Of a stretch of 64,000 nt of DNA, positions 1 to 64,000 are shown piece by piece (positions within the stretch are counted from its first letter, which is position 1; every line of letters starts with the position of its first letter). The DNA is from Trueperaceae bacterium (GTDB lineage Bacteria > Deinococcota > Deinococci > Deinococcales > Trueperaceae): contig OZ243927.1 of assembly GCA_965213925.1 (NCBI GenBank), positions 864,001-928,000 on the forward strand, written 5' to 3'. The notes under the pieces were generated by a model. That model did not search any database. It was given only the letters and a program-made list of their open reading frames with translations, and was not told the origin of the DNA. The position numbers and the translations under genes are program-made.

Positions 1-1123
1 CGTTGCCTCTGACTTCGGCCAGAATCTGATGGTGTAGCGGCTCGGGGCCGTTCCAGCCGTGCTCTTGGTCCAAGTACATCTGCCAACTGTTGCTGGTGTC
101 GTGACCCGAGAGGGTGTAGAGGTGTTCGCGTCCCTCTAAGACGGCGAGTAGGTCGGAAAAATTGACGGTAATAAGGCGCTCGGTCTGATCTACCGCGTCA
201 GTGGTGAGAGGGATATGGGTGGCGATAACGACGAGCTTGTCGTTAGGGACGAAGCGCAAGTCGTTCTCGAGCCATGTGATCTGCTCCTGGGAGATGAAGC
301 CCCGGTAGCCCCCCTCGACCTCTCCTAAGTAGTCCACGTTGTCGAGCGCCACGAAGTGCACCTGTCCGTAATCGAACGAATAGTAGGTCGGGCCAAAGAC
401 GCGCTTGAAAGTATCCGTGGCGTGCTCGTCGGTGAGCGCATCGAAGTTGACGTCGTGGTTGCCCGGTAAGTTCCACCAGGGGATGCCAATCTGCGAGACT
501 AAGGCGTTATGCCGCTCATAGAGGGCGAGGTTGTCGTTCACCACGTCGCCGACGGTGAGGCCGAAGAGGGCGCTCGAGCCGATCAGTTCGGCGATGACGT
601 CGTCGCGCAGATAGCTCAACTCTTCGTCGGTGGTCGTCTGCGTGTCGGCGAAGGCGACAGCGTCGAACTGGTTTTGCACCTCAGCAGGAAGAAGCGGAAA
701 ATCGACCGGCTCTGGCAGAGAACCCGTCGGTTCTATACCGCTAAACTCCAGCTCCGGCGAGCCTTCAGGGTAGTGCAGATAGTAGAACTGGGGAAGTTGG
801 GCATCGTTGACGGGGACTTCGTAGTTGTTGGGCTTGCTGACGAAAAGGATCATATCGTCTCGAGCAGGCAATTCGTAGCGCCCTTCACCGTCCGTTTGGA
901 CGACCTCTAAGCCGTTCGAGACTGCGACACCCTCGACGCCAGGCTCACCGTCATCACGCTCGCCGTTCTGGTTCTGATCTTCAAAGACGACGCCCCGAGC
1001 AATCGCTTCACTCGCGCCGCCCGTTGTGTCACCGCCTGTAGCACCGCCAGTCGATTGAGCCTGAACGGTCGCAAGGGTTCCTAAGCTCAACATGCCTACG
1101 GTGATCCATCTCGATAAACTCAT
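1..1123 (-). CDS. Secreted calcineurin-like metallophosphoesterase (runs off the window start); paralog of 4174..5901
   Basis: Minus-strand reading MSLSRWITVGMLSLGTL... after an AGGAG RBS; motifs ADTQ, GDVVND, PGNHDVNFD, YYSFDYGQVHFVALDNV, THIP; not in the ORF track because there is no stop in the window. Confidence 0.85.
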   Translation of the reverse strand, partial: MSLSRWITVGMLSLGTLATVQAQSTGGATGGDTTGGASEAIARGVVFEDQNQNGERDDGEPGVEGVAVSNGLEVVQTDGEGRYELPARDDMILFVSKPNNYEVPVNDAQLPQFYYLHYPEGSPELEFSGIEPTGSLPEPVDFPLLPAEVQNQFDAVAFADTQTTTDEELSYLRDDVIAELIGSSALFGLTVGDVVNDNLALYERHNALVSQIGIPWWNLPGNHDVNFDALTDEHATDTFKRVFGPTYYSFDYGQVHFVALDNVDYLGEVEGGYRGFISQEQITWLENDLRFVPNDKLVVIATHIPLTTDAVDQTERLITVNFSDLLAVLEGREHLYTLSGHDTSNSWQMYLDQEHGWNGPEPLHHQILAEVRGN

Positions 1124-1143
1124 TTTAGTCTCCTTGGGCGAGG

Positions 1144-2211
1144 TCAGTTCTGAGCGCTCACTTGCACCGCTTGAAGCTCGCTCAGCCGCACGGTGTTCTG
1201 CATGATGAGGTCACCGTCCACCGCTCGAATCTCCATTGTGACCTCGGGGTCAGGCGCGTCCCAGTCGATCGTTAAGAGCCCGTAGTTGTCGAAGTAGTAG
1301 ACGCCGCCCAAGCGGTTTGCGTCGGGCGGGATGATCTCCCAGTTCTCGGTCAGCCCGCTCGAGTTGACCTCCCAGAGCGGATAGGGCGCGTTCTCGGTGC
1401 GCTTGGAGAACTGCGCCCAGTGCGTGTCGCCGGTGATGAAGAGCGTGCCGTTCGCTCCCGTTTCGCGGATGAGGTCCACCATGCGTTCGCGTTCATCGGG
1501 GAAGTTTGCCCAGGTCTCCCAACCCGTCCCGTCTTGCAAAAAGGGGATGCTCGTGCCGATGATGCGCAGCTCGGCAGGTTCGCGGAGCGTTTCTTCCAAC
1601 CACGTCCACTGCGCTTCACTGAGCATCCTTGCGTCGGGTCCGGTCGTCGCCGTGTAGGGTCCCGCGCCGACCTCTTGCCGCTGCTCGTACTCGGTGTCGC
1701 TTACCTCATTGATAGGCGAACGTGCCCAGCGCGTGTCTAAGAGGATGACCTGGACGCGCTGTCCCGCTGGTCCATACGTGTACGACGTGTAGATACCACC
1801 GTCACGGCTGCGGCGTTCGCTGTTTTCGGGCTCATTGAAGAAATCTAGGAAAATCTCTTTGGACTGCTCTTTCATAGGGTACTCGCGCCCTGCGTCGTTC
1901 TCGCCGTAGTCGTGGTCGTCCCAGGTGGCGATGACTCGGGTCTCACTCAGAAGTTGCTGGTAGCCAGGATTCTCCGAAAGCAGCGCGTACGCCTGGCGGA
2001 GTTCGGCGGGGTCTTCGGTGTCGCCGTAGACGTTGTCACCTAAAAAGACGAACACGTCGGGGTTGCTGTCAATTACCGCGTCCCAGATCGCTTGGGGGCT
2101 GGTCTGCTCGGCGCAGGAGCCGAAGGCGATGCGTGTTAGAGGGGTTTCTTGAGTGAATACTGAACCCAAGAGCAGACTTGCGACGAGCACGCTGCCGATC
2201 AACCGCTTCAC
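1144..2211 (-). CDS. phoD: Alkaline phosphatase D family protein
   Basis: [29 protein letters not shown] motifs; signal peptide; GTG start overlaps the upstream stop (GTGA). Confidence 0.85.
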
Positions 2212-3032
2212 TGTTGCCCCCGCGAGCGCAAGAAAGCTTCTAAGCCTGCCAAATCGTCTGTGTTGATGTGATCCACGCCGACCTCGTTCAAGACGCGCCA
2301 TACCGCCTCACGTGCCGGGCCGGGCTCGTCCGGCGAAGCCCAAAACCGCACCGTCTGACCGTTTTCATGCGCGGTGCTGACGATGCGCTCCAGCTCCCGG
2401 CGTTCAGAAGCGGGCATCTCACCCTCACCCGTCCAAGTAAAGACGTTCGTCCAGTTGTCGCTGATGAGCGGAATGAAGCTGGCGGGCGTGTCCGAGCCCA
2501 AGTCCTCCATGCGTCCGTCATAGCCCGCGTAGCGTATCTCTTGCGCTTGCATCAGCTCGCGTGGGCGGTTGCCGGAGATAATGGCGGTGACAGGACCTTG
2601 TTGAGCACCGTTCTCACCATAAGCTGTGAGGATATCTTCGTAAGACGCCAGTACCTCGTGAAGCGCTCTGTAGGTCGCCTCCTCGTCCGTCTTAATATCG
2701 ATAAGGAGCGTCAGCGACTCATCGCTACCTTCGTAGACCGAGCCGCTATTCTGCTCGATACGCGCCCGCAGCGGGTCCAGGTAGAGCGATTCTAAAGTCC
2801 TTCCCAAGCGCAACTCGTGTGCGTCGTGCCCGACAAACAGTTCGCCGAACACGAGAAAGATATCGGCCTCCACGCTAGTGAAGCCGTAGCTGAGCGCGTC
2901 ATAGAGCGGGCGCTCATGCTCGTAGTCGTTGTGGGCGTGCGCTTGCTCTAAAGGCACAACAGACTGGGCAACAGCGAGGGGAACGGTGAAGAGTAGAAGA
3001 GCTGCTGCGAGGTGAAAAGCTTGGCGCATCAT
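2208..3032 (-). CDS. PI-PLC/glycerophosphodiester phosphodiesterase-like secreted protein
   Basis: [33 protein letters not shown] motifs; signal peptide; GGAGG RBS. Confidence 0.75.
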
Positions 3033-3149
3033 GCAACCTCCCGTGTGGTGCTTGTTGAGGGTTGCCCAGGGCATCTTTCTTTATAGACGCTCGAGGTCAG
3101 CGCAAGGTCAGCGGTTAAATAAGGGATTTAGCCCATACAGAAGTAGCGC

Positions 3150-3181
3150 TTCTGCGTGAGACGCGCGCGTCTGTTGCAGAA
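3150..3181. repeat. 32-bp candidate recombination site A
   Basis: TTCTGCGTGAGAC-GCGCGC-GTCTGTTGCAGAA, intergenic. Confidence 0.8.
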
Positions 3182-3223
3182 GCCCTGTTAAGTCTCGTCT
3201 ATAGATAGACGCATATAATACAG

Positions 3224-3914
3224 GAGGGTGATCGGGTATTCAGTGAGTTTTAAGGAAGAAAGGGTACTGGTGGGATGTGATAGACTACCAGTACCTGCTA
3301 GAAAGCATACCCGTTGAATTAGATGAAGTCGTTAGCAACATCAAGGTGTCCGAGACCCGAGCCGGTCCCGGTCAACCGCGCAGCTACAGCAATAGCTCGC
3401 TGATTCGCTTTCATGTTTACCGCTTTGCCAAAGGCGGGTGGTCGGTTAGGCAGATGCAGCGTGAACTGAGGCGGCAGCCCGCGCTGCTGTCACTTAGGAC
3501 GCGAACTTCTCAAGCGCTTACCTAAAGCGAGAGGCGTTGCTTTAGCTGACGCTGCTTATGACGCAGCGGCCAACTTCCGCACCGCTCTGGCACGAGGTTA
3601 CCATCTACTCACCTCGACCAACCCACGCCGGGGTGAGACACAAGCAGCACCCAGGCAGCTCAACCAGCAAACTAGGCGACGCCTTGAGATGAAAGCTCTA
3701 CTCAAGAAACGACTCGGCATCGGGCGCGTCTTCAGCGTCTGTAAAGAGATTTTAGGCCTTGCAAAAGTGCGCGTCCAGGGCTTCGCCGCTGTTAAGCGTC
3801 ACGCGCTCGCAGCAGTGACTACCTTTAGTGTCTTAGCTCAAGCGCTTACACAAAGAGGTCGCTCCATGCTCGAGATTGCCCAGGTCGCCGCCTGATGAAT
3901 AACCGATCACCCTC
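3224..3914 (+). mobile_element. Internally deleted IS remnant (DDE transposase fragments 3277..3525 and 3689..3895)
   Basis: 19-bp terminal inverted repeats GAGGGTGATCGGGTATTCA (3224-3242) and TGAATAACCGATCACCCTC (3896-3914), 1 mismatch; transposase-like C-terminus KKRLGIGRVFSVCKEILGLAKVRVQG. Confidence 0.75.
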
Positions 3915-4173
3915 ATCAAAACAAATAGCGTTGCCCTCGCACGGCTCAGCGGCCCGCGCTACACCAAAGTTTCAACCCTCTTCACTCACAACCTGACAAA
4001 ACTGTGAAGCCTCTCCGTTAAGTTGACAGCAGGTTACAGCGACTTCTCCTAACATCACGCCACCCTCTGCGCGCTCCGACATCCGTTTCGCGTGGCTCAC
4101 GTTGTCTCGTTCTTCTACTTGTGTCTCGAGCAGGCCGCTGCCAACCCAAATTCAGCACGGCGGAGGTCAACAT

Positions 4174-5901
4174 ATGCGGCGAGTAGGGGTTCTTATCTGT
4201 TTAGCGCTCTTCTGGGGCGCAGCGGCCCAGGACACGGACGGTGACGAAACGGGCGGCAACGTGACAGGCGGCGCAATGAACTCGGGCGGCGATACCTTTA
4301 CGGGCATCGTCTTTGAAGATACCAACGAGAACGGCGCGCGCGACGAGGGCGAGGCGGGCGTCTCGGGCGTGTCGGTCTCGAATGGCGTCCAGGTCATGCA
4401 GACCGGCGAAGACGGTGCGTACGAGTTGCCCATGCGTGAACGTATGATCGTTACCGTGAGCAAGCCGCAGGGCTACATGGTTCCAGTAGACGACAATAAG
4501 GTGCCACAGTTTTTCTATATCCATCAGCCTGAAGGCTCACCCGAAGTCATCCAGGAGTACCGGGGCTTGGAGCCGACCGGCCCGCTGCCTGAATCCGTGG
4601 ACTTCCCCCTCCTCCAAGCCGACGAGCCTGACGCCTTCCGCTTCGTCGTGCTCGGCGACACACAGGTCACGACCCAGGAAGAGCTGACCTGGATGCGCGA
4701 CACGGCCATCGCGGAACTCGGCAGCAGCGAAGCCCTTTTCGGCGTCGCGGTGGGCGACCTCGTCAACGACCCCTTAGGCCTCTACCCGCGCTACCAAGAG
4801 GTGATGGGCGGGTTGCCGTTTCCGGTCTTCTACCTACCGGGCAACCACGACCTCAACTTCGACTCGCCCGACGACCAATATCACTTGGAAACCTACAAGC
4901 GTTACTTCGGCGCGCCGTACTACTCCTTCGACTACGGACAGATGCACTTCGTGGTGTTCGACAACGTGCGCTACAACGTGGACGAGGGCTTCGAGGGAAC
5001 CTACAACGGGCGCATCAGCGACGAGCAGCTCGAGTGGTTCCGCAACGACCTTCAGTTTGTGGACCCCGATAAGCTCATCGTCTTAGGGATGCACATCGCG
5101 CTCACGAACTACGTGGACCGCGACGCCGAAAAGCACCAGGAGACGAACCGCCAAGAGGTCTACCGCATCTTGGAAGAGGGCGGCTTCGAGAACGTGATTT
5201 CGCTGGCTGGGCACTCCCACACCGTCGAGCGCTTCCGCGAGGGCGAGACGTACGACCCCGGCATGGTGACGAACGACGACGGCGAAGAGGTCGAGTCGTT
5301 CGGCTGGGGTACGGTGCCCTTCCCTCAGTTCGTGGCGGGTGCGGTCTGCGGCTCGTGGTGGAGCGGCACCGAAGACGAGTTCGGCATCCCGACGAGCTAC
5401 CAGCGCTGCGGCGCGCCTAAAGGCTACATGGTCTTCGACGTGGAGGGCAACCAGTTCAGCGAACATTGGAAGGTCTCGGGCTCGGACGACGCCATGCACA
5501 TCAGCTTCGACTTCCCGCAAACCGGCTTCAGCGCAGATGGCGGGACACTCAGCGACATGGGCATCATCACGACGGGCGAGCTAGATAACGTCACCGTCGT
5601 CGCCAACGTCTACGCGGGCAGCCGCGACACGCAAGTCGAGATGAGCATCGGCGGCGAGACAATGGAGATGACCTGGAACCAGGACCAGCGCGACCCGCTC
5701 GCCATCAGTTTCCAGCCGCAGGACATGGACTGGCGCTTGACGACGGCGGGCAAGTCATATCACATCTACACGGCCACGCTGCCCGACAACCTAGAGCCGG
5801 GCGTCCACACCATCACGGTGCGCGCGACCGACCCCTACGGTCAGGAGTTTGTGGGCACGAAGGTCTTCGATGTGTGGGCGGACTCGAGCGCCAGCCGCTA
5901 G
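4174..5901 (+). CDS. Secreted calcineurin-like metallophosphoesterase with accessory N- and C-terminal domains
   Basis: GDTQ, GDLVND, GNHD, GHSH, GAVCGSWW motifs; GGAGG RBS; signal peptide. Confidence 0.85.
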   Translation: MRRVGVLICLALFWGAAAQDTDGDETGGNVTGGAMNSGGDTFTGIVFEDTNENGARDEGEAGVSGVSVSNGVQVMQTGEDGAYELPMRERMIVTVSKPQGYMVPVDDNKVPQFFYIHQPEGSPEVIQEYRGLEPTGPLPESVDFPLLQADEPDAFRFVVLGDTQVTTQEELTWMRDTAIAELGSSEALFGVAVGDLVNDPLGLYPRYQEVMGGLPFPVFYLPGNHDLNFDSPDDQYHLETYKRYFGAPYYSFDYGQMHFVVFDNVRYNVDEGFEGTYNGRISDEQLEWFRNDLQFVDPDKLIVLGMHIALTNYVDRDAEKHQETNRQEVYRILEEGGFENVISLAGHSHTVERFREGETYDPGMVTNDDGEEVESFGWGTVPFPQFVAGAVCGSWWSGTEDEFGIPTSYQRCGAPKGYMVFDVEGNQFSEHWKVSGSDDAMHISFDFPQTGFSADGGTLSDMGIITTGELDNVTVVANVYAGSRDTQVEMSIGGETMEMTWNQDQRDPLAISFQPQDMDWRLTTAGKSYHIYTATLPDNLEPGVHTITVRATDPYGQEFVGTKVFDVWADSSASR

Positions 5902-5914
5902 GTTTTCATGTGTC

Positions 5915-6009
5915 GTAAGGGCGGATTTCAAACCAGTCCCTGCGCTGCACAATCCCTCACCCATATAGCCCGCACCGCTCGGTAGGGGCGCTTCATGAAT
6001 CGCCCCTAC
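5915..6009. repeat. Pair of GTAG-type REP-like hairpins
   Basis: GTAAGGGCGGATTTCAAACCAGTCCCTGC (5915-5943) and GTAGGGGCGCTTCATGAATCGCCCCTAC (5982-6009). Confidence 0.6.
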
Positions 6010-6049
6010 GCCGCACATCTCTTCTATATTTATCTCGAGGTGACTCCCT

Positions 6050-7063
6050 ATGACGTACACGAAATGCTTGCCAATTCTATGTCTTTTCTTCTTCGCTTTC
6101 ACCACCCACGCCCACGACGAACACGGACCTACTCGCGTAGTCGCGCCCGCCTCGGCGGACTACCTACTCTCGCTGCCCTCGAGTTGGTACGACTCGCGCC
6201 GCTTCGACCAGCCCTTGCCCGACGAGGGCGATAAGCTCTACATCGCCGAGACCGAGGTGATGTTCGAGGCGTGGCGGCGCGGCGAGGTGCTGGGGCCGGT
6301 ATTACAGGTGCTGAGTTCGCCTGCTCCTGAAGGGGAGGAAGATGAGGTACTGCGTCAAGGTCTCGGCCTGCCGATAGCGGAGAAGCAAATTAAGCCTCAC
6401 ACCGTGAACGGCTACCCGGCACTGAGCGCTCGCGGCTTCCCCTACCGCGGCGCACCCGAAACCGGCCTCACCGTACTTCTCGCTGGAGGCACGCTCTACC
6501 ACTTCCTCTACGCTGCCGACCGTCCCGCGCACCTTCACGAGGTCGAGGAAATTGTGGATAGCTTTGCGCTCCAAGCTGACGCCGCCGAGCGTGACGAGGT
6601 GCAGATTGCCGCCTCGAGCGACCTATCCGGCCTCATCGGCAAGCCTGCCCCGGACTTCGAAGCAGCAGTCATGGGTACAGACCTCCAAGAGCGCGTGACC
6701 CTGAGCGACCTGCGCGGCAAGACCGTCGTGCTGACCTTCTGGGCGACGATGTGCTTTAGCTGCCAATTAGAACTGCCTATGCTCGCACGCGCCGCCGCCG
6801 AGCGTGGCGACGTGGAGGTCTACGCCATCAACTGGCGCGAGGCCCCCGGCGTCATCCGGCAGTTCACGGACCAGCTCGAGACCTCGCCCACCGTCCTCTT
6901 AGACCGCGCCGGGCTCATTACCGACCGCTACGGCGTGAGCGTCCTACCCGCCACGCTGATTATCGACTCGCAGGGCATTGTGCGGGCTGCGCCGCAGTTC
7001 AAGATGGAGACGACCTTGGAAGAGGTGAAGGGGTGGCTCGAGGTTGCCACGGCGTCCAACTGA
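6050..7063 (+). CDS. Secreted TlpA/ResA-family redoxin with an extra N-terminal domain
   Basis: GKPAPDF...LSDLRGKTVVLTFWATMCFSCQLELP (CxxC); signal peptide. Confidence 0.8.
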   Translation: MTYTKCLPILCLFFFAFTTHAHDEHGPTRVVAPASADYLLSLPSSWYDSRRFDQPLPDEGDKLYIAETEVMFEAWRRGEVLGPVLQVLSSPAPEGEEDEVLRQGLGLPIAEKQIKPHTVNGYPALSARGFPYRGAPETGLTVLLAGGTLYHFLYAADRPAHLHEVEEIVDSFALQADAAERDEVQIAASSDLSGLIGKPAPDFEAAVMGTDLQERVTLSDLRGKTVVLTFWATMCFSCQLELPMLARAAAERGDVEVYAINWREAPGVIRQFTDQLETSPTVLLDRAGLITDRYGVSVLPATLIIDSQGIVRAAPQFKMETTLEEVKGWLEVATASN

Positions 7064-7099
7064 GCTTCAAGTATCGCTCGTAGCGTTCTGTGGCAGACA

Positions 7100-7600
7100 T
7101 TAGATCGGCCCCGGTCCGACCGCGCAGTCGTAGGTTAAAAGCACGCCGCCCTGTTGCACGCCCGTCTCGGCGCCCGCGAAGAGCAGTTTGTTTCCCCAGT
7201 AGGACTTTTGGAACGCCGCACGACCGTACACAGGGTGTCGAGTGAGCGCCGCGCGGTCCGCAGGCGCGCTGCTCTGTTCGTCCCGCCACCACATATAGTC
7301 GAAGTAGACGAGATGGTCATGCGGCGGGCTGCCGTAGAGCCTGGTCAGCTGGGCGAGGACGGCTTCTTCGCGCTGGCCGGGCTCACCTGAACTTTGGGAC
7401 GACGCGAAGAATCCCTTGATAGCGCCGACCCGCGCGCCGTCTGGGCTAACGTCGTGCAGCTCGCCCAACGGACCCCTATAGCTCACAGCGAAGCCGGGCA
7501 ACCCCTCGTCGCGCCAGAAGGGTCTCTCGAAAACGACGACGGCTTTCGCCGAGCCGCCCATCCAGGTCGGCGTCGCGCGCTGAGCGCTCTGCAGCGCGTC
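7100..7600 (-). pseudogene. Flavin monoamine oxidase C-terminal fragment
   Basis: WMGGSAKAVVVFERPFWRDEGL...GPLGELHD...LLFAGAET; FAD-binding N-terminus missing; boundaries approximate. Confidence 0.7.
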
Positions 7601-7769
7601 AGGGAGATAGAGTTAGAGTTGCCCTTTACGGTCTCGAGTATCTCCGTCCCCTAACGCGCCTCTTCTTGGTGCATCCGGTTAATCTCGCGCACGCTTCGGA
7701 AGTGGCTTTCCGTATTGCCAGCGCAAACCACTGAGAAAACACCTTGCAGCGGACTTAAAAGATGCACCA

Positions 7770-7801
7770 TTCTGCAGGAGACGCGCGCGTTCGCCGCAGA
7801 G
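7770..7801. repeat. 32-bp candidate recombination site B
   Basis: TTCTGCAGGAGAC-GCGCGC-GTTCGCCGCAGAG. Confidence 0.8.
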
Positions 7802-7863
7802 GACCTCGGTTAGAAGGAGGTCTCGAAATACATGACAAAAGCTCCACTCGGGTTGCCGTAACA

Positions 7864-7881
7864 CATTGATGTGCATCAATG
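7864..7881. promoter_or_regulatory. Probable ArsR operator
   Basis: Palindrome CATTGATG-TG-CATCAATG just upstream of arsR. Confidence 0.6.
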
Positions 7882-7895
7882 GATATACTGCGTTC

Positions 7896-8219
7896 ATGAA
7901 CCACCAGGAGATGGTTAACAAGCTCAAGGCGCTCGCCGATCCGAGCCGCCTCGCCATTCTCGAGTTTCTGCTCCACCCTATCCAGAGCTGCTGTAGCCGC
8001 GAAGAGGGCATCTGCGCCTGCGACCTGGAAGACTTTCTCGGTCTCACCCAGCCGACGGTGAGCCACCACATGAAGCTGCTCATTCAAGCAGGCTTCATCA
8101 CGGCAGAGAAGCGCGGGCGCTGGGTGTACTACGACCTGGTTCCTGAAACTTTCGAAGCGGTGCGGGCTGCGCTGGCAGCGTTTGCAGCGTGCCAAGTGAC
8201 AACTAAGGCGGACGTGTAG
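7896..8219 (+). CDS. arsR: ArsR/SmtB metalloregulator
   Basis: KALADPSRLAIL, CC...ICACDL, TQPTVSHHMKLL, EKRGRWVYY. Confidence 0.9.
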   Translation: MNHQEMVNKLKALADPSRLAILEFLLHPIQSCCSREEGICACDLEDFLGLTQPTVSHHMKLLIQAGFITAEKRGRWVYYDLVPETFEAVRAALAAFAACQVTTKADV

Positions 8220-8680
8220 TGCGCCTACTCGTACTTTGCACCCACAACTCCGCCCGCTCGCAAATGGCGGAAGGGTGGCTGAGGTACCACGCGCGAGAAG
8301 CCGGGTTGAACGCCGAGGTCCTTTCCGCTGGCACCGAGCAAACGAGGGTCAAGCCGGACGCGGTCACCGTCATGCGGGAGGTGGGCATCGACGTTTCAGG
8401 TCACACCTCTAAAACGCTCTTCGACCTCCCCGACCCCTGGACCTTCGACGTAGTTGTCACAGTTTGCGACAGCGCGAACGAGGCGTGTCCCAGCTATCCC
8501 GCCGAAACGACGCGCCTTCATGTCGCCTTCCCCGACCCCTCCGATCAACCGCTTGAGAGGTGGCGTGAGGTTAGAGACCTGCTTGGCGAAATGAGCGAGC
8601 AGCTTATCCGAGTTTTGAAAAGAGGCGAGGCACCGACTGAGGAACTTATCCGCCCGAAAACGCTCAACACGCTTCCATGA
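8219..8680 (+). CDS. arsC: Arsenate reductase, LMW-PTP fold
   Basis: LCTHNSARSQMAEG, SAGTE, VVTVCD, FPDP; located in an arsR operon. Confidence 0.85.
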   Translation: MRLLVLCTHNSARSQMAEGWLRYHAREAGLNAEVLSAGTEQTRVKPDAVTVMREVGIDVSGHTSKTLFDLPDPWTFDVVVTVCDSANEACPSYPAETTRLHVAFPDPSDQPLERWREVRDLLGEMSEQLIRVLKRGEAPTEELIRPKTLNTLP

Positions 8681-9393
8681 GAATCTGGCTCGCTGAGTTC
8701 ATCGGCACCTTCGCGTTGGTATTCGTCGGTATTGGCACGATTGCTTCAGGGATCAGTCCAGTTGGCGTCGCGCTCGCCTTCGGCTTCGTCGTAGCAGTGA
8801 TGATCTCGGCGGTCGGTCCCATCTCGGCGGCGCATTTCAACCCGGCGGTCACAGTTGGCTTTTTCGTCATGCGGCGTATCACCTTGCCGCAGCTCTTCCT
8901 CTACTGGAGCGCTGAACTCTCCGGTGCGGTCATTGCCATGCTGACGCTAAACGCTTGGTACGGCGAGGAGCGCCTTAGTTCGGTCCGTTTCGGCACGACC
9001 CAACTTGCTCCTACTGTCACACCGTGGATCGGTATCGGCGTCGAGGCGGTCCTGACCTTCTTTTTGATGTTTGTCATCGCCACCATCGTTATTCAAAAAC
9101 ACGCGCTCGATGGTCTCTACATCGGGCTCACTGTAGCGTTAGGGGCTCTGGCAGGCGGAGCGTTGACGGGGGCGTCGATGAACCCGGCACGCAGCTTCGG
9201 ACCCGCACTCATTGGCAACGTCTGGACCTTGCACTGGGTCTACTGGCTCGGACCACTGCTCGGTGCGGTCGCCGCGTCGCTCACGGCGCAGTATCTCTGG
9301 CAGGCGGACGACGACCCGTTTAAGCAGGGCGAGCCCGAGCGAAGTGCGCAGGCGCGTAAGCATATCCTAGAGAAAGGAGCCAAGGAGGGATGA
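8677..9393 (+). CDS. MIP-family aquaporin/aquaglyceroporin (probable arsenite channel)
   Basis: AEFIGTF, HFNPAVT, SMNPARSFGPA; translationally coupled to arsC. Confidence 0.9.
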   Translation: MRIWLAEFIGTFALVFVGIGTIASGISPVGVALAFGFVVAVMISAVGPISAAHFNPAVTVGFFVMRRITLPQLFLYWSAELSGAVIAMLTLNAWYGEERLSSVRFGTTQLAPTVTPWIGIGVEAVLTFFLMFVIATIVIQKHALDGLYIGLTVALGALAGGALTGASMNPARSFGPALIGNVWTLHWVYWLGPLLGAVAASLTAQYLWQADDDPFKQGEPERSAQARKHILEKGAKEG

Positions 9394-10760
9394 AGCTACT
9401 CATCATCGGCGGCAGCGACGCGGGCATCAGCGCCGCGCTCCGTGCCCAAGAGGTCAACCCGGGCGCGGAGGTGACGGTCGCGTTGGCGGACTACTACCCT
9501 AACTACAGCATCTGCGGCATCCCCTTTTGGCTCGGCGGCGAGGTCGCGGACTATCACGACCTGGCACACCGGACGAAAGAGGACATCGAGGCGAAGGGAA
9601 TTGAGCTGTTGGTAGGGCACACTGCCACCTATGTTTACTCCGAAGCCCATCAAGTTGAAGTGCGCACGGATGAAGAGATCAAAACGCTCGAGTACGACGC
9701 GCTCATTCTCGGTACAGGTGCGAAGCCGATGGAACCGCCCATTAGAGGGTTAGATTTGCCGGGTGTCTACCTCTTGAGAACAATGGGGGACAGCTTCAAG
9801 ATTCATGCGCACTTGATGGAGAAGCAACCTAAACGCGCTGTGATCGTCGGCGCGGGTTACATCGGGCTGGAGATGGCGGAGGCGTTTCGGCACCGGAGGT
9901 TAGAAACGAGCTTGGTCGAGCTGACCAAAAGTGTGATGCCGAGTATCGACGCGGAGCTTGGGAAGGTGCTGGAGCAGACCCTTACTGAAAATGGTGTTGA
10001 GGTGAGCATTAACACAGCGGTCGAGCGGATCGAGCAGGCGGGTGATGCTCTTTTAGTGATAGGTTCGGACGGTTTGCGGCTCGAGACAGATTTGGTTGTG
10101 GTCGCTACGGGCGTCGTTCCAAATACGACCTTAGCTGAAACAGCGGGCGTCTTACTTGGCGTCAGTAACGCCCTCAATGTCAACGAGAAGATGAAGACGA
10201 ACGTAGAGGGCATCTACGCGGCGGGCGACTGCGTGCAGACCTATCACCGCTTATTTGAGCGCTACACCTACACACCTCTTGGCACAACGGCGCATAAGCA
10301 GGGCTATGTAGCCGGGGAGAATGCAGTAGGAGGCGACGCCACCTTTGCGGGCTCGCTCGGAACGCAAACCGTCAAGCTCTTTGACCTTGTGGTCGCCCGC
10401 ACAGGATTGCGCGATGCCGAAGCGAGAGAAGCAGGCTTCGACCCGCTCACCGTCAGCCTCACCGCAGACGACCACAAAGCCTACTACCCTGATGCGACGC
10501 CCTTGCACCTTCGTTTAACCGGAGACCGGACGAGCGGTACCCTCTTAGGTCTTCAGATGGTTGGGCACCGCTCGGCGGAGGTGAGTAAGCGCGTGGATAT
10601 AGTCGCCACCGCGCTTTACCACGGGATGACCGTGAAGTGCCTTCTAGACCTCGACCTCTCCTATGCACCACCACTAAGCAGCCCCTGGGACCCCGTGCAG
10701 ATAATAGCGCGGGCGTGGGAACGCGCCGCGGCGAAGGGACAAGTGGTGGTAGTCACCTAA
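9390..10760 (+). CDS. CoA-disulfide reductase-like FAD-dependent pyridine nucleotide-disulfide oxidoreductase
   Basis: IIGGSDAG, NYSICGIP, GAGYIGLE, YAAGDC, DLSYAPP. Confidence 0.85.
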   Translation: MKLLIIGGSDAGISAALRAQEVNPGAEVTVALADYYPNYSICGIPFWLGGEVADYHDLAHRTKEDIEAKGIELLVGHTATYVYSEAHQVEVRTDEEIKTLEYDALILGTGAKPMEPPIRGLDLPGVYLLRTMGDSFKIHAHLMEKQPKRAVIVGAGYIGLEMAEAFRHRRLETSLVELTKSVMPSIDAELGKVLEQTLTENGVEVSINTAVERIEQAGDALLVIGSDGLRLETDLVVVATGVVPNTTLAETAGVLLGVSNALNVNEKMKTNVEGIYAAGDCVQTYHRLFERYTYTPLGTTAHKQGYVAGENAVGGDATFAGSLGTQTVKLFDLVVARTGLRDAEAREAGFDPLTVSLTADDHKAYYPDATPLHLRLTGDRTSGTLLGLQMVGHRSAEVSKRVDIVATALYHGMTVKCLLDLDLSYAPPLSSPWDPVQIIARAWERAAAKGQVVVVT

Positions 10761-11060
10761 CCGAGTACGCATCGAAGTTCAGTCAGAAGCGCCCGTTTCG
10801 ACCATACGCTTTGTGTCCTGTTCGCTGAAGTCAACCTTGCGCGTTCAAGACTCGTCATCACCAGCGCTTTTCCGCGAGCGGATAGGGTATCAGCCAGAGG
10901 TAGTAATGCATTCGAGAGGGACGGTCCTACAGATTTACAGCTTAGGCAGTACGACGCAAGCAGTGGGTCAATAGTCCCAGAGCGACCGAATATTCCGCAA
11001 AGCCACGTCTTGACAAAACACTGACGCCGGTCCCTAAAACTGAGCGCGGAGGTCTCACCC

Positions 11061-12635
11061 ATGTATAAGCGAATCCTTCTTTTGCTTTTCACCTCTCTTC
11101 TCTTCTACACCTTCGCCCAAACCCCCGAACCGAGCGGCGCACTGCGCCTAGAACGCCTCGCCACCTACACCACAGGCGCGTTCGACGAGGGCGCAGCGGA
11201 GATCGTCGCGTTCGACTCCAGCTCGCAGCGGCTCTTCATCGTCAACTCGAACGCAGTCACACTGGATATTTTGGATATCAGTGACCCCGCGAACCCTGCA
11301 CCGAGAGAGCCCCTCGACATGACGCAGTACGGCGCGGCGGCGAACAGCGTGGACGTGTTTGAAGGTACGGTGGCTGTTGCCATTGAAAACGAGACCGTCA
11401 CCGAACCCGGCACGGTCGTCTTCCTTACTCCAGAGGGTGCACTTATTAGCCAAGTCACGGTGGGTGCACTGCCCGACATGCTCACCTTTACGCCAGACGG
11501 AAGCAAGGTCGTCGTGGCGAACGAAGGCGAGCCCTCAGACGACTACAGCACCGATCCTGAAGGCTCGGTCAGCATCATCGATATGTCTGGCGGTACCGAG
11601 AACTTGACGCAGGAAGACGTGACCGAGGTCGGTTTCTCGAGCTTTAACGATGCCGAACTCGACGAGGGCGTCCGCATCTTCGGTCCTGACGCGAGCGTGG
11701 CGCAGGATTTGGAGCCCGAGTATGTCGCGGTTGCGCCCGACTCCGCTTCGGCCTGGGTCGCGCTGCAGGAGAACAACGCCTTAGCGCAAATTGATTTGGC
11801 TGCGGGCGAAGTGACCGACCTTATCGGCTTGGGCTTCAAAGACCACAGCGCAGAGGAGAACGCCTTCGACCCTTCTGACGAAGACGGCGGCATCAACATC
11901 GGCACGCACCCCGTCTTCGGCATGTACCAACCCGACGCGATTGCTACCTTTGAGGTGAACGGTGAAACGTACATCGTCACCGCCAACGAGGGCGACGGGC
12001 GCGATTACGACGGCTTCAGCGAGGAGGCGCGACTCGGTGACGACGAATACACGCTCGCCGAAGACGCCTTTCCGAACGCTGCCGAACTCAAAGAAGCACT
12101 AGGACGCTTGACCGTCACGACGGCGACGGGGGACACGGACGGTGACGGTGAATTCGAAGAGATTTACGCCTTCGGCGGGCGCTCGTTCTCCATCTGGAAC
12201 GCCTCGGGGGAGCTTATCTTCGACAGCGGCGACGCCTTGGAGCGCATCACCGCCGAGGCGTATCCCGACTACTTCAACGCGAACAACGACGAGAATGGCG
12301 CGGAGACCTTCGAGAGCAGGAGCGATAACAAAGGACCGGAGCCCGAAGGGATTGTGACCGGAGAGGTCGGCGGCAGCGTCTACGCCTTCATCGGCTTAGA
12401 ACGCATCGGCGGCGTAGTCACCTATGATGTGAGCGATCCCGAGAACCCGCAGTTCGTGGACTATACGAACCACCGCGACTTCAGCGCCGACATCGAGTCG
12501 GAAGAGGCGGGCGACTTAGGACCGGAAGGACTCCTCTTTATCTCCGCCGAGGAGAGCCCGAACGGGACGCCACTCATCGTTGTCGGCAACGAGGTGAGCG
12601 GGTCAACGAGTATCTATGCGGTAGAGCAGGAGTAG
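11061..12635 (+). CDS. Choice-of-anchor I family beta-propeller alkaline phosphatase-like protein
   Basis: AAEIVAFD, GALPDMLTFTPDG, ANEGEP, LEPEY, MYQPDAI, SRSDNKGPEPEG, DLGPEG, GNEVSG. Confidence 0.8.
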   Translation: MYKRILLLLFTSLLFYTFAQTPEPSGALRLERLATYTTGAFDEGAAEIVAFDSSSQRLFIVNSNAVTLDILDISDPANPAPREPLDMTQYGAAANSVDVFEGTVAVAIENETVTEPGTVVFLTPEGALISQVTVGALPDMLTFTPDGSKVVVANEGEPSDDYSTDPEGSVSIIDMSGGTENLTQEDVTEVGFSSFNDAELDEGVRIFGPDASVAQDLEPEYVAVAPDSASAWVALQENNALAQIDLAAGEVTDLIGLGFKDHSAEENAFDPSDEDGGINIGTHPVFGMYQPDAIATFEVNGETYIVTANEGDGRDYDGFSEEARLGDDEYTLAEDAFPNAAELKEALGRLTVTTATGDTDGDGEFEEIYAFGGRSFSIWNASGELIFDSGDALERITAEAYPDYFNANNDENGAETFESRSDNKGPEPEGIVTGEVGGSVYAFIGLERIGGVVTYDVSDPENPQFVDYTNHRDFSADIESEEAGDLGPEGLLFISAEESPNGTPLIVVGNEVSGSTSIYAVEQE

Positions 12636-12762
12636 GGGTGGGGCAGGTAAGCGGGGGCTCACCTCGACATGCTTGCTGAGTAACGATAGTCGAAGCTGAA
12701 GGTGCGTGCCTGGCTCGGTGAGCAGTCACGTCGCCAGGGTGCTACCGAATTTCGTGCTGGTC

Positions 12763-12794
12763 TTCTGCGGCTAACGCGCGCATCTTACGCGTAG
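12763..12794. repeat. 32-bp candidate recombination site C
   Basis: TTCTGCGGCTAAC-GCGCGC-ATCTTACGCGTAG (inverted relative to site B). Confidence 0.75.
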
Positions 12795-12862
12795 CATTCC
12801 CGAACCGAAGTTCTCGAGATCACGGCTGCAAATGAGGGTCAAGCACGACGCCTGCCTTAAAG

Positions 12863-13543
12863 TTAGAGTCTGACGCCGAACGCCTCTTTTAGACCCACGA
12901 GGCCGCCCGGCGTCAGGTGAACCGCGCGGGTCCCCTCCAGCCGTACCAGCCACTTACGCTGCAGGAGTTGTGCAGTGAGCGCCGCCCCGAGCGCACCCGA
13001 CACATGATAGCGCCGCTCCGTCCAATCCACGCACGGCTTAGCTAGAGGACGCCGTTGCTGATCGAGCGCACATAAGTCAACATCAAGTTCGGTGAAAGCC
13101 CGCTCCCCGGCAGATGTGATGTGGTAGCGATCCGCCGCTAGCTCGAGGAGGCCGCTCGCTAACAAGGCGTCGGCAAGGGCGACAGCTACCTTGCCTGCAA
13201 GGTGGTCATAGCAGGTGCGGGCGAAGAGCAGGGGTTTGTCAGAAGAGCTACTTCGTTCGTCAGAGGGGACCGCAGTTAGGTTCTGTAAGGATTCGACCAC
13301 ATTAGCTACGTCGGGTCCGGCGAGACGGTAGTAACGGTAACGCCCATGACGTTCGACCGCCAGCAGACCACCTCGCTGCAGCTTGGCGAGGTGAGAACTG
13401 GCTGTCTGAGGCGAGACGCGGGCAAGGCGTGCCAGCTCCGAAGCAGGACGAACCCGACTGCCCATCAAGGACAGCAGCATCCGTGCGCGCGCCGGGTCAC
13501 CCATAAGCGCTGCAACTGAGGCGAGATCTATCGCTTGCTCCAT
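12863..13543 (-). CDS. ArsR-family winged-helix regulator (long form)
   Basis: GDPARARML, ASELA, SPQTASSHL, ARTCYDHLAG, CVDWTERRYH. Confidence 0.85.
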   Translation of the reverse strand: MEQAIDLASVAALMGDPARARMLLSLMGSRVRPASELARLARVSPQTASSHLAKLQRGGLLAVERHGRYRYYRLAGPDVANVVESLQNLTAVPSDERSSSSDKPLLFARTCYDHLAGKVAVALADALLASGLLELAADRYHITSAGERAFTELDVDLCALDQQRRPLAKPCVDWTERRYHVSGALGAALTAQLLQRKWLVRLEGTRAVHLTPGGLVGLKEAFGVRL

Positions 13544-13639
13544 GTTCCCATTTTAGGGTACAACCGTTCTTGGACGCTTCGACGGCGGTGGAAACGACCG
13601 CTCGGCTTCTCACGGTAGCCTCTTTTAAGGAGGCACAAG

Positions 13640-14098
13640 ATGAAGCTCATAGAAAACCTTACGCGTGCCCTTACAGACCACCGAGATGACATGGCGCGTC
13701 GCCGCTGTTACCGACGCGCCTTGAAAGACGCCCTCGCAGCCTTTGAGACCGATCACCGCCTCTGGGTTGAAACACATTTCGACCTCAAATTCTTGACCGG
13801 GCGAGGCGCAGAGGCGCTCGAAGCGAATGATGCACAAGCGCTTGCCCAAGCCTGGACCTCGCAGTTCCGTTACCGGGATGAAGCTCGGCGCGGCGATGAT
13901 GTGCGCCGCCTCGTCCTGGCAGCGGCGACCTTCCTCGAGCTGTTCAAGCGGGCCGAGGCGACGTGTGCAGATGGTTTGAGGCAACAGCAAACTTCAGAGC
14001 TTAACGTTCGTACTTTCTGGAATTCATTCAGTGCTTCCGCGAGACGAAGCGGGCTTAACCCAAGCACCCGTGACAAGGGATGCAAACGTCAGGGGTAA
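13640..14098 (+). CDS. Hypothetical protein
   Basis: AAGGAGG RBS; divergent from the regulator. Confidence 0.6.
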   Translation: MKLIENLTRALTDHRDDMARRRCYRRALKDALAAFETDHRLWVETHFDLKFLTGRGAEALEANDAQALAQAWTSQFRYRDEARRGDDVRRLVLAAATFLELFKRAEATCADGLRQQQTSELNVRTFWNSFSASARRSGLNPSTRDKGCKRQG

Positions 14099-14120
14099 GA
14101 GATGTGAGCCTGGCAGGACC

Positions 14121-14152
14121 TTCTGTGCGAGTTGCGCGCATCTCGCGCAGAA
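14121..14152. repeat. 32-bp candidate recombination site D
   Basis: TTCTGTGCGAGTT-GCGCGC-ATCTCGCGCAGAA. Confidence 0.8.
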
Positions 14153-14188
14153 GCCATTTGTGAAGCAAGCGGTAACAAGGAAAACGCT

Positions 14189-15118
14189 TTACTGAACCCG
14201 GTCTCGCAACCAATCCGCCAGGTTGCGCCCGATAGCTTCGGGCTGGTCCTCCTGAATAAAGTGAAGCCCTTGGCCAATAAAGCGCGTTTCAATGTTCGCG
14301 TAGTGCTCACCAATCCAGGCGGCGGCTTCAGGCGGAAGGCCCAGACCGGGCGAAGCGTAGAGCAAGAGTTTGGGTTGTTCCGCTGTTTTGAGCCAATCGC
14401 CAATCGTCTCAATCACTGAAACGTTGCGTTCAGGTTCGCCCCCGATAGGTACTTCGTTCGGCCAGACGAGCAGAGGCTTTCTCGAGGCGGGCTCCAAAAA
14501 AGGTGCGCGGTAGGCATCCATCTCCGCGTCGCTCAGCGTCCGCATGACAGTTTGCGGCAAAAACTGCTCGATAAAGACGTTGTCCTCGACGATCATCTGC
14601 GGACCCATGATGGGGTCGCGAAAGGCGCGGAATGTCTCGCGAACTTCCTCGGGGATGGCGTCGTAGGACGGGATCGGGAAGACGGGCGGCACGTTCGCTT
14701 CCATCATGGCAACGGCTCTAACGTTGTCTGAGTGCTGCGCCGCGTAGTAGAGCCCGAGCGCAGACCCCCAGTCGTGGACGACCAAGGTAACGTCTTCCAG
14801 CTCGAGTGCCCCGATAAACCCTTCTACGTAACGGTAGTGGTCCTGAAAGGTGTAGTTGATGTCGGGTTTGTCCGACTGGCCCATGCCGATGAGGTCAAGG
14901 GCGAGGGTACGGCCAAGCGGCTGGGCGTAGGGCATGATGTTGCGCCAGAGGTAGGACGAGGTCGGATTGCCGTGAAGAAAGAGGATGGGAGAACCCTCAC
15001 CCGCTTCGGCGTAGGCGAGGTTAGAGCCGTGTACTCTGGCGTAGTTGTAGGGATAGGGAAAGGCGGCGCTACCGTCACGCTGCCCGAGGACGCTGCCGCC
15101 TTCACTAGAATTATTCAT
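14189..15118 (-). CDS. dhaA: Haloalkane dehalogenase
   Basis: FLHGNPTSSYLWRNI, DLIGMGQSDKP, VVHDWGSALG, NVFIEQFLP, WPNEVP, GLHFIQED. Confidence 0.85.
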   Translation of the reverse strand: MNNSSEGGSVLGQRDGSAAFPYPYNYARVHGSNLAYAEAGEGSPILFLHGNPTSSYLWRNIMPYAQPLGRTLALDLIGMGQSDKPDINYTFQDHYRYVEGFIGALELEDVTLVVHDWGSALGLYYAAQHSDNVRAVAMMEANVPPVFPIPSYDAIPEEVRETFRAFRDPIMGPQMIVEDNVFIEQFLPQTVMRTLSDAEMDAYRAPFLEPASRKPLLVWPNEVPIGGEPERNVSVIETIGDWLKTAEQPKLLLYASPGLGLPPEAAAWIGEHYANIETRFIGQGLHFIQEDQPEAIGRNLADWLRDRVQ

Positions 15119-15145
15119 ATCGTGCAACCCTCGTTTTCCTGGACT

Positions 15146-16078
15146 TCAAGCATTTTGCTGAAGCGCGGACGCGGACAGATAGCGGTACGATCCACGCCGA
15201 AACTCTTCGATGATGGATGGGCGGCGCGGCTGCCAGCCGAACGTATCTCTCGCGAGCGCCCCTGACACCCGCATGTTTATAGTGAGGTAGTAGCCGAGGA
15301 AGCCGAACGAGGACATCGTGACTTCATTCGTGACTTGGTCCAATTCCTCCCCGACACCTGCGGCGACCCCGGCAGCAGCCATGACCTCTTTGGAGAGCAA
15401 GGTGTCGCCCGCACCGATAACGAGGGGGAGTCTACCGTCACGCTCGAGCACCAGAAGGAAGAGGTCAGCGAGGTCGTCCACGTGGACGAGGGTGATGACG
15501 CGGTCCCCCTGGACATAACCTGCTCGCCCTCGCGTCTCGATACCCGCCAAGCTGCCGAGAACCGGCGGGCTTGCGGCGCGACCGTAAACCAGAGCGGGGC
15601 GTACGATGGAGGCGTGCGGCTTTTTCAAAACGCTTAGCTCGGCGGCGGCGAGTGCGCCGAAGGGACTCTGCGCTGGCACCGCTGTGTCCTCGTCAGCGGT
15701 GCTCTCCCCCGTATCTCCGTAGATGCCCGTTCCGCTCGTTGAGATGAAGCGAAGCGACCTCGAGGCCGTCGCTTCTGCGAGAAACTGCAGTGTCACCGCA
15801 GCCTTGTCTGTAGCCTCCTCCACGCTCGCGTTCGGCGTAGGGGTTTCGTGCGTTGTCGCCGTGTGCACGACCGCGTCGACCTCACCCAACGCCTGCTCCA
15901 AGGCATCAGTATCGTTGAGGTCGGCGCGCACTGGTACAACACCTCGCTTCGCGGCACGCTCCGCTGAGGCATCCGAGCGCACGAGGCCGTGAACGGTGTA
16001 GCCTGACGCGAGCAGTCGCTCGGCGATGACCGAGCCTATGTAACCTGTTGCGCCTGTAAGTAGGATGGTCTTGCCCAT
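15146..16078 (-). CDS. NAD-dependent epimerase/dehydratase family protein
   Basis: LTGATGYIG, HTA, TSGTGIYG, VHVDDLAD. Confidence 0.85.
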   Translation of the reverse strand: MGKTILLTGATGYIGSVIAERLLASGYTVHGLVRSDASAERAAKRGVVPVRADLNDTDALEQALGEVDAVVHTATTHETPTPNASVEEATDKAAVTLQFLAEATASRSLRFISTSGTGIYGDTGESTADEDTAVPAQSPFGALAAAELSVLKKPHASIVRPALVYGRAASPPVLGSLAGIETRGRAGYVQGDRVITLVHVDDLADLFLLVLERDGRLPLVIGAGDTLLSKEVMAAAGVAAGVGEELDQVTNEVTMSSFGFLGYYLTINMRVSGALARDTFGWQPRRPSIIEEFRRGSYRYLSASALQQNA

Positions 16079-16929
16079 CACGCCTTCGCCATTCCAAAAG
16101 CGGAGAGGAGCTGCTGTTGCACCTCGCGAGCCGCCTCGTTCATCACTTCGACGGGCTGCTTCATATCTGCACCGATGGGCTGACGTAAACCCTGCACCTT
16201 GCCCTCGACTGCGTCCACGATCACGCGAACGACCTCTTGCGAGTCACCTTGTTCCATCGCGCCAAAGCTCGCCATGAACCCTTCGAACATCTCCTTGACG
16301 AGCCCGTAGGTTTCCATTCGCGCTTCGTCTACGCCTAGACTCAGATTCGCGCCGAAGTCCGTGCCATACGCGCCTGGTTGGACGATGAAGCTGCGGATGC
16401 CCAAGGGCTCGAGTTCGTAAGATGCGGCTTCAGCGAGCGCCTCTAGCGCGAATTTCGAGGCGGCATAGAGCCCACCGAAGGGCGTGACGAGCCGACCCAC
16501 CGCGCTGCTCAGGTAGATGACGAGCCCGCTTCCTTGCTCACGCATATAGGGTAGCACCGCACGGTTTACGCGCAAGACGCCCATCACGTTCACGTCGAAG
16601 AGCTGCTGCGCCTGCTCCGGTGTAACCGTTTCCTGGATGCCCATCACGCCGATACCGGCGTTATTGACGAGCACGTCGAGCCTGCCTGCCTCGGCAACCG
16701 CCCTCGAGACCGCTTGCTCCACGGAAGCGTCGTCTGTAACGTCGAGGTCCATAACCTGCAACGCTAAATTCTCTTGCTCAGCTAACTCACGCAAGTCTCG
16801 GGCGACCTCTGCGTTCTTATCCTCCATCCCTCGCATCGTCGCGAATACGGTATGACCGCGCTTCGCTAACTCAACTGCTGTTCCTTTCCCAAACCCGCTG
16901 CTCGCACCTGTAATGAGAACGCTTGCCAT
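16078..16929 (-). CDS. SDR family oxidoreductase
   Basis: ITGASSGFG, NNAG, YAASK. Confidence 0.9.
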   Translation of the reverse strand: MASVLITGASSGFGKGTAVELAKRGHTVFATMRGMEDKNAEVARDLRELAEQENLALQVMDLDVTDDASVEQAVSRAVAEAGRLDVLVNNAGIGVMGIQETVTPEQAQQLFDVNVMGVLRVNRAVLPYMREQGSGLVIYLSSAVGRLVTPFGGLYAASKFALEALAEAASYELEPLGIRSFIVQPGAYGTDFGANLSLGVDEARMETYGLVKEMFEGFMASFGAMEQGDSQEVVRVIVDAVEGKVQGLRQPIGADMKQPVEVMNEAAREVQQQLLSAFGMAKA

Positions 16930-16991
16930 ACGTGACTCCCTTCGAGCCGTTCGTTAGGGTGACCTGCTATGATTTGTCCTAACAAGGACGG

Positions 16992-17030
16992 TATGTCACC
17001 ACTGTTGACAGTGTAAACAGTGGTGACATA
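16992..17030. promoter_or_regulatory. Probable TetR operator
   Basis: TATGTCACCACTGTT-9 nt-AACAGTGGTGACATA, a 15-bp perfect inverted repeat between divergent genes. Confidence 0.7.
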
Positions 17031-17065
17031 AGCTGTCAAGGGGATTAGCGTATGGGCGAACAGAT

Positions 17066-17662
17066 ATGACGAAACAGAGCTATCATCACGGCAGCCTGCG
17101 CGAAGCGCTTATAGATACAGCGCTGGAGAGTTTAACGTACCAGCGGGCGGGCGAGATCAGTCTGCGTAAGCTGGCAAGCAAACTCGATGTGGACCACACT
17201 GCCGTGTACCGCCATTTCAAGAACCGTGATGCGCTCCTGGCGGCGATGATCGAAGCGGGCTACCGCGACCTCAATAAGGCAATGGTGCAGGCGTGGCAGA
17301 CCGACGCGCCCTGGCGTGAGCGTGTCAAGCTCGTGGTCAAGGCGTACGCCGAGTACGCACGGGCTAACCCCAACCTCTTCGAGATCATGTTTGGCGGCGC
17401 GCTGGATGAATCGAAATACCCGGCCCTGCAGCAGCTCTCTGTCGAGAGCACGAACATGTTCGTCACCTACATCGAGCAGGCGCAAGCGGACGGGGTGTTG
17501 ACAGGTGATGCGCCGGACCAGGTCGCTCTGAACGTCTGTATGTTGTGTCACGGGCTCGCGCAGATGGTGGTGGGCAACCAGTTCAACGGTCCCTTCGCCA
17601 AGGCGGACGAGGACCTAGACGGACTGGCTGAGGGTGTAGTGGCGGGTATGAATTTGCAGTGA
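17066..17662 (+). CDS. TetR/AcrR family regulator (WHG-type C-terminus)
   Basis: YHHGSLREAL, SLRKLA, AVYRHF, LCHGLA. Confidence 0.9.
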   Translation: MTKQSYHHGSLREALIDTALESLTYQRAGEISLRKLASKLDVDHTAVYRHFKNRDALLAAMIEAGYRDLNKAMVQAWQTDAPWRERVKLVVKAYAEYARANPNLFEIMFGGALDESKYPALQQLSVESTNMFVTYIEQAQADGVLTGDAPDQVALNVCMLCHGLAQMVVGNQFNGPFAKADEDLDGLAEGVVAGMNLQ

Positions 17663-17724
17663 GCGGGTCCAATTAAGAAAGCTTTTTGAGTTCGCAGGAA
17701 GTTCTAACGACACTTACCTTGGTT

Positions 17725-17767
17725 TTCTGCAAGAGACGTGTGCGAGACGCGCGCAACTCTCGCAGAG
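17725..17767. repeat. Candidate recombination site E (17736-17767) overlapped by an extra half-site (17725-17738)
   Basis: TTCTGCAAGAGACG overlapping ACGTGTGCGAGAC-GCGCGC-AACTCTCGCAGAG. Confidence 0.75.
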
Positions 17768-17830
17768 CGCTTAGGTGAGCTTTGGCTCGGTTCATCACAC
17801 AGCCACCTGTTCTAAATCTATATCGTTTGA

Positions 17831-17848
17831 CAAATAAACGTTTATTTG
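17831..17848. promoter_or_regulatory. Probable MarR operator
   Basis: Perfect palindrome CAAATAAACGTTTATTTG overlapping a TTGACA -35-like box. Confidence 0.65.
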
Positions 17849-17892
17849 CTATACATTTATCTGATGAACTTCTTGATTTGGAGGATAGGTGT

Positions 17893-18384
17893 ATGACAGA
17901 CGTGCAAGAGAGATTGGAGAACATTCAGGTCGACTGGGAACCGCTGCCCGAGGCGCTAACCGGCATTACCGGCTTCATGCTCTACTGGGTCACTGGGTTA
18001 GCGGGGCAATTCTACGCGCAAGCCGTTGCTACCGTAGGGCTGGAGCCGCAGCAGGTTGCCACCTTGCAGCTCTTGACGATCGAGGGGCCGATAGTTCAGG
18101 CGCGCTTGGCTGAACGGTTGCGCATCAACAAAGCAACGATGGTGGGTATTCTCAATAGCCTTGAAGAACAGGAGCTGGTCGAGCGACGACCTTATGCAGG
18201 AGATAAGCGAGCACTCGAGATTCACCCGACGAACGCAGGCAGGGAAAAAGCCAGGGAACTCGAACGGGTCAACCGCGAGGCGGACCGCCTCTTCTTCGCG
18301 TCTCTAAGCAGTGAGGAGCGCGAAACTTTCCACGCATTGCTTGCCAAGCTCGCTACCGCTCAGCCTCAGGGGAGGTCGGCGTGA
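17893..18384 (+). CDS. MarR family regulator
   Basis: QARLAERLRINKATMV...LVERRPYAGDKRA...TNAG; GGAGG RBS. Confidence 0.85.
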   Translation: MTDVQERLENIQVDWEPLPEALTGITGFMLYWVTGLAGQFYAQAVATVGLEPQQVATLQLLTIEGPIVQARLAERLRINKATMVGILNSLEEQELVERRPYAGDKRALEIHPTNAGREKARELERVNREADRLFFASLSSEERETFHALLAKLATAQPQGRSA

Positions 18385-18830
18385 GCTTAGCCATTTTCAT
18401 CCTGCTACTCGTCGCGCTCACCACGTTTTTCAATGCCGGCCTGCAGTACTACACTACGGTCTCGACCTACCCGCTCTTCAGCGAGGTAGATGAGGCGAAC
18501 TTCGTGCGCTTCCACAAGGCGTACGAGGGCAAGCTACCGCTGTCGATCTACATTCCCTATTCGCTCTGGATGCTCAGCACATTGGCGCTTCTCTTCGTGC
18601 GCCCTGATGGGGTCACGCTGCTATGGATCGTGCTGCTCCTGGTACTCAACGGCTCCATCATGGTAATAAGCCTTGCCTTCGCCGCACCGGTGCATACAAA
18701 GTTAGACCGTGAAGGCAAGAGTGCAAGCGACCTCGCCAGGCTGCGCCGCTACAACCTGCCGCGCCTGCTCGCGGTTGCTGCAAGCAGCATGGTCGCGCTA
18801 TATCTATTGGCGATCAGCCTCACAAGCTAA
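18381..18830 (+). CDS. Four-TM membrane protein (DUF1772-like)
   Basis: Hydrophobic helices; YPLF and APVH motifs; coupled to marR. Confidence 0.65.
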   Translation: MSLAIFILLLVALTTFFNAGLQYYTTVSTYPLFSEVDEANFVRFHKAYEGKLPLSIYIPYSLWMLSTLALLFVRPDGVTLLWIVLLLVLNGSIMVISLAFAAPVHTKLDREGKSASDLARLRRYNLPRLLAVAASSMVALYLLAISLTS

Positions 18831-18884
18831 CCCCTCGAAAAGACATGTTCTTGTAGGGACCTTTACGACCCCGAAAGGACCGCT

Positions 18885-19649
18885 ATGGCTATACGATCTG
18901 CAAACGCGCCTAGAAACACGTTCCTAACGGGCTGGACCGCGCCGCTGTTTATCATGCTCGTGCGCTGGCCGCTCTTGCTGGCGGGTTACGCGCTCGTCGC
19001 CCTGCTCTTTCAGGGGCAGGGGTTGGACCGGGTGTGGCAGCGAGCGGCGCTGCACAACTACGTCATCGTCAGCCTGTTCGCCGACCTCGGGTGCCTGCTA
19101 CTCCTTGCCTGGCTGATGCGGCGCGAAGGGGGGCGACTCGTGGACCTACTCAACTTGGAGCGAGGCAAGGTTGGGCGAGACGTCCTCATCGGTATAGCGC
19201 TCTTTTTCGTCATGGCTGCCGCGTTTTACCTCAGCCCGCTCGTAAGCGCCTTTCTCGTCACCGGTCGCCTCGACGCGAGCGCGGCTTGGGGCACGAACCC
19301 CTTCGTCGTCCCGCTCTGGGTCCACGTCTGGAACATGACTATCTTCCCGGTCACGACCAGTATCACCGAGGAGATGGTCTACCGGGGCTACGCCTTGCCG
19401 CGTATTGAGCGGCTCACCGGGCGGGTGTGGCTGGCGGTGCTCATCCCCGCCACTGCCTTCGGGCTTGCCCACCTCACGCCGCCCTTCACGGGTATAGAGA
19501 GCGTAACCCTCCGCTTCCTTACGCTTTTCTTCGTCGGGGCGGTGCTCGAGCTACTCTACTTACGCTACCGCAGGCTCCTGCCGCTCATCGTCGGGCACTA
19601 CCTCATTGATCTGATCTTTCTGGGAGTCTTGCCGTTCGCCCTTAGCTGA
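18885..19649 (+). CDS. CPBP family intramembrane metalloprotease
   Basis: TEEMVYRG, FGLAH, GHYLID. Confidence 0.85.
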   Translation: MAIRSANAPRNTFLTGWTAPLFIMLVRWPLLLAGYALVALLFQGQGLDRVWQRAALHNYVIVSLFADLGCLLLLAWLMRREGGRLVDLLNLERGKVGRDVLIGIALFFVMAAAFYLSPLVSAFLVTGRLDASAAWGTNPFVVPLWVHVWNMTIFPVTTSITEEMVYRGYALPRIERLTGRVWLAVLIPATAFGLAHLTPPFTGIESVTLRFLTLFFVGAVLELLYLRYRRLLPLIVGHYLIDLIFLGVLPFALS

Positions 19650-19693
19650 GGGGTTAAAGGTTTATAGGTGCAGTCATAACCTCCATACCTACC

Positions 19694-19725
19694 GTGTGCG
19701 ACAGTAGCGCGCGTTCGTCGCAGAA
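19694..19725. repeat. 32-bp candidate recombination site F, directly upstream of the integrase
   Basis: GTGTGCGACAGTA-GCGCGC-GTTCGTCGCAGAA. Confidence 0.8.
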
Positions 19726-19791
19726 CACCCACTGCCCTTCAAAAACGATTCAAAGCAGACCTCCGTGCAGACTACAGCTCGGAGGTTTTTT

Positions 19792-20682
19792 ATGGACGAA
19801 TAAGAGACACTCATATTGACAAATTGTGTTGAGGAATACCTGAAAGCTCGTAATCTGGACGGCTACAGTGACAAAACGCTCTATTCCTACAGGCTGCATC
19901 TAAATCGTTTGACCGCAGATTTGGGCAATGCCACTCCTATCGACATTATCAAGCTCGAACATCTACGTTCTCACCTCACCAGCCTGACGCATCTGCAAAC
20001 CTCAAGTTTGGCGAACAAGGTCCGCGCCCTTAAAGCCTTTTTCAAGTGGCTCTACGAGGAGGAGATATTGGAGCGCAACCCCGCACTGAAGCTGAGGGAG
20101 CCGCGCTTACCCGCGAGAATCCCTAAAGCGCTTTCGGTTGAAGAAGTTGAGCTGCTGCGTGACGCCTGTGAGAGTTTATTGGAGCACGCCTTAGTCGAGT
20201 TCTTCTTCGCCACCGGCTGCCGTGTGAGCGAAATTCACCAACTGGACCGCATCGACCTCGACTGGGTGCGGCGCAGCGCAGTCGTGCTGGGCAAGGGTAA
20301 TAAGGAGCGCGAGGTGTACTTCGGAGCAAAAGCCGCGCTGTGGCTCAAACGATATCTCGACAGCCGAACGGATAGCTCTTTGGCGCTATTCGTTACGAAG
20401 CGACGAAGACGCCAGCATAGCGGGGCTTTAGAGCATCAGCGTCTCAGCACGTCGCAGATACAACGCATCTTTAAGCGTGTGGCGCGGCGGTGCGGCTTGG
20501 AGGAGAAAGTAACCCCTCACGTGCTGCGCCACACGCTCGCAACTCTTCTGCTAAACCAAGGTGCACCGATCGCTGCCGTGCAGTCCATCCTCGGGCACGC
20601 CTCGCCCACCACAACACAGCTCTATGTCAACCTCTCCGGTGAGTCGCGGCAGATGCTCTACAAAAGGCATTTCCCGCAGTAA
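19792..20682 (+). CDS. Tyrosine recombinase/integrase (XerC/D-like); ATG at 19792 is followed by an in-frame TAA at codon 4, and the ORF resumes at TTG 19816
   Basis: N-terminal SAM-like domain; catalytic R (TGCRVSE), K (GKGNKER), HxxR (HVLRH), H (LGH), Y (TTQLY). Confidence 0.9.
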
Positions 20683-20730
20683 GGAAAGGTTGTTCTTTTG
20701 TCAGCGAAAGGGAAGCTGTATAATACAGCT

Positions 20731-20955
20731 ATGGCTGACAGCAATTTTGAGCGCACCTTCGCGGCTTTACCTCCCGACCTCAAGCAAGAGGTCCAAGACT
20801 TTGCTGAGTTTCTCCTTTCCAAGCGATCAACGCAAGATAGAGCTGTGAGTGACGCTCACCCGCTCGCGAGCTTAGCGGGCGCATGGCGCGACGAGCCGCT
20901 CTCGGACGAAGACCTCTTGCCTGAACGAACGCTCGGACGCGGCGTCGATCTCTAA
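20731..20955 (+). CDS. DUF2281-like antitoxin
   Basis: LPPDLKQEVQDFAEFL...LAGAW; upstream of a PIN toxin. Confidence 0.7.
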   Translation: MADSNFERTFAALPPDLKQEVQDFAEFLLSKRSTQDRAVSDAHPLASLAGAWRDEPLSDEDLLPERTLGRGVDL

Positions 20956-20962
20956 ATTCTAG

Positions 20963-21364
20963 GTGCTTTATCTTCTCGACACGGATACGCTTGTTTTCTA
21001 CTTGCGGGGACGCTCCGAGGTGAGACAGAAAATTCTCAGCGTCCCTACGGATGATCTCTGCACTAGCGCTATGTGCATCGGCGAGCTTTATTATGGTGCG
21101 GAGAAATCTCAGAAGCAAGTGGAGCGAAAAGCCGAGGTCGACCGCTTGCGTGCGGCGCTGATGAGCATCCCTCTGCAAGGGGCGGTGATGGAGCGCTTCG
21201 GTCAGTTGAAGGCGTCGCTCGAGAAGCAAGGCGAGCGGCTAGCTGACGCCGACTTACTGATCGCGGCGACAGCTCTGGAAAACAACCTCACGCTCGTCAC
21301 GGGCAACCTCAAGCACTTCCAGCGTGTGCAGGGGCTGAAGATGGAGAGTTGGATCAAGCGCTGA
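20963..21364 (+). CDS. vapC: VapC PIN-domain toxin
   Basis: YLLDTD, GELYYGA, DLLIAATAL, LVTGNLKHF. Confidence 0.9.
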   Translation: MLYLLDTDTLVFYLRGRSEVRQKILSVPTDDLCTSAMCIGELYYGAEKSQKQVERKAEVDRLRAALMSIPLQGAVMERFGQLKASLEKQGERLADADLLIAATALENNLTLVTGNLKHFQRVQGLKMESWIKR

Positions 21365-21385
21365 AACGTCAGAAGGGCTGAGCCA

Positions 21386-21417
21386 TTATGCGTGAGACGC
21401 GCGCGTCTCTTGCAGAA
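21386..21417. repeat. 32-bp candidate recombination site G
   Basis: TTATGCGTGAGAC-GCGCGC-GTCTCTTGCAGAA (30/32 identical to site A). Confidence 0.85.
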
Positions 21418-21438
21418 GAAATCAGCAAGTATAACTCT

Positions 21439-21873
21439 TTAAGAGGTGGTTGCATCCTTCGGAGGGTAACGCCCTATTGCCTGCAAAACCTCCCGCTCCA
21501 GCAGCCTTTCGCGGACGTTGAACTGGAGCAGGCGTTCGGTGACGCGGGCGATATCGGTGAGCGGCATGATCTTCACCTGGTCGAGTTCGAAATGCTCAGC
21601 CCACAGGTCCACTCGCGGATTGTAAAAGCGCGCGAACGCCTCTGTCTTCCAGTCGATCGAGCCGATGTCGCTTCCCTTAGCGCGATTACAGACCACGCAG
21701 GCGAGTGCTAGGTTGTCCTCTTCGGTCCGCCCGCCGTGTTTCTCGCTGATGATGTGATCGATTTGCATTGCGTAGTAGCTGTCGTCTTCGTGGATCAAGC
21801 AGTATTCGCAGCATCTATTCGCCTTAGCTAAAACGCGCTGGCGCAGGTCCGCCGGGATATACGTTTTACTCAC
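21439..21873 (-). CDS. HNH endonuclease
   Basis: CCEYC...IDHIISEKHGG...NLALACVVCNRAKG...YNPR. Confidence 0.85.
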   Translation of the reverse strand: MSKTYIPADLRQRVLAKANRCCEYCLIHEDDSYYAMQIDHIISEKHGGRTEEDNLALACVVCNRAKGSDIGSIDWKTEAFARFYNPRVDLWAEHFELDQVKIMPLTDIARVTERLLQFNVRERLLEREVLQAIGRYPPKDATTS

Positions 21874-22099
21874 TCAGCAATTGCCTAGCTTTGGCTTTCG
21901 CTAAGCGCATAACGTGCTCGAGCTGCATATACTGGTCGAGCTCGCGACGCTCGTCCTGGGATAACCCCTGCGCCTTCTCTTGTTCGATAAGTTCGGCGAC
22001 CCGTGCTTGTGCGCCCTCAGAGGGGCGGAAGGAGACAACCCCAGAGGGATTTGCACCTGCGATCAGGTCAACGATTTCTTGGTAAGCGAGGGTTGCCAT
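21866..22099 (-). CDS. Small helical protein coupled to the HNH gene (antitoxin-like)
   Basis: FRPSEGAQARVAELIEQEKAQGLSQDERRELD; overlaps the HNH start. Confidence 0.7.
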   Translation of the reverse strand: MATLAYQEIVDLIAGANPSGVVSFRPSEGAQARVAELIEQEKAQGLSQDERRELDQYMQLEHVMRLAKAKARQLLSE

Positions 22100-22131
22100 A
22101 ACGCTATTATACCTCAGCTTGAGAAATGGGA

Positions 22132-22163
22132 TTCTGCGTGTGATGCGCGCGTTCGCCGCACAA
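22132..22163. repeat. 32-bp candidate recombination site H
   Basis: TTCTGCGTGTGAT-GCGCGC-GTTCGCCGCACAA. Confidence 0.85.
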
Positions 22164-22216
22164 AATTATCGAAGAGAACAAACGATGCGATGAGAAACTA
22201 CTTTGTGCCCCAACAT

Positions 22217-22678
22217 CTACCGTTTGAGCAGTCGCGGGTCATAGTTGAACGCTTGCGCCTCGCCGATCTCTACTCGCCCAGCATCGGGATGGTTCGGATT
22301 AAAAAGGTAGTTCCGTTCCGCCGCGACCACACGGCTCGGCACCGCGAGGAGCACCGACGCGTTACGCTTGACCCAAGCGTCCCCGATCGCTTGAGTGGTA
22401 GGTAGACCTTCAGGCTCAGCCCAGTTCTCGGACAAGCTCTCAGGCGACACGTTCAGTAGAAGCGTTTCGCCAAAGGTAATTGGAATAGCTGTATAAGGCT
22501 CAAGCGCACGCTCGTAGTCGATGTGGACGAGTAGCTCCAAAGCTGCGAGGGCTAAACTGCTCGCTAGATAAACGACTGCCGTGCCCGCTGAGTTCCAGCG
22601 ACCTCCGTAACGCCGCGCCCCCTCACCGTCGAATGCGGATGCAGCCCATTTAGGCGCGACGAGCCGCCAGGCTTTCAG
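22217..22678 (-). CDS. RES-domain toxin (NAD+ phosphorylase family); apparent CTG start overlapping the antitoxin stop
   Basis: Frame extends beyond the ORF track call: LKAWRLVAPKWAASAFDGEGARRYGGRWNSAGTAVVYLASSLALAALELLVH...VPS...NYLFNPNHPD. Confidence 0.85.
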   Translation of the reverse strand: MKAWRLVAPKWAASAFDGEGARRYGGRWNSAGTAVVYLASSLALAALELLVHIDYERALEPYTAIPITFGETLLLNVSPESLSENWAEPEGLPTTQAIGDAWVKRNASVLLAVPSRVVAAERNYLFNPNHPDAGRVEIGEAQAFNYDPRLLKR

Positions 22679-23124
22679 TAGAACACTCCATGCTCAACAC
22701 GGTGTAGTAGATGCTCGACCTCGCGCGCTCCCAGCTCACTATGGGCGAGTTCGAAAGGCGTTTGTCCGCCAAAAACTGGGCGCGGTGTCTGCATCCAACG
22801 CCGAGCTAAATCTTTGTCTCCAATGACCTGAGTCGCTAGAGCATAGAGTTCGGCAAAGCGCACCAACCGCTCGGATGGGCTGGACTCGAGTGGCGCACCC
22901 GCCTCTTCACGCCGCTGAACTGTGCGTAAGGAGAGACCAACTGCCTTCGCGAGGTCCTCGCGGGCAATACCTGCAGTCTTGCTGAACTGATCAAAGGCAG
23001 CAGCCGATAAACCTGAGCGCACCGTGCGGATACGCTCGAGCGGGGTACTCTGCGCCAGACCTAAAGCTGCATCCCAGATGCTCTGCTCCGCCGGGGGTGG
23101 GGTGAAATCGAAAACAGCATCCAT
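22675..23124 (-). CDS. Xre/MbcA/ParS antitoxin
   Basis: HTH LSLRTVQRR, ARRWMQTP, FGGQTP, VEHGVF. Confidence 0.85.
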   Translation of the reverse strand: MDAVFDFTPPPAEQSIWDAALGLAQSTPLERIRTVRSGLSAAAFDQFSKTAGIAREDLAKAVGLSLRTVQRREEAGAPLESSPSERLVRFAELYALATQVIGDKDLARRWMQTPRPVFGGQTPFELAHSELGAREVEHLLHRVEHGVFY

Positions 23125-23265
23125 AGCTAACCTCCAGACTACTGTCAATAATTATACGACAGAAGTCGCGTCAAGGCAGACTATTTATCGACATGTATGG
23201 TCAGTACACCTAACTGTCTTGAGGGGCTGATGTAGCGTATGCATGACCGCCCAGCCTACGCCTCG

Positions 23266-23297
23266 TTCTGCGGTGAACGCGCGCGTTTGGCACACAC
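23266..23297. repeat. 32-bp candidate recombination site I
   Basis: TTCTGCGGTGAAC-GCGCGC-GTTTGGCACACAC (inverted relative to site H). Confidence 0.75.
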
Positions 23298-23352
23298 GGG
23301 TCACAACAACCCTCGAAGCCTTGTTTATAACTCGAAATGGGTTAGTCAGCGA

Positions 23353-24734
23353 TTACTCCTTCACTGTGTCCAAACCCGCCGCCCGCCACGCTTTCATACT
23401 TCCTAGAACGTTCGTCACTCCAAAACCGCGCCGTTCAAGCAGACTCACCGCGATGCTCGCCCGGTAGCCGCTGCCGCAGTAAACCGTCACTGGTCTCTCT
23501 TGGTCCAACGTCTCTAGGTGTTCAGCCAGAAAGTGCAGGAAGACGTGCTGCGCACCGGGGATGAACCCCGCTTGCCACTCGTCCTCGCGCCGCACGTCGA
23601 GGAGCTGACCGACGTCGCCTGCTGCTATCTTGCGGTTCAGGTCGTGGACGCTCATACGTCCGGACGTTTCAAGTTCACGTCCCGCTTCGGTTCAGGTACG
23701 CATCCCGCCCCGCAAGTAGCCTATGACCTTGTCGAAACCGGTTCGCAGCAGGTGGGTTTGCGCCCTGGCCGCCGTCGCGCTGTCCTCACTGATGAGCACC
23801 AGCCGCTGCTCTGGGTCCAGCATCCAGCCGCACCAGATGGGGAAGGACGAGCGCAGCGCGATGTTGAGGCTGCCTTCAATGTGCGCTCCCGCGAAGGGTC
23901 GATCTCGCGGGTGTCGAGGAGCAATACGTCCTCTCGCCGTCGCAGGTCGTCCACCCGGTCCGGCGACAAGGCGCTCAGGTGGGGGCGCGGGCCTAGCGGT
24001 TCGGGACCCTGGGTATTCAGCCTTTTCATCCGGGGGTAGTAGCGCGGCTCCGGCGACAGCTCCGCCAAGACCTGTTCGGTAAATTTGGCTTCGCTGTTGA
24101 GTTGCAGCTTGGCGTTATGCGCCTTTTCATACCCCAAGGTTGTGCGGTCTCTCACCCCAATGCTGCCGCCGCAGGGTGAGCCCTCGCCGTGGGCGGGATA
24201 GACCTCGAGCGTCTCCGGTAGGCTGAGTAACTTTTGAAGCGAGCCGTAGAGGTCGCGGGCTAGCGCTTCTTCGCTCTTGCCCGTGGCGAGGTGGGGCGGC
24301 CCCACCTCGCTAGCGAAAAGGGTATCGCCTGTAAAGACTGCCCAGGGTTCCTCCGCTCCTTTACCGCCGCCGCGCACCACAAAGCAGACGTGCTCCGGGG
24401 AGTGCCCCGGCGTGTGCAGCACCTCGAGGGTGAAGGGGCCGACAGAGAGCGTGTCACCCTCCTTGAGCGCTTCGATCTCGAAGCCGTAGTCGCCTGCACC
24501 CACATAAATCGTTGCACCTGTCCGTGCAGCGAGTTCACGGCTGCCCGAGACGAAGTCGGCGTGGATGTGGGTCTCTAAAACGTGTGTGATGCGCAGTTGA
24601 TGACGCTGGGCTAGCCCCAGATAAACCTCAATGTCGCGGCGTGGGTCGATCACCGTGCAGACGCCCGCACCACTATTCCCCAAGAGGTAGGAGAGGTGCG
24701 CGAGCCCATCCGACTTGATAGTTTCTAAGATCAC
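23353..24734 (-). pseudogene. MBL-fold persulfide dioxygenase fused to rhodanese domains, disrupted
   Basis: THIHADF, HTPGH, GDTLF, PAHG; frameshift near 23895; in-frame TGA at 23692-23694 in GYLRGGMRT*TEAG; terminal rhodanese YCGSGYRAS. Confidence 0.8.
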
Positions 24735-24799
24735 GGTTTTCCTCCATCTGTCAGAGCTTCGGGCGCACCCTGGCTACTCCTATAAGTGCGACCGGCGCG

Positions 24800-25780
24800 G
24801 GAACAGATGGAACTCGACGCCCGCGACGTGTGGCGCGCGCCAACTATCAAGAGGTGAAAGAGGGGCGCGGCACCGAGGCGGGCGGCGTGTTCCTAGACAT
24901 TTCACATAGGGACGCCGACTTCAAGAGGGGAGCGCCTCGGCACCGAGGCGGGTTCAAAGACGGCGTGTTCCTAGACATTTCACATAGGGACGCCGACTTT
25001 ATCCGGGAGCGCCTCCCTAAGATCGTTCGCCAGTTCAAAGAGCAGGGCGTGGACATCACCGCTGAGCCGATGGAGGTCGCCCCGACCGCGCACTACGCGA
25101 TGGGCGGCATCAAGATAGATTTCGGGACGGGCGAGACGGACGTGCCGGGGCTCTTCGCCTGCGGCGAGGCCACCTCGGGGGTGCATGGCGCGAACCGCTT
25201 AGGGGGTAACTCGCTCTGCGAGACGGTGGTCTTCGGGAAGGTTGTCGGCGCACATGTGGCGGGCGAGATAGGCGCGCTGCCCGAGCCGAACGTTGACGAG
25301 GACGAGGTGGACGCCGAACTCGCTCGGCTCCGCGACCTGAGCGAGGCAGATGGAGATACAGAACCCGACGCGCTGATAGACGAACTCGGCAACCTGCTCT
25401 GGGACCGCGCGGGGATCGTCCGCAACCAGGTGGGGCTCGAGCAAGGGCTAGAGGAGCTGGCTACGTTGCGCGAACGCGCTCAAAACCTCCGCGTCGAAGG
25501 GGGCGTGACGGGTCACGACTTCGAGTTCGCCAACAACTTACAGTTCATGCTGCTCGCAGCCGAAGCTATCCTGCGCGGCGCGCTCATGCGGGACGAGTCG
25601 CGCGGCGCGCACCACCGCGACGACGCCCCGGAGGAGAAAGAGGAGTGGCAACAGAACATCCTCTACCGCAAAGAAGGCGGGCAGATGGCGCTGACGACCG
25701 AGGCGGTCGGTGAAGTACCCGAAGGGATTCAGCACGCCATAGAGGAGGGGCACACGCTCGAGTATCATCACCTGGAGTAG
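24800..25780 (+). pseudogene. 5'-truncated SdhA/FrdA/NadB-family flavoprotein with an internal duplication
   Basis: ELDARDV (frameshifted), [48 protein letters not shown] present twice. Confidence 0.75.
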
Positions 25781-28485
25781 TCGTTCCCCTCAACCCTCTC
25801 TTTCAGCGCCGCCACCCTCTCTTTCAGCGCTGCCGCGACCCGCGCGTGAGGTCGTTCGTCCGCTTCGCCAACGTCCGGGTTTTCTGCTAGGTCTTCTAGG
25901 TCTCCCGCCCTCTGCGGCTCTCCGAAAACGACTGTGACGCGGGCTGGTCGGGGCAGGGAACCCGGCGGCATCGCGTGTTGTGTACCGGCGATGTAGACGG
26001 GCACGGCGGGCACGTGCACGTCAGCGTGAGTCAGGAGCAGGCCGATGCCGGGGCGGAAGCGCTGCAGCTCGCCGGTCGGCGAGCGCTGCCCCTCGGGGAA
26101 CCAGACGAGAGAGTGGCCGCGCCTGAGCGCCGCCGCCCCGACCGCCAAGCTCGCCGTCGCCGCGCGGTCGCTGATCGGCACCGCTCGGGCTAAGCGCGTG
26201 AAACCTCGGTTGATGAGGTTGTGCGTGATGACCTGCTCCGAGCCCACCCAGAAGGTGTTGCCAAGTCTGCTTGCGCCGAGCGCCGCCGCCAGAACGAAGG
26301 GGTCTAAATAGCTCGCGTGGTTGGGCGTTAAGATAACGGGACCCTCGTCAGGCACGTGCTCGAGCCCCACCACCTCGAGCCTGAAAAAGGTGCGCATGAG
26401 CCCACCGTTGAGTGCCCAAAGAGGCCGCGCCAGCGCCCGCTGCCACGCGCTCAGCGGCGTGAGCCGGGCGCGCTGTTCATCGCTCAGAGATGCTTCGGGG
26501 TCGTCCAGAGGGTCAGCCCTTTCGCCCCCGGTTTCGCCCTCGGCCCGCTCCCCCACCTCGCGGAGCAGGTCGCGCACCGTGTCGAGCCGCCCGGCGGTCT
26601 CTTCGTCTAGCTCGACCCCGGCCCGCTCGCTGATCTCCAAGGTGAGGTTGACCCACTCGAGCGAATCGATGCCCAGCTCGAGCTGCAAGTCCGTTTCCGG
26701 CGCGAGGCGCTGCCCTTCGTAGCGCGACGCTAAAAAGTCCCAGACTGAGTGCGCCGCCCGGTTGTCCAGGAGCCGCTGGTCCTCTTCCGCCATCTCCCCT
26801 ATAGGGACCGGCTGAGCCTCTTCCTCACCGCCCGCCTGCACCTCGTCAAAGCGTTCCTCCAACAGGTGACGGCGCAGCTTGCCGAGCCGCGTACGGGGCA
26901 GCGGCTTCGCTGAGAGCGCGAAGTCGGCGAGGCGGGCGTAGGAGGGCAGTTCTTTCGACCGCTCCTTGATCGCCTCGGAGACCGCCTGCTCGGTCCAGGC
27001 GGTAGTCGAGAGGTGGCTGCTTTCGGCCCTCTGCCGCGCTTCGCCCCGCTCGGGCACGATCACGCCGACCAGGTCGCGCCCCTTTTTAAGCACGCCGACC
27101 TCCCGGATGACGGGGCTCTCTTCATACGCCGCCTCGACCCGGTCCGGCTGGAGGTTTTCGCCCCCTCGGGTGACGATTAGCGTCGAGACGCGCCCCGTGA
27201 TGAAGAGGTGCTCGTCCTCGAAATAGCCTAAGTCGCCCGTGCGAAACCAACCCGCCCCTAGCACCTCTTCGGTCTTGTCGGGGAGGTTGCGGTAGCCCGA
27301 GAAGACGCTGGGACCTCGCGCTAAAACCTCGCCCTCCCCCTCGCGCTCCCCGGACGCCTTCGCCTCGTCGAGGCGCAGCTCCACGCTCTCGACCGGCCTA
27401 CCGACGCTACCCAACCTCAGGTCGTCCGGCGCTTTGATGGTCAAGAGCGGCGAGGTCTCGGTGAGGCCGTAGCCGATGGCGAGGGGCCAGCCGAGCCCCT
27501 CGAGCTGCCAGGCCAACTCGGGGTCTAGTGCCGAGCCCCCCGAGGCGAGCAGGCGCACCTCGGGACCGAAGCGTGCGTGTAGGGGCGCGAGCAGGCGTTT
27601 GCCGAGCTGCCAACCGAAGCGGCGGCGCAAGGAGGTACTGAGCGTCAACGCCCCGCGCAGCAGCGGCGCGCTCGGCCAGCCTTGCGCGTCAATCCGCGAA
27701 CGAATCCCCTCGAAGAGCGCTTCGTAGAGGCGTGGCACGCCGAGGATGGCGCTCACCTCACCCTCGTTTAAGGCGCGTACCAGTTCGGGCCCGGTCCGCG
27801 CGGCGGGCAGTACGATGGGCGCGCCGACCGCTAGCGGTAAGAGCATCCCGATGACAAAGGGATAGACGTGGTGGAGCGGCAGGGGGAGGAGCAGAGTGTC
27901 GTCTGAGCGAAACAGCTCTGTCTCTATGATCGTCTCGAGCTGACTGGCGAGGTTACGGTGGCTGAGCGGCACGCCTTTGGGCGCACCTGTCGTGCCGGAG
28001 GTGTAAAAGAGGGCGGCAGTGTCCTCGGGCTCCGGTTTGGCTGCGTCGCCCGGCTCGCCTAATACGCGCCGCCAGCTACGCGCGTCGTCTTCAGTGTCGA
28101 AGAGGATGGGTTGAACCTCTACATCTTGAAGCCGCTCCAGCTCGTCGGACGTGGTGAAAACGAGGTGCGCACCGCTGTCTTTAAGCACGTGCCCGAGTTC
28201 TTCCCCCGACAGTTGCGCGTCAATCGGCACGACCACCGCGCCGGAGCGCAAGACTGCTAAGCAGGCGGCGATCCAAAGCGGCGTGTTGGCGGCGTAGAGT
28301 GCGACCGCATCACCCCGCTCGACCCCCTGCGCCCGGAGTCCACCGGAGAGCTGCGCGGCGGTGTCGGCTAGCTCTCCGTACGACCAGCGCTCGACCTCGT
28401 CTTTCCGAAAAGCCAAAAGCGCCGTGCGTTCCTGACGCTCGTGGAGCGACGCGATAAGTGACGGTATAGCGTGAACCTGCGACAT
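25768..28485 (-). CDS. AMP-binding acyl-CoA synthetase fused to an acyl carrier domain and a PlsC-type acyltransferase
   Basis: YTSGTTGAPKG, GYGLTE, TGDLG, LGIDSL, NHASYLD, FPEG. Confidence 0.85.
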   Translation of the reverse strand: MSQVHAIPSLIASLHERQERTALLAFRKDEVERWSYGELADTAAQLSGGLRAQGVERGDAVALYAANTPLWIAACLAVLRSGAVVVPIDAQLSGEELGHVLKDSGAHLVFTTSDELERLQDVEVQPILFDTEDDARSWRRVLGEPGDAAKPEPEDTAALFYTSGTTGAPKGVPLSHRNLASQLETIIETELFRSDDTLLLPLPLHHVYPFVIGMLLPLAVGAPIVLPAARTGPELVRALNEGEVSAILGVPRLYEALFEGIRSRIDAQGWPSAPLLRGALTLSTSLRRRFGWQLGKRLLAPLHARFGPEVRLLASGGSALDPELAWQLEGLGWPLAIGYGLTETSPLLTIKAPDDLRLGSVGRPVESVELRLDEAKASGEREGEGEVLARGPSVFSGYRNLPDKTEEVLGAGWFRTGDLGYFEDEHLFITGRVSTLIVTRGGENLQPDRVEAAYEESPVIREVGVLKKGRDLVGVIVPERGEARQRAESSHLSTTAWTEQAVSEAIKERSKELPSYARLADFALSAKPLPRTRLGKLRRHLLEERFDEVQAGGEEEAQPVPIGEMAEEDQRLLDNRAAHSVWDFLASRYEGQRLAPETDLQLELGIDSLEWVNLTLEISERAGVELDEETAGRLDTVRDLLREVGERAEGETGGERADPLDDPEASLSDEQRARLTPLSAWQRALARPLWALNGGLMRTFFRLEVVGLEHVPDEGPVILTPNHASYLDPFVLAAALGASRLGNTFWVGSEQVITHNLINRGFTRLARAVPISDRAATASLAVGAAALRRGHSLVWFPEGQRSPTGELQRFRPGIGLLLTHADVHVPAVPVYIAGTQHAMPPGSLPRPARVTVVFGEPQRAGDLEDLAENPDVGEADERPHARVAAALKERVAALKERVEGNDYSR

Positions 28486-28680
28486 CAATTCCCCCTAGCA
28501 GCGTGGTGACGAAAGCTACGGTTCAGTTTAGCAGGTGGTCGGCTAAACGGTTCTCCCCCGAGTTAAGAGTAGACGGGCGTACTTTCGCGCCTATCCCGTT
28601 CCTCTACGCTGGACGGGTCGAAGGGGCAGGGTGCATCTCGGTATCTCACTCCTGACAACTTCAACCTAGGGGGAGTAGCG

Positions 28681-29469
28681 ATGAGGATAGGAGTAAGCAT
28701 TGTAACGTTGGCGGCGCTTTTGCCGCTCGGCTTGGCGCAGGAAACAGGCGGGTCACAGACGGGCGGCTCACAGGAGGTCTACAACGTCTCCACCGTGTCG
28801 GAGACCTTCGGGCTCTTCACGATGGGGCTGCAAAGGGTCTCAGCGCAGGCCGCCGTGCAGAACATCCAAGGCTGGCAGGCGCGTTTAGAGGCCACGGAAG
28901 ACGAGCAGTTCGTGAGCTTGTCCGACGAGCTAGGGAGCCTCGCCGAGGCGCTGCAAACCTCCTCGCCCGACACTGCCGCCATCGCTGAACAGCTCGTCGG
29001 TCTGGGCGAGCGGACGGATGAAATCGCTACGAATGTGGACGACGAAGACCTCGCCAGGCGTCTCTCGACGCTCAGCTACGTCCTTCAAGAGGTCGGACAG
29101 ACGGTCCAGCAGCAGCCGCAAGTTGACCTCTCTAACCTCATCCCGGTAGTGCCGCCCGTGCTCGGTCGGACGGCCCAGTTTCTGCAGGGCGACCTGAATA
29201 ACGCCTCCTTAGCGGCGGCGCTCCTTAATATCGAGGCGTGGCAGGGGCGCATCCTGACTAACATCGAGGGCGACGCGGCGGAGCAGCTCGTGGAAGACTT
29301 GGAGGAGTTGCAAAACACCTTGCAGATGGAGCAGCCCGACCAGGCGCAGTTGGGTGAGACTTTCAGCTCACTCGCCGAAAGCACACGCGGGGTAGCCGAA
29401 GAGGTGGACCCGGCTTTGCAGAACGCCTTGGAGGGCTTTGCCGGGGTGCTCGAGTCGGTGGGGCAGTAG
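28681..29469 (+). CDS. Secreted acidic helical protein with two internal repeats
   Basis: Signal peptide; AAVQNIQGWQ and AALLNIEAWQ repeats; GGGAG RBS. Confidence 0.7.
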   Translation: MRIGVSIVTLAALLPLGLAQETGGSQTGGSQEVYNVSTVSETFGLFTMGLQRVSAQAAVQNIQGWQARLEATEDEQFVSLSDELGSLAEALQTSSPDTAAIAEQLVGLGERTDEIATNVDDEDLARRLSTLSYVLQEVGQTVQQQPQVDLSNLIPVVPPVLGRTAQFLQGDLNNASLAAALLNIEAWQGRILTNIEGDAAEQLVEDLEELQNTLQMEQPDQAQLGETFSSLAESTRGVAEEVDPALQNALEGFAGVLESVGQ

Positions 29470-29660
29470 CTCACCGGTCAGCGATTGCTGTCAGGTTCAG
29501 GGGGAGGCGCACCTCCCCCTGAACTATTGTTGACCCTGCTGTTAACTCCGTCAAAGACAGCCGTAGTCTTCGAACAGGGCTGCGTATCAAACTGTAGTGG
29601 GTGCGTTCGTAGCACCGTCTCGAGCGCAATCTGCGCCGCTCAATCTCGAAAGCAGCGTTT

Positions 29661-29777
29661 ATGTCACCTCTTAAATTACTCGTCCCTTTAGACGGCACTG
29701 ACTTCAGCCAACGCATCATCCCTCACCTCACGCGCCTTTTTCGCCCTGAGGATATCCAGGTGCACCTCCTCCCCTGA
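29661..29777 (+). pseudogene. Universal stress protein N-terminal fragment
   Basis: MSPLKLLVPLDGTDFSQRIIPHLTRLF...VHLLP* resembles the Usp N-terminal motif. Confidence 0.5.
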
Positions 29778-30007
29778 TCCAACCGCTTAAAGGCGAAGTC
29801 TGACCACGTCGTGCTCAACGCCGCCTAGCTTGTCGCGCTCCTAGAGCCGATGCACACTAGCACGCGGACCTGCTGGGACAGGTGCCGCTTTCAGAACGGA
29901 GAAGTCAAATTCTCCTATAACGATCGCCGTATCTGCGTACGTTCTGCTTCACGCGTGAACGCGTTTTAGGCCGAAATGCGTGGTCAATGACTGGCCTCCG
30001 CCTCCTT

Positions 30008-30517
30008 TCAAGACTTGCGCGTGGCGGCTCTTCGTATGTACACAGTCCACCCTCGCCGCCGGACCGGAACACCGGGCAGGCTGGGGATCAGCCGATCAGC
30101 GACGACACCGGTGACGACCGCGTAAACGGCTTTGTGCAGCAGGTCGATCGCCTGCTCGTCCAGCGGCCACGTCCACGGCGGTGCGACGACGCCCGTGGCG
30201 TTTTCCAGGGTTTGGTCGTTGAGCAAGCGCAGATTCAGAAACAGGAACGACCCGACCGGGCCGCGCAGCCCCCGCTCAGCCATCAGCCCGCGCGCCGCAC
30301 CCAGAAGGATGCCCTGACCCCAGTGCATGCCTCGGTTCAGCCATAGGCGTTCCTCGTCGGGCTTCTGTGCGAGCCCTAACAGCCGTTCTAGCGTGTGGGC
30401 TGGCACGTACGAATCCGGTCGGCGGGTGATCGCCTGCTCGAGCTTCTCAGCGGCGGTCATCGCCGCGACCCCGACCAGACCCGCCGCTAGTCCGCGCAGC
30501 GCCGCGTTCTTCATCAC
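30008..30517 (-). CDS. Hypothetical membrane protein
   Basis: GLAAGLVGVAAMT...PDSYVPAHTL...DLLHKAVYA; GGAGG RBS. Confidence 0.7.
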   Translation of the reverse strand: MMKNAALRGLAAGLVGVAAMTAAEKLEQAITRRPDSYVPAHTLERLLGLAQKPDEERLWLNRGMHWGQGILLGAARGLMAERGLRGPVGSFLFLNLRLLNDQTLENATGVVAPPWTWPLDEQAIDLLHKAVYAVVTGVVADRLIPSLPGVPVRRRGWTVYIRRAATRKS

Positions 30518-30875
30518 CTTACCTCCGCTCTACCGGTGTAGTAGTAGAGGTCCTTTTTCCGTATCGCCAGGTTGATATACAAAGTCAAAGCCGCCTCCCC
30601 CTTCTTTCGCTCATGATACGCAAGGGGCGTTCTCTGGACCTTGCGCCACAACCCATAGTCCGGCGGTTCAATCAATGGTGCAGAGAGTCCGAAGCAAGGG
30701 GATTGGTCCCGTTGGACACAATTAGAAGACATAGACATGGTTGGGGAGAGGATGGGGAGAAGGCAACCGCGTGCGACATCGGCAAGCGTCCTTTCCACGG
30801 TCAGTTCGCCGACATCTTGTCCGTGTTCAAAATCTTTAGGCGTGGGAACGGACCAAAGGCTGCCTAGGCTCTAGC

Positions 30876-30907
30876 GCAGGAGTTTAACGCGCGCGTTCGC
30901 TGCACAG
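30876..30907. repeat. Candidate recombination site K (left arm degenerate)
   Basis: GCAGGAGTTTAAC-GCGCGC-GTTCGCTGCACAG. Confidence 0.65.
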
Positions 30908-31133
30908 GCCATTAGCAACCTCGCGAGAGGTATTGGAAGGGCTAAATGGACGAGCAAGGTGACGGCGAGCTTGCATGGAGCTTAGATACCTCTGCTTCTC
31001 GCTTAGCGACGGGCTGTGAATCAGGAGTAACAACTGAAGCTAAAAACACGGCTCCCACGAAAACCGCCCAGCGCATCGCCTAAATTGTGACACACCCCCA
31101 ACGGCTTACCGCCTCCACCTGAAAAAGTAAGGC

Positions 31134-32390
31134 GTGCTCAGGTCATCTCGCTCAGAGCCTCGCTGGGCAGCCCTGCTGCCCCTGCTACACTGCACAGCCC
31201 TAGCGCTTTCTATCCTTGCGGGTTGTAGTCCGGCGGCTACGCTTGAGCCGACGACACTTACGCAGCCCCTCCAAAACGTGCGGGGCAGGCCGATAGATCG
31301 GCTCGTTGCTCCTAGCGCCCTGCCGAGCGCGCGGCTTCTGAATCCCGAGGTCATCCTCTCGGGGCGCGGTGGTGCGCTGCTCGTCTCAAACGACCCGGAG
31401 TACCTCGCCGAGCCTGCCGCGCTGCCCCGTGCGCTCTACCGGGACGAGGTATCGGGCAGCTTCCGCGTCTTTTACCACCACACCAACCATACGAGGACAG
31501 ACCTCACCTTCGCTACCGCTGTCACTAACACGCACACCAGGCCGGTGCTGCTCTTTGGGCGAGGCTCAGGTCAGGGCACCAACCTCTATCCCGACATAGC
31601 AGGCCAAGTGGCCCTTAACGGCTACCTAAGGACGCGCTACCAAACAGCCCGCCTCGCCAGACTGGCTCCTGGCGAAAGCATATTCGTCACCCCCCACACC
31701 GCCGGGCCAAACGACACGGCGAGTGCCTTAGAGGAGTTTATCGCCCTCACGCCGTCCTCGGGAAGAGCTGCGCACGCGAACCGGTCCACCTTCTCAGCGC
31801 GCTTCTCGCCAGCTACCGTTACGCTCACCGTTCTGGCCTATAGAGGGGCCGCGCCGCGAGCGCCGCAGTCGCTCTCCGTCCTACCCGGCAGCCCCTTAGA
31901 GCGAGTTGACAAGACGCCCTATTATCTCCTGAAGCGGGGGACGTTCCCGTTCTTTGACCGCTACGCCGAGGTCGCCCTTTCGCCCGACACTGCCACCAAG
32001 TTGGTCGTGGACTCCGCCGTCTTTGGCCCCTTCTCCCGGGCTATACGGGGCGAATATCTTTTGGGGAGGGACGCGGTGAGCGGCGAATGGGGCTACAACA
32101 ACGGCAACTACGGGGTACTCTATAATTTCCGGCTCCGCGCCCGAAACGACGCCCTGTTGGGCTTGTCCTACGCCTTGCTAATGCAACCTTCCGGCGGGTT
32201 CGGGCATTACGCGGTGCAAACCCAGGGCGACGTCGTGACCTCCGCGTTTATCTCCTACAAAAACGCCTGGTGGTTCTACCGGGCACTCATTTTGGGACCT
32301 GGAGGCAGTCTAACGCTCCGCGCCGGCCTCACGGGTGGCTCGTTTGGGCCGCAGAAGTTCTTTTTCGTACCCTATAGGCGCTTTGAGTGA
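31134..32390 (+). CDS. Putative lipoprotein of unknown function
   Basis: Lipobox LAGC; LLVSNDPE, LYRD, RVFYHH, GNYGVLY motifs. Confidence 0.65.
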   Translation: MLRSSRSEPRWAALLPLLHCTALALSILAGCSPAATLEPTTLTQPLQNVRGRPIDRLVAPSALPSARLLNPEVILSGRGGALLVSNDPEYLAEPAALPRALYRDEVSGSFRVFYHHTNHTRTDLTFATAVTNTHTRPVLLFGRGSGQGTNLYPDIAGQVALNGYLRTRYQTARLARLAPGESIFVTPHTAGPNDTASALEEFIALTPSSGRAAHANRSTFSARFSPATVTLTVLAYRGAAPRAPQSLSVLPGSPLERVDKTPYYLLKRGTFPFFDRYAEVALSPDTATKLVVDSAVFGPFSRAIRGEYLLGRDAVSGEWGYNNGNYGVLYNFRLRARNDALLGLSYALLMQPSGGFGHYAVQTQGDVVTSAFISYKNAWWFYRALILGPGGSLTLRAGLTGGSFGPQKFFFVPYRRFE

Positions 32391-32482
32391 GCGGCTACAC
32401 TAGCGGCTGGCGAGATGGGCTGTGAATACAGTGAGCCGACCTGAGGGCAGTGCAACAGAAAACCCTCTACACGCATAGAGAT

Positions 32483-32514
32483 TTACGCATTAGACGCGCG
32501 CATCACACGCACGA
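32483..32514. repeat. 32-bp candidate recombination site L
   Basis: TTACGCATTAGAC-GCGCGC-ATCACACGCACGA (its reverse complement shares the left arm of site H). Confidence 0.7.
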
Positions 32515-32581
32515 AGTCTATGCAAATCTCCGCCCGAACTCTGCCCCGGTACTTAGCTGAATACCGATTCCAGGCGGTGCC

Positions 32582-33298
32582 TCACTCAAGCTGACTCAGC
32601 GTCATGACGTTCCTGATCTTTTCCAGGTGCGCCGCCTCGACCTCCAGCCAGCTTTCCTCACGTTCTCCGCCCTCGCGCAGCTCCGCCGCAGCGAAGCCCG
32701 AGGGCTTTAGGTCGTCGATAAAAATGATGAGGAGCTCTTTGCGGCGGGCCGAGTCCGGGATATGAACGAGCCGCGCGTAGAAATACTCGTCAGGGTAGCT
32801 GTAGCCTTTGCCAGCAAGGAACTTGCGCACGAGGTAGCCGTCCGTTCCTGGTGAGCCAAGCCGCCAGAACCTAACGTCAATGCCTGCTGCTGTGTCCGTA
32901 TAGAAGTTGAGGCCGTCTATTTCGACTCGAAGCGGAGAGTCAGTGTAATCATAGGCGTAGTCGTTGCTAGGCAAAAAGCCTTCAAACTGCAGCCAGAAAA
33001 GGCTTTTCAAACTTCCGTCCGGATGCTCCTCGACGAAGAAATGCTGTTCAACATCAGCGGTGCCGTAGAGTTCGAACGTTTGACCGCCGATGTACTCGTA
33101 GTCTTCGTCAAACATCATGTTCATGGCGGGGTCGGCTCGCGAGGTAAGGGTACCGGCTGACACAGATTTTTCTAATTCGGCGAATTCAGGTGATGTCGTC
33201 AACCTACCGGGGTCTGTAAAGTAGAAGTAGATAGCGGCAGCAGCCACAGTGATGAGGGCGAGTCCGGCGGCGATCAGGATAATCCTCTTCATAAGCAC
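32582..33298 (-). CDS. Hypothetical membrane-anchored protein (single-gene cassette)
   Basis: N-terminal TM helix; bounded by sites L and M. Confidence 0.7.
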   Translation of the reverse strand: MLMKRIILIAAGLALITVAAAAIYFYFTDPGRLTTSPEFAELEKSVSAGTLTSRADPAMNMMFDEDYEYIGGQTFELYGTADVEQHFFVEEHPDGSLKSLFWLQFEGFLPSNDYAYDYTDSPLRVEIDGLNFYTDTAAGIDVRFWRLGSPGTDGYLVRKFLAGKGYSYPDEYFYARLVHIPDSARRKELLIIFIDDLKPSGFAAAELREGGEREESWLEVEAAHLEKIRNVMTLSQLE

Positions 33299-33326
33299 AT
33301 TTACTATAAAGCCTTCGCCTATTCCT

Positions 33327-33358
33327 CAAGGACACAGTTGCGCGCGTTCGCCGCACAA
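33327..33358. repeat. Candidate recombination site M (left arm degenerate)
   Basis: CAAGGACACAGTT-GCGCGC-GTTCGCCGCACAA. Confidence 0.7.
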
Positions 33359-33454
33359 AGGCTTGAGCTTCGAAAGGCCTGTGCTGCGATCACTGAGCTT
33401 GAAAGAGCAACTTCGAGCACCTCACTTTTCGCGCAAAGCTTGTGTCGCTCACGT

Positions 33455-35677
33455 CTATGGGGAGGTATACACCCAATTTAGAAGTGCGCCTTCAACGCCC
33501 CCCGACACCAGACTGTCGCCATCAGATGACCAATCAAGGGCGAGAGAGCCAAAATCACCGAACGTCGTTTGCTGATGCCCTTCCAACCCCGTAATTCTTT
33601 CACCGGTGGCTGCCACCCAAACATGCACGCCGTCGTCCGCCTTCGCTTCGTCATCGTAGGTTGAACCTGACGTGGCGAGCCGGTGACCGTCAGGGCTCCA
33701 CGCTAACTCGTCAATGCCGTAAGGCGCTTCGATTGTAGCTAATGTTTTCTCTGAAGTACTATCAATGATTTGAACTTTTCCGCTCGACCCGCCGACGGCG
33801 AGCCGCTGGCTGTCAGGACTCCAGGCGATAGTTTTCGGATCTCGGTCAATTGTGAACGTGTGCATAAGGCGGCTAGTTTCCGCGTCCCACACTTTGACCT
33901 CGTCATAGCCTCCTCCAGCGAGCTTTGTCCCATCAGGGCTCCACGCCAGAGTAAAAATAGGGCGATAGTCTTGAACCTCGAATGTTTTGAGTAAGCTACC
34001 TGTCGTCCCATCTCGCACCTTGATCGTGCCATCTTGACCCCCACTTGCCAATCTCGTGCCGTCCGGACTCCAGCCGACTGCGTATACCTCACCACGGTGC
34101 GCGTCAACCGAGAAGAGTTGTTTGCGCGTAGCCATATCCCAAATCTTTAGAGCGCCTTCGTTGTCCTGACCACTGGCGCTTGCTAATTTTGAACCGTCCG
34201 GGTGCCAAGCGATGGCGTGAACAAAAGTGTCAAGCTCCGCTAGTGTACCGAGGCTGCGCCCCGAGGCGGCCTCCCAAACCTTAACGGTTCCGTCGTAACC
34301 TCCGCTCGCTACCTTGCCTTCGTGCAATTTGACAGTGGCGACCCGAGCCGCGTGACCGTTCGACGACATGACCTTTTGTCCGCTCTCGGCGTTCCACACG
34401 CTAAACCAAGGGATGGTGTCGTCGGCCGCAAAACGGTCGCCGTCGGGGTGCCAGTCTGCTCCTAAGACCACTCGAGCCTTCCCTACGACGCGCAGCATTT
34501 CTCTGCCCGTAGCGGCGTCCCAGATTCTTAGTTCACCCTCAGTTCCACCCCCTAAGATGCGATTCGTATTGGGTTCCCAGGCTACGACCAGAGGTTGAAA
34601 GTAATCTTCGTCGTCATCTCTCAACAGGACGCGCACAGGCTGACCCGTGTCAGCGTCCCAGATCACGACCTTGCCGCCGTTGCCGCTACTCACAAACTGC
34701 GAGCTGTCGGCGTTCCAGTCGACGTCCCAGACCCCTCCGAAAACATCAATCTCATAGAGGTGTTCGCCGGTTTCTGCATTCCATACACTGATCGAACGGT
34801 CTCCACCTACGATCTTCTCGCCATCCTGACTCCACGCCACAGCGTTATAGGTGTAATTATCGAGGCTCCAAAGCTCCTGGCCGCTCGCTATGTCCCACAC
34901 CCGCAATAACGCGTCGCCGCAGCTAACAAGTTTAGTCCCATCCGGACTCCAAGCTATATCGGTGACTTCTTCTGTATGTCCGACTAGGTCGGCGACGACT
35001 TCGCCCGTTGCCACAGACCAAACTTTAAGGCTTCCGCCCTTAAACGGTGCACCCGAACCACTTGCCACGAAAAGTCCATCCGGACTAAATGCGACCGCTT
35101 CGGCTTTTGCCGAATAGGTGTCGGAATCGAAATGATCATCGAGAGTGAATTTTAGGCTTCCCGTGGTTGCGTCCCAAAGTTTGACCATGCCGTCTGCCCC
35201 GCTAGTCGCGAGCAACTGTCCAGTCGGGCTCCAATCTAAATAGCGGACCTCCGCTGTATGGCCTGCGCCGAGTTTCCAGGCTACGTTAGTAGAGGGTAAC
35301 TGCCCTTCAACTTCTATCTTGCGCGTCGCTTTCGAGGACGTGCTCTTTGCGGAAAGCGTATAAGTTGTCTCTCCAACCGACCAGACAGCAGCTTCGGATA
35401 AACCGCTGACGTCGCCTATATCTGGCTCGAGAGTGAGCGTCAGCGACTCATCGGGAACTTGCCAGCTCAGCTGTACAGCCTCTCCGGCGGGCACAGTGAG
35501 CGTGGAAGCGGTCAATGACGTGATTAAAGTGGGGTCTGTCTCGAGGTCGACCGGGTTGTTGCCGTCTTTTACCTCATGAGTACACGATACTAACAGAGCC
35601 AAACTAAGAAGGAGGGAGCCGACGAGCCGTCTTTGATAAAAAGCCCGCACGTTCAGGCTGCTGAAATAGCGTCTCAT
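33455..35677 (-). CDS. WD40-repeat lipoprotein (probable double beta-propeller)
   Basis: Lipobox-like LLVSC; about 14 GH...WSPDG...WD repeats; ATGA overlap with the upstream gene. Confidence 0.9.
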   Translation of the reverse strand: MRRYFSSLNVRAFYQRRLVGSLLLSLALLVSCTHEVKDGNNPVDLETDPTLITSLTASTLTVPAGEAVQLSWQVPDESLTLTLEPDIGDVSGLSEAAVWSVGETTYTLSAKSTSSKATRKIEVEGQLPSTNVAWKLGAGHTAEVRYLDWSPTGQLLATSGADGMVKLWDATTGSLKFTLDDHFDSDTYSAKAEAVAFSPDGLFVASGSGAPFKGGSLKVWSVATGEVVADLVGHTEEVTDIAWSPDGTKLVSCGDALLRVWDIASGQELWSLDNYTYNAVAWSQDGEKIVGGDRSISVWNAETGEHLYEIDVFGGVWDVDWNADSSQFVSSGNGGKVVIWDADTGQPVRVLLRDDDEDYFQPLVVAWEPNTNRILGGGTEGELRIWDAATGREMLRVVGKARVVLGADWHPDGDRFAADDTIPWFSVWNAESGQKVMSSNGHAARVATVKLHEGKVASGGYDGTVKVWEAASGRSLGTLAELDTFVHAIAWHPDGSKLASASGQDNEGALKIWDMATRKQLFSVDAHRGEVYAVGWSPDGTRLASGGQDGTIKVRDGTTGSLLKTFEVQDYRPIFTLAWSPDGTKLAGGGYDEVKVWDAETSRLMHTFTIDRDPKTIAWSPDSQRLAVGGSSGKVQIIDSTSEKTLATIEAPYGIDELAWSPDGHRLATSGSTYDDEAKADDGVHVWVAATGERITGLEGHQQTTFGDFGSLALDWSSDGDSLVSGGVEGALLNWVYTSP

Positions 35678-36798
35678 TTGAAGAAGAGGCTCCAAAGGAT
35701 AACTTCTGCTCCTCGGCTACCAGAGACGAGAAACTGGCCGTCCGAACTCCAATCAAGCGTGGTAACTGATCCGATATGACCTATAAGTGAAACAAGCTCT
35801 TGGCCGGTTATGGCGTTCCAGATTTGGACACTTTGGCCGTCGCCGCTGGCGGCGAGTTGAGTACCGTCAGGGCTCCAGCTAAGCCCATAGATAAAGCGGT
35901 TAACGTCTGAATATATAGTGAACGGCTCCGAAGGAGATATCAGGGTCCATACCTTAACCTTGGACGAGTCAAGCGTAGCGGCTAAACGCGTACCGTCAGG
36001 GCTCCAAGCCAAATTGTGCACGCTATCGTAAGTGTCAAGCCCTTTCAAGACAATTTCCTTGCTCGTCGCGACCTCCCAAACGCTAACGTCTCCCCACTGG
36101 TTGCCCGCTGCGAGAAAACGTCCATCTGGACTCCAGACGATGTCAGCGATGCGGCCGGAGATTCCAGAAAAAGACACGCCCTCAGTCCCGGTCGCAGCGT
36201 CCCAGGTCTTAATAGCGCCTATACCGCTGTCTTTTAATTCGCCTCCTGCCGAGCGGACGCCATCCGGCCCCCAGTCGATAATCGCTTCGTAGCTGCCTTC
36301 AATCGTAAGTTGAAGACCTCCAGATGTTACGTCCCAAGTCTTGAATCTAGCCACGCTACCTGTCCCAGCGCCAGGGACGATTTCATAATAAGCAGCTGTT
36401 GTAAAGGCGCTGCCATCAGGCTTCCAAGTTGCGTCATCGAAGCCTGGATAGCTATTGTCGGTGAGAGACGATAGTTTCGTTCCGGTTGTAGTCTGCCACA
36501 GGTAGGCAACACCATCACGGGCAACGCTTAAAACACGGCTGTTGTCTGGGCTGAAGGTTACGGCAGTCACCTCGTCTTGGTGCCCCGCCGCGAAGGTGGT
36601 AATGGTCAGATCCTTCGCAGCAGTGTCTGCATTCCATAGTCCAAGCGTGCCATCTGTGGCTCCTGTGAGAAGTTTAGTGCCCTCTGGATGCCAAGCAATG
36701 TCGGCTTCCCAGGAAGAAAGTCCCTCCGTCTCCTTAGCGCCCTTGAGTTCTCGCAGCGCAGACCCAGTTGAGGCATCAGCAAGAATGGCATGGAGATC
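35674..36798 (-). pseudogene. 5'-truncated WD40-repeat protein
   Basis: WD40 frame continues upstream of 36570 (DIAWHPEGTKLLTGATDGTLGLWNA) to about 36798, where cas5e sequence takes over. Confidence 0.8.
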
Positions 36799-36800
36799 CC

Positions 36801-37073
36801 TAGCCGATCTATCTCGGTCGGCGTGGCTACTATCCGAGCGTCCCGCTGTTTGTCATTGACGGGCTGAAAAAGGCGAGTTTGGAGGAGGCTATCGCTACCT
36901 ATCCCCGTGTCCTAGCCGATAAAGCGGTGCGGTTCGCCGACTGCCACATCGAAGGCAAAGGCAAGGTCGTACACGACCAGCCCGTCAGCTTCGCCACTCA
37001 TACCTTCGGACCCCGGAGGGTCTACCACTGCTGCGTCAGCAAGTTAGGAGCATCATGTACGTCACCGAACTGA
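36801..37073 (+). pseudogene. cas5e: C-terminal half of type I-E Cas5 (Cas5e/CasD)
   Basis: *PIYLGRRGYYPSVPLF...DQPVSFATHTFGPRRV matches the Cas5e LYLGRKSCxPSxP and DxPxSF...F..R motifs; overlaps the cas6e start. Confidence 0.8.
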
Positions 37074-37723
37074 CCTTAAACCAGGACAACCTCTTCGCCA
37101 TGCGCGACGTCGCCGACCGCTACGAGACGCACCGCTCTGTGAAGCGCTTGACCGAAGGGATGGAGCGCAGGGTTTTGTGGCGGCTCGACATGCAGCGTGA
37201 ATGGCGGCTCACGGTTCAATGTGAGCGTCCGCTCGAGCCGCGCTATGTGTCCAAGGCGATGCCCGGATACGCCGATCAAGTCCGGAGCGCGGAGGTTGCT
37301 ACGAATTTCGACCCTGGCGACCTGCTCCTCTTCCAGCTCGAGGCGAACCCGACCGTGAAGTGTGCCAAAAAGCGGCGGGCGCTAAAGAGTATGGCTGAGC
37401 TACAGGAGTGGCTACAAAGGAAGTTTGATGATGCAGGTTGTGAACTCCTAGACTTTGCAATCTTGAAGCAGCAAGCGTTACGGTTATATCGCCAGAAGAG
37501 GCCAGATGAACAAGAAAATGACGACGAGAATGGGTGTAAGTACGCCATGTTCAACAGCGTCAGGTTCATGGGCAGCACTAAAGTAGTAGACCTTAAAGCG
37601 CTCAAAGATACGCTCGAGGCTGGCATCGGCAGCGCGAAGGGATATGGCTTTGGGTTGCTCTCATTGCGACCTATCCCTTACAGAGACATAGCTGGAGTTA
37701 AAGTCTCAAAAAGCGTGTGTTGA
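37055..37723 (+). CDS. cas6e: Type I-E CRISPR endoribonuclease Cas6e/Cse3
   Basis: MYVTELTL, YETHR, VLWRLD, FQLEANPT, QEWLQRK, G-rich loop GIGSAKGYGFGLLSL. Confidence 0.93.
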   Translation: MYVTELTLNQDNLFAMRDVADRYETHRSVKRLTEGMERRVLWRLDMQREWRLTVQCERPLEPRYVSKAMPGYADQVRSAEVATNFDPGDLLLFQLEANPTVKCAKKRRALKSMAELQEWLQRKFDDAGCELLDFAILKQQALRLYRQKRPDEQENDDENGCKYAMFNSVRFMGSTKVVDLKALKDTLEAGIGSAKGYGFGLLSLRPIPYRDIAGVKVSKSVC

Positions 37724-37729
37724 TCGAGC

Positions 37730-37878
37730 CTTTTCCCCACTCGCGTGGGGGTGGCGCGGGCGACTGATGCGCCTCGCCCTACTCCTCGCCTTTTCCCCAC
37801 TCGCGTGGGGGTGGCGCGCAAACGGGCGCGGCGAAGGGCAAAGAGGGCATTCTTCCCCACATTGGTGGGGGCGGTACC
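37730..37878 (+). CRISPR. Type I-E mini-array: 2 identical repeats, 1 diverged terminal repeat, 2 spacers (60-bp period)
   Basis: CTTTTCCCCACTCGCGTGGGGGTGGCGCG at 37730 and 37790; TTCTTCCCCACATTGGTGGGGGCGGTACC at 37850; CCCCAC/GTGGGG stem plus 8-nt handle; starts 7 bp after the cas6e stop. Confidence 0.92.
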
Positions 37879-38048
37879 ATCAGCAGAGCAAATCAAAAGC
37901 GAAAGCTGGAGTAAGTCCAGTGCATCGCGGCGAATCGCCAAAATACATTGGACGGCTGATGTATAGAAATGTCGATATCCAAGACATTGGGCGCATGATG
38001 TTTGAAACTCTTGATTAGACGAGGACTTACAGGAAGGCGTAGCAACTC

Positions 38049-38711
38049 CTATGTTGCGACTGGATGTCGAATCTCTCCAATCATGAGTCCCATTACTATG
38101 CTCGATTGGAACCAGCAGAAATTCTCGTCAACAGGGGCACGAAGTACATCCGTGAAACGCAGGTCGTACCCGCAAATTACGCAACAGTGGAGTTCCTCTT
38201 CGTCACCTCTACCGATCACTATAGCGCTCCCATAGCTATCACACTCGGTGTGTAGAAAGTTCTTATGATGTACGCAAACGCTGCAAAAGCTATACATCCA
38301 CTCCCGCCGAAAGAAAGGTTGCGTGTCCTCGAGAAGGCAGCGCGGACAATATTGAGTTGTGACAATTGGTTTAGGAGTTTTCGTCTGACGTGGGCGGTGA
38401 GAAAGTAGCTCACGCGAGCGGACACTCGCGCTTTTAATGCGTACCCGTGTCGGCGCAAGCAGCGCTTCGATATCGCCCACTGCTTGACCCGTACCCCGAG
38501 CCAAAACCTCGACCACGCTTTCTAGCTGACTGCCCTTTCGGTCTCTTATCCCTTTAGGGATAAGAGACTTGAGCAGCTTTTTTCCACTCCGCTTCTCCAA
38601 CACCTTCCAAAATCTATCCCAAGCTAAGCCGTTGCTCACAGCCAACCTAGCAACCCAGGAAGCGAAACTCTCACCTTGAAACAGTGAAGCGTGATACAGC
38701 CACAAATCCAT
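38049..38711 (-). CDS. tniQ: TniQ family target-selector protein
   Basis: N-terminal LWLYHASLFQGESFASWVARLAVSNG; Zn-binding QYCPRCLLED..PFFRREW...CVHH...CCVICGYDL. Confidence 0.85.
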   Translation of the reverse strand: MDLWLYHASLFQGESFASWVARLAVSNGLAWDRFWKVLEKRSGKKLLKSLIPKGIRDRKGSQLESVVEVLARGTGQAVGDIEALLAPTRVRIKSASVRSRELLSHRPRQTKTPKPIVTTQYCPRCLLEDTQPFFRREWMYSFCSVCVHHKNFLHTECDSYGSAIVIGRGDEEELHCCVICGYDLRFTDVLRAPVDENFCWFQSSIVMGLMIGEIRHPVAT

Positions 38712-38834
38712 ATGACAGTGTAGCAAATAGAGCAGCTTTCTTCGAAAGGACTGAAGTTGTAAACCGCTTCGGAGATCGCCCGTATACAGCCACTTTGTGA
38801 TATTATGCAGATGTGCCCCGCCCGAGCCAGAGCG

Positions 38835-38880
38835 ATTCTCAGTATTCTTTACCTATTCTCAAAATTCTTTGTTTCTGACA
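38835..38880 (-). mobile_element. Tn7-like transposon end (terminal TGT plus two putative TnsB-binding repeats)
   Basis: Minus strand reads TGTCAGAAAC-AAAGAATTTTGAGAAT-AGGT-AAAGAATACTGAGAAT; repeats at 38855-38870 and 38835-38850, 20-bp period. Confidence 0.7.
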
Positions 38881-38883
38881 CAC

Positions 38884-39908
38884 CTATTCGAATAGAGGCG
38901 ACTGCGGCGGATAGTTCGTAATCATGACCTCTTTGCCCTTCGCCGCGCCCTCTTGCTTATAGTTGTTCATCCCGTACTGAAGTTCCCAAGGGACGATGTG
39001 CGCAAATGAAAAGAGCGCCCTGACCTCTTCGCAATCGTCATAAGTGATGAGCCATTTGTGCTTCACCTTTTGCATCACGGCGGCAAAACGCTCGTGATCG
39101 AAGGTCGTGTGCAGCTTCCCTTTTTTGCCGTAGAGCTTTGACTTTGTAGCGGATAAATAGGGCGGGTCCAGGAAAATAAAGACGTTTTCGCCGCCTAACG
39201 CACCGGGAGACCCGGATGCTGCGGACCCTAAACCCGGATGCTGCGGACCCTAACGCACCGGGAGACCCGGATTTCGCCGGACCCTAACGCACCGGGAGAC
39301 CCGGATGCTGCGGACCCTAACGCACCGGGAGACCCGGATGCTGCGGACCCTAACGCACCGGGAGACCCGGATGCTGCGGATGGCGCTAAGACGACCTCTT
39401 CGTAGTCGAGATTGGTAATCTTGGTCCCTTCAAGAAGAGGGGCGACGCGCCGTAAACGCCCTATCGAGGACTGCGTGAAGCGCTTTTCAAATGCACCTTG
39501 CGAATAGCCGCCCGCTTCGACCGTGCCCGAAAAGGTGATGCGGTTGAGGAGAAAAAAGCGGATGGCTCTGTGTAAGGGTGCGTCGGGTACGTTATCGACC
39601 AATGAGCGGTGCAGCGTGCGTCCGTCTGTCACCGTATCTTTCTGCTGCTGCACGCCTTCGACGAGCGCCTCTGGGCAATCGCGTAGGTAAAGCCAGAAGT
39701 GGTAAAGCTCTGCGTTGAGGTCGCTAATCCAGAACGAGGCGTTTGGGTGTTGCTGCCGCAAAGCTAAAAAGACAGAGCCGCCCCCTATGAAGGGTTCGCG
39801 GAACTCGCTGAACGTTGGAACGAGCGGCAGGATGGTTTTAAGTGCTTTTGCCTTACCGCCTGGATACCTCAGCGGTGTTTTTACCGAAGTGAAAAGACCG
39901 TCTTGCAT
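38884..39908 (-). CDS. dam: Dam-family (D12 class) DNA adenine methyltransferase, frameshifted within a 33-bp tandem repeat as assembled
   Basis: TPLRYPGGK, EPFIGGGSVF, SDLN in 39228..39908; FIFLDPPY, FDHERF, WLITYDD, EVMITNY in the downstream frame. Confidence 0.85.
38924..38958 (-). other. Protospacer for CRISPR spacer 2 with 5' AAG PAM, in the 3' end of dam
   Basis: Minus strand AAG|CAAGAGGGCGCGGCGAAGGGCAAAGAGGTCAT versus spacer CAAACGGGCGCGGCGAAGGGCAAAGAGGGCAT: 29/32. Confidence 0.9.
39194..39380. repeat. 33-bp tandem repeat (about 5.5 copies, two aberrant)
   Basis: Unit CCTAACGCACCGGGAGACCCGGATGCTGCGGAC (GSAASGSPGAL); one 22-bp and one 34-bp copy. Confidence 0.9.
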
Positions 39909-40041
39909 TGACGTGCATCGTATCAGTCAATCGTGCCAGCTACTACCTCGAGGTGCAGGGTTAGGACACTACACGGAACAGTCACGCGCGAATGTCGCCT
40001 GACAGGAACGTAAAATATTTCACTTTGCTAAACTACCTCTA

Positions 40042-40641
40042 ATGGTCTCAACACGCAACGCCGAAGCCACCCAGCAGCGGCTCATGGACGCCGCGCTCTC
40101 GCTCTACGCCGAGCGGGGCTACGCAGGCACGTGCCTAGACGCGATCTTGAAGCGTGCCTCGTCGTCGAAGGGCGCGTTTTATCACCACTTCGACTCAAAA
40201 GAGGCGCTGACGGCGCAAGCCTTGTCGCTCCGCTGGAATGCGATGTTGGAGACCGTGGGGCAGGTCTGGCAGCAGGGAAACTCCCCCGAGGAGAAACTCG
40301 ACTACCTGCTCAACCTCCTAGAGCCGAAATGCACGGAAGGTCAGGTGGCGTGCCCGATCGGGCTTTTAGGGTTCGAATCGCGCAGCCTGCCCGCGCCGAT
40401 CCAGCAGGCGCTTAGGGAGGGGCTGACGCACTGGTCGGCGCAAGTGGCGCGGCTCCTAGAGGATTTAGGGTTAGAGGATTACAAGGCTCGAGCTTTCGCC
40501 GAGCAGCTTTTTCTAATCTACGAGGGTGGCGTGTTGGTTGGGCGCATCAGCGGGTCGTGCGGGTCGCTCTACTCTATGTTGGGGGTGTGGCGCAAAGCAG
40601 TCTTGAGCGAGACGTGTACTCAAGCCAGGGGCGAAGCGTAG
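40042..40641 (+). CDS. TetR/AcrR family regulator
   Basis: RGYAGT...SKGAFYHHFDSKEAL, CPIG. Confidence 0.85.
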   Translation: MVSTRNAEATQQRLMDAALSLYAERGYAGTCLDAILKRASSSKGAFYHHFDSKEALTAQALSLRWNAMLETVGQVWQQGNSPEEKLDYLLNLLEPKCTEGQVACPIGLLGFESRSLPAPIQQALREGLTHWSAQVARLLEDLGLEDYKARAFAEQLFLIYEGGVLVGRISGSCGSLYSMLGVWRKAVLSETCTQARGEA

Positions 40642-40882
40642 GTACACCGCGCCGCAAGGTGAGATAATAAACTTCGTAAGTTTTGCGGCTTGATTCGCTG
40701 AAATGTCCACTTCAAACAATCTCTTTCGAACATTTTGAGAGAACCTTTAGCGATCATTCTCAGCAGGCTTGTGAAAAACGTGGCAAATCAGACATCGCTC
40801 ACTAATGTGAGCGTAAGCGTCGCGGTAGACTATAAAAGTAGAGATTTGACGTTAAACTATGGAGAGACTATAGGAGGTTTCT

Positions 40883-41239
40883 ATGTACCGAGGAAGAGAA
40901 GGGCAGTGGGCGTTCGTACTCCACCGACTTTCCGGTGTAGCACTCGCTCTTTATCTGCTGCTACACGTTTTAGATATCAGCTTGATCATGTATGGACCCA
41001 GAGTGTTCAACGCCTTTTTAGCGTTCTATCACCAGTGGCCCTTTCGCATCGGTCTTATATTGATCATGGCGGGCGTCGTCTACCACTCGTTCAACGGACT
41101 GCGCATTATCTTGATGGACTTTACCGAGTGGGGCACGCGCTATCACCGCTCGCTCTGGTACGGCGTGCTAGGAATTACGACTATTATCGGCATTCCCGTT
41201 CTCATCAAAGTTCTCCCTGAAATCTTTGGAGGTGCCTAG
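40883..41239 (+). CDS. sdhC: Succinate dehydrogenase cytochrome b subunit
   Basis: MYRGREGQWAFVLHRLSG, HSFNGLRI. Confidence 0.9.
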   Translation: MYRGREGQWAFVLHRLSGVALALYLLLHVLDISLIMYGPRVFNAFLAFYHQWPFRIGLILIMAGVVYHSFNGLRIILMDFTEWGTRYHRSLWYGVLGITTIIGIPVLIKVLPEIFGGA

Positions 41240-41676
41240 TGGCCGTTAAAGCCAAAACGCTCAACCAGGCGAAAGCCTTACACAACACTAACAGCGAACT
41301 CGCGTGGTGGGTTTTCATGCGCGTGTCGGGGCTTATTCTTGTCTTTTTAGTCTTTGGACACCTCTACTTCAACAACATCGCCTTTAACGCAGGCAACATC
41401 GACTACGCTTACGTCGCTGAGCGCGTTTCGAAGCCCTGGATCAAGGTCTACGACTCCTTCTTGCTCGGTTTTGCCATGTTGCACGGCGTCAACGGACTGC
41501 GCTACAGCATCGAGGATTACATCCGCAAACCGGGGCGGCGTTTCGCGTGGAAGGTGGTGCTCTATACGGTGGCAGGCATCATCCTCGTTATCGGCGTGAT
41601 CACGCTCTGGTCCTTTTCATTCGACGAGATGGGCGACGCGGTTCGTGCGCTGCCTGCCGAACAACATTCGCAGTAG
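41239..41676 (+). CDS. sdhD: Succinate dehydrogenase membrane anchor
   Basis: FMRVSG, HGVNGLRYSIEDY; operon position. Confidence 0.9.
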   Translation: MAVKAKTLNQAKALHNTNSELAWWVFMRVSGLILVFLVFGHLYFNNIAFNAGNIDYAYVAERVSKPWIKVYDSFLLGFAMLHGVNGLRYSIEDYIRKPGRRFAWKVVLYTVAGIILVIGVITLWSFSFDEMGDAVRALPAEQHSQ

Positions 41677-41688
41677 GTAGGAGGCACT

Positions 41689-43428
41689 ATGTCGAGAGCA
41701 CATAAATACGACGTGATTGTGATTGGCGCGGGCGGCTCAGGGTTGATGGCGGCGCGGTACGCGGCGCAGGAGCCCGGCGTGTCCGTCGCGGTCATCAGTA
41801 AACTTTACCCGACCCGCTCGCATACAGGGGCGGCGCAAGGGGGTGTGGGCGCAGCTTTAGGCAACGTCACCGACGACCACCCCGACTGGCACGCCTTCGA
41901 TACGGTCAAGGGTGGCGACTACCTAGCGGACCAAGACGTCGCGGAGATGTTCGCGTACGAAGTCGTCGAGGCAGTCTACGAGTTAGAGCACATGGGCTTG
42001 CCCTTCTCACGTACGCCTGAAGGCAAAATCGCCCAGCGTAAATTCGGTGGGCACACCCGCGAATTCGGCAAGAGCGCCGTCGAACGTGCCTGCTACGCGG
42101 CGGACCGCACGGGTCACATGATTTTGCAGACGCTCTATCAGCAGTCCATCAAGAACAACGTGACCTTTTTCAACGAGTTCCACGTGCTCGACATGATCAT
42201 GGAAGCCGGTGAGTGTCGCGGCGTGGTGGCGTACGAGCTTGCCACGGGCGAGCTTCACACCTTCCAGGCGAAAGCCACGATTGTCGCCACCGGCGGCAAC
42301 GGGCGCATGTTCAAAGTGACCTCGAACGCGCACGCCTTGACGGGCGACATGATGAGCGTCGTCTACCGGCGCGGCATCCCGATTGAAGACCCCGAGTTTT
42401 ACCAGTTCCACCCGACGGGTCTCTACAAAATTGGCGTTTTACTGACTGAGGGCGCAAGAGGTGAAGGTGGGATTTTGCGTAATAGCGAGGGCGAGCGCTT
42501 TATGGAGCGTTACGCGCCTTCCATCAAGGACTTAGCGCCGCGGGACATGGTCTCGAGGGCGATGTACCTAGAGATGCGCGAAGGGCGCGGCACCGGACCC
42601 GACGCCGACTACATCCACCTCGACCTCACCCACATCGACGATCACATCATCGAGACGCGCCTCCCCGATATCACCGAGTTCGCCCGGATTTACCTAGGCG
42701 TTGACCCCTTAAACGAGCCCGTCCCCGTGCAACCCACCGCGCACTACGCGATGGGTGGCATCCCCACGACCATCGACACCGAAGTCATCATGGACGGCGA
42801 CAACGCCGTCGTGCCAGGGCTCTACGCCGCAGGTGAAACAGCGTGCGCCTCGCTGCACGGCGCGAACCGCCTCGGCACAAACTCGTTAGGCGACCTCATC
42901 GTGTTCGGACGCCGCGCGGGTATCTTCGCTGCTCGTTACGCCGCGGGAGCGGAGTACGGCAAGCTGCCTTTAGACGCGCAAGACTTTGCTAAGAGCCAAC
43001 TCGACACCGCGCTGAACGGCTCTGGTAAGGAGCGCGTGAGCCGCATTCGTAAAGAGATGCAAAACACCATGATGGACAACGCCTCGGTCTTCCGCACTGA
43101 AGAGACCCTGTGTACGCAGATCGAAAAGCTCAGAGAACTCAAAGAGCGCTATAAAGGCATCGGCGTTGAGGACAAGGGCGAGCAGTTCAACACGGAGCTG
43201 ATGGAAGCGATTGAACTCGGCTTCCTTTTAGACAACGCCGAGCACCTCGTCCACGCGGCGTATAACCGCAAGGAATCGCGCGGCGCGCACTCCCGCGAGG
43301 ACTACAAGGAGCGCAACGACGACGAGTGGCTCAAGCACACGCTCGTCTATAAAGACGGCGACGGCGTGCGCATCGACTATAAACCCGTAACCTTGGGCAA
43401 GTACGAGCCTAAGCCGAGAGTTTATTAA
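41689..43428 (+). CDS. sdhA: Succinate dehydrogenase flavoprotein
   Basis: [32 protein letters not shown]. Confidence 0.97.
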
Positions 43429-43514
43429 GCAACTCAGCGTCTCAGCTAGTCAGCATTTCAGGTCTTTCCTGACTAGCTGACTAGCTGACCGGCTGAAATG
43501 CTATAAGGATTTTT

Positions 43515-44237
43515 ATGAACGCAGACGCAATGAAACCCAGAGAAATCAACGTCAAGATCAAGCGCTTTAACCCCGAAGAGGACAAGCGACCTTATTGGGC
43601 GGAGTACAAAGTCGAAGCGCGACCGACTGACCGCGTGTTAGACGTGCTCCACGAGATTAAATGGGAAATCGACGGCACGCTCTCCTTCCGCCGGAGCTGC
43701 GCGCACGGCATCTGCGGCTCGGACGCGATGCTTATCAACGGCGTGAACCGCTTAGCGTGCAAGATTTTGGTCAAGGATTTGGGCGATGACATCTCGGTTG
43801 AGCCGATTCGCGGGCTCGAGGTGCTTAAAGACATGGTTGTCGACATGGAGCCCTTCTTCGACTCCTACAAAGCGGTGCTGCCCTACTTCATCAACGACGA
43901 CGCCCCGCCCACCACCGAGCGCTACCAGAGCCCCGAAGACCGCGAAGTGTTCGACGACACGACCAAGTGCATCCTCTGCGCGGCGTGCACGACCTCTTGC
44001 CCGATCTTCTGGACGAACGGCTCGTACTTGGGTCCAGCGGCGATCGTTAACGCGCACCGCTTCATCTTCGATTCACGTGACAGCGGCACTACCGAGCGTT
44101 TAGAGGTGCTCAATCAGGCCAACGGCTTGTGGCGCTGCCGCACCGCATATAACTGCACGCAGGCGTGCCCGCGCGGGATTCCGGTGACGCAAGCGATTGA
44201 AGAGGTTAAGAAGGAGTTGTTGTGGCGCAGAGCGTAA
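43515..44237 (+). CDS. sdhB: Succinate dehydrogenase iron-sulfur subunit
   Basis: SCAHGICGSD, CILCAACTTSCP, CRTAYNCTQACP. Confidence 0.97.
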   Translation: MNADAMKPREINVKIKRFNPEEDKRPYWAEYKVEARPTDRVLDVLHEIKWEIDGTLSFRRSCAHGICGSDAMLINGVNRLACKILVKDLGDDISVEPIRGLEVLKDMVVDMEPFFDSYKAVLPYFINDDAPPTTERYQSPEDREVFDDTTKCILCAACTTSCPIFWTNGSYLGPAAIVNAHRFIFDSRDSGTTERLEVLNQANGLWRCRTAYNCTQACPRGIPVTQAIEEVKKELLWRRA

Positions 44238-44308
44238 GCTTCTCAGTTCAGTAGTAAGTTAGAAGAGGTGCAAGAAAAGCACCTCTTTACTATTTCCTCA
44301 AGACCCAC

Positions 44309-44692
44309 TCAACCAGAAACTAGCGCCACCGCCTCAATCTCAATCAGCACGTCTTTCGGCAGCCGCGCCACCTCCACCGCGCTCCGCGCAGGCGGCTCAC
44401 TCTCAAAGAAACGTCCGTAGACCTCATTCACCGTACTGAAATCCGCCATGTCTTTCAAGAAGCAGGTGCATTTTATGGTGTTGACGAGGCTCGAGCCCCC
44501 CGCCTCCAGCACCGCCTGAAGATTCTTCATCACCTGCTCGGTTTGCGCCGCAACGTCACCCTCTAAAAGGTCTCCATTAGGCAAGAGTGCAATCTGCCCT
44601 GAGGTGAAGAGCAAGTCGCCGACGCGCACCGCTTGAGAGTAAGGACCGATAGCGGCGGGCGCGTTGTCTGTGGAGATAACTGTTTTATTCAT
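44309..44692 (-). CDS. ridA: RidA family enamine deaminase
   Basis: APAAIGPYSQA, SGQI, PPARSAVEV. Confidence 0.92.
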   Translation of the reverse strand: MNKTVISTDNAPAAIGPYSQAVRVGDLLFTSGQIALLPNGDLLEGDVAAQTEQVMKNLQAVLEAGGSSLVNTIKCTCFLKDMADFSTVNEVYGRFFESEPPARSAVEVARLPKDVLIEIEAVALVSG

Positions 44693-44713
44693 AGCGCTAC
44701 CTTAACGTACTCG

Positions 44714-44796
44714 AGGACTGAGAGAAAAGGACTGTTACGAAGTTTTCGCAGAGCGAAAGGACTGAGTAAAAGCTTTTCTCTCAGCACTCAGTCCTT
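44714..44796. repeat. Intergenic palindromic AGGACTGAG/CTCAGTCCT repeat cluster
   Basis: Direct and inverted copies between the PP2C gene and ridA. Confidence 0.45.
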
Positions 44797-44807
44797 TAAC
44801 CTCGCTT

Positions 44808-45839
44808 CTACCTTAAACTAAAATACAAAAACAGCACAAAAAGATAGATACAACCTAAAATCCACACGCGGTACGGGTACCAGGTTTGGCGGCGCAGCTT
44901 ATCTAAGCGGCGGCGTGACGGGTACGCCTCCTCAACTTTGTAAATGCCGCTCATCGTCTCGCCGATGTTCACAGATGAAGCTTCTTCTTTGGGCAAGTCG
45001 TAGCGCTTGGGCTTGGGCTCGACGGTTTCGGCGAAGAGGACGACGGCGGTCACGTTATCGGGGCTGCCGCGTTCGTTGGCGTTTTCTATGAGTTTTGCGG
45101 CGGCGTCTTCGGGCGCGTGCTCGCTCAAAATCTGTAGAATCACCTCGTCGGAGAGGAGCGTGGTGACGCCGTCGCTGCAGAGCATGAGCTTGTCGCCCGA
45201 GTGCACCTCGAAGTGGAAGATGTCGAGCTTGAATTCGGGGGTGGAGCCTAGCGCGTTGGTGATGATGTTGCGCCAGCGGTGATGCCGCGCCTCCTCCTCG
45301 CTGAGGAGCCCTTGGCGCACCCTGTCGGCGACCCAGGAGTGGTCTTGGGTGAGTTGGTGGATTTCGCCGTTACGAACCAGATAGGCCCTCGAGTCCCCCA
45401 CATGCCCCACCAACCCGACTTGGTCATCCACTAAAAGCGTCGTCAGCGTCGTGCCCATACCGCGACTTTCGGGGTGCTCGGTCGCGTAGTCATAAATCTC
45501 TAAGTTGGCATCTTGCACTGCCCTGGCAATTGCCGCAGGTGGATGCGCCTGCGCCTTCTTTAGGGTGCGGCTCAGCACCTTGACCGCGCTCTGGCTGGCG
45601 ATTTCGCCCGACTGGTGTCCGCCCATCCCGTCCGCGACGATGGCCAGGACGCCTTGCGGCGTCGTGTCCACAAAATAGGTGTCTTGGTTGACCTTGCGCA
45701 CCTCGCCCGCCTCGCTCTGACCCGCAAAGTGGATGCGCGTCGCGGCGAGTTGCCCCTTCGATTGCGGCTTAGTTTGAGGCTTAGCCTCAAACGCCGCTTC
45801 AGCATCTTTCTTTTTCGCTCGGGAGGGTGCAGACTTCAT
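44808..45839 (-). CDS. Stp1/PP2C Ser/Thr phosphatase with C-terminal TM helix
   Basis: RKVNQD, ADGMGG, GMGTT, HVGDSRAY, CSDG, DNVT. Confidence 0.92.
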   Translation of the reverse strand: MKSAPSRAKKKDAEAAFEAKPQTKPQSKGQLAATRIHFAGQSEAGEVRKVNQDTYFVDTTPQGVLAIVADGMGGHQSGEIASQSAVKVLSRTLKKAQAHPPAAIARAVQDANLEIYDYATEHPESRGMGTTLTTLLVDDQVGLVGHVGDSRAYLVRNGEIHQLTQDHSWVADRVRQGLLSEEEARHHRWRNIITNALGSTPEFKLDIFHFEVHSGDKLMLCSDGVTTLLSDEVILQILSEHAPEDAAAKLIENANERGSPDNVTAVVLFAETVEPKPKRYDLPKEEASSVNIGETMSGIYKVEEAYPSRRRLDKLRRQTWYPYRVWILGCIYLFVLFLYFSLR

Positions 45840-46113
45840 GAAGGTCGATTATACATCGGCTACCCGGCAGCGTTGCGTAAATCTCTATTAGTGGCGCGCG
45901 AGTACGTTCGCCGAGGGCAAAAGTGAGGGATAAAACGAGGCGAATGCTGGTGAACTGTGGGCAAATTGGGGGACGTTATTCAGAAACGTTCTCGTAGCGT
46001 ACGAACACCATCTACTGATGCCTAGTTCTTCACCCCTTTTCACGCCAGGTGCCTCATTGACGGGTACTTTAACGACTTCGTGACCCCTGACTCTCATACG
46101 GTATGCTGTCAAG

Positions 46114-47574
46114 ATGAAGTTTGCTCATCAAATTGCGGAAGAGGTCCGCTCTAGGCAGGTCAGTGCGGAAGAGGTCGTGCGAGCGGCGCTCGAGCGTGCC
46201 GAGCGCGTACAGCGGGACCTCAATGCGTTTCTTACAATCTCCTATGACGCGGCACTTGAAAAGGCTCGAGCCCTAGACCAAAAACTAGCGTCAGGAGAAG
46301 ACATTGGACCTCTTGCGGGTGTCCCTATAGCGGTCAAAGACAACATCTGCACCGCAGGCATTCGCACGACGGCGGGGTCGAAAAGTTTAGGGACCTTCGT
46401 ACCGCCTTACAGTGCGACGGTGGTGGCGCGGCTCGAGGCGGCGGGCGCAATCGTGATTGCGAAGACGAACCTCGATGAATTCGGGATGGGAGGCTCGAGC
46501 GAAAACTCGGCGTATGGGGCGATGAGAAATCCCTGGAACCCGTTAAGAGTCCCCGGCGGCTCCTCGGGCGGCTCCGCCATCGCCGTTTCAGCGGGCGTCG
46601 TGCCGCTCGCGCTCGGCACCGATACGGGCGGCTCGGTGCGTCAGCCTGCAGCGTACACGGGGCTGATTGGCTTTAAGCCGACGTACGGCAGATTGCCACG
46701 TTACGGCGTAGTGGCGTTTGCGAGTTCGCTCGACCAAATCGGCGTCTTATGCCGCTCGTCGCAAGATTTGGCGTTGACGATGGACGCCGCGAGCGGTCAC
46801 GACCCCTGCGACGCGACGAGTTTAGAGGCCGCGCCCGCTTTTATGGCGGGGCTCGAGACCTGGACCTCTTTAGAAGGGCTGCGCGTCGGTATCATTCAAG
46901 AGCTTTCCGGTGAAGGTAACAGCGAGGGCGTCCGAGCGGCGCTAGAATGCACCGCAGAAACCCTGACCTCGTTAGGCGCAACGGTAGGCGAAGCCTCTAT
47001 CCCTAACGCGCCGCACGGCATCGCCGCATACTACCTCGTCGGGCCCGCTGAGGCGTCCGCCAACTTAGCCCGCTTCGACGCCATGCTCTATAGCGAGCGT
47101 TCGGGCGAGAACCGTTTAGGACAAGCTGAGGTGATGATGCGCTCGAGGGGTAAAAATTTCGGACCCGAGGTGCGCCGCCGCATCCTGATGGGCACCTACG
47201 CGCTTTCGGCAGGCTACTACGACGCCTACTACGGCAAAGCGCTCAAGGTGCGCCAGCTTATCGCGGACGATTTTGCCAGGGCCTTCGAAGATTTCGACCT
47301 ACTCATGACGCCGACCACGCCGAGCACCGCGTACGAGCTAGGCAAGAAGTCAGACGACCCGCTCGCAATGTACTTAGATGATATTGATACGGTCCTTGCA
47401 AATCTCGTAGGCACCGGAGCAATCAGTGTCCCGGCGGGTACGGTAGACGGTTTGCCTTGCGGCGTGCAGCTTTTCGCGCCCGCCTTAGAGGATGAGAAGT
47501 TGGTCGCGGTAGCGCAGAGGCTCGAGCAAGCAGCGGGGGAAACCTTTTCCCCAGTCGCTCCTGACTACGTCTAA
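46114..47574 (+). CDS. gatA: Asp/Glu-tRNA amidotransferase subunit A
   Basis: KDNI, GGSSGGS, GTDTGGSVRQPA, EVRRRILMGTYALSAGYYDAYY. Confidence 0.95.
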   Translation: MKFAHQIAEEVRSRQVSAEEVVRAALERAERVQRDLNAFLTISYDAALEKARALDQKLASGEDIGPLAGVPIAVKDNICTAGIRTTAGSKSLGTFVPPYSATVVARLEAAGAIVIAKTNLDEFGMGGSSENSAYGAMRNPWNPLRVPGGSSGGSAIAVSAGVVPLALGTDTGGSVRQPAAYTGLIGFKPTYGRLPRYGVVAFASSLDQIGVLCRSSQDLALTMDAASGHDPCDATSLEAAPAFMAGLETWTSLEGLRVGIIQELSGEGNSEGVRAALECTAETLTSLGATVGEASIPNAPHGIAAYYLVGPAEASANLARFDAMLYSERSGENRLGQAEVMMRSRGKNFGPEVRRRILMGTYALSAGYYDAYYGKALKVRQLIADDFARAFEDFDLLMTPTTPSTAYELGKKSDDPLAMYLDDIDTVLANLVGTGAISVPAGTVDGLPCGVQLFAPALEDEKLVAVAQRLEQAAGETFSPVAPDYV

Positions 47575-47827
47575 ATGATACGTCTAAGTAAGAGGTCAAA
47601 TTCAGTCGCGTTTGAGCTGTTGATGACAGCTTCGGTGATGAAGAGGGCTCAAGCCTCCAATGATTGCGCCCGCTACGCCCAAACTGTTATAGTCGTCTCA
47701 TCAAACGATAGTAGGTAAGGGCTCAGCGTCAACCGTTTTACTGGGTGGGGCTCTTTTTGAAGTCATTGCGCCATTTATCGCTGCCTGATAGCAGACCTAC
47801 CACCGTTTCGAAAGGAAGAGGTGAAGG

Positions 47828-49125
47828 ATGAAGAGGTTCATTTTAGGGTTGCTCTCGCTGAGCCTGGTGTTCGGCGCGGCGCAGGCGCAAACGACGATCC
47901 GCTTTTCGGGGGGCGCGTCGGGTCCGGGGCTCGAGACCGAGCGCCAATTGGCCCAGATGTACATGGAGCAAAACCCGGACGTCACGGTCGAGGTGCTCCC
48001 CGGTCCCGACTCCTCGGACGAGCGTTTTTCTCTGTACCTCCAGCTCTTCGAGGCGCAGTCCGCCGACTTCGACGTGTTACAGCTCGACATCATCTGGCCC
48101 GGTCAGCTCGCGCAGCACCTCGTAGACTTGAATCAATACGGCGACATCCAGAGTTCGACCAGCGAGTTCTTCCCGGCCATCGTCGAGGCGAACACGGTGG
48201 ACGACAAGCTCGTCGCGATCCCTTGGTTCACCGACGCCGGGCTGCTCTACTACCGCACCGACCTCCTGGAGCAGTACGGCTTTGGCGGTCCGCCCGAGAC
48301 TTGGGCGGAGCTTGAAGAGATGTCCACCGCCATCCAAGAGGGTGAGCGCCAGAACAACCAAGACTTTAGCGCCTTTGTGTGGCAGGGTCAGTCTTACGAG
48401 GGGCTCACCTGCGACGCTCTGGAGTGGATCAACTCGGCGGGCGGCGGACAGATTATCAGCCCCGAGCAGGTTATTACGGTCTTCAACCCGAACGCGGTGG
48501 ATATGATAGCCCGCGCCGCAAGTTGGGTCGGCAACATCTCGCCTACAGGCGTCACGGGCTTTCAAGAGGAGGACGCGCGCAACTTCTTCCAGCCGGCAAC
48601 GCCGCGTTTATGCGTAACTGGCCCTACGCCTACAGCATCATGAACGCCGACGACAGCCCTATTTCGGGCAACTTCGACGTGGTGCCGCTGCCCCACATCG
48701 AGGGTAACAATTCCGCCGCCGCCTTGGGCGGCTGGAACTTAGGCGTGTCGCGCTACAGCCAAAACCCTGAGGTTGCCGCCGACGTCGCCGCGTTTTTCGC
48801 CTCACCCGACGCGCAGAAGCTCCGCGCGGTCGAGGGCAGCTTTATCCCGACGCGCCCCGCTCTGTTCGAAGACCAAGAGGTCTTGGAGGCGCAACCCTTC
48901 TTCGGACGTCTTTTGGACGTCTTTACGGGCGCCGTAGCGCGCCCTTCTGCGCCGACGGGTCAGCAGTACAACGAGGTCTCGAGGGCCTTCTACACCGCCG
49001 TCCACAACGTGCTCACAGGCGAGGAACAAGCGGAGATCGCCCTGGAGATTCTCGAGCTTGACCTCCAAGACATCACCGGCTTCGAAGTCGGCGACCCGCA
49101 GACGCAGACGGGTTCGACTCAGTAG
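47828..49125 (+). pseudogene. Sugar (trehalose/maltose-type) ABC substrate-binding protein, 1-bp frameshift near 48592
   Basis: DIIWPG, WFTDAGLLYYRTDLL, YEGLTC in the first frame; GNAAFMRNWPY and LGGW in the second. Confidence 0.85.
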
Positions 49126-49260
49126 CCTTCGCAGCCGACGCGCGGTACGTTAAACTTAGAGCGTTTATCGACCGGACCGAGCAGCAAGGTCCGGTCGATC
49201 TCTGTCGTCAGCCTCCCGTATTCGCAACTCGCTACTCGAACATACGCTAAAGGAATCTTC

Positions 49261-50964
49261 ATGACCCAACCTCAAAAACAAACCTGGTGGAAAGAGAGCG
49301 TCGTCTACCAGATTTATCCGCGCAGCTTCTATGACAGTAACGGCGACGGCGTTGGCGACTTGCGCGGCATCATCCAGAAGCTTGACTACATCCAAGAGTT
49401 GGGCGTCGACGTCATTTGGCTCTGCCCCGTATATGAGTCACCCAACGACGACAACGGTTACGACATCAGCGATTATCAAAAGGTTGCTGAAGAATTCGGC
49501 ACAATGGACGACTGGGACGAACTCTTAGCTAAGTTGCACGTTAGGGGCATAAAACTCATCATGGACTTAGTCGTCAACCACACTTCGGACGAGCACCCTT
49601 GGTTCACCGAGTCGCGCAAATCTAAAGACAATCCCTACCGCGACTTTTACATCTGGCGACCTGGAAAAGAGGGCAAGGAACCTAACAACTGGCGCTCGCT
49701 CTTCGGCGGCTCAGCGTGGCAGTACGACGAGCAAACGGGCGAATATTACCTCCACCTCTTCTCGAAAAAGCAGCCCGACCTCAACTGGGAGAATCCGGCG
49801 GTCCGCGAAGCCGTCTACAACATGGTGAGGTGGTGGCTGGACAGGGGCGTCGACGGGTTCCGCTTGGACGCCATCAATTTGATTTCCAAAGTGCCGGGGT
49901 TGCCGGACGCGCCCGCCACGAACGGGAGCCGCTACGGGTTCCCCGGCGCGCTCGTCTTTAACGGACCTCGGCTCTACGAGTTTTTGCAGGAGATGAAAGA
50001 GGAGGTGCTCCGCCACTACGACGTACTCACCGTAGGCGAAACGGGCTTGGTCACGACGGAGCACGCGGTAGCGCTCACCCACGAAGAGGCGGGCTCGCTC
50101 AACATGCTCTTCCAGTTCGAGCATTTAGAGATCGACAAAGATAGCGGTAGCGACACGCCCAACTGGAGCCAGACGCCTTGGAGCCTGCTGGAGTTGAAAC
50201 GGATATTGACGCGCTGGCAGCTCGAGCTTGAGGGCAGGGGTTGGAACAGCCAGTATCTCAACAACCACGACGTGCCCCGCGCCGTCTCCCGCTTCGGCAA
50301 CGACGGCGCATACCGCGTCCAGTCCGCCAAACTTCTCGCCACGCTCGTTCACACGCTAGGCGGGACGCCCTACATCTACCAAGGCGAAGAGATCGGCATG
50401 ACGAACGTTGCCTTTAAGTCTATCGCTGAGTACCGGGACGTGGCAACCTTGAATATGTACCGAGAATTTGTCGAGGAGAGAGGGATGGACCCGCAGGAGG
50501 TGTTGGCACTCATTAACGCCAAAAGCCGCGACAACGCCCGCACGCCGGTGCAGTGGGACGCCTCCGAGCACGCGGGTTTCACAAAAGGTGTGCCCTGGAT
50601 CAAGGTTAATCCGAACTACAAAGATATCAACGTAGAACATTCCTTCAGTAACTCGGACAGTATTCTCGCCTACTACAAGGTGCTTATCCACCTGCGAAAA
50701 ACGCATCCCGTCATCGTTTACGGAACGTACGATTTGCTCCTAGCGGAGCACGAGGAGATTTATGCGTTTACGAGAGCATTGGAGAACGAACGCTTGCTCG
50801 TTATTCTAAACGTCTCGGAGAATACGCCCACGTTTAACTTGCCGAGTGAGGTCCCCTTCGCTGAAAAGACGTGTTTGCTCAGCAACTATGAGGTCGAGGC
50901 AGGTGAAGATATCAGGGGGCTGAAGCTGCGGGCATTTGAGGCTCGAGTCTACTATTTGACCTAG
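49261..50964 (+). CDS. GH13 oligo-1,6-glucosidase/alpha-glucosidase
   Basis: YQIYPRSF, DLVVNHTS, GFRLDAIN, VGE, NNHD. Confidence 0.92.
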   Translation: MTQPQKQTWWKESVVYQIYPRSFYDSNGDGVGDLRGIIQKLDYIQELGVDVIWLCPVYESPNDDNGYDISDYQKVAEEFGTMDDWDELLAKLHVRGIKLIMDLVVNHTSDEHPWFTESRKSKDNPYRDFYIWRPGKEGKEPNNWRSLFGGSAWQYDEQTGEYYLHLFSKKQPDLNWENPAVREAVYNMVRWWLDRGVDGFRLDAINLISKVPGLPDAPATNGSRYGFPGALVFNGPRLYEFLQEMKEEVLRHYDVLTVGETGLVTTEHAVALTHEEAGSLNMLFQFEHLEIDKDSGSDTPNWSQTPWSLLELKRILTRWQLELEGRGWNSQYLNNHDVPRAVSRFGNDGAYRVQSAKLLATLVHTLGGTPYIYQGEEIGMTNVAFKSIAEYRDVATLNMYREFVEERGMDPQEVLALINAKSRDNARTPVQWDASEHAGFTKGVPWIKVNPNYKDINVEHSFSNSDSILAYYKVLIHLRKTHPVIVYGTYDLLLAEHEEIYAFTRALENERLLVILNVSENTPTFNLPSEVPFAEKTCLLSNYEVEAGEDIRGLKLRAFEARVYYLT

Positions 50965-50994
50965 ATGTGTAGGGTCGGCGGATAATTCCAGATA

Positions 50995-51245
50995 AGCGTA
51001 CTACAGCGTTAAGTAAGAAATGGGTCATGTCATTCTGAACGTAACGAAGTGGAGCCCTTTACAGGATTGGCTTCGCCTGATGAAAGAATCTCTGACCTTG
51101 CTGACTCCTCTTGCTGAGATTGAAAGTTACAAAGTTTTAGCGCAGCTAAACGAGACCCTTACGCCTTCGCCGAAGCTTCGCTCTACTTCGTGAACAGGGT
51201 GACATGCCAATGAGTAGCAATACTTTGTTTACGGTGTAGTACGCT
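50995..51245. repeat. MITE/REP-like intergenic element
   Basis: Outer inverted repeat AGCGTACTACA/TGTAGTACGCT; inner TGTCATTCTGAACG...GAATCTC and GAGACCCT...CAGGGTGACA. Confidence 0.55.
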
Positions 51246-51321
51246 ACCCTCTGAGAATTAAGCCACATTTTTGCCGCGCTTACGCCGCCGCCGTCCCTTT
51301 CCTGGTACGCTGACCTTTACT

Positions 51322-52050
51322 ATGCCCAAGCTTTCTCCGTCCACCTTGCGCGGCTACCTCGTTCACGTCTACACCGCCTCGACGCTCATCTTCGTGACGT
51401 TAGCGGCGCAGTGGATTTTGGAGGGAACCTACCGCTGGGCGTTGGCTGCGCTCGCTGTGACCATTATCATCGACGCCACCGACGGCGCGTTAGCGCGTAA
51501 GTGGCGCGTGAAGGAGACGGCCGCGGGCATCGACGGCGAACTGCTCGACAACATCGTGGACTTCGTTTCGTACGTCGTGGTGCCGATGCTCTTTATGCTC
51601 CAAGCGCAGATGTTCATCGCGCCAATGACGCTCTGGATGGCGTTCGCGATGTTCGCGAGCGCATTTGGGTTCTCACGAACAACCGCCAAACTCGCGAATG
51701 AGGGCTTTTTCGTCGGTTTCCCGTCGTACTGGAACATCGTGATTTTCTACCTCTATTTGCTCGGCACGCCGCCGCTACTCAATACCGTCATCGTCGTGCT
51801 GCTCTCGCTCTCGGTCTTCGTGCCGCTGCGCTTTCTCTATGTGAGCCGCTTGTCCAAAGGGCGCACGTTGCACCTCGGGCTCGGGTTCATCTGGGGTGTT
51901 CTCTGCCTCGCGGCGCTCGCCATGGAAGCGAGCATGGCGCGCACGCTCATCTTGTACCTCTCGCTCGTCTACCCGCTCTACTACACGGCGCACTCGCTGC
52001 AGCTCGACTTCAAGCTGCGCCAAGAGCAGCGCGAAGCCCTCGCAGACTAA
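51322..52050 (+). CDS. CDP-alcohol phosphatidyltransferase, phosphatidylcholine synthase-like
   Basis: VHVYTAS, DATDGALARK...DGELLDNIVD, FVGFPSYWN. Confidence 0.8.
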   Translation: MPKLSPSTLRGYLVHVYTASTLIFVTLAAQWILEGTYRWALAALAVTIIIDATDGALARKWRVKETAAGIDGELLDNIVDFVSYVVVPMLFMLQAQMFIAPMTLWMAFAMFASAFGFSRTTAKLANEGFFVGFPSYWNIVIFYLYLLGTPPLLNTVIVVLLSLSVFVPLRFLYVSRLSKGRTLHLGLGFIWGVLCLAALAMEASMARTLILYLSLVYPLYYTAHSLQLDFKLRQEQREALAD

Positions 52051-52056
52051 CGCTGA

Positions 52057-52902
52057 CTAACGAGGTTGCTTGAGCGCGTCCTGAACGGCGTTCATCATAA
52101 CGCCGATAGGCGCGTCCTCACCCGTCCACGCTCTGAACGATTCCGCCCCCTGATAGACGAGCATCGGCACGCCGTTCTGCACCTTTAAGCCTTCGCCTTC
52201 GGCGTCTTTGAGGAGGCGCGTCTTTTCGGGACGGTAGATGAGGTCGCATACGAGCCCTTGATGAGGGAGCAGTCCGGGTGGTAGGGGAGATAGGTCGGGG
52301 TTGGTACCCTCGTGCGCCAAGCCTACCGAGGTCGTGTTGACCAGGAGGTCCGCGCCGCGCACCGCCGTATCTAAAGCGCGAAAATCCACCGCTTCGATGT
52401 CGCCGTAGTCGCCGAACTCGAGCCCCATCTCCTCCGCCTTCTCCTGCGTCCGGTTGAAAATCTGCAAGCGCTCAACGCCCGCATTAAGGAGCGCGTAGGC
52501 GGCCGCCCTGCCCGCGCCGCCCGCGCCCAGAAGCACGGCGCGCAGACCTCCGGGCTCGAGGTCCGCGTCTTCGATGAGTCCTCTCATAAAGCCCGTCGCG
52601 TCCGTGTTGTCCCCGATCAAGCGTCCGTCTCGGTTGATGATCGTGTTCACCGCGCCAATCGCCTGCGCCGCGTCCGTCAGTTCATCCATAAAGGGTAAGA
52701 CCGTAAGCTTATGCGGCACGGTGACGTTCGCGCCGTAACTCTCCTCTTTGCGCAACCTCTCCATCACTTCGGGAAGTTGCTCGGAGGTTACGTCTAATGC
52801 CTCGTACGTCGCGTTTAACTGAAGTTCGGAGAACGCGGCGTTGTGCATCGCCGGGCTGAGCGAATGTCCCGCTGGATGCGCCAAAAGGTACGCCCGCTTC
52901 AC
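52057..52902 (-). CDS. aroE: Shikimate dehydrogenase
   Basis: [34 protein letters not shown]. Confidence 0.95.
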
Positions 52903-53966
52903 GCGGAGACTGCTCGCTGCGAAACCTCTTGAATGACCTCTTGAATAACGCTGGCAGCCCTCGTCACGTCCTCATCCGTGATGTGATAATGCGTCACTAG
53001 GCGAATCGTCGGCGCGCCGAGCGCGTTACACAGAACGCCCCTTTCCGCCATCTTTTCAGCGATAGAGGCGGCGTTGGGAACGTGAAAGTAAACCATGTTG
53101 GTCTGCACAGTGGATAAATCCAGTGTGACCTCGGGAAGTTGCACAAGCGCCTCAGCTAAACGCCTCGCCCGCGCGTGGTCCTCACTCAGTCGCCCCGTCA
53201 TCTCCTCTACCGCGACGATACCCGCCGCCGCCAACACGCCCGCTTGCCGCATCCCACCGCCCAACATCTTGCGGTAGCGGTGCGACTCTTTGATGAAGTC
53301 TTGAGAGCCTAAAAGCACCGTGCCGACGGGCGCGGCGAGCCCTTTACTCAAGCAGAGGGAAACGGAACCGAAGGGCGCGCACAGCTCAGCTAGGCTCACG
53401 TCCAGTGCCGCCGCCGCGTTCGCTGCTCGCGCGCCGTCTAGGTGAAGCGGTAAACCTTCCTCTTGTGCGAGTTGCGCAACCTCATGACAGCGCTCCAAAG
53501 GTAGAACCGTTCCGCCCGCCTTGTTGTGCGTATTCTCGAGCACGATCATCCCCGTCGGCGCTTGGTGGATGCTGCGGTGGACCGCACCTCTTATATCTTC
53601 GACTTCGGGGATGCCCAGTGGCGCAGGGACGAGGCGCGGCAGTGCGCCGCTGATGACCGCCATCGAGCCCAACTCGTACTCGTAGACGTGTGCGCCCTCC
53701 GGTGCGATGACCTCTTGCCCGCGTTTGGTGTGAACGGCGATGGCGATCTGGTTGCTCATCGTGCCTGACGGCATGAGAAGCCCCGCCTCGAAGCCCGTAC
53801 GTTCAGCCAGCACCTCTTGAAGCCGGTTGACGGTGGGGTCCTGTCCGTACACATCGTCGCCGACATGCGCGTCCATCATCGCTTGGCGCATCTTTGGGGT
53901 AGGTTGAGTAACGGTGTCGGAGCGTAAATCAATGGGTGGATTAATTGGAGAGCCAGTCGTTTGCAT
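52899..53966 (-). CDS. ltaE: Low-specificity L-threonine aldolase
   Basis: [25 protein letters not shown]. Confidence 0.93.
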
Positions 53967-54001
53967 GGGTCATTCTACCTATGCGCTCCATGTTGGGGTT
54001 G

Positions 54002-54544
54002 TTAGACGCGCTCGAGCCCCACGTGCGGCTCAGCCGGAAGCTCCACCCGAATCGCGTCATCAACCCTAATCTCGCCGCCTGCAAGCACCACGCTCATCAC
54101 GCCTGCCTTGCGAATCAGGTTGCCTTCTTCGTCGTAGCCAAGCACCGCTTTCATCAGCCCGTTCTGAAACCTATCGAGTTGGGCACAGGGGTTGCGCAAG
54201 CCGGTTAGCTCGAGCACCACCTCTCGACCCACGTAGAGCTTTGTCCCTCTCGGCAAACCGAGCAAGTCAACGTCCCGCGTCGTGATATTCTCGCCCATGT
54301 CGCCCGCCGACACCTCGAAACCTTTCACGCGCAGCTCGTCGTGAAGTTCCGCGTGGATGAGGTGGATTTGTCGCAGATTGGGCTGGGTCGGGTCGGCGGC
54401 GACTCTCGAGCGGTGCTTGACCCTCTCGCCCATGTGCGCGTCGCCTTCGACGCCTAGACCCTTCAAGAGTCGGATGCTCGTTTGGTTGGTTTTGCTGAAG
54501 GTATGCGCTTTGCTGCGGCTGACGGCGGTGACTTTGGTGTTCAT
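54002..54544 (-). CDS. MOSC domain protein
   Basis: GVEGDAH, GENITT, LRNPC. Confidence 0.85.
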   Translation of the reverse strand: MNTKVTAVSRSKAHTFSKTNQTSIRLLKGLGVEGDAHMGERVKHRSRVAADPTQPNLRQIHLIHAELHDELRVKGFEVSAGDMGENITTRDVDLLGLPRGTKLYVGREVVLELTGLRNPCAQLDRFQNGLMKAVLGYDEEGNLIRKAGVMSVVLAGGEIRVDDAIRVELPAEPHVGLERV

Positions 54545-54626
54545 ACTCGCGCCTCTCTAAAAGAGCGTTTCGTCCTCTTGTCGTATCTTAAAAAGCGCTT
54601 TCGGATAACGGTTTAGAAGGGGCGAA

Positions 54627-55031
54627 TCAGGGAAATCTTCGGGGATGCGCGTAGCAAAGCTCTAAGGATTCTCCGTCCAGCCCATTTAGGGTGCCACCTA
54701 TTACTTTACATAGAAAAGCGACGGTTGTGACCTCGAGCCTGTCTCCATTCGGGTAAATATGACGATGATTCGCACCGCCGAAGACACCCGCTACCTTTTC
54801 GGGCACAACGTGAAGCCCAGTCTCTTCGTACGCTTCGCGCACAACTGCTTCTGCGGGCGTTTCGCCGGGGTCAATCGCGCCACCAGGTGCACACCAAGTA
54901 CCGTCGTCACGCCTTTTTTGCAAAAGAATACGCCCCTCATCATCGCGAATAATCGCCATCACGCCAGGATTGAGAATTAGCTCATGCCCAATGGCGGCGC
55001 GTATCCTTTTGAGGTAGTCAGAAATCGGCAC
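54627..55031 (-). CDS. NUDIX hydrolase
   Basis: Nudix box GGAIDPGETPAEAVVREAYEETG. Confidence 0.85.
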   Translation of the reverse strand: MPISDYLKRIRAAIGHELILNPGVMAIIRDDEGRILLQKRRDDGTWCAPGGAIDPGETPAEAVVREAYEETGLHVVPEKVAGVFGGANHRHIYPNGDRLEVTTVAFLCKVIGGTLNGLDGESLELCYAHPRRFP

Positions 55032-55087
55032 CTAAACACGCTATCACGAGGTGCTCGTCGCAGGTGTAATTACGCTATAATTACTTT

Positions 55088-55351
55088 ATGGCAGAACTCA
55101 TCCAAATTGGCAACTCCAAAGGCGTACGCATCCCCAAAGTGCTGATCGAGCAGGCGGGGCTCGAGGGGCGCGTGCTCGAACTTAAAGTCGTGCGGGAGGG
55201 ACTACTCATCCAACCCGTCAGGCAACCCCGTCAGGGTTGGGACGAGGCGGTCAAGGCTGCCGTAGCGCGCGGCGAAGTTAACTACGACCAAGCGTGGTTG
55301 GAGGCAAACTTAGACAGAGGTCTCGAAGAGGTAGAAAGCTCCCAAGATTAA
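55088..55351 (+). CDS. mazE: AbrB/MazE antitoxin
   Basis: IQIGNSKGVRIPK. Confidence 0.85.
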   Translation: MAELIQIGNSKGVRIPKVLIEQAGLEGRVLELKVVREGLLIQPVRQPRQGWDEAVKAAVARGEVNYDQAWLEANLDRGLEEVESSQD

Positions 55352-55372
55352 AAATACTTGAGGTCAGTAGTT

Positions 55373-55693
55373 ATGGACGTTCGCCGCTTCGACGTGTACC
55401 GCGTCAACTTAGAGCCCGCTAAGGGCAGCGAGACGAATAAACTCCGCCTTTGCGTGGTCGTGTCCCCTGACGAACTCAACCACTTAGCAACCGTCATCGT
55501 CGCTCCTCTAACGAGCCATAGCTTTGCCCTTCCGAGCCGCGTCCCCTGCGCGTTCATGGGCAAGCAGGGTTTAATCCTGCTTGATCATCTACGCGCCGTG
55601 GACAAGATGAGGCTGACGGAGCGTGTCGGCACGCTCGAGCTAGAGAGTCAACGAGAGGTTTGCGAGGTCTTGCAGGAGATGTTTGCGTACTAA
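55373..55693 (+). CDS. mazF: PemK/MazF toxin
   Basis: DVYRVNLEPAKGSE, CVVVSPD, VAPLT, LRAVDK. Confidence 0.85.
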   Translation: MDVRRFDVYRVNLEPAKGSETNKLRLCVVVSPDELNHLATVIVAPLTSHSFALPSRVPCAFMGKQGLILLDHLRAVDKMRLTERVGTLELESQREVCEVLQEMFAY

Positions 55694-55729
55694 GCTTGAG
55701 CCGCGTTTACGGTAGGTTTGGCACCTACT

Positions 55730-56692
55730 TTACGCGCCGACTAGAGACTCTTGCTCGCTCACGTACCACTCCCAAAAGCGCTCAACGCCCTCTTGCACCG
55801 AAACGGTGGGGTTAAAACCTAAAAGCTCCCTCGCCTTACTCGTGTCGGCGTAGGTGACGTAGACATCGGCGGGCAGTTTGGGCTGCGGATTGAGGTTGGC
55901 TTTCTTGCCCGCAATGCGTTCCATTGTCTCGATGAAGTCCGCGAGCGGCAGCGGCTCGCCGCGCCCCAAATTGATGATTTCGTACCCGAGCGGCGTGTCA
56001 ATCGCGGCGACGAGCCCTTTGGCGATGTCCTCGACGAAGGTCCAGTCGCGGCGCATGTCGCCCTCGTAAAGAGGGATTTGCTTGCCCTTGTAGATGCTCT
56101 CCGCCAAGAGGTAGGGCATCATGTCGGGGCGTCCATTGGGACCGTACACGGTGAAAAAGCGCGTCGCGGTGAAGTTCAGATTGTAGAGCGTGTGATAGGT
56201 GTAGCCTAGGAGTTCGGCGGCGCGTTTGGCGGCGGCGTAGGGCTGTGGGGGTTTTAAGCAGGGGTCCGTTTCGACGAAGGGAATCGTCTCAGTGCTGCCG
56301 TAAATTGAAGAGGTCGAGGCGAACACGAAGTTGCCCACGCCCGTCTCTAACGCCGCGTCCATGAGGTGCTGCGTCCCGTTAAGGTTGACCTCCATGTACA
56401 GCGCGGGATTCTGGACCGAGTTGCGCACGCCCGCCATCGCCGCGATGTTCGCCACCACGTCGAAGTTCTCATCCCTAAAGAGGTCGAAGACCTCGTCGCG
56501 GTTGCGAATATCGCCCTCGACCATCCTGAAGGTGTCGTACTGAGCTAACCGTTTTGCGTTAGCACGCTTTTTCGCGGGGTCGTAGTAGTCGTTGAAGTTG
56601 TCCAAGCCGACGACGGTGTCGCCGCGTTCAAGTAGCATCTGCGCGGTGTGGCTGCCGATAAAACCGGCTGCGCCTGTAACGAGTATTTTCAC
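55730..56692 (-). CDS. NAD-dependent nucleotide-sugar epimerase (UDP-glucuronate 4-epimerase-like)
   Basis: TGAAGFIG, AGVR, YAAAK, RFFTVYGP, RPDM. Confidence 0.9.
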   Translation of the reverse strand: MKILVTGAAGFIGSHTAQMLLERGDTVVGLDNFNDYYDPAKKRANAKRLAQYDTFRMVEGDIRNRDEVFDLFRDENFDVVANIAAMAGVRNSVQNPALYMEVNLNGTQHLMDAALETGVGNFVFASTSSIYGSTETIPFVETDPCLKPPQPYAAAKRAAELLGYTYHTLYNLNFTATRFFTVYGPNGRPDMMPYLLAESIYKGKQIPLYEGDMRRDWTFVEDIAKGLVAAIDTPLGYEIINLGRGEPLPLADFIETMERIAGKKANLNPQPKLPADVYVTYADTSKARELLGFNPTVSVQEGVERFWEWYVSEQESLVGA

Positions 56693-56853
56693 AGTGTGGC
56701 TCCTAAATCAAGGTTGCTGAATTTCCATGAGTCACCTAAGAAGGTAACTCGCTCGTGCTCGAGCCTACCTGAAATTCACATGAAGCGATATGAACAATGT
56801 GGCTTTTCTCGCGTGAAAGCCAGTTAGCCTGTCAGGGTTTCGGTTTTTCCTGA

Positions 56854-58200
56854 TTAGCTGACGAGCTGAGATTCTGAAGTGCTGTAGCGGATGGACTCGA
56901 GCCACCCTCCAAAATCTTCGATGCCACGTTTATACGTCCTCATACGCCTGTCTTTCTTCCCTTCACCTCTTTGCTTGGGAAGCGTCGGCACGAGCCCCCA
57001 GTTCGCGTTCATGGGCTGGAAGTTGTCGGGGTTCGCTGAGGCTAAAAAGCGCACTAAGCCGCCCAGCATCGAGGTTTCGGGGGGAAGCAGCGGGTCTTGT
57101 CCCAGCACTTGCCGCGCCGCGTTCGTTCCGGCTAACCAGCCCGTAGCAGAGGACTCCAAATAGCCTTCCGTTCCCGCTAAGACGCCTGCCACGAAGAGGT
57201 GGGGGTGCGCTTTTAAGCTGAGGGTGCTCGAGAGGAGTCTAGGCGCGTTGAGATACGTGTTGCGGTGCATCACGCCGTAGCGTACGACTTCGGCGTTCTC
57301 TAATCCAGGAATGAGTCGCAAGACCTCTTTTTGGTCGCCCCATTTCAAACCTGTTTGAAACCCCACGAGGCTCCACATCTGTCCGCGCACATCCTCTTGG
57401 CGGAGCTGCGCCACGGCGTAAAACCTCTTGCCCGTTTCAGGGTGCTCCAAGCCAACGGGCTTCATCGGTCCAAATCTTGGCGTATCGTAGCCGCGCCGCG
57501 CAATCTCTTCGATGGGCATACAGCCTTCGAAAAACTCCAAGGTCTCCCAGTCGTGCGGGGTGTGCTTGCGGGCGTTGGCGAGCGCGCCAAACCAGCGGTC
57601 GTACTGTTCTTTGTCGAAAGGCAGGTTGAGGTAATCCGCGCCCTGATCGTAACGCCCTTTGCGGTAGGCGATGTTCATGTCGATGGAGTCCACGTCGATC
57701 ACGGGGGCGGCGGCGTCGTAGAAGCCTAAGAAGTCTTCGCCCACCGTCCGGCGGATATCCTCGGCGAGCGCGTCCGAGGTGAGCGGACCCGAGGCGATGA
57801 CGACGGTGCCGTCAGGAATGACGGCGAGTTCCTCGTCGTGAACCGTGATGTTCGGATGGTTGCGGAGCGTACTCGTGACCTTTTCACCAAAGGCGTCGCG
57901 GTCTACAGCTAACGCGCCGCCCGCAGGAACTCTCGCTTCGTGTGCGGCGCGCATCACCAAGCCTTCCGCCGCTAACATCTCCGCTTGCAGCAGTCCTTTG
58001 GCGTTGGTCTGCCCCTCGCCGCCGAACGAGTTCGAGCAGACGAGTTCGGCGAAGCTGCCCGTGCGGTGCGCGGGGGTCATCTTTTTGGGGCGCATCTCGA
58101 ACAGGTCAACCTGGACGCCTAAGTTCGCCGCCGCTAGCGCCGCGTCGCTGCCCGCCATGCCCGCGCCTATGACGGTGATTCGTTCTTCTGGATTTGCCAT
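56854..58200 (-). CDS. trmFO: Folate-dependent tRNA (uracil-54)-methyltransferase
   Basis: ELVCSNS, VPAGGALAVDR, FEGCMPIE, GVMHRN. Confidence 0.95.
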   Translation of the reverse strand: MANPEERITVIGAGMAGSDAALAAANLGVQVDLFEMRPKKMTPAHRTGSFAELVCSNSFGGEGQTNAKGLLQAEMLAAEGLVMRAAHEARVPAGGALAVDRDAFGEKVTSTLRNHPNITVHDEELAVIPDGTVVIASGPLTSDALAEDIRRTVGEDFLGFYDAAAPVIDVDSIDMNIAYRKGRYDQGADYLNLPFDKEQYDRWFGALANARKHTPHDWETLEFFEGCMPIEEIARRGYDTPRFGPMKPVGLEHPETGKRFYAVAQLRQEDVRGQMWSLVGFQTGLKWGDQKEVLRLIPGLENAEVVRYGVMHRNTYLNAPRLLSSTLSLKAHPHLFVAGVLAGTEGYLESSATGWLAGTNAARQVLGQDPLLPPETSMLGGLVRFLASANPDNFQPMNANWGLVPTLPKQRGEGKKDRRMRTYKRGIEDFGGWLESIRYSTSESQLVS

Positions 58201-58348
58201 CTCTATCGTCACCACTTTCGACTGCTTTACGCCTATATTCAGCTATGGACGTGCAACTAATAGTATTGGGCACCTTGACCGCGCCGTTTAGAGCAGTTTA
58301 GCAAGCAAACCTCGATACGCCTGACAGCTAGGGAGTGATAGGAAGCAA

Positions 58349-58383
58349 AACCCCCTCGAGTCGCTTCTTACTCGAGGAGGGTT
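58349..58383. terminator. Stem-loop downstream of blh (probable terminator)
   Basis: AACCCCCTCGAGT...ACTCGAGGAGGGTT preceded by AAAA (U-tract on the minus strand). Confidence 0.5.
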
Positions 58384-58509
58384 CGCTCAGGGTAAATGTC
58401 GTACTCGGACGTACGCACACAGTATCTCCCCTACAACGTGAAAGAGGATGACGCTAAGGTGAAGCTCATGAGAGAATGAGTTTAGCGTTCAGGTCGCTCG
58501 AGTTGCGCT

Positions 58510-59580
58510 CTAATGAGTTTTTGGTGAGGTGAGGTTGAGCGTGCTATTCGGCTTTAAGTCCATCATCGCCACCACGACGAGGTGCGGTTTCGTCAGTGCG
58601 CTGATCAAGATGAGGTAGAGCGCGACGAAGCCCTCTAAGGAAACGATTCTCGCCGCGTTGAAGAGGTAAAACCCGCTCAGCAAGCAGAGCGCGGCGAAGG
58701 TGACGGGCAAGAGGTCTAAGGTGAGCCGCCTGATAGGGGGATACAGGTGCCCCTGGGCAACTTGCGCTGCGTCCCTCGGGTGCAAGATGAGAAGACGCCC
58801 TAAATGCCTCAGCGAGTGCCAGAAGAGGAAGTAGACGCCGACGGACATGTAGGCGGGTACGAGCGTGAAAAGCAGGATGAGAAGGAGAACCTCCGCCGCG
58901 TCTACCGTGAGCACGAGGGTGTTCGGCGCGGCGCGAACGGCGTTAAAAGCGTAGGCGATTAGCCCAACTGTGAGCATGAGAACGAGGGGAACGACGAGCC
59001 AAGGTGACGTAAGCGTGAGCGTCGTGTCAGCCAGCCCGAGCCCCGTGGCGGCGTGGCGGTAGAGGCTTTCGGCGGTTTCGGGAAAGGCTAAAACGGGCAG
59101 CACGATAGGCAAGCTGCCCCGCACCAAAAGCGTCACCCAAGCGCCCCAGCGCGTCGGACGCTGTCTCCCTAAGAAAATCTCTAAAAAGCGCTGATCGCCC
59201 TGACCCCAGTGCCACACCGTCGCGGCTAAAAACCCGATGAACGCCGCCGCCGGGCTCCACAGCCAGAGTCCTAAGTAGAGCGCCGCAACCATGACGTAAG
59301 CGAGCAGATAGAGGGCGACGCCCAAGGGTTTACGTCCCCAAGAGAGCCCGAGCCGCGCCGGTACGAGGTGATCGAGTGCGCCGTGCGGCAGACCTAAAAG
59401 TACGATACCTAATAGGAGCGGGTAGAGCGCATAAGCGTCTATGAGGGTAGGGGCGGTGAGCTGTAGACCTAGGGTGAGCAAAACCAAAGAGGTTGGTATA
59501 AACGTGAGAAAGGGCGCGAGCCGCTCCGCTGCTGTGGCGCGGCGCGCTCCTCGAGCGACCGTAGGGCTAAATCTGAGCAT
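58510..59580 (-). CDS. blh: Brp/Blh beta-carotene 15,15'-dioxygenase
   Basis: GLPHGALDH, WHWG, WHSLRH, LTKPH; multi-TM. Confidence 0.88.
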   Translation of the reverse strand: MLRFSPTVARGARRATAAERLAPFLTFIPTSLVLLTLGLQLTAPTLIDAYALYPLLLGIVLLGLPHGALDHLVPARLGLSWGRKPLGVALYLLAYVMVAALYLGLWLWSPAAAFIGFLAATVWHWGQGDQRFLEIFLGRQRPTRWGAWVTLLVRGSLPIVLPVLAFPETAESLYRHAATGLGLADTTLTLTSPWLVVPLVLMLTVGLIAYAFNAVRAAPNTLVLTVDAAEVLLLILLFTLVPAYMSVGVYFLFWHSLRHLGRLLILHPRDAAQVAQGHLYPPIRRLTLDLLPVTFAALCLLSGFYLFNAARIVSLEGFVALYLILISALTKPHLVVVAMMDLKPNSTLNLTSPKTH

Positions 59581-59728
59581 TTACGGAAGTCTACTGCACA
59601 GACGCTAAAGTGCGAAAGCCTTTTTCCCACACTTTGCGGCGCATTCCAAGTGCGCGGCGGGTAATGAAGCTGGCAATAAAGCCGAACAAAAGGCGAAGAT
59701 GCTGAAGCGGAAGAGGAGCCTCATGAAA

Positions 59729-60286
59729 TTATCTTAGCGGGAAGTAGAGCTTGAGGGTATGGGGCTCAAGATACCGCGTCAGCGCGTAGCCAAAGAGCCC
59801 GGCACTCGCCGCTAAAGAGAGCCAAAAGAGCCAAGCGTTCAATATGCCAATGTCTGCCATCCCAATCGGCAAGAGGTCATAGTCTATCGCTGCGATATCG
59901 TTGGTTAGACGACTTAACGGGAAGTGCCAGTAGAGAAACCCTAAAATCAAAGGCAGAGCCGCGTTAAGCAGCGGCTCTCGCCAAATCGCAAGCGGAACTG
60001 CGATGAGAGCAAGCACACCGAGAAAGAGGTTGAGGGTCACAAACGTAGAAAGCGCCTCAGTAATCTGAGGTGCGTATTCCACCAAAACGGGCTGCGCGTC
60101 GTTTTTTAGGCTGCTCCGCGTCCAACCTACATGAAGTCCCCAGGGATAAAAAGCGAACGGCGTAAAGATAGAAAGGACGAGCCGCCAGCCACCCGTGGAC
60201 TTCATTAGACTGCCCGAAGCAAAACCTAACAGCAGGGTGATGAAAGGAAAAATCAGAGTCATGAAAAGAGGAAACATACCAGTCAT
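59729..60286 (-). CDS. Hypothetical membrane protein
   Basis: Multiple TM helices; similar layout to the neighbouring gene. Confidence 0.6.
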   Translation of the reverse strand: MTGMFPLFMTLIFPFITLLLGFASGSLMKSTGGWRLVLSIFTPFAFYPWGLHVGWTRSSLKNDAQPVLVEYAPQITEALSTFVTLNLFLGVLALIAVPLAIWREPLLNAALPLILGFLYWHFPLSRLTNDIAAIDYDLLPIGMADIGILNAWLFWLSLAASAGLFGYALTRYLEPHTLKLYFPLR

Positions 60287-60349
60287 CCACGAAATATTTT
60301 AAGCCAAAAATGGGTTTGTGACGGTCCTCTTATCACCTAGACTCGAGGC

Positions 60350-60877
60350 TCAACCTCTCGCCGCAATTCGGTTGTCATGATCTTTCATAAGTTTTAGCAG
60401 ACTAGGGAGTGTATAGGCGAGAAGGCAAATGCTCACCAATAAATTTCCAAGAAAGAGGGCAAGATTGTGTCCGTTGTCGTCGAGCCAAATTCTTGCCACC
60501 GGAGACTGAACTGCGTCCGCAAACGGATTGTAGGAAACATTTTGATAAAGACCGAGTAGGAGAAAAGGCAACATCGGCGCGAGAAAGGGCGTACGCCAGG
60601 TCAGAAGTAGTGCGGCGATGTAAAACGTTCCCGCAAGCAGGTAGCTCGTCCACTCAAGGCGTTGGGTCGCTTCTTCGACTAAGATATGAGCCTCATGCGT
60701 GCCAGTCCAAGACTTTACGCCGCTGAACCGTTCGACATGTCCATAAAAAGGCACGAATAAAAGAAGCAAGAGAAAAGGTAGAAGGAGCCGCTGAAAGCGC
60801 TTTCCTAACATGAAAAGTCCAGTCAGAGTAATCCCGAAAGCAGCGAGACGAGAAAATAGCCAAAGAAGCACGTCCAT
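60350..60877 (-). CDS. Hypothetical membrane protein
   Basis: Multiple TM helices; start overlaps the recG stop. Confidence 0.6.
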   Translation of the reverse strand: MDVLLWLFSRLAAFGITLTGLFMLGKRFQRLLLPFLLLLLFVPFYGHVERFSGVKSWTGTHEAHILVEEATQRLEWTSYLLAGTFYIAALLLTWRTPFLAPMLPFLLLGLYQNVSYNPFADAVQSPVARIWLDDNGHNLALFLGNLLVSICLLAYTLPSLLKLMKDHDNRIAARG

Positions 60878-63249
60878 CAGATCACCTCTCTAAATCCGAC
60901 CGTCTCTACCCTGCGCCGCAGTTCATCCCGCAGCCGCCGTGCCCAGGGAGCTTCCAACTTGGGGTCAGCCTCGAGCATCTTTTTAGCGAGTTCTCGAGAC
61001 TTCTCGATGATGTCCCCGTCCTGCGCTAAATCTCCCAACACGAGGTCCGGCATCCCCGACTGCCGCGTCCCGCGAATCTCACCGGGACCGCGCAGCTCTA
61101 GGTCTTTCTCCGCGATCACAAACCCGTCCGAGTGCTTTTCGATGACACCTAAGCGGTGTTGCGTCTTTTTAGAGCGGTCTCCCGCGACGAGTACACAAAA
61201 GCTCTCGTGCTCGCCCCGCCCGACGCGCCCGCGAAGCTGGTGAAGCTGCGAAAGTCCGAAGCGTTCGGCGTTTTCGATGATCATCAAGCTCGCGTTTGGG
61301 ATGTCCACACCGACCTCGATAACGGTGGTCGAAACTAAGAGGTCGAATTCGCGGCGGCGAAAGCGCTCCATGATCTCGTCTTTTTCGACACCTGTCATCT
61401 TGCCGTGGAGCATCTCGGTGCGGCAGGCTTGAGGCATGATCTGCTGCAAGTCCTCGAACATCTGCGTGGTCGAGACGATGTTGTCTAGCGCCTCGCTCTC
61501 TTCGATAAGTGGCGTAACGAGGTAGACCTGTCGCCCCTTTTGAATCTCGCCCCAGGCGAAGCGGTAGACCTCTCTACGCTTGGAGTCGTTCACCAGGCGC
61601 GTCTTGACGCCTTTACGCCCCGGCGGGAGTTCGTCGATAATGGAAAGCTCGAGGTCGCCGTAATAGGTCAGCGCCAAAGAGCGGGGGATGGGCGTCGCGC
61701 TCATCACCATCACGTCGGGGAGGTTGCCCAAAAGCTTGCGCCGCTGCTCCACGCCGAAGCGGTGCTCCTCGTCAATCACCGCGAGTCCGAGGTTGCGAAA
61801 GTCCACGCCCTCCTGAATGAGCGCGTGCGTCCCGACGGCTAAATCCGTCTGCGAGGAGCGCAACCTGTCCCGCGCCGCGTTGCGCTCTTTCAAGCTCGCC
61901 GAGCCGATGAAGAGGTCGCTCTCGACGCCTAGCGGGTAGAGGTACTGAATCAAATTGAGGTAGTGCTGCCGCGCCAAGATTTCAGTAGGAGCCATCAGCG
62001 CGGCTTGGTAGCCGTTCTGAATCGCCACGTAAATCGCCGCCGCCGCCACCGCCGTTTTCCCCGAGCCGACATCGCCCTGGAGGAGCCGCGCCATCTGCTT
62101 AGGGTTTTTCATGTCGGCGCTGATTTCGTCCAGCACGCGCTTTTGCGCTTTAGTGAATTTGAAGGGTAAGCTCTTCTCGAAGGTTTGCAAGTCCTTTTTC
62201 AATACCTTGAAGGTTTTGCCTAAGAGCGTCGTGTCGCGGTTTAGGAGGACGCGCAGCTCGAGAAACAAAAACTCGTCAAACTTAAGCCGGCGCAAGGCAG
62301 CTTGGAGCGGTTTTTCTCCCGTGGGTAGATGGATTTCGCGCAGAGCTGTATCTAAAGGAATGAGGGTGTAACGCTCCAGCACGCTCTTTGGCAAATGGTC
62401 GGGGATAACGGTTAGAGCGTCCAGCAAACGGTGTGCCGCGCGCCGCAAGTACGCTTGCGAAAGCCCTTGCGTCGTGCCATAAAGACCGACGATACGCCCC
62501 GTCGAGAGGCTCTCGCCCTCTTCGTCAATCTCGTGATGCGCCGCTGCTAAGTCTATATAGCGACCTTTTTTCTTAACTTTGCCTGTAACGATAATCCTCT
62601 GACCGGGGAAGAGCTGCTTTTCCAACCACGGTTGATTAAACCAAACAACGGTAAGTTTTGCGCCTAAAGCATCCTCCAAAAACGCCCGCACCACCATCAT
62701 TCCGCGCTTGCTCTTCGTCGCCTTGCGCCCGGTGATGACGCCCGAGACAGTAGCCGACTCGTCGTCTTGCAGCGCGGAAAAGGTCGGCAAGACGCGGCGG
62801 TCTTCGTAGCGTTTGGGGTAGTGGTACAAGAGGTCGCGGTAAGTTTTTAAGCCCACCGTGGCGAGTTTTTTAGGGGCTTGTGCGCCGAAGTCTACGAGTT
62901 TCTCCGCGATGTCTTTGTCTAAGTCGTCGCTACTTAGCGTATCGCTCGAGCCTCTTCCAATCTCCTTGAGAGGTGGCGGGTCAGGCGCGGGCGCAGGACT
63001 TTGTGATCGTGCTTGGGGTTGTGCGCCAACCTCTAACATTCCCAGGGCTTGCTCCAAGCGCTCCAAGCGCTCCTCCGGCGTGAGACTGCTGTAGCCGTTC
63101 ATCACACTGCGAACGTCGGTAAAGGGTGCGCCCACCGTGGCGACGAGCTTTTCCAAGCCGCCCACGACCACCGAATCTTGACAGCCGCTCCTGAGTTCGC
63201 GCTCTAAGGGGCGTCTAAGTCTGCTGCGCAGTTCCTCAACCGTTGCCAC
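60877..63249 (-). CDS. recG: ATP-dependent DNA helicase RecG
   Basis: QGDVGSGKT, DEEHRFG, SATPIPR, QLRGRVGRG. Confidence 0.97.
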   Translation of the reverse strand: MATVEELRSRLRRPLERELRSGCQDSVVVGGLEKLVATVGAPFTDVRSVMNGYSSLTPEERLERLEQALGMLEVGAQPQARSQSPAPAPDPPPLKEIGRGSSDTLSSDDLDKDIAEKLVDFGAQAPKKLATVGLKTYRDLLYHYPKRYEDRRVLPTFSALQDDESATVSGVITGRKATKSKRGMMVVRAFLEDALGAKLTVVWFNQPWLEKQLFPGQRIIVTGKVKKKGRYIDLAAAHHEIDEEGESLSTGRIVGLYGTTQGLSQAYLRRAAHRLLDALTVIPDHLPKSVLERYTLIPLDTALREIHLPTGEKPLQAALRRLKFDEFLFLELRVLLNRDTTLLGKTFKVLKKDLQTFEKSLPFKFTKAQKRVLDEISADMKNPKQMARLLQGDVGSGKTAVAAAAIYVAIQNGYQAALMAPTEILARQHYLNLIQYLYPLGVESDLFIGSASLKERNAARDRLRSSQTDLAVGTHALIQEGVDFRNLGLAVIDEEHRFGVEQRRKLLGNLPDVMVMSATPIPRSLALTYYGDLELSIIDELPPGRKGVKTRLVNDSKRREVYRFAWGEIQKGRQVYLVTPLIEESEALDNIVSTTQMFEDLQQIMPQACRTEMLHGKMTGVEKDEIMERFRRREFDLLVSTTVIEVGVDIPNASLMIIENAERFGLSQLHQLRGRVGRGEHESFCVLVAGDRSKKTQHRLGVIEKHSDGFVIAEKDLELRGPGEIRGTRQSGMPDLVLGDLAQDGDIIEKSRELAKKMLEADPKLEAPWARRLRDELRRRVETVGFREVI

Positions 63250-63511
63250 GTGTTTTATTGTACCTGCTGAACCGAAACTTACTAAGACTTAGGCTCACTC
63301 GGACACCTTAGGTACTGTATTATCCATACTAAGTGCTTCGGCTTCGAAAACCTAAACCATTTCAGAAAGGTTTTTTGAGACGAACTTCGCTGGCGTTCTC
63401 CAGTCCAGGTCATTTCGGTGCACCCACTTAATGTATTTTTCCTAAGTGCAGAGGACAAAAACCTACGGGTCACTGCCTCTAGGGAGGAATGTAACAGCTA
63501 GTGTTCGCTCA

Positions 63512-63904
63512 CTACCGCGCATCAAAGTCGAGATGGAGCGCTCTCTTAGTGAGGATGTCCTGACCTAAGCGGATAAGGACAGTGCGCTCGGGTGGATAGT
63601 CGATGAAGAGGTCGCCTTGAACATAAGTTGATACATTCTCAAACGCTTCCCCGAGAAAGTGGATAGAAGGTACTAAGCACTGCTCGAGCGTCATCCCTCC
63701 TAGTGCTCCGCGAGATTGGACGGTCCCCCGCTTCGGGTACGTGGTTGCGTAGGCGCTCAGCAGCGTTAACTGGCTCGCGCCCGTATCTACGAAAGCGTAC
63801 CCGGTGTACTCTCCAATACGAATAGGCGCGAACATCTGCAACCTATAAATGAAGAACGAAGTATCAGGCATACGCAACCCTCCTACCTCTACTTTACGAC
63901 GCAC
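63512..63904 (-). CDS. Retropepsin-like aspartyl protease domain (possibly a fragment)
   Basis: AFVDTGAS and LGQDIL motifs. Confidence 0.5.
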   Translation of the reverse strand: MRRKVEVGGLRMPDTSFFIYRLQMFAPIRIGEYTGYAFVDTGASQLTLLSAYATTYPKRGTVQSRGALGGMTLEQCLVPSIHFLGEAFENVSTYVQGDLFIDYPPERTVLIRLGQDILTKRALHLDFDAR

Positions 63905-64000
63905 CGAAAAGGGCGAGAGGTTGCTCTCTCGCCTAGAATGACCATCACCAAAATGACCATCACAAAATGACCATCAATCGTCAAGTCAAGAGGTTAGTCC

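Follow-up and report, generated by a model that had tools for sequence, protein, structure and literature searches.

The 64-kb window, that is, the whole stretch of DNA analyzed here, contains between positions 3150 and 33358 a series of 12 short inverted repeats, each composed of a 13-nt arm, the hexanucleotide GCGCGC and another 13-nt arm; their number, positions and 13-6-13 organization are all as in the original prediction (Table 1). The consensus of the half-site, read from the outside inward, is TTSTGCRNSARAY. The idealized pattern TTCTGC-N7-GCGCGC-N7-GCAGAA, with up to 3 mismatches allowed, recovers 8 of the 12 sites, compared with a mean of 0.12 in shuffled sequences, none of which (0 of 100) reaches 8. 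A weight matrix derived from the 12 sites assigns them 25.8-42.1 bits, against 8.6-8.9 bits for the best unrelated positions in the window (20522, 52016 and 54347) and a top score of 18.7 bits over 30 shuffles; under leave-one-out scoring (16.7-39.6 bits), 11 of the 12 are above all shuffle maxima, the exception being the site at 33327 (16.7), which, together with the one at 30876, retains only the core and the right arm. The matrix scan finds no site-like sequence elsewhere in the window, including 33.4-64 kb, in agreement with the original observation for the region beyond 38.9 kb. Conservation is limited to the 32 bp, and the flanks of the 12 sites are unalignable. Ten sites are outside mechanically called ORFs of at least 100 aa, and the other two overlap ORFs without a Pfam match. 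None of the 12 palindromes is followed by a T-run, and no terminators were found in a scan of 19.0-22.5 kb, a segment with three sites inside.

In the pooled set of 49 sites (12 from the window and 37 from related genomes), the GCGCGC core is present in 45; half-site position 5 is G in 97 of 98 cases, and position 6 is C in 92 of 98. Although 80-86% of the DNA falls in ORFs of at least 100 aa, 44 of the 49 sites lie outside them. Between the arms of a given site, 7.92 of 13 positions agree, compared with 7.86 (sd 0.21) after random re-pairing of the arms, and 40% of the shuffles reach the observed value (49 sites). On this comparison, which is one of sequences, the two arms of a site assort independently, and because they do not covary, they behave as protein half-sites rather than as a hairpin. 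The proposal that the sites are not attC-like is borne out by the 32-bp conservation, the core defined by its sequence and this absence of covariation.

Successive sites are separated by 4620, 4993, 1358, 3615, 1958, 1692, 746, 1134, 7610, 1607 and 844 bp. The modules between them encompass 1-6 genes each, on both strands, and their contents, as identified with Pfam, agree with the predicted, mostly self-contained gene sets: ArsR-ArsC-MIP-oxidoreductase with a choice-of-anchor I protein; an HTH regulator and an ORF; hydrolase-epimerase-SDR-TetR; MarR-ORF-CAAX protease; integrase-DUF2281-PIN; HNH and an ORF; and RES-Xre. Several modules bring their own regulator, namely ArsR, MarR, TetR or another HTH protein (Pfam).

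Table 1. Sites and other features of the array (window coordinates)
Feature	Coordinates	Strand	Description or basis
Site 1	3150..3181		Full 13-6-13, near-perfect palindrome, 42.1 bits
Site 2	7770..7801		Full, 38.6 bits
Site 3	12763..12794		Full; left boundary of module B; homology to CBDBZX010000008.1 copies starts at or just before core
Site 4	14121..14152		Full; right boundary of module B
Site 5 and additional left arm	17725..17767		Site at 17736-17767; abutting arm at 17725-17737
Site 6, integrase-proximal	19694..19725		66 nt before conserved hairpin, 98 nt before ATG
Hairpin upstream of integrase	19757..19788	+	Invariant columns in three copies; folding energy
Xer-like tyrosine recombinase gene	19792..20685	+	Pfam, family-model scores, structure-based motif alignment
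DUF2281 antitoxin-like and PIN (VapC-like) toxin genes	20698..21364	+	Pfam; share inter-site module with integrase
Site 7	21386..21417		Full, 41.3 bits
Site 8	22132..22163		Full, 40.0 bits
Site 9	23266..23297		Full, right arm weaker
Site 10	30876..30907		Core and right arm match consensus; outer half of left arm degenerate; 28.9 bits (+), 8.3 (-)
Site 11	32483..32514		Left end of module A; L007 homology from 2 nt before core
Site 12	33327..33358		Right boundary of module A; degenerate left arm identical in other genome; homology stops 2 nt past core
Eleven inter-site modules	3182..33326		746 to 7610 bp, both strands

Distribution of the sites and recurrence of modules

A strict site pattern, which catches 5 of the 12 sites of the window, was run on 185,579 species genomes and yielded 18 loci, of which 16 come from four Trueperaceae MAG records and two are single matches in unrelated phyla. 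The regions within 10 kb on either side of the strict matches in the four MAGs served as the comparison set for relatives. The 783-kb contig CBDBZX010000008.1 carries at least 27 sites within 27-124 kb (13 at 27-56 kb and 14 at 91-124 kb by the matrix scan), and 8 of its 9 strict matches fall within 27-120 kb; on the 4.5-Mb chromosome OZ243956.1, the matrix detects six sites in just three places, which also account for all five strict matches. The sites are clustered and lineage-restricted and are not dispersed in the manner of REPs; dispersal of that kind had been named in advance as refuting a role in recombination. REP/BIME identity was rejected on the same grounds, with no genome-wide dispersal in the scans of the 64-kb window and the relatives, no compensatory stem-loop (the arms do not covary) and no association with RAYT among 59 ORFs of the window.

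Three modules show where homology between copies ends. Module A (window 32494-33347) is 93.7% identical to positions 14975-15828 of locus L007 from another genome; homology starts 2 nt before one core and stops 2 nt after the next. The inner arms are carried along as part of the module, whereas no relationship between the genomes is seen in the outer arms or the flanks. Module B is present in two copies on one contig (99.9% identity), with homology stopping at the last base of the core, and module C in two copies 680 kb apart (100% identity), with both ends inside sites and no transposase in the module. For B and C, the duplicates within one genome, three of four homology ends are in sites. 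Overall, 9 of 18 homology ends fall within a site, and among the cassette-type comparisons 8 of 10 do, 5 of these at most 2 nt from the core, although sites cover only about 1.3% of the array; most of the cassette-type ends bear out the expectation that modules in other genomes are bounded at the GCGCGC core. A breakpoint is always placed at the longest stretch that two copies have in common, so an exchange within the core is indistinguishable from one in the 2-3 flanking consensus bases. The nine ends outside sites comprise both ends of the choice-of-anchor gene match, five of six ends of three integrase-gene matches, and the site-less end of the second copy of module B, which is counted in two comparisons; with half of the ends off-site, other processes also reshape the region. 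In the window, 18 kb separates modules A and B, which have the same relative orientation; in L007, the distance is 2.8 kb and the orientations are opposite, in line with the predicted use of both orientations. As this comparison of sequences demonstrates, the same modules recur in different contexts, orders and orientations, with apparent breakpoints at the core.

The resident recombinase

The tyrosine recombinase encoded between sites 6 and 7 combines a SAM-like N-terminal domain (PF13495/PF02899) with a Phage_integrase domain (PF00589). It scores 207.1 bits with the XerC model (cut-off 335.15), 200.5 with XerD (329.6) and 197.1 with archaeal XerA (220), and an orthologous relationship with XerC/XerD of chromosome dimer resolution was rejected given that all scores are under the equivalog cut-offs. 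All six catalytic residues are present, and alignment with XerD (1a0p) and the XerC-like 4a8e brings the R, K, HxxR, H and Y motifs into register (ATGCRVSE, GKGNKERE, HVLRHT, LGH and TTQLY against 1a0p); the residue roles are assigned as in XerD. As in the Xer group, the protein consists of a core-binding and a catalytic domain only, with the R-K-H-R-H/W-Y set. Identity with IntI was rejected as well: TIGR02249 gives 112 bits, in two separate stretches, against a cut-off of 265, PRK15417 gives 65 against 435, and the alignment with IntI4 (2a3v) covers residues 203-273 only, all of which agrees with the view that the enzyme is not an obvious IntI. Judged by family models and motifs, the recombinase is Xer-like and not an IntI.

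The copy in the window starts with ATG at 19792 and has an in-frame TAA at codon 4 (19801-19803); the frame reopens at TTG 19816 and encodes 288 aa, compared with 296 aa in the homologues. The array may thus be inactive at present, unless TTG 19816 serves as a restart codon or the genome has a further copy elsewhere. One homologue (P0017), on the contig with the largest array, is missing the C-terminal tyrosine region, which could be an assembly error. The hairpin between site 6 and the gene pairs CCUCCG with a Shine-Dalgarno-like CGGAGG and is followed by a U run and the ATG (-20.7 kcal/mol, z = -3.81). It is invariant in three integrase copies, the coding DNA of which is just 77-80% identical, and probably gates the translation or transcription of the integrase gene.

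Co-occurrence of sites and integrase in relatives had been suggested as a check of the original prediction. Both multi-site clusters of OZ243956.1 contain recombinase homologues (87-88.5% amino-acid identity), each preceded by a site at the place equivalent to site 6, and in all three copies with readable DNA context a site is found about 95 bp upstream of the gene. Elsewhere, no recombinase gene was detected in the fetched parts of CBDBZX010000008.1, or within 10 kb of the sites of OZ243913.1 and CBDCDJ010000007.1 or of the single site of OZ243956.1 at 3.0 Mb. Co-location suggests the resident recombinase as the catalyst of exchange at the sites.

A model for module exchange and its alternatives

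The region 3150-33358 probably represents mobile gene modules, or cassettes, arrayed on the chromosome, with double-stranded sites for site-specific recombination at their junctions and a dedicated Xer-like recombinase inside. Each 32-bp site would consist of two inverted 13-nt binding arms flanking a 6-bp GCGCGC crossover region. The recombinase, housed in its own module beside a toxin-antitoxin pair, would bind the arms and synapse two sites, and strands would be exchanged within the core or at its edges, with cleavage positions likely flanking the 6 bp. A crossover in the core would leave each module with the inner arm of both flanking sites. If two sites of the same molecule recombined, a circle with one site would be released, a predicted intermediate that could insert again at any site and in both orientations; the palindromic core and near-symmetric arms would allow inversion of segments too. 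The toxin-antitoxin modules may stabilize the array.

Alternatively, the host housekeeping Xer might act on the sites, as proposed for Acinetobacter pdif, with the resident gene being cargo or a dimer-resolution gene. The enzyme is indeed nearest to XerC, XerD and XerA, arrays are present despite the early stop in the window copy and the truncation of the one on the largest-array contig, and several clusters have no recombinase gene within 10 kb. The conserved distance of the upstream site in the three readable copies and the presence of both OZ243956.1 copies in its two multi-site clusters argue for a dedicated enzyme, and the 13-6-13 sites with an invariant GC core are set apart from pdif, as the latter are described in PMC6449649 (11-6-11, variable center); we regard this alternative as unlikely. 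Another scenario, in which the sites are a family of REP/MITE-like intergenic palindromes and homologous or microhomology-mediated recombination between copies, not a site-specific enzyme, exchanges the modules, accommodates short intergenic palindromes and, given that exchange between any repeat copies would map to their common center, the breakpoints as well. Nevertheless, it appears quite improbable: covariation between arms is absent, the copies are low in number and grouped together (five strict matches in three places on the 4.5-Mb chromosome), no Y1/RAYT transposase is encoded by the 59 ORFs of window positions 1-45.8 kb (Pfam), the exact 32-bp architecture is kept at every junction, and two sites share only ~6-14 bp of identity, which is below the usual need of RecA-dependent exchange. 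Regulatory or insulating elements between operons, such as operators of a dimeric regulator or bidirectional terminators, with no role in recombination, would also be palindromic, intergenic and placed between transcription units in all gene orientations. Such elements would leave unexplained the homology breaks at the core and the arms that segregate with the modules; the missing T-runs, the absence of terminators in the scanned 19.0-22.5 kb, the lack of arm covariation and the several different families of the module regulators make this explanation very hard to sustain.

Implications and comparison with known systems

An integron-like array built on simple lox/dif-type sites seems not to have been described before, and no report of such arrays in Deinococcota was found in the literature. 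To our knowledge, integrons, with their dependence on attC sites folded from single strands, are essentially the only source of cassette arrays served by tyrosine recombinases. We lean, with some reserve, toward the broader view that Trueperaceae carry an undescribed gene-capture platform, a "lox-type" double-stranded counterpart of the integron, in which a hairpin-gated Xer-like recombinase would excise, invert and re-insert regulated operons at 32-bp sites, in arrays of up to ~100 kb and with modules passing between species. If so, the cassette-array strategy would have been invented independently from Xer stock, and cassette platforms would have arisen more than once; the one operating in Deinococcota would move whole regulated operons instead of single promoterless genes. 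This view predicts that the recombinase binds the sites, that a segment between two 32-bp sites can be deleted or inverted, and that circle junctions occur. The compact recombinase and its 32-bp site would be a natural pair of minimal size and could serve as an orthogonal tool. The system also bears on the evolution of integron integrases from Xer-like ancestors, a subject addressed in PMC4792948.

Integrons, sedentary chromosomal ones included, share with this system a tyrosine recombinase linked to an exchangeable cassette array with a repeated site, the occurrence of the same cassette in different contexts with boundaries at the site (as seen for modules A, B and C), and toxin-antitoxin cassettes; the array of one relative appears to span ~100 kb, comparable to large chromosomal integrons. 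Most cassettes of integrons consist of one ORF that lacks a promoter, point in the same direction and are served by a common promoter, whereas the modules here are multi-gene, bring their own regulators and occur in both orientations; the integron recombinase is located at one end, by the cassette promoter, whereas here it is a module inside the array. Integrons have an IntI-type integrase with an integron-specific additional domain, and their attC sites are long imperfect palindromes conserved in structure over sequence; the sites here, in contrast, are inverted repeats of 32 bp, double-stranded and with GCGCGC as an invariant core. Structured attC elements measure 57-141 nt and recombine in folded, single-stranded form (see also PMC3458562).

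The pdif modules of Acinetobacter are similarly discrete, self-contained and bounded by arm-spacer-arm sites of the Xer type in various contexts, and the recombinases belong to the same broad Xer group. As described, pdif sites are 28 bp long, with a variable center and asymmetric XerC/XerD halves, mimic the host dif and need host XerC/XerD, and the modules, found in different contexts, encode metal resistance, transporters, oxidative stress and toxin-antitoxin functions (PMC6449649). Acinetobacter plasmid sites are reported, in the abstract of PMC11705084, to give plasmid cointegrates but not excision, and the mobility of the modules is still debated. Compared with pdif as described, the sites here are longer (32 bp), their two halves are nearly symmetric and their palindromic core is invariant, and the arrays are chromosomal, with a dedicated paralogue within the array.

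Inverted protein-binding arms around a short crossover region are common to this system and Cre/loxP, FLP/FRT and Xer/dif, the 13-nt arms being loxP/FRT-like and the center dif-like. The arms of loxP and FRT are 13 nt long and the center of dif is 6 bp, and all three spacers are asymmetric, whereas the palindromic core here would confer no directionality. Those systems resolve dimers, amplify plasmids or mediate integration with no more than one or two sites, whereas here dozens of sites partition a cargo region. Many short sites clustered in one locus are also typical of shufflons (Rci/sfx), in which one tyrosine recombinase inverts segments of one gene to vary a protein; in contrast, each unit here is a complete operon, unrelated to the others, and such units also occur at other loci and in other genomes.

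The 32-bp sites and their distribution

Each site in the window consists of two 13-nt arms around a GCGCGC core. All 12 copies in the original prediction were recovered at their predicted positions, and the region between 33.4 and 64 kb is devoid of sites, in agreement with the absence of copies that the prediction had noted for the core region beyond 38.9 kb. The idealized palindrome TTCTGC-N7-GCGCGC-N7-GCAGAA, with up to 3 mismatches, retrieves 8 of the 12 sites; in dinucleotide-preserving shuffles, the mean is 0.12 and none of the 100 shuffles reaches 8. A weight matrix derived from the 12 sites scores them at 25.8-42.1 bits, the best non-site positions across the 64 kb at 8.6-8.9 bits, and the top position in 30 shuffled windows at 18.7 bits; under leave-one-out, the site scores span 16.7-39.6 bits, so that 11 of the 12 exceed all shuffles. 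Alignment of the sites with 40-nt flanks indicates that conservation is restricted to the 32 bp. Sites 30876 and 33327 (named by their start positions) agree with the consensus in the core and right arm alone, and site 17736 is abutted by a complete extra left arm, giving three arms at one site; the extra arm may be the scar of an aberrant exchange. The half-site consensus, read from the outside inwards over 98 half-sites, is TTSTGCRNSARAY, with G at position 5 in 97 and C at position 6 in 92. Altogether, 44 of 49 sites (12 in the window and 37 in related loci) lie outside mechanically called ORFs of at least 100 aa, which occupy 80-86% of the DNA, and the ORFs overlapped by two of the window sites have no Pfam match.

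A scan of a species-representative genome collection with a strict site pattern, which detects 5 of the 12 window sites, yielded 18 loci, 16 of these in four Trueperaceae records. The remaining two loci, one on a Kiritimatiellia and one on an Acidobacteriaceae contig, are isolated hits, in a number close to that expected by chance, by our own estimate, when a pattern of some 38 bits is searched in 596 Gb. The spacing of the window sites fits none of the scanned records, so the genome of the window is absent from them. In the four relatives, all metagenome-assembled genomes, flanks of ±10 kb were re-scanned with the weight matrix. The 783-kb contig CBDBZX010000008.1 carries 13 sites at 27-56 kb, 14 at 91-124 kb (66-87 kb lying outside the scanned DNA) and three more near 736-741 kb; OZ243956.1, a complete chromosome of 4.5 Mb, contains six sites in three places (2.008-2.015, 3.003 and 4.053-4.055 Mb), OZ243913.1 two sites 4 kb apart, and CBDCDJ010000007.1 a single one. 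The element is thus rare, clustered and lineage-restricted, the reverse of the genome-wide, REP-like dispersal that the original prediction had set against a cassette array. Of the flanking genes in the window, a single one is matched by a homologue close to a site, in CBDCDJ010000007.1, with different genes in between, so synteny of the arrays cannot be claimed. Among PLSDB plasmids, the closest relatives of the integrase are at most 44% identical and reside on Bacillus-type plasmids, and a 44-nt query over site 7 gave only chance-level matches (E = 8); these weak matches provide no evidence for a plasmid-borne system.

In palindromes that are selected as hairpins, such as REPs, terminators or attC-like sites, the arms of one site are expected to covary. 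Among the 49 sites, no covariation was detected: the two arms of one site match at 7.92 of 13 symmetric positions, compared with 7.86 ± 0.21 for randomly re-paired arms; 40% of 3000 shuffles attain the 7.92 of the real pairs, and the outcome is the same when only variable positions are considered. The symmetry therefore reflects merely two independent copies of one half-site. Such half-sites are what a dimeric DNA-binding protein would need, and also what reassortment of arms through crossover at the core would be expected to produce.

Module boundaries and cargo

The window and the related loci were compared all-against-all with BLASTN, and the junctions were inspected base by base. Module A, a single 238-aa ORF, is 93.7% identical in the window and in L007, a locus of CBDBZX010000008.1. 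Left of the first core, the sequences are unrelated, with left arms differing at 5 of 13 positions, and rightwards from this core they are nearly identical; at the far end, both share the same degenerate left arm, identity ends 2 nt past the core, and the right arms and flanks beyond are unrelated. Module B (a regulator and an ORF) is represented by two copies in CBDBZX010000008.1 that are 99.9% identical over 1108 bp. On one side, the homology runs exactly to the final core base; on the other, where the second copy has no site, it continues for 15 nt past the site of the first copy. Between the window and these copies, homology starts at the core or 5 nt ahead of it. Module C (an ArsR-like gene and an ORF, without a transposase) occurs at 55.4 and 735 kb of the same contig, with 100% identity over 1068 bp that ends 6 nt right of one core and 2 nt left of the other, where the remainder of the site is lost in one copy.

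Across nine pairwise comparisons inside arrays, 9 of the 18 homology ends fall within a 32-bp site, five of them within 2 nt of the core; in the five cassette-type comparisons, the fraction is 8 of 10, in line with the predicted module boundaries at the GCGCGC core. Sites make up about 1.3% of the array, so chance falls far short of explaining this enrichment. The ends outside sites are both ends of a choice-of-anchor gene match, five of six in three integrase-gene matches, and the site-less end of the second module B copy, counted in two comparisons; some rearrangements in these arrays are accordingly not site-mediated. IS transposase genes (IS240-type, IS630-type, DDE_Tnp_1 and rve) are found within and at the edges of related arrays, so that transposition reshapes them as well. 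Modules B and A are co-oriented in the window, where 18 kb and eight sites separate them, and oppositely oriented in L007, at a distance of 2.8 kb, which bears out the predicted mixing of orientations.

The expectation of modular cargo between sites was confirmed by a Pfam scan of 59 window ORFs. The units, with site-to-site spacings of 746-7610 bp, comprise two small ORFs with a metallophosphatase, a redoxin and another ORF; ArsR, an LMW-phosphatase-type ArsC, a MIP channel, a pyridine-nucleotide disulphide oxidoreductase and a choice-of-anchor I protein; an HTH regulator and an ORF; an α/β-hydrolase, an epimerase, an SDR and TetR; MarR, an ORF and a CAAX protease; the recombinase, DUF2281 and PIN; HNH and an ORF; a truncated RES toxin and its Xre antitoxin; a 7.6-kb unit with a rhodanese, a metallo-β-lactamase-fold protein, an SdhA-like flavoprotein fragment and a 906-aa acyl-AMP ligase/acyltransferase; and two single genes of unknown function. 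Related arrays carry similar cargo: TetR, MarR, ArsR and LysR regulators accompany enzymes or transporters, and there are also phosphatases including PhoD, transporters of the ABC and MFS types, and RES-Xre pairs.

The RES toxin covers only profile positions 47-157 of 157 and is N-terminally truncated, next to an apparently complete Xre-type antitoxin; RES-Xre pairs adjoin sites in three related loci as well. The flavoprotein ORF corresponds to the C-terminal half of SdhA/FrdA, with a duplicated peptide near its start. It shares only 35% identity with the intact sdhA and is therefore a piece of another paralogue. The left part of the window is rich in phosphatases and phosphodiesterases (two paralogous metallophosphatases with 68% nucleotide identity, PhoD, GDPD and choice-of-anchor I), and PhoD (twice), Exo_endo_phos and Phosphodiest are among the cargo of four related loci (L014, L018, L006 and L004), which suggests selection for phosphorus scavenging. 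One L007 module encodes an APH(6)/hydroxyurea-kinase-family protein; homologues of antibiotic-modifying enzymes are thus possible cargo.

Immediately right of the last site of the array are two adjacent, overlapping WD40-repeat ORFs (746 and 298 aa) that may be one large gene split by a frameshift. These are followed by cas6e (CasE/Cse3), three 29-nt CRISPR-like repeats and a TniQ-domain gene on the opposite strand to cas6e; no further cas or tns genes are present nearby, and cas6e, the repeats and the TniQ-domain gene together resemble a degraded type I-E CRISPR-Cas or Tn7-like remnant flanking the array on the right. Further on, a Dam-family adenine methyltransferase ORF covers just the first two-thirds of the Pfam profile and runs into a 33-bp tandem repeat of 4.5 copies.

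Coordinates of features in the window and in related Trueperaceae loci
Feature	Sequence	Coordinates	Strand
Phosphatase/phosphodiesterase-rich cargo	window	1-12635
Metallophosphatase	window	995-329
Paralogous metallophosphatase	window	4302-4974
Module B	window	12763-14152
Extra left arm	window	17725-17737
Site 17736	window	17736-17767
Recombinase ORF	window	19816-20682	+
RES toxin ORF	window	22217-22540
Xre-type antitoxin	window	22675-23148
SdhA-like fragment (ORF within)	window	24830-25780
Module A homology	window	32494-33347
WD40-repeat ORFs	window	33455-36859	-
Overlap of WD40 ORFs	window	35674-35695
Possible CRISPR-Cas or Tn7-like remnant	window	36879-38726
cas6e	window	37055-37723
CRISPR-like repeats	window	~37731-37880
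TniQ-domain gene	window	38049-38726
Dam-family ORF	window	39228-39908	-
33-bp tandem repeat	window	39232-39380
Intact sdhA	window	41689-43428
Flanking gene with near-site homologue	window	60877-63249
Module A homology	L007	14975-15828
APH(6)-family gene	L007	3856-4812
Site adjoining RES-domain gene	L016	7857
IS transposase gene	L002	7902-8639
IS transposase gene	L014	1108-2042
IS transposase genes	L004	7778-8857, 10652-11475
IS transposase gene(s)	L018	16618-18239

The resident recombinase and its leader

The recombinase contains SAM-like N-terminal and Phage_integrase catalytic domains (Pfam). Among NCBIfam models, those that it matches best are XerC (207 bits, cut-off 335), XerD (200, 330) and archaeal XerA (197, 220), and integron integrase models score much lower, in two separate stretches; the protein is thus a Xer-group paralogue, neither a dimer-resolution orthologue nor, as predicted, IntI. 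Alignment with XerD (1a0p) and the XerC-like 4a8e reveals the arginine, lysine, HxxR, histidine and tyrosine motifs, whose catalytic roles we take to be those in XerD. About 40 database proteins, mostly of 296 aa, are 71-91% identical, and a second tier at 52-61% includes proteins from Alicyclobacillus and Sulfobacillus. The 296-aa homologues begin eight codons 5' of TTG 19816; at the equivalent start in the window, ATG 19792, codon 4 is an in-frame TAA where the homologues have glutamine. Judging from the reading frame, the gene would be either inactivated or made from TTG 19816 minus the first eight residues, and this copy may be dead. The homologue on the contig that holds the largest array diverges ahead of the catalytic tyrosine, which may be real or an assembly error.

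TBLASTN identified two homologues in the related DNA (88.5% and 87.2% amino acid identity), both within the two multi-site clusters of OZ243956.1. In all three copies with readable DNA, the start codon is preceded, at a distance of about 95 bp, by a site, which is degenerate in L006. Between site and start, some 29 bases are invariant in the three copies, with coding DNA merely 77-80% identical. This run forms a hairpin (ΔG -20.7 kcal/mol, z = -3.8) in which CCUCCG pairs with a Shine-Dalgarno-like CGGAGG; a U-run and then the ATG come next. The hairpin probably gates integrase expression, either sequestering the ribosome-binding site or terminating read-through from a neighbouring module. Rfam and tRNA scans of the whole window gave no matches; the sites and the leader thus belong to no curated RNA family, and a tRNA integration target is absent. 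In all cases, the recombinase has small companion genes, such as a toxin-antitoxin pair, in its inter-site module. These are DUF2281-PIN in the window and RES-Xre in L006; the module in L016 has a YhcG-like nuclease, and a RES-domain gene stands immediately beyond the adjoining site.

Proposed mechanism, alternatives and related systems

We propose that the recombinase binds both 13-nt arms, that two sites synapse, and that strands are exchanged across the 6-bp GCGCGC. With a self-reverse-complementary core and near-symmetric arms, synapsis would be possible in either alignment, so that two sites in cis could yield either an inversion or a deletion, the latter freeing a circle that carries one hybrid site; such a circle could integrate at any site in either orientation. 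This scheme would explain the comparative pattern evident from the alignments, that is, independent arm assortment, breakpoints at the core, identical modules in several contexts and mixed gene orientation. The circular intermediate, the cleavage positions and a stabilizing role of the toxin-antitoxin pairs are presumptive elements of the scheme, and the resident enzyme is, by association, its putative catalyst.

Alternatively, a host Xer could act on dif-like sites as in the Acinetobacter model, which would accommodate the damage to the resident recombinase gene in two genomes; given the conserved adjacency of site and recombinase and the non-dif architecture of the sites, we consider this unlikely (the accessible part of PMC9764985 gives no Deinococcus dif sequence). 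A REP-like repeat family, with modules swapped by homologous recombination, is even less probable because the sites are clustered and few, their arms do not covary, no RAYT gene was found among the 59 window ORFs scanned, and the identity common to two sites is very short. Least probable of all is that the sites are purely regulatory elements or terminators, which would leave the breakpoints unexplained. An attC/integron reading was rejected, in keeping with the original prediction that the sites are not attC-like, as flanks are unconserved, arms lack covariation and an IntI signature is absent. CRISPR-type repeats processed by cas6e, an idea raised by this gene and the 3-repeat mini-array at 37.0-37.9 kb, were rejected as well: the CRISPR-like repeats are 29 nt long and differ in sequence from the 32-bp sites, which are separated from one another by kilobases. 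The site array is real, and independent comparative evidence supports the predicted cassette-array reading.

A full-text search, with subscription journals and supplements outside its scope, found neither such arrays in Trueperaceae or Deinococcota nor Xer-like cassette arrays with GC-palindromic sites. The accessible text of a tyrosine-recombinase classification lists mobile-element-linked Xer-related subgroups and nothing like this array (PMC8138268). The system resembles integrons in outline, with a recombinase and a cassette array; among the integron-defining features tested, only the same cassette in different contexts was found. According to the portions consulted, Acinetobacter dif modules similarly comprise self-contained adaptive modules bounded by simple Xer-type sites (PMC6449649), and for plasmid dif modules, experiments detected cointegration, excision being unseen (PMC11705084). 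As far as these sources describe them, the Acinetobacter sites are 11-6-11 with a variable core, in contrast to the 13-6-13 sites with an invariant palindromic core described here, and the present system further differs in symmetry, chromosomal location and a dedicated recombinase. We rate it as a variant of an already known kind of system, either recombinase-maintained cassette arrays or Xer-site modules.

Follow-up and report, generated by a model that had tools for sequence, protein, structure and literature searches.

Can a type I-E Cascade be wired to a transposon through TniQ, and is the locus beside this dam gene a trace of such a pairing? Type I-E is the biochemically best understood Cascade, and the CRISPR-transposon literature that we examined contains no pairing of it with TniQ: the type I-E transposon associations traced in print are without TniQ. 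We analysed a stretch of 64,000 nucleotides (hereafter the window), in which positions 36804-38882 are likely to be the fossil right-hand end of a new variant of CRISPR-associated transposon (CAST), i.e., a transposon that combined a type I-E Cascade with a TniQ adaptor and homed by RNA guidance. A first-pass annotation, made from the letters of the sequence, had listed a cas5e fragment, cas6e, a mini-array, tniQ, a TGT end and a spacer target at this locus, and we found each of these in place or within a few bases of it. The features, with their left neighbour, are as follows.

35674-36800, minus strand: WD40-repeat gene, 5'-truncated, abutting the remnant on its left and lying outside the element
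36804-37073, plus strand: cas5e C-terminal fragment (89 codons plus stop), cut off at the WD40 junction
37055-37723, plus strand: cas6e (casE/cse3), 222 aa, apparently intact (PF08798, TIGR01907)
37730-37758, plus strand: repeat 1, 29 nt, identical to repeat 2
37759-37789, plus strand: spacer 1, 31 nt
37790-37818, plus strand: repeat 2, 29 nt, identical to repeat 1
37819-37849, plus strand: spacer 2, the homing guide, whose target match runs one base into repeat 3
37850-37878, plus strand: repeat 3, terminal and atypical, sharing the 7-bp stem of repeats 1 and 2 but not their loop and flanks
37893-38726, minus strand: tniQ pseudogene (ATG at 38711; PF06527), convergent with the cas genes
38835-38882, minus strand: putative transposon right end, with terminal TGTG at 38882-38879
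38925-38958, minus strand: protospacer (38955-38925) and AAG PAM (38958-38956), inside the dam 3' end
38884-39908, minus strand: dam, D12-class adenine methylase, the target gene (PF02086 on both halves)

The effector genes here are type I-E. Profile searches bear out the annotation's cas6e, with scores above the cut-offs of both PF08798 (E 3.6e-34, 119.4 bits, cut-off 25) and TIGR01907 casE_Cse3 (66.9 bits, cut-off 45.2). The encoded protein is nearest to Thermus thermophilus Cse3 (35-36% identity by tblastn) and aligns over its full length with that protein's structure, 1wj9_A (E 3.1e-21), with His26 aligned. The cas5e fragment is a weak match to TIGR01868 casD_Cas5e (E 0.0046 over profile positions 144-227 of 230; 16.7 bits, below the cut-off of 68.95) and to PF09704 (E 0.0023 over positions 138-217 of 217, also below the curated cut-off), and its 19-nt overlap with the start of cas6e matches the I-E operon order cas5e-cas6e. 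Directly before the fragment is an in-frame stop (36801-36803). On the other side of this junction, WD40 Pfam matches cover 35674-36570, and the translation remains WD40-like up to about 36800; it has no start codon, and a stop lies upstream.

Exactly three I-E-type repeats occur in the window, against 0.06 expected by chance, and each of them folds as a hairpin of 7-bp stem and 4-nt loop; a 29-nt repeat with such a stem and loop is the I-E shape (PMC11300857). The array starts 6 nt 3' of the cas6e stop codon, which leaves no room for a leader, so the annotation was right to call it leaderless. Spacer 1 has no other match within the window, and searches of plasmids and phages gave only chance-level matches to it.

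Spacer 2 has a target next door. Read with the first base of repeat 3 (37819-37850), it agrees with the reverse complement of 38924-38955 in 29 of 32 positions (guide positions 4, 5 and 29 are mismatched), while its next-best match anywhere in the window reaches 20/31. The flanking AAG is the canonical I-E PAM. The PAM-distal side of the protospacer faces the TGT end across a gap of 42 nt (76 nt from the PAM start to the end), and the natural dam stop codon (38886-38884) is 1 nt from the end of the element. This layout is the homing geometry of TniQ-dependent CASTs, and it upholds the annotation's view of spacer 2 as a homing guide. In E. coli the I-E seed takes in guide positions 4 and 5, so the mismatches there would be expected to weaken binding of the guide. 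The protospacer covers the coding sequence for K-QEGAAKGKEVM, which is the C-terminal motif that this Dam family conserves best and is invariant or near-invariant across 18 aligned homologues; this C-terminus is common to P0164 and P0171.

A TniQ-dependent CAST has two ends, each with a TGT terminus and repeated transposase-binding sites, flanked by a 5-bp target-site duplication. Beside the TGT at 38882 are two abutting 16-nt direct sites of the form AAAGAATNNTGAGAAT (38870-38855 and 38850-38835, a spacing of 20 nt), which we take to resemble a Tn7-type right end. The window holds no additional copy of the site with up to two mismatches, a scan that is no independent test, because the two repeats define their own pattern. 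The TGT and the geometry, rather than comparison with an empty site, served to place the right boundary. The left end and the target-site duplication are lost.

The annotation's tniQ likewise scores well above the cut-off of its profile (PF06527: E 2.3e-17, 64.4 bits, cut-off 27). Its read-through translation is 277 codons long, and a model of the protein (pLDDT 79.4, pTM 0.78) was used to search the PDB by fold. The matches listed in ranks 1-22 are exclusively TniQ/TnsD chains, the best being TniQ of an I-B CAST (8fcu_P, E 9e-4) and of V-K CASTs (8bd5_Q and 7oxd, TMt 0.73-0.74), with E-values from 9e-4 to 1.4e-3; these best structural matches have just 15% identity and work with other partner effectors. 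Among 72,556 plasmids, the best match to TniQ (26% identity over 93% of the query) is inside a TniA/TniB/TniQ module: TniB and TniQ are accompanied there by a Mu-transposase-C-terminal protein, and the 16.7 kb shown contain no annotated TnsA.

The copy of the element in the window is dead, in agreement with the annotation, which had judged it decayed. The cas5e gene is cut by the fusion to the WD40 gene. The tniQ gene has an in-frame TAG (38051-38049) at a position where the relative P0013 has Trp, and in alignments it has Tyr (38234-38232) in place of a near-invariant zinc-ligand Cys of the family. As the annotation had said, the rest of the machinery is missing. Of the 56 ORFs in the window that are at least 150 aa long, 47 were scanned, and these include no cas8e, cas11 (Cse2) or cas7, whose expected place is deleted, no cas1, cas2 or cas3 and no tns gene (tnsA, tnsB and tnsC included). 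The missing genes differ in what became of their usual positions: that of cas3, upstream of cas8e, is deleted in this copy, and that of cas1-cas2, after cas6e, is where the array begins instead. The ancestral element would presumably have done without Cas3.

Relatives of the two surviving proteins are few. The TniQ clade is tiny, with four proteins (including the query, P0002) at E ≤1.9e-20 among 1.84 billion representatives and the next match at 4.6e-16, and the Cas6e clade is likewise tiny. Both TniQ matches from outside the window come from contigs of the same length as those of close Cas6e matches: P0002 and the Cas6e P0006 are assigned to one contig of 5,838,999 nt, and P0003 and the Cas6e P0007 to one of 7,077 nt. 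An intact copy is probably to be found on the 5,838,999-nt contig. These contigs carry none of the best 120 Dam homologues listed. The annotation had proposed a search beside dam for further intact tniQ/cas loci; in species-representative genomes, none of 17 motif-bearing dam loci has a TniQ, Cas or Tns gene nearby. Of the three outcomes that it had named as refuting its reading, none came up as far as the data allowed a check.

The relatives also allow TniQ and Cas6e to be modelled together. The predicted complex of P0002 with P0006 scored 0.50, against 0.00 for the best of three controls, with at least 82% of contacts shared between runs and a partner pLDDT of at least 81. Of 157 solved complexes, 116 reach the pass mark used, as do 2 of 215 mismatched pairs; at scores of 0.60 or below, where this prediction falls, 18 of the 157 passed, as did both of the passing mismatches. 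These counts hold only roughly for TniQ-Cas6e because custom five-row alignments were used, and the pass may just reflect likeness to TniQ-Cascade complexes of other subtypes, since these are solved. The predicted complex thus gives weak support for contact between TniQ and Cascade.

Taken as a mechanism, the arrangement could have worked as follows. In the ancestor, a single transcript would have covered the cas operon (now reduced to the cas5e tail and cas6e) and the mini-array directly 3' of it, with Cas6e cleaving this pre-crRNA at each 7-bp hairpin. A dedicated homing crRNA would have come from the terminal unit (typical repeat 2, spacer 2 and atypical repeat 3), and with it Cascade could bind the protospacer beside its AAG PAM, at the conserved 3' end of the dam gene. 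TniQ, docked at Cas6e or at the PAM-distal end of Cascade, would then have recruited the transposase, presumably TnsC and TnsB with or without TnsA. Integration would have been right-end-first, about 42 nt beyond the protospacer and just 3' of the dam stop codon, and insertion past the stop codon would leave the target gene whole. Death came later: a deletion joined mid-cas5e to the truncated WD40 gene and took with it the left end, cas8e/cas11/cas7 and whatever transposase genes there were, and tniQ afterwards gained its nonsense codon and lost its zinc ligand.

A first rival reading concerns the kind of transposon that carried the Cascade, which the annotation had called Tn7-like. The carrier may have been a TnsA-less TniA/TniB/TniQ element of Tn5053 or Mu type, not a Tn7-like one, that captured the I-E Cascade. 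This would leave the general mechanism unchanged, and we consider it unlikely, though worth keeping in mind. The plasmid match speaks for it, coming from a module without annotated TnsA, as does the length of TniQ (272-277 aa), far shorter than the weakly matched I-F3 chains (358-410 residues). However, 26% identity says little about partner genes, the top structural matches are TnsD and the TniQ of Tn7-like CASTs (I-B, V-K), and the abutting sites beside the terminus recall a Tn7-type right end.

Two other readings deny that the parts ever worked together as a transposon. One, which we regard as very improbable, is chance juxtaposition, whereby a decayed ordinary I-E locus came to lie beside the remnant of an unrelated TniQ transposon and the self-matching spacer was an adaptation accident. 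Just fragments remain; a deletion like the one that removed the left part could also have taken cas1-cas2 and cas3, and self-targeting spacers are known in ordinary CRISPR arrays. Yet the same rare tniQ and cas6e clades occur together on contigs in two further sequences, and the array occupies the usual cas1-cas2 place, 6 nt from cas6e. Moreover, an accidental spacer would be free of constraints on its surroundings, whereas this one has the correct PAM and orientation, a CAST-like distance to a TGT end and a target gene that was spared. The other is a domesticated, non-mobile TniQ-Cascade module that acted without transposition, e.g., by RNA-guided marking or repression of the dam locus. Cascade without Cas3 can serve as a DNA-binding repressor, as is established in other systems, and no transposase is seen in the window. 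Against this, a target at the extreme 3' end of dam is poorly placed for repression, the exact spot expected for a CAST end is occupied by a TGT end with repeated sites, and TniQ is a transposase adaptor in every solved complex that the fold search returned; we give this reading hardly any credence.

The reading as a TniQ-dependent CAST remnant can be set beside known systems, among them the I-F3 CASTs (Tn6677, Tn7-CRISPR-Cas). As described by Petassi et al. in 2020 (10.1101/2020.07.02.184150), these combine TniQ and Cascade with a short array right after cas6, and their homing spacer is usually terminal, with atypical repeats alongside and mismatches to the target tolerated. The I-F3 protospacer falls within the 3' portion of a conserved gene and is separated from the right end by some 40-50 bp, with a spacing of about 48 against the 42 nt in the window. 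The window shares this design, down to the dedicated terminal spacer with its atypical repeat. It differs from I-F3 in its I-E effector (Cas6e, Cas5e, a 29-nt repeat with a 7-bp stem, an AAG PAM), in the shorter TniQ noted above, and in the position of tniQ, which runs convergently to the cas operon and has the place beside the right end to itself. For I-D McCAST, insertion is at 75 ± 6 bp from the PAM start (PMC9881144), close to the 76 in the window, with another Cascade subtype and a GTT PAM. I-B CASTs home by the protein TnsD and not by a guide (PMC11656645).

Among type I-E systems, the annotation had described an association with a CAST as rarely reported. One is in print, the type I-E5 telomeric CAST of Streptomyces, and to that extent the claim needs amending; as described (Hsieh et al., 10.1101/2024.11.13.623437; PMC12669027), I-E5 lacks TniQ and keeps an active Cas3. 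It is an I-E Cascade tied to a transposon and lacking cas1-cas2, as here, with tnsB-tnsC within the cas operon, no protospacer next to the ends, and a location at the telomeres of linear replicons. Membership of I-E5 is ruled out for the window element by its TniQ and by the protospacer at CAST distance from its end. A Cas3-less I-E Cascade has also been described near a putative mobilising nuclease, in some cases with self-targeting spacers; its partner is an Rpn (PDDEXK) protein, and Rybarski et al. present it as non-Tn7 (10.1101/2021.08.16.456562). No PDDEXK/Rpn match was found among the window ORFs scanned. The defence I-E system of T. thermophilus (Cse3: 1wj9, 2y8w) shares the end-to-end Cas6e alignment and the shape of the repeat hairpin, and the window differs from it in lacking cas1-cas2 after cas6e, in an array of just three repeats that leaves no space for a leader, and in the tniQ and transposon end further along.

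On balance, we lean towards the view that the remnant and its few relatives go back to a separate event in which a TniQ-encoding transposon captured a type I-E Cascade. Such an element would differ from telomeric I-E5, which has Cas3 and no TniQ, and a dedicated guide would direct it to the 3' end, a conserved part, of a dam methylase gene that is widely spread. RNA-guided transposons are nature's own tools for inserting large DNA in a programmable way, and each new pairing of effector and transposase is another way of wiring Cascade to a transposase. The I-E associations traced in print (telomeric TnsBC and Rpn-linked) are both TniQ-free and work by mechanisms not yet clear. If TniQ is linked to I-E in a system with a clear homing guide, an AAG PAM and defined spacing, that system would permit a comparison of the way in which TniQ reads PAM-distal Cascade ends in I-F3, I-B and I-D, would allow one to test whether I-E Cascade can recruit TnsC, and would add one more independent CRISPR capture. 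The target is unusual too, being a conserved motif in a methylase gene that moves between phyla rather than a housekeeping gene. Because the copy in the window is dead, its value is as a pointer to intact relatives.

Two minor observations concern other genes. TrmFO matched PDB entry 3g5q with 610.8 bits, which, like the closeness of Cas6e to T. thermophilus Cse3, is no more than a hint at the host phylum. Separately, the reading frame of dam is broken within a 33-nt tandem repeat (39210-39380).

The observation holds up and lies far outside what chance would give. The remnant at 36804-38882 is probably the fossilised right end of a type I-E CRISPR-associated transposon (CAST) that depended on TniQ and homed to the 3′ end of dam. 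When re-examined in the window, the coordinates claimed by the first-pass annotation were correct almost to the base. The genes and the three-repeat mini-array are as follows:

36804-37073, plus strand: C-terminal fragment of cas5e, 89 codons, matching Cas5e profiles at their C-terminal end only
37055-37723, plus strand: cas6e, full-length and confidently called, overlapping the Cas5e frame by 19 nt
37730-37758, plus strand: repeat 1, starting 6 nt after the cas6e stop
Between repeats 1 and 2, plus strand: spacer 1, 31 nt
37790-37818, plus strand: repeat 2, identical to repeat 1
37819-37849, plus strand: spacer 2, the putative homing guide
37850-37878, plus strand: repeat 3, divergent
38711 (ATG) to 37895-37893 (stop), minus strand: tniQ, convergent to the array, matching PF06527 (E 2.3e-17)

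Of the 32 positions compared between spacer 2 and the minus strand of 38955-38924, 29 are identical; the best other match of this spacer in the window is 20/31. The three bases 5′ of this protospacer are AAG (38958-38956), and its PAM-distal end faces the TGT end of the candidate element across a gap of 42 nt. The TGT end is 76 nt from the first PAM base, which is close to the 75 ± 6 bp from the start of the PAM given for insertion by the type I-D McCAST (PMC9881144). The 171 nt that separate the tniQ start from the dam stop are lower in G+C (0.448 over 38727-38880 vs 0.584 for the window). Read from the dam side, this stretch begins with G, followed by TGTGTCAG, and it contains two abutting 16-nt sites that have 14 of 16 bases in common and are 20 nt apart. 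A search of the window for a left end and for more binding sites gave no more than the two pattern-defining sites and four three-mismatch matches, the latter at chance level. Rfam gave no matches in the window at gathering thresholds, and among predicted promoters and terminators in 36700-39000 nothing exceeded shuffles.

The target gene encodes a D12-class adenine methylase, of which the protospacer specifies K-QEGAAKGKEVM. When it is aligned with 18 Dam homologues, this part is the most conserved stretch of the Dam C-terminus. No residue of QYGMNNYKQ varies, and the positions where the guide is mismatched coincide with variable dam codons. The dam frame closes at its natural stop, as in the homologues P0164 and P0171, and this stop lies 1 nt before the TGT, so the insertion spared its target gene, as in CAST homing. 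According to Petassi et al. (10.1101/2020.07.02.184150), the I-F3 homing spacer is typically terminal, flanked by atypical repeats and functional despite mismatches. The dam frame is broken within a 33-nt tandem repeat (39210-39380, minus strand; about 4.5 copies plus a 22-nt variant), which is translated into AASGSPGALG units within the linker that precedes the DPPY motif. The homologue P0162 carries two such units and P0163 a single one; they are missing from the 16 other homologues aligned. The repeat looks like a copy-number-variable insert, possibly one prone to slippage.

The three array repeats are the only matches to the repeat core in the 64-kb window, where 0.06 would be expected by chance. 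All three are predicted to form a 7-bp stem with a 4-nt loop, the shape described for I-E repeats (PMC11300857). There is no room for a leader between cas6e and the array, and cas1-cas2 are absent from the place where a defence I-E operon would be expected to carry them, after cas6e. Spacer 1 has no target in the window, and its matches to plasmids (3 records, E 0.2-0.6) and phages (2 records, E 0.8) are at chance level.

The first-pass call of cas6e was borne out by HMM (PF08798, E 3.6e-34; TIGR01907, 66.9 bits vs a cut-off of 45.2). The protein aligns end to end with structures of Cse3, the Cas6e of Thermus thermophilus (E 3.1e-21), and retains the position of His26, which we take to be the catalytic residue; its nearest Cas6e match is from Thermus. 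The host probably belongs to the Thermus-Deinococcus lineage, to judge by this Cas6e match and by its TrmFO, which scores 610.8 bits to PDB 3g5q. The cas5e fragment scores below the curated cut-offs of both TIGR01868 (E 0.0046, profile positions 144-227 of 230) and PF09704 (E 0.0023, positions 138-217 of 217), and an in-frame stop lies directly upstream (36801-36803). WD40-repeat coding sequence on the other strand reaches approximately 36800 with no start codon, so the junction joins two truncated genes head to head. The WD40 side consists of two large beta-propeller ORFs (33455-36800, minus strand; 746 and 298 aa) with a 22-nt overlap, the upstream one lacking its 5′ end at the cas5e junction. 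The two may derive from a single long gene that a frameshift, in addition to the deletion, has disrupted.

The PF06527 match upholds the earlier identification of tniQ, and the gene extends further than first drawn. One in-frame TAG (38051-38049) had closed the ORF as first drawn. This position is Trp in the relative P0013, and beyond it the frame continues into a C-terminus common to the TniQ proteins P0002 and P0013. An alignment of 60 sequences shows eight near-invariant zinc ligands in the family, the sixth of which is Tyr in the window (codon 38234-38232). With the in-frame TAG and a zinc ligand replaced by Tyr, tniQ is a pseudogene. A second match to the protospacer core, 13/16 at 37926-37941, falls within tniQ codons for FAA and was judged a coincidence.

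A TniQ structure model built from the 60-sequence alignment (pLDDT 79.4, pTM 0.78) superseded one from six sequences only, which was too poor for use (pLDDT 45.8). In a Foldseek search of the PDB, the matches listed for ranks 1-22 were all TniQ/TnsD chains, led by TniQ of an I-B CAST (8fcu_P, E 9e-4, 271 columns) and followed by V-K TniQ (TMt 0.73-0.74), TnsD and I-F3 TniQ. By sequence, the sole PDB match was a marginal one with I-F3 TniQ that covers the zinc-finger stretch (E 0.0061). For complex prediction, the natural pair of Cas6e P0006 and TniQ P0002 scored 0.50 (runs 0.56, 0.50 and 0.44), and the best of three controls scored 0.00. Of 157 solved complexes, 116 attain the pass mark, as do 2 of 215 mismatched pairs; passing scores of 0.60 or less include only 18 of the 157 solved complexes and both of the passing mismatched pairs; the P0006-P0002 prediction used its own 5-row alignments, so these counts apply to it only roughly. 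At least 82% of contacts agreed between runs, with partner pLDDT of at least 81. TniQ-Cascade complexes of other subtypes have already been solved, so the pass may only reflect likeness. The prediction lends weak support to a P0006-P0002 contact.

A HMMER search of 1.84 billion cluster representatives with P0002 gave 1,037 matches at E ≤0.001. Only four reached E ≤1.9e-20, namely P0003, P0013, P0014 and the query, and the match after them was at 4.6e-16; on this count the tniQ clade is tiny. Close members of the cas6e clade also number four (P0004-P0007, 57-89% identity), and no further protein exceeds 34%. One contig of 5,838,999 nt encodes both P0002 and P0006, and one of 7,077 nt encodes both P0003 and P0007, so the tniQ-cas6e pairing recurs in both other checkable sequences. 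P0003 is the closest relative of the window TniQ (79%) and P0007 that of the window Cas6e (87%); these proteins (140 and 151 aa) diverge or stop about halfway. The copy on the 7,077-nt contig also looks frameshifted, or the contig error-prone. None of the best 120 Dam homologues lies on the relatives' contigs, which counts against a shared attachment site; the closest Dam proteins, P0162-P0168, are 76-85% identical to the N-terminal query.

Species-representative genomes were scanned for attachment sites with a codon-wobble pattern of the spacer and protospacer, giving 106 loci (80 with full flanks), none of them an array spacer. Dam C-termini, chiefly of cyanobacteria and candidate-phyla bacteria, account for 17 of them; the remaining 89 belong to unrelated genes in which AAKGKE occurs by coincidence. 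Custom profiles matched no TniQ or Cas6e of the window kind in the 106 loci, 80 of which had full flanks, and Pfam found no Tns, TniQ or Cas among 34 ORFs downstream of dam at 12 loci, where the neighbours varied. Unoccupied dam sites therefore exist, but they come from distant phyla and so do not define the boundary in the window. A Cas6e-anchored scan of 185,579 species genomes gave 43 pattern matches and no confirmed relatives; the TniQ/Cas6e family is absent from the species-representative collection scanned. At four loci in other genomes (L014, L020, L044 and L058), dam homologues of this family lie in unrelated contexts. Genes for an IS605 OrfB/TnpB, a DDE transposase, a HaeIII-type restriction enzyme and a large serine recombinase are among their downstream neighbours, as would fit a methylase gene that is itself carried along by mobile or restriction-modification DNA.

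In the main text of openly accessible papers we found no other I-E CAST with TniQ; prior mention elsewhere is possible. A Streptomyces TnsBC-linked I-E was reportedly described in Faure 2019. The 2025 classification lists CASTs of I-F3, I-B, I-D, I-C, IV-A and I-A (Mu-like), plus I-E5, the telomeric element of Streptomyces, which it describes as lacking TniQ-TnsD and having an active Cas3 (PMC12669027). The I-E CAST of Hsieh et al. is a TnsBC element at Streptomyces telomeres without TniQ and with no protospacer beside its ends (10.1101/2024.11.13.623437). Cas3-less I-E Cascades that adjoin Rpn nucleases are called non-Tn7 by Rybarski et al. (10.1101/2021.08.16.456562). A 2024 review counts I-E among the captures by Tn7-like transposons, citing Faure 2019, Rybarski 2021 and Faure 2023 (PMC11656645). 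‘I-E’ does not occur in the main text of Faure 2023, TniQ does not occur in that of Altae-Tran 2023, and the I-E variants of the latter are nuclease fusions.

This copy had been judged decayed, and the cas5e truncation and two tniQ lesions agree with that; no second end was found. As also claimed, tns genes and other cas genes are absent from the window, based on 47 of the 56 ORFs of at least 150 aa plus the local ORFs. Elsewhere, 47828-49125 looks like another frameshifted gene, with two overlapping ORFs in different frames that carry the SBP_bac_1 N-terminal part and the C-terminal part of a solute-binding protein. Together, the lesions in this gene, dam and tniQ suggest many pseudogenes or assembly indel errors. 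A 316-aa ORF at 24830-25780, probably a truncated paralogue, has only C-terminal parts of a succinate dehydrogenase/fumarate reductase flavoprotein (the end of FAD_binding_2 plus Succ_DH_flav_C); the complete sdhCDAB operon is at a distance from it (40883-44237). Another integrated element, unrelated to the CAST remnant, may be marked by the close spacing of a tyrosine recombinase (Phage_integrase, 19816-20682) and an Xre/MbcA/ParS-type antitoxin (22675-23148).

Follow-up and report, generated by a model that had tools for sequence, protein, structure and literature searches.

Does a Tn7-like transposon in a Trueperaceae bacterium use a type I-E Cascade and a homing guide to choose its insertion site? 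The question is raised by a locus beside a dam-family methyltransferase gene, which lies in a window of 64,000 nucleotides (contig OZ243927.1, positions 864,001 to 928,000; genome G000). An earlier note, made from the sequence alone, had proposed that the locus is a CRISPR-associated transposon (CAST) of this kind. We find that it is very probably a decayed remnant, the target-proximal end of a Tn7-like transposon in which a domesticated type I-E Cascade selects the target. Together with its relatives in the phylum, it is best read as belonging to a set of TniQ-dependent, RNA-guided type I-E CASTs.

The window copy and its target site

Table 1. Features of the locus, numbered from the first nucleotide of the window.
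Feature	Position	Strand	Evidence or detail
WD40-repeat gene, probable cargo	35674..36800	-	WD40 Pfam matches; frame open to ~36800
cas5e 3' fragment, ~89 codons	36804..37073	+	tblastn
cas6e, 222 aa, open frame	37055..37723	+	PF08798 E 3.6e-34; TIGR01907 above cut-off
Leaderless mini-array	37730..37878	+	repeats 37730-58, 37790-818, degenerate third 37850-78
Spacer 1, 31 nt	37759..37789	+	
Spacer 2, putative homing guide, last in array, 31 nt	37819..37849	+	match to dam 3' end
tniQ, 272 codons, faces cas operon	37893..38711	-	PF06527 E 2.3e-17
Target-proximal transposon end	38835..38880	-	TGTCAG from 38880; two TnsB-like sites 20 bp apart
Direct repeat CACCTAT	38881..38887	+	same repeat directly outside far end; single copy at G001 empty site
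Host dam-family methyltransferase, target gene	38884..39908	-	PF02086
Protospacer in dam 3' end	38925..38955	-	28/31 match to spacer 2
AAG PAM, directly 5' of protospacer	38956..38958	-	75 nt from transposon end

All parts that the earlier note had placed within about 2.1 kb are present (Table 1), including the TGT-terminated end with its repeated sites. The element itself extends well beyond them. A weight matrix placed its far end at C1:794,968, outside the window and 108 kb from the near end at 902,880. The gene order in G001 had led us to expect the far end beside hisA, where it was absent. The window end aligns with this far end and with ends in G054, G002 and G001, and two inverted ends with repeated TnsB-like sites are present in both G000 and G054. 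The putative target duplication is CACCTAT (7 bp) or, if the alternative tip TGTGTC at 38882 is taken, CCTAT (5 bp).

The cas5e fragment is 62% identical over 89 aa to residues 133-220 of the G054 Cas5e (tblastn) and 37% identical to the canonical Cas5e of the host, whose canonical I-E system lies 3 Mb from the element. Cas6e is 58% identical to its G054 counterpart and 36% to the canonical host protein. Both gene assignments had been made in the earlier note, and Cas6e passes the profile check proposed there. The mini-array consists of two identical 29-nt repeats, a degenerate third and two spacers. We take it to be leaderless, as had been suggested, because the first repeat begins 7 bp after the cas6e stop. 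The repeat folds into a 7-bp stem with a 4-nt loop, as does the canonical I-E repeat of the host, from which it differs at 7 of 29 positions.

The TniQ identity, on which the earlier reading had been made to depend, is confirmed by the PF06527 match. The full frame agrees in length with the 272-aa homolog P0002 (55% over 268 aa) and contains a premature TAG at codon 221 (38049-51), so that the open reading frame up to the stop encodes 220 aa. At this position, one public contig of sequencing run X1 has a Trp codon and one of run X2 the stop. Searching to the left of the window, as had been proposed, recovered the other end of the element and no tnsA, tnsB or tnsC; tnsABC and cas8/11/7, already noted as missing from the window, were not found anywhere in the 97%-complete genome. 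With its tniQ interrupted and these genes gone, the window copy is decayed, as had been supposed, and cannot move by itself.

Spacer 2 differs from its dam protospacer at positions 4, 5 and 29, of which the first two fall in the seed. In 20 kb, 500 shuffled spacers gave no match with as few as 3 mismatches, the best having 9. The earlier note had placed the target of one spacer just outside the transposon end, and it does lie there. The element is inserted 3 nt past the dam stop codon. An empty site after dam, on which the earlier reading had also been made to depend, is present in G001, where homology ends exactly at the transposon end. For spacer 1, no target was found in the same genome. 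Its best match there (C1:2,549,563) has 6 mismatches and was discarded for want of a good PAM. There was no match at ≤3 mismatches in 127 other genomes of the family and no exact 22-nt match among viral contigs.

The WD40 gene is truncated on its 5' side where the cas5e fragment begins (junction CCTAG, 36799-36803), and X1 contigs end at this junction, each side with different loose ends. Public contigs also break at a repeat within dam, a 33-bp unit that is present in ~6 copies at 39177-39372, where it shifts the frame in the window assembly, and once in G001. Such breaks speak for a chimera or mis-assembly. However, single contigs of run X1 span 36803-37757 and 37790-39216, and a single contig of run X2 spans 37747-38997; one of these may be the source of the window. 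The gene order also recurs in G054, G001 and G018. We therefore regard an assembly artefact as extremely unlikely and, for the part from tniQ across the end to dam, as largely refuted.

Related elements and their guides

The closest relative, in G054, has the whole gene set. Here, tnsA, tnsB, tnsC, a cas8e/cas11 fusion, cas7e, cas5e, cas6e and an array form one operon facing tniQ. Pfam confirms TnsA, TnsB, TnsC, the Cse1+Cse2 fusion, Cas7e, Cas5e, Cas6e and TniQ, and the Cascade subunits match I-E and not I-F models (Pfam, NCBIfam, PADLOC). P0153 and P0154 carry the fusion as well. In this relative the cas operon is linked to tnsA/B/C, and neither cas3 nor cas1 was matched across ~92 kb. Both ends were found, 48,985 bp apart, with a putative 4-bp duplication (ACCT) followed by a second copy of the end. 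The duplications in G000 and G054 thus do not agree on the 5 bp expected of Tn7-like elements, which speaks against the CAST reading. Among solved structures, its TnsB best matches Pse TnsB (E 7e-24) and Tn6677 TnsB (E 1e-15), and candidate D, D and E residues, judged by eye, lie near 238, 313 and 349.

In 326 genomes of the phylum, nine cas7e loci lie 2.4-4.2 kb from a tniQ, the next nearest at 24 kb. With the window, this gives 10 loci in two layouts, which fall on separate transposase branches; TnsA, TnsB and TnsC are linked to cas genes in G054, G001 and group 2. In group 1, which includes the window copy, tnsC and the cas genes after it form a single operon, towards which tniQ points from the end. 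Cas3-less loci combining tniQ with I-E genes, which the earlier note had proposed to seek next to dam, thus exist in relatives, each at a target gene of its own and none at dam; homing to dam applies to the window copy. No tblastn match to cas3 or cas1 was obtained in the tniQ-linked regions, four of which are on short contigs, while the same queries do match other I-E loci. The element Cas7 proteins share 25-33% identity with the canonical Cas7 of G000 and sit on long branches in a quick tree, in which the G018 Cas7 is misplaced by a frameshifted tail.

In 8 of the 10 loci a spacer matches the host gene next to the element. No two loci share that gene, and all eight matches are better than 500 of 500 shuffles. 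The G054 guide targets an arginase-like gene with an AAG PAM 74 nt from the end and mismatches only at 12 and 30, and the G018 guide targets pilT (AAG, 74 or 76 nt). The G001 guide matches ruvC with 7 mismatches, a CAG PAM and a spacing of 69 nt, and this insertion deletes the ruvC start codon. Two end remnants without arrays (G002, and G001 at rraA) have AAG exactly 74 nt upstream, where the background frequency of AAG at 74-76 nt is 5.4%. Empty sites are found in G005 after the arginase-like gene and in G000 at rraA and ruvC. The far ends of the G001 (ruvC, rraA) and G018 elements were searched for and not found.

One could argue that these spacers were acquired from flanking DNA after insertion by a host Cas1-Cas2, the match being a result of position and not its cause. 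Canonical I-E systems with cas1 and cas3 do exist elsewhere in G000 and G001. Yet the arrays are leaderless, and the self-targeting guides differ from their targets mainly at every third base, as would be the case for a guide derived from another copy of the gene. Moreover, acquisition would not be expected to give a constant side and distance, and the two array-less remnants still have AAG at 74 nt. We consider this explanation very unlikely.

In group 2, whose TniQ also matches PF06527, four of six loci have a last spacer that matches the host gene next to tnsA; the PAM is AAG at three of them and AAA at the fourth. G028 yielded no local target, and neither did G263, where the contig stops before that flank. 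Candidate TGT ends lie 73-93 nt from the PAM. A TGTA motif at 114-119 nt was dropped as an end since it resembles a promoter -10 box.

A further possibility is that the transposon is guided by protein (TnsD/TniQ) and carries the Cas3-less Cascade as cargo, the self-matching spacer repressing or guarding the flanking gene without guiding insertion. Defence cargo is frequent in Tn7-like elements, the G054 element holding Ssp and BREX genes, and Cas3-less I-E operons lacking TniQ occur in the phylum (G204, G308, G254). Against this, eight elements are found at eight different host genes, and in each case the element's own last spacer matches that gene and points at the element. The spacing is 74-76 nt in five of six group-1 sites. 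Group-1 TniQs are also short (252-297 aa), whereas most TniQ-family matches in the census have open frames of >400 aa. We consider this reading, too, very unlikely. Short TniQs in G235, G264, G032, G224, G144 and others had no I-E genes nearby.

All group-1 copies are flawed. In G001, tnsB is interrupted by an IS and cas8 is split; in G018, cas7 is split and the contig carries no tns genes. In G054 the TnsC Walker B motif is degenerate, reading VVSH where DE is expected; it is DE in G001 and G036, and DD in G265. Wider searches returned no further relatives: none among 70 candidates from a genome-contig pattern scan with P0002, a single 27-residue match with the G054 TnsB, and none among 82 from a metagenome-contig scan with a TniQ alignment. 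With group-2 Cas7 as the query, 80 of 414 loci came back at 29-36% identity; none of the 80 had tns or tniQ matches, and 66 had cas3 or cas1. These scans depend on near-exact words and may omit genomes close to the window, so they do not bound the range. In plasmids, tblastn matches to the G054 Cas7 were all below 60% (best ~30%).

A proposed model for guided insertion

Directly visible in the sequences are the genes present, the two ends, the direct repeat that flanks them, the empty site, the guide-target match with its PAM, and similar spacing at independent sites. By analogy with I-F3, I-B and I-D CASTs, Cas6e would cut the mini-array transcript, and the last guide would load into a Cascade of Cas8e(-Cas11), Cas7e, Cas5e and Cas6e. 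This complex would read the AAG PAM and pair with the conserved host gene; because it has no Cas3, the target would be bound and not cut. As in the same systems, the short TniQ may link TnsC to Cascade at the PAM-distal end of the latter, and TnsC would then direct TnsA/TnsB to insert by cut-and-paste ~74-76 nt from the PAM. Insertion would usually fall just outside the reading frame, with the tniQ end adjoining the target. A predicted Cas6e-TniQ complex scored 0.31 against a mark of 0.32.

On balance, and with moderate confidence, we favour the broader view that I-E Cascades were captured by Tn7-like transposons on two or more independent occasions in a single bacterial order. These elements would form an undescribed TniQ-coupled, RNA-guided CAST subtype that has two layouts and in which Cas8e-Cas11 fusions recur; some of its members may still be active and reprogrammable.

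Type I-E is the best-studied Cascade. The elements raise the question of how a short TniQ couples to a Cascade that includes Cas11, uses a 7-bp hairpin and has AAG as its PAM. They are also candidate programmable integrases: the effector is compact and the inferred cargo large, the ends lying 49 kb and 108 kb apart. In the available part of the 2025 classification (PMC12669027), class 1 Tn7-like CASTs comprise only I-F, I-B, I-D, I-C and IV-A, and the sole I-E CAST listed lacks TniQ. A TniQ-dependent I-E CAST would fill this gap, and the known history of CASTs would gain one or two further independent captures.

Comparison with known systems

The I-F3 CASTs (Tn6677, Tn7016/PseCAST) share with these elements TnsA, TnsB, TnsC, a short TniQ and a Cas3-less Cascade. 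Also in common are the fixed spacing and a small array in which the final spacer, flanked by a degenerate repeat, is directed at a conserved host gene. By contrast, the Cascade here is I-E (Cse1, Cse2, Cas7e, Cas5e, Cas6e), its PAM is AAG and its repeat forms a 7-bp stem. Cas8e is fused to Cas11 here, where I-F3 has a Cas8-Cas5 fusion, and the group-1 cas genes follow tnsC in one operon faced by tniQ from the end.

The I-D McCAST and the I-B CASTs are likewise Tn7-like captures of a type I Cascade with TniQ, of another Cas subtype and PAM, as far as the consulted portion of PMC9881144 describes them. McCAST places its insertions 75 +/- 6 bp from the PAM and turns one end towards the target, a spacing similar to the 74-76 nt at most group-1 sites. 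Its second, protein-based route leads to a tRNA gene, as described there, whereas here the guide matches the chromosomal site; no second TniQ/TnsD was seen in the element operons.

Canonical I-E systems share the subunit families, repeat hairpin and AAG PAM; the elements differ in having no nearby cas3 or cas1, no leader-bearing long array and a divergent Cas7. The Rpn-associated I-E loci also have a Cas3-less I-E Cascade, some with self-targeting spacers. As presented in the accessible part of their description, they are non-Tn7 loci with an Rpn/PDDEXK protein and neither TnsABC nor TniQ (Rybarski et al., bioRxiv 10.1101/2021.08.16.456562).

Among I-E CASTs, our literature search found only the telomeric I-E5 system of Streptomyces, and no description of a TniQ-coupled I-E design. 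The earlier note had called the I-E/Tn7-like pairing rarely reported; I-E5 is in print, but as a different, TniQ-less system. In the available section of that preprint, it is a one-ended, telomeric TnsBC element with intact Cas3 and no protospacer beside its end (Hsieh et al., bioRxiv 10.1101/2024.11.13.623437). Both systems tie a type I-E Cascade to a transposase without cas1-cas2. Compared with I-E5 as described there, the elements reported here have TnsA and TniQ, two ends and an adjacent protospacer, and dispense with Cas3.

The remnant beside dam and the extent of its element

Between 36.8 and 39.0 kb of the window, a cas5e fragment is followed by cas6e, a mini-array, tniQ, a transposon end and the 3' end of a dam-family gene (see table). 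Of the 31 bases of spacer 2, 28 match dam, and the PAM, AAG, lies immediately 5' of the match; none of 500 shuffled spacers did better than 9 mismatches in the 20 kb searched. The near (target-proximal) end begins 75 nt from the PAM and 3 nt beyond the dam stop. The Pfam matches and this guide match bear out the gene set described in the earlier note, with a spacer target just outside the end. In dam, a 33-bp unit that is single-copy in G001 is expanded to about six copies, and 22- and 34-bp units shift the frame. Public contigs break there, and the expansion may reflect misassembly or a phase-variable switch.

Features of the window, of its genome (G000, contig C1) and of the group 2 loci
Feature	Position	Details
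cas5e	36804-37073	3' third only
cas6e	37055-37723	PF08798, E 3.6e-34
Mini-array	starts 7 bp past cas6e stop	two identical 29-nt repeats and a degenerate third; two 31-nt spacers
tniQ		faces cas genes; PF06527, E 2.3e-17
Near transposon end		TG tip; two sites, 20 bp spacing
dam-family gene, 3' end	beside near end	PF02086
dam 33-bp unit	39177-39372	expanded
Tyrosine recombinase gene	19816-20682
Repeated segment	32492-33345	854 bp, 238-aa gene inside; 100% identical to C1:3,461,587-3,462,440
Far transposon end	C1:794,968	inverted match to near end
Second tniQ scrap	C1:3,260,224-3,260,364	L024; older, with worn end
Group 2 locus L131 (G028)
Group 2 locus L133 (G036)		last spacer: AAG, 8 mismatches
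Group 2 locus L134 (G265)		last spacer: AAA, 3 mismatches
Group 2 locus L136 (G263)		contig stops at tniQ
Group 2 locus L138 (G267)		last spacer: AAG, 7 mismatches over 27
Group 2 locus L139 (G257)		last spacer: AAG, 6 mismatches; locus spread over two contigs

The far end was the top new match genome-wide (score 24.6 versus 17.7 for the next) to a weight matrix built on six ends. It lies 107,913 bp from the near end, and CACCTAT flanks both. G001, of the same genus, has one copy of the CACCTAT sequence after dam and no element, and thus represents the empty site. The target duplication is 7 bp with TG(A/T)CAG tips and 5 bp with the near tip TGTGTC; the 7-bp repeat would also arise from two successive 5-bp insertions with a 2-bp offset. 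Accessory genes in the window's portion of the span include an arsenate reductase, a dehalogenase-like gene, regulators and a tyrosine recombinase. Homologs of some of these accessory genes occur at other places in G001 and G002, so the 108 kb may or may not have been mobilised as a single unit. A 9-kb one-ended remnant at rraA in G001 (L020-L021) shares cargo with this region (C1:818-820 kb and 893 kb). The second tniQ scrap of G000 shares its host site with L019 of G002, where a clear end and the first tniQ codons persist.

The view that this copy is decayed also held. Its tniQ has a stop at codon 221 of 272. A contig from public run X1, from a near-identical strain (8 differences in 1,427 bp), has a Trp codon at that position while a run X2 contig keeps the stop, and the loss of tniQ therefore looks recent; both runs are of one sample, with the window's source possibly among them. 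The cas5e fragment joins a truncated WD40 gene at CCTAG. X1 contigs break at this point with differing flanks, which suggests an IS-linked deletion; the loose flanks are absent from G000. When TnsA, TnsB, TnsC, Cas7 and Cas8 of a relative were searched against G000 (96.9% complete) by tblastn, the only match was a canonical I-E locus 3 Mb away. The window element is a dead remnant, and its guide has two seed mismatches.

Relatives sharing the window layout

In G054, from another genus of the same family, tnsA, tnsB, tnsC, a Cas8e-Cas11 fusion (590 aa), cas7e, cas5e, cas6e and a two-spacer array lie on a single strand, and tniQ (272 aa) faces this operon and adjoins the transposon end (group 1 layout). 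The last spacer matches, with AAG and mismatches only at positions 12 and 30, the 3' end of a gene that reads as arginase-like; the end lies 74 nt from the PAM, and G005 has an empty site at this target. The far end, 48,985 bp off, is followed by ACCT and a second near-end copy, suggesting that this site took more than one insertion. The cargo includes Ssp and BREX genes, and a 564-aa tyrosine recombinase gene (L036 9962-11656) lies within the element, divergent from tnsA. The fusion recurs in two further proteins (82% and 62%).

The copy at ruvC in G001 is far more diverged (TniQ 26% and Cas7 27% identity to G054) and damaged, with tnsB interrupted by an IS and cas8 split. One spacer there matches ruvC with 7 mismatches and CAG, 69 nt from the end. 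The element has replaced the ruvC start codon (L041 11012-11030), and an in-frame TTG in the transposon end could, from the sequence, act as a substitute. Besides this element, G001 carries four or more other Tn7-like elements whose TnsD-type proteins are long (L039, L040, L069, L070). In G018, cas8e and cas11e are unfused, cas7 is split, and the element's contig holds no tns genes; its spacer matches the pilT 3' end with AAG, 74 or 76 nt from the end. Upstream of two ends that survive as bare remnants (G002; rraA in G001), AAG lies exactly 74 nt away; the background for AAG at 74-76 nt is 5.4%.

A second layout in the phylum

The census took in 326 genomes of the phylum with completeness of 80% or more: TniQ was found in 66 (112 matches) and Cas7e in 106 (115 matches; the tally includes the unpublished genome G110, on which no other claim rests). 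Comparing coordinates in genomes with both (33 Cas7e and 55 TniQ rows), nine Cas7e loci lie 2.4-4.2 kb from TniQ, the next nearest at 24 kb. Three belong to group 1 and six to family f5 (group 2), with the single-strand order tnsA-tnsB-tnsC-tniQ-cas6e-array-cas8e-cas7e-cas5e and 3-7 spacers. In four of these six, the last spacer has its match in the host gene adjoining tnsA and points at the tnsA side; each match is better than 500 of 500 shuffles, and nearly all mismatches fall at every third base. No local target was found in G028, and the G263 contig lacks the flank beside tnsA where one would sit. Cas5e is short in group 2 (144-171 aa). G265 carries the Cse2 domain as a fusion with Cas8e and G257 as its own gene; in G028 and G036 it went undetected.

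No cas3 or cas1 was found in the regions examined around the I-E and tniQ loci, with positive controls for the same queries elsewhere. Divergent I-E Cascade operons occur at L176 (G204), L177 (G308, amid plasmid- or ICE-like genes) and L178 (G254), with no cas3, cas1 or tns matches in the stretches examined. Short or tandem TniQ-family genes (320-390 aa) of f5 and f2 genomes (L111, L112, L113, L119, L120, L128) have no tns or I-E genes nearby.

In FastTree phylogenies (15, 24 and 36 rows; midpoint root, without a one-clade test), TnsB, TnsC and TniQ of group 2 and those of G054 join different sets of non-CRISPR Tn7-like elements (TnsB supports 0.999 and 0.986). This placement favours, short of proof, two captures of type I-E Cascade.

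Proposed guided insertion and comparison with known CASTs

The most telling point is that the spacer varies with the insertion site while the PAM, the side and, in group 1, the distance stay constant. This fits the prediction of RNA-guided target choice by a type I-E CRISPR-associated transposon (CAST), in which a spacer would pick the host gene and insertion would fall on a constant side of the PAM. If the I-E genes were mere cargo, or the spacers acquired later, such constancy with a changing spacer would not be predicted. The full gene set of G054 and guides that match the insertion site at most of the loci support the proposal that a Tn7-like element co-opted a type I-E Cascade. Ten loci, the window remnant included, look like a new Tn7-like, TniQ-dependent type I-E CAST variant. 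Against present activity stand the degenerate Walker B of the G054 TnsC, the breakage of the other group 1 copies and the mismatched seed of the window's guide.

A TniQ-dependent I-E CAST is probably unreported so far. None was found in the searchable portion of the literature (outside subscription papers, patents and bioRxiv supplements), nor is one named in the accessible parts of PMC11300857, PMC12774636 and PMC13628664. In its available text, the 2025 classification (PMC12669027) lists I-F3, I-B2, I-D, I-C, IV-A, Mu-linked I-A and I-E5 as class 1 CASTs, and I-E4 as paired with a PD-DExK nuclease. 'I-E' is absent from the main text and three supplements of Faure et al. 2023 (PMC10293859). 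As far as their accessible sections go, Rybarski et al. link I-E solely to non-Tn7 Rpn proteins, and Benler et al. (bioRxiv 10.1101/2021.08.23.457393) describe Tn7-like elements in Deinococcus-Thermus with I-E unmentioned. The Streptomyces I-E CAST of Hsieh et al. (bioRxiv 10.1101/2024.11.13.623437) is, in the text available, non-Tn7-like, with no protospacer beside its end; it lacks TniQ and retains Cas3, whereas the present loci carry TniQ and have no cas3 match.
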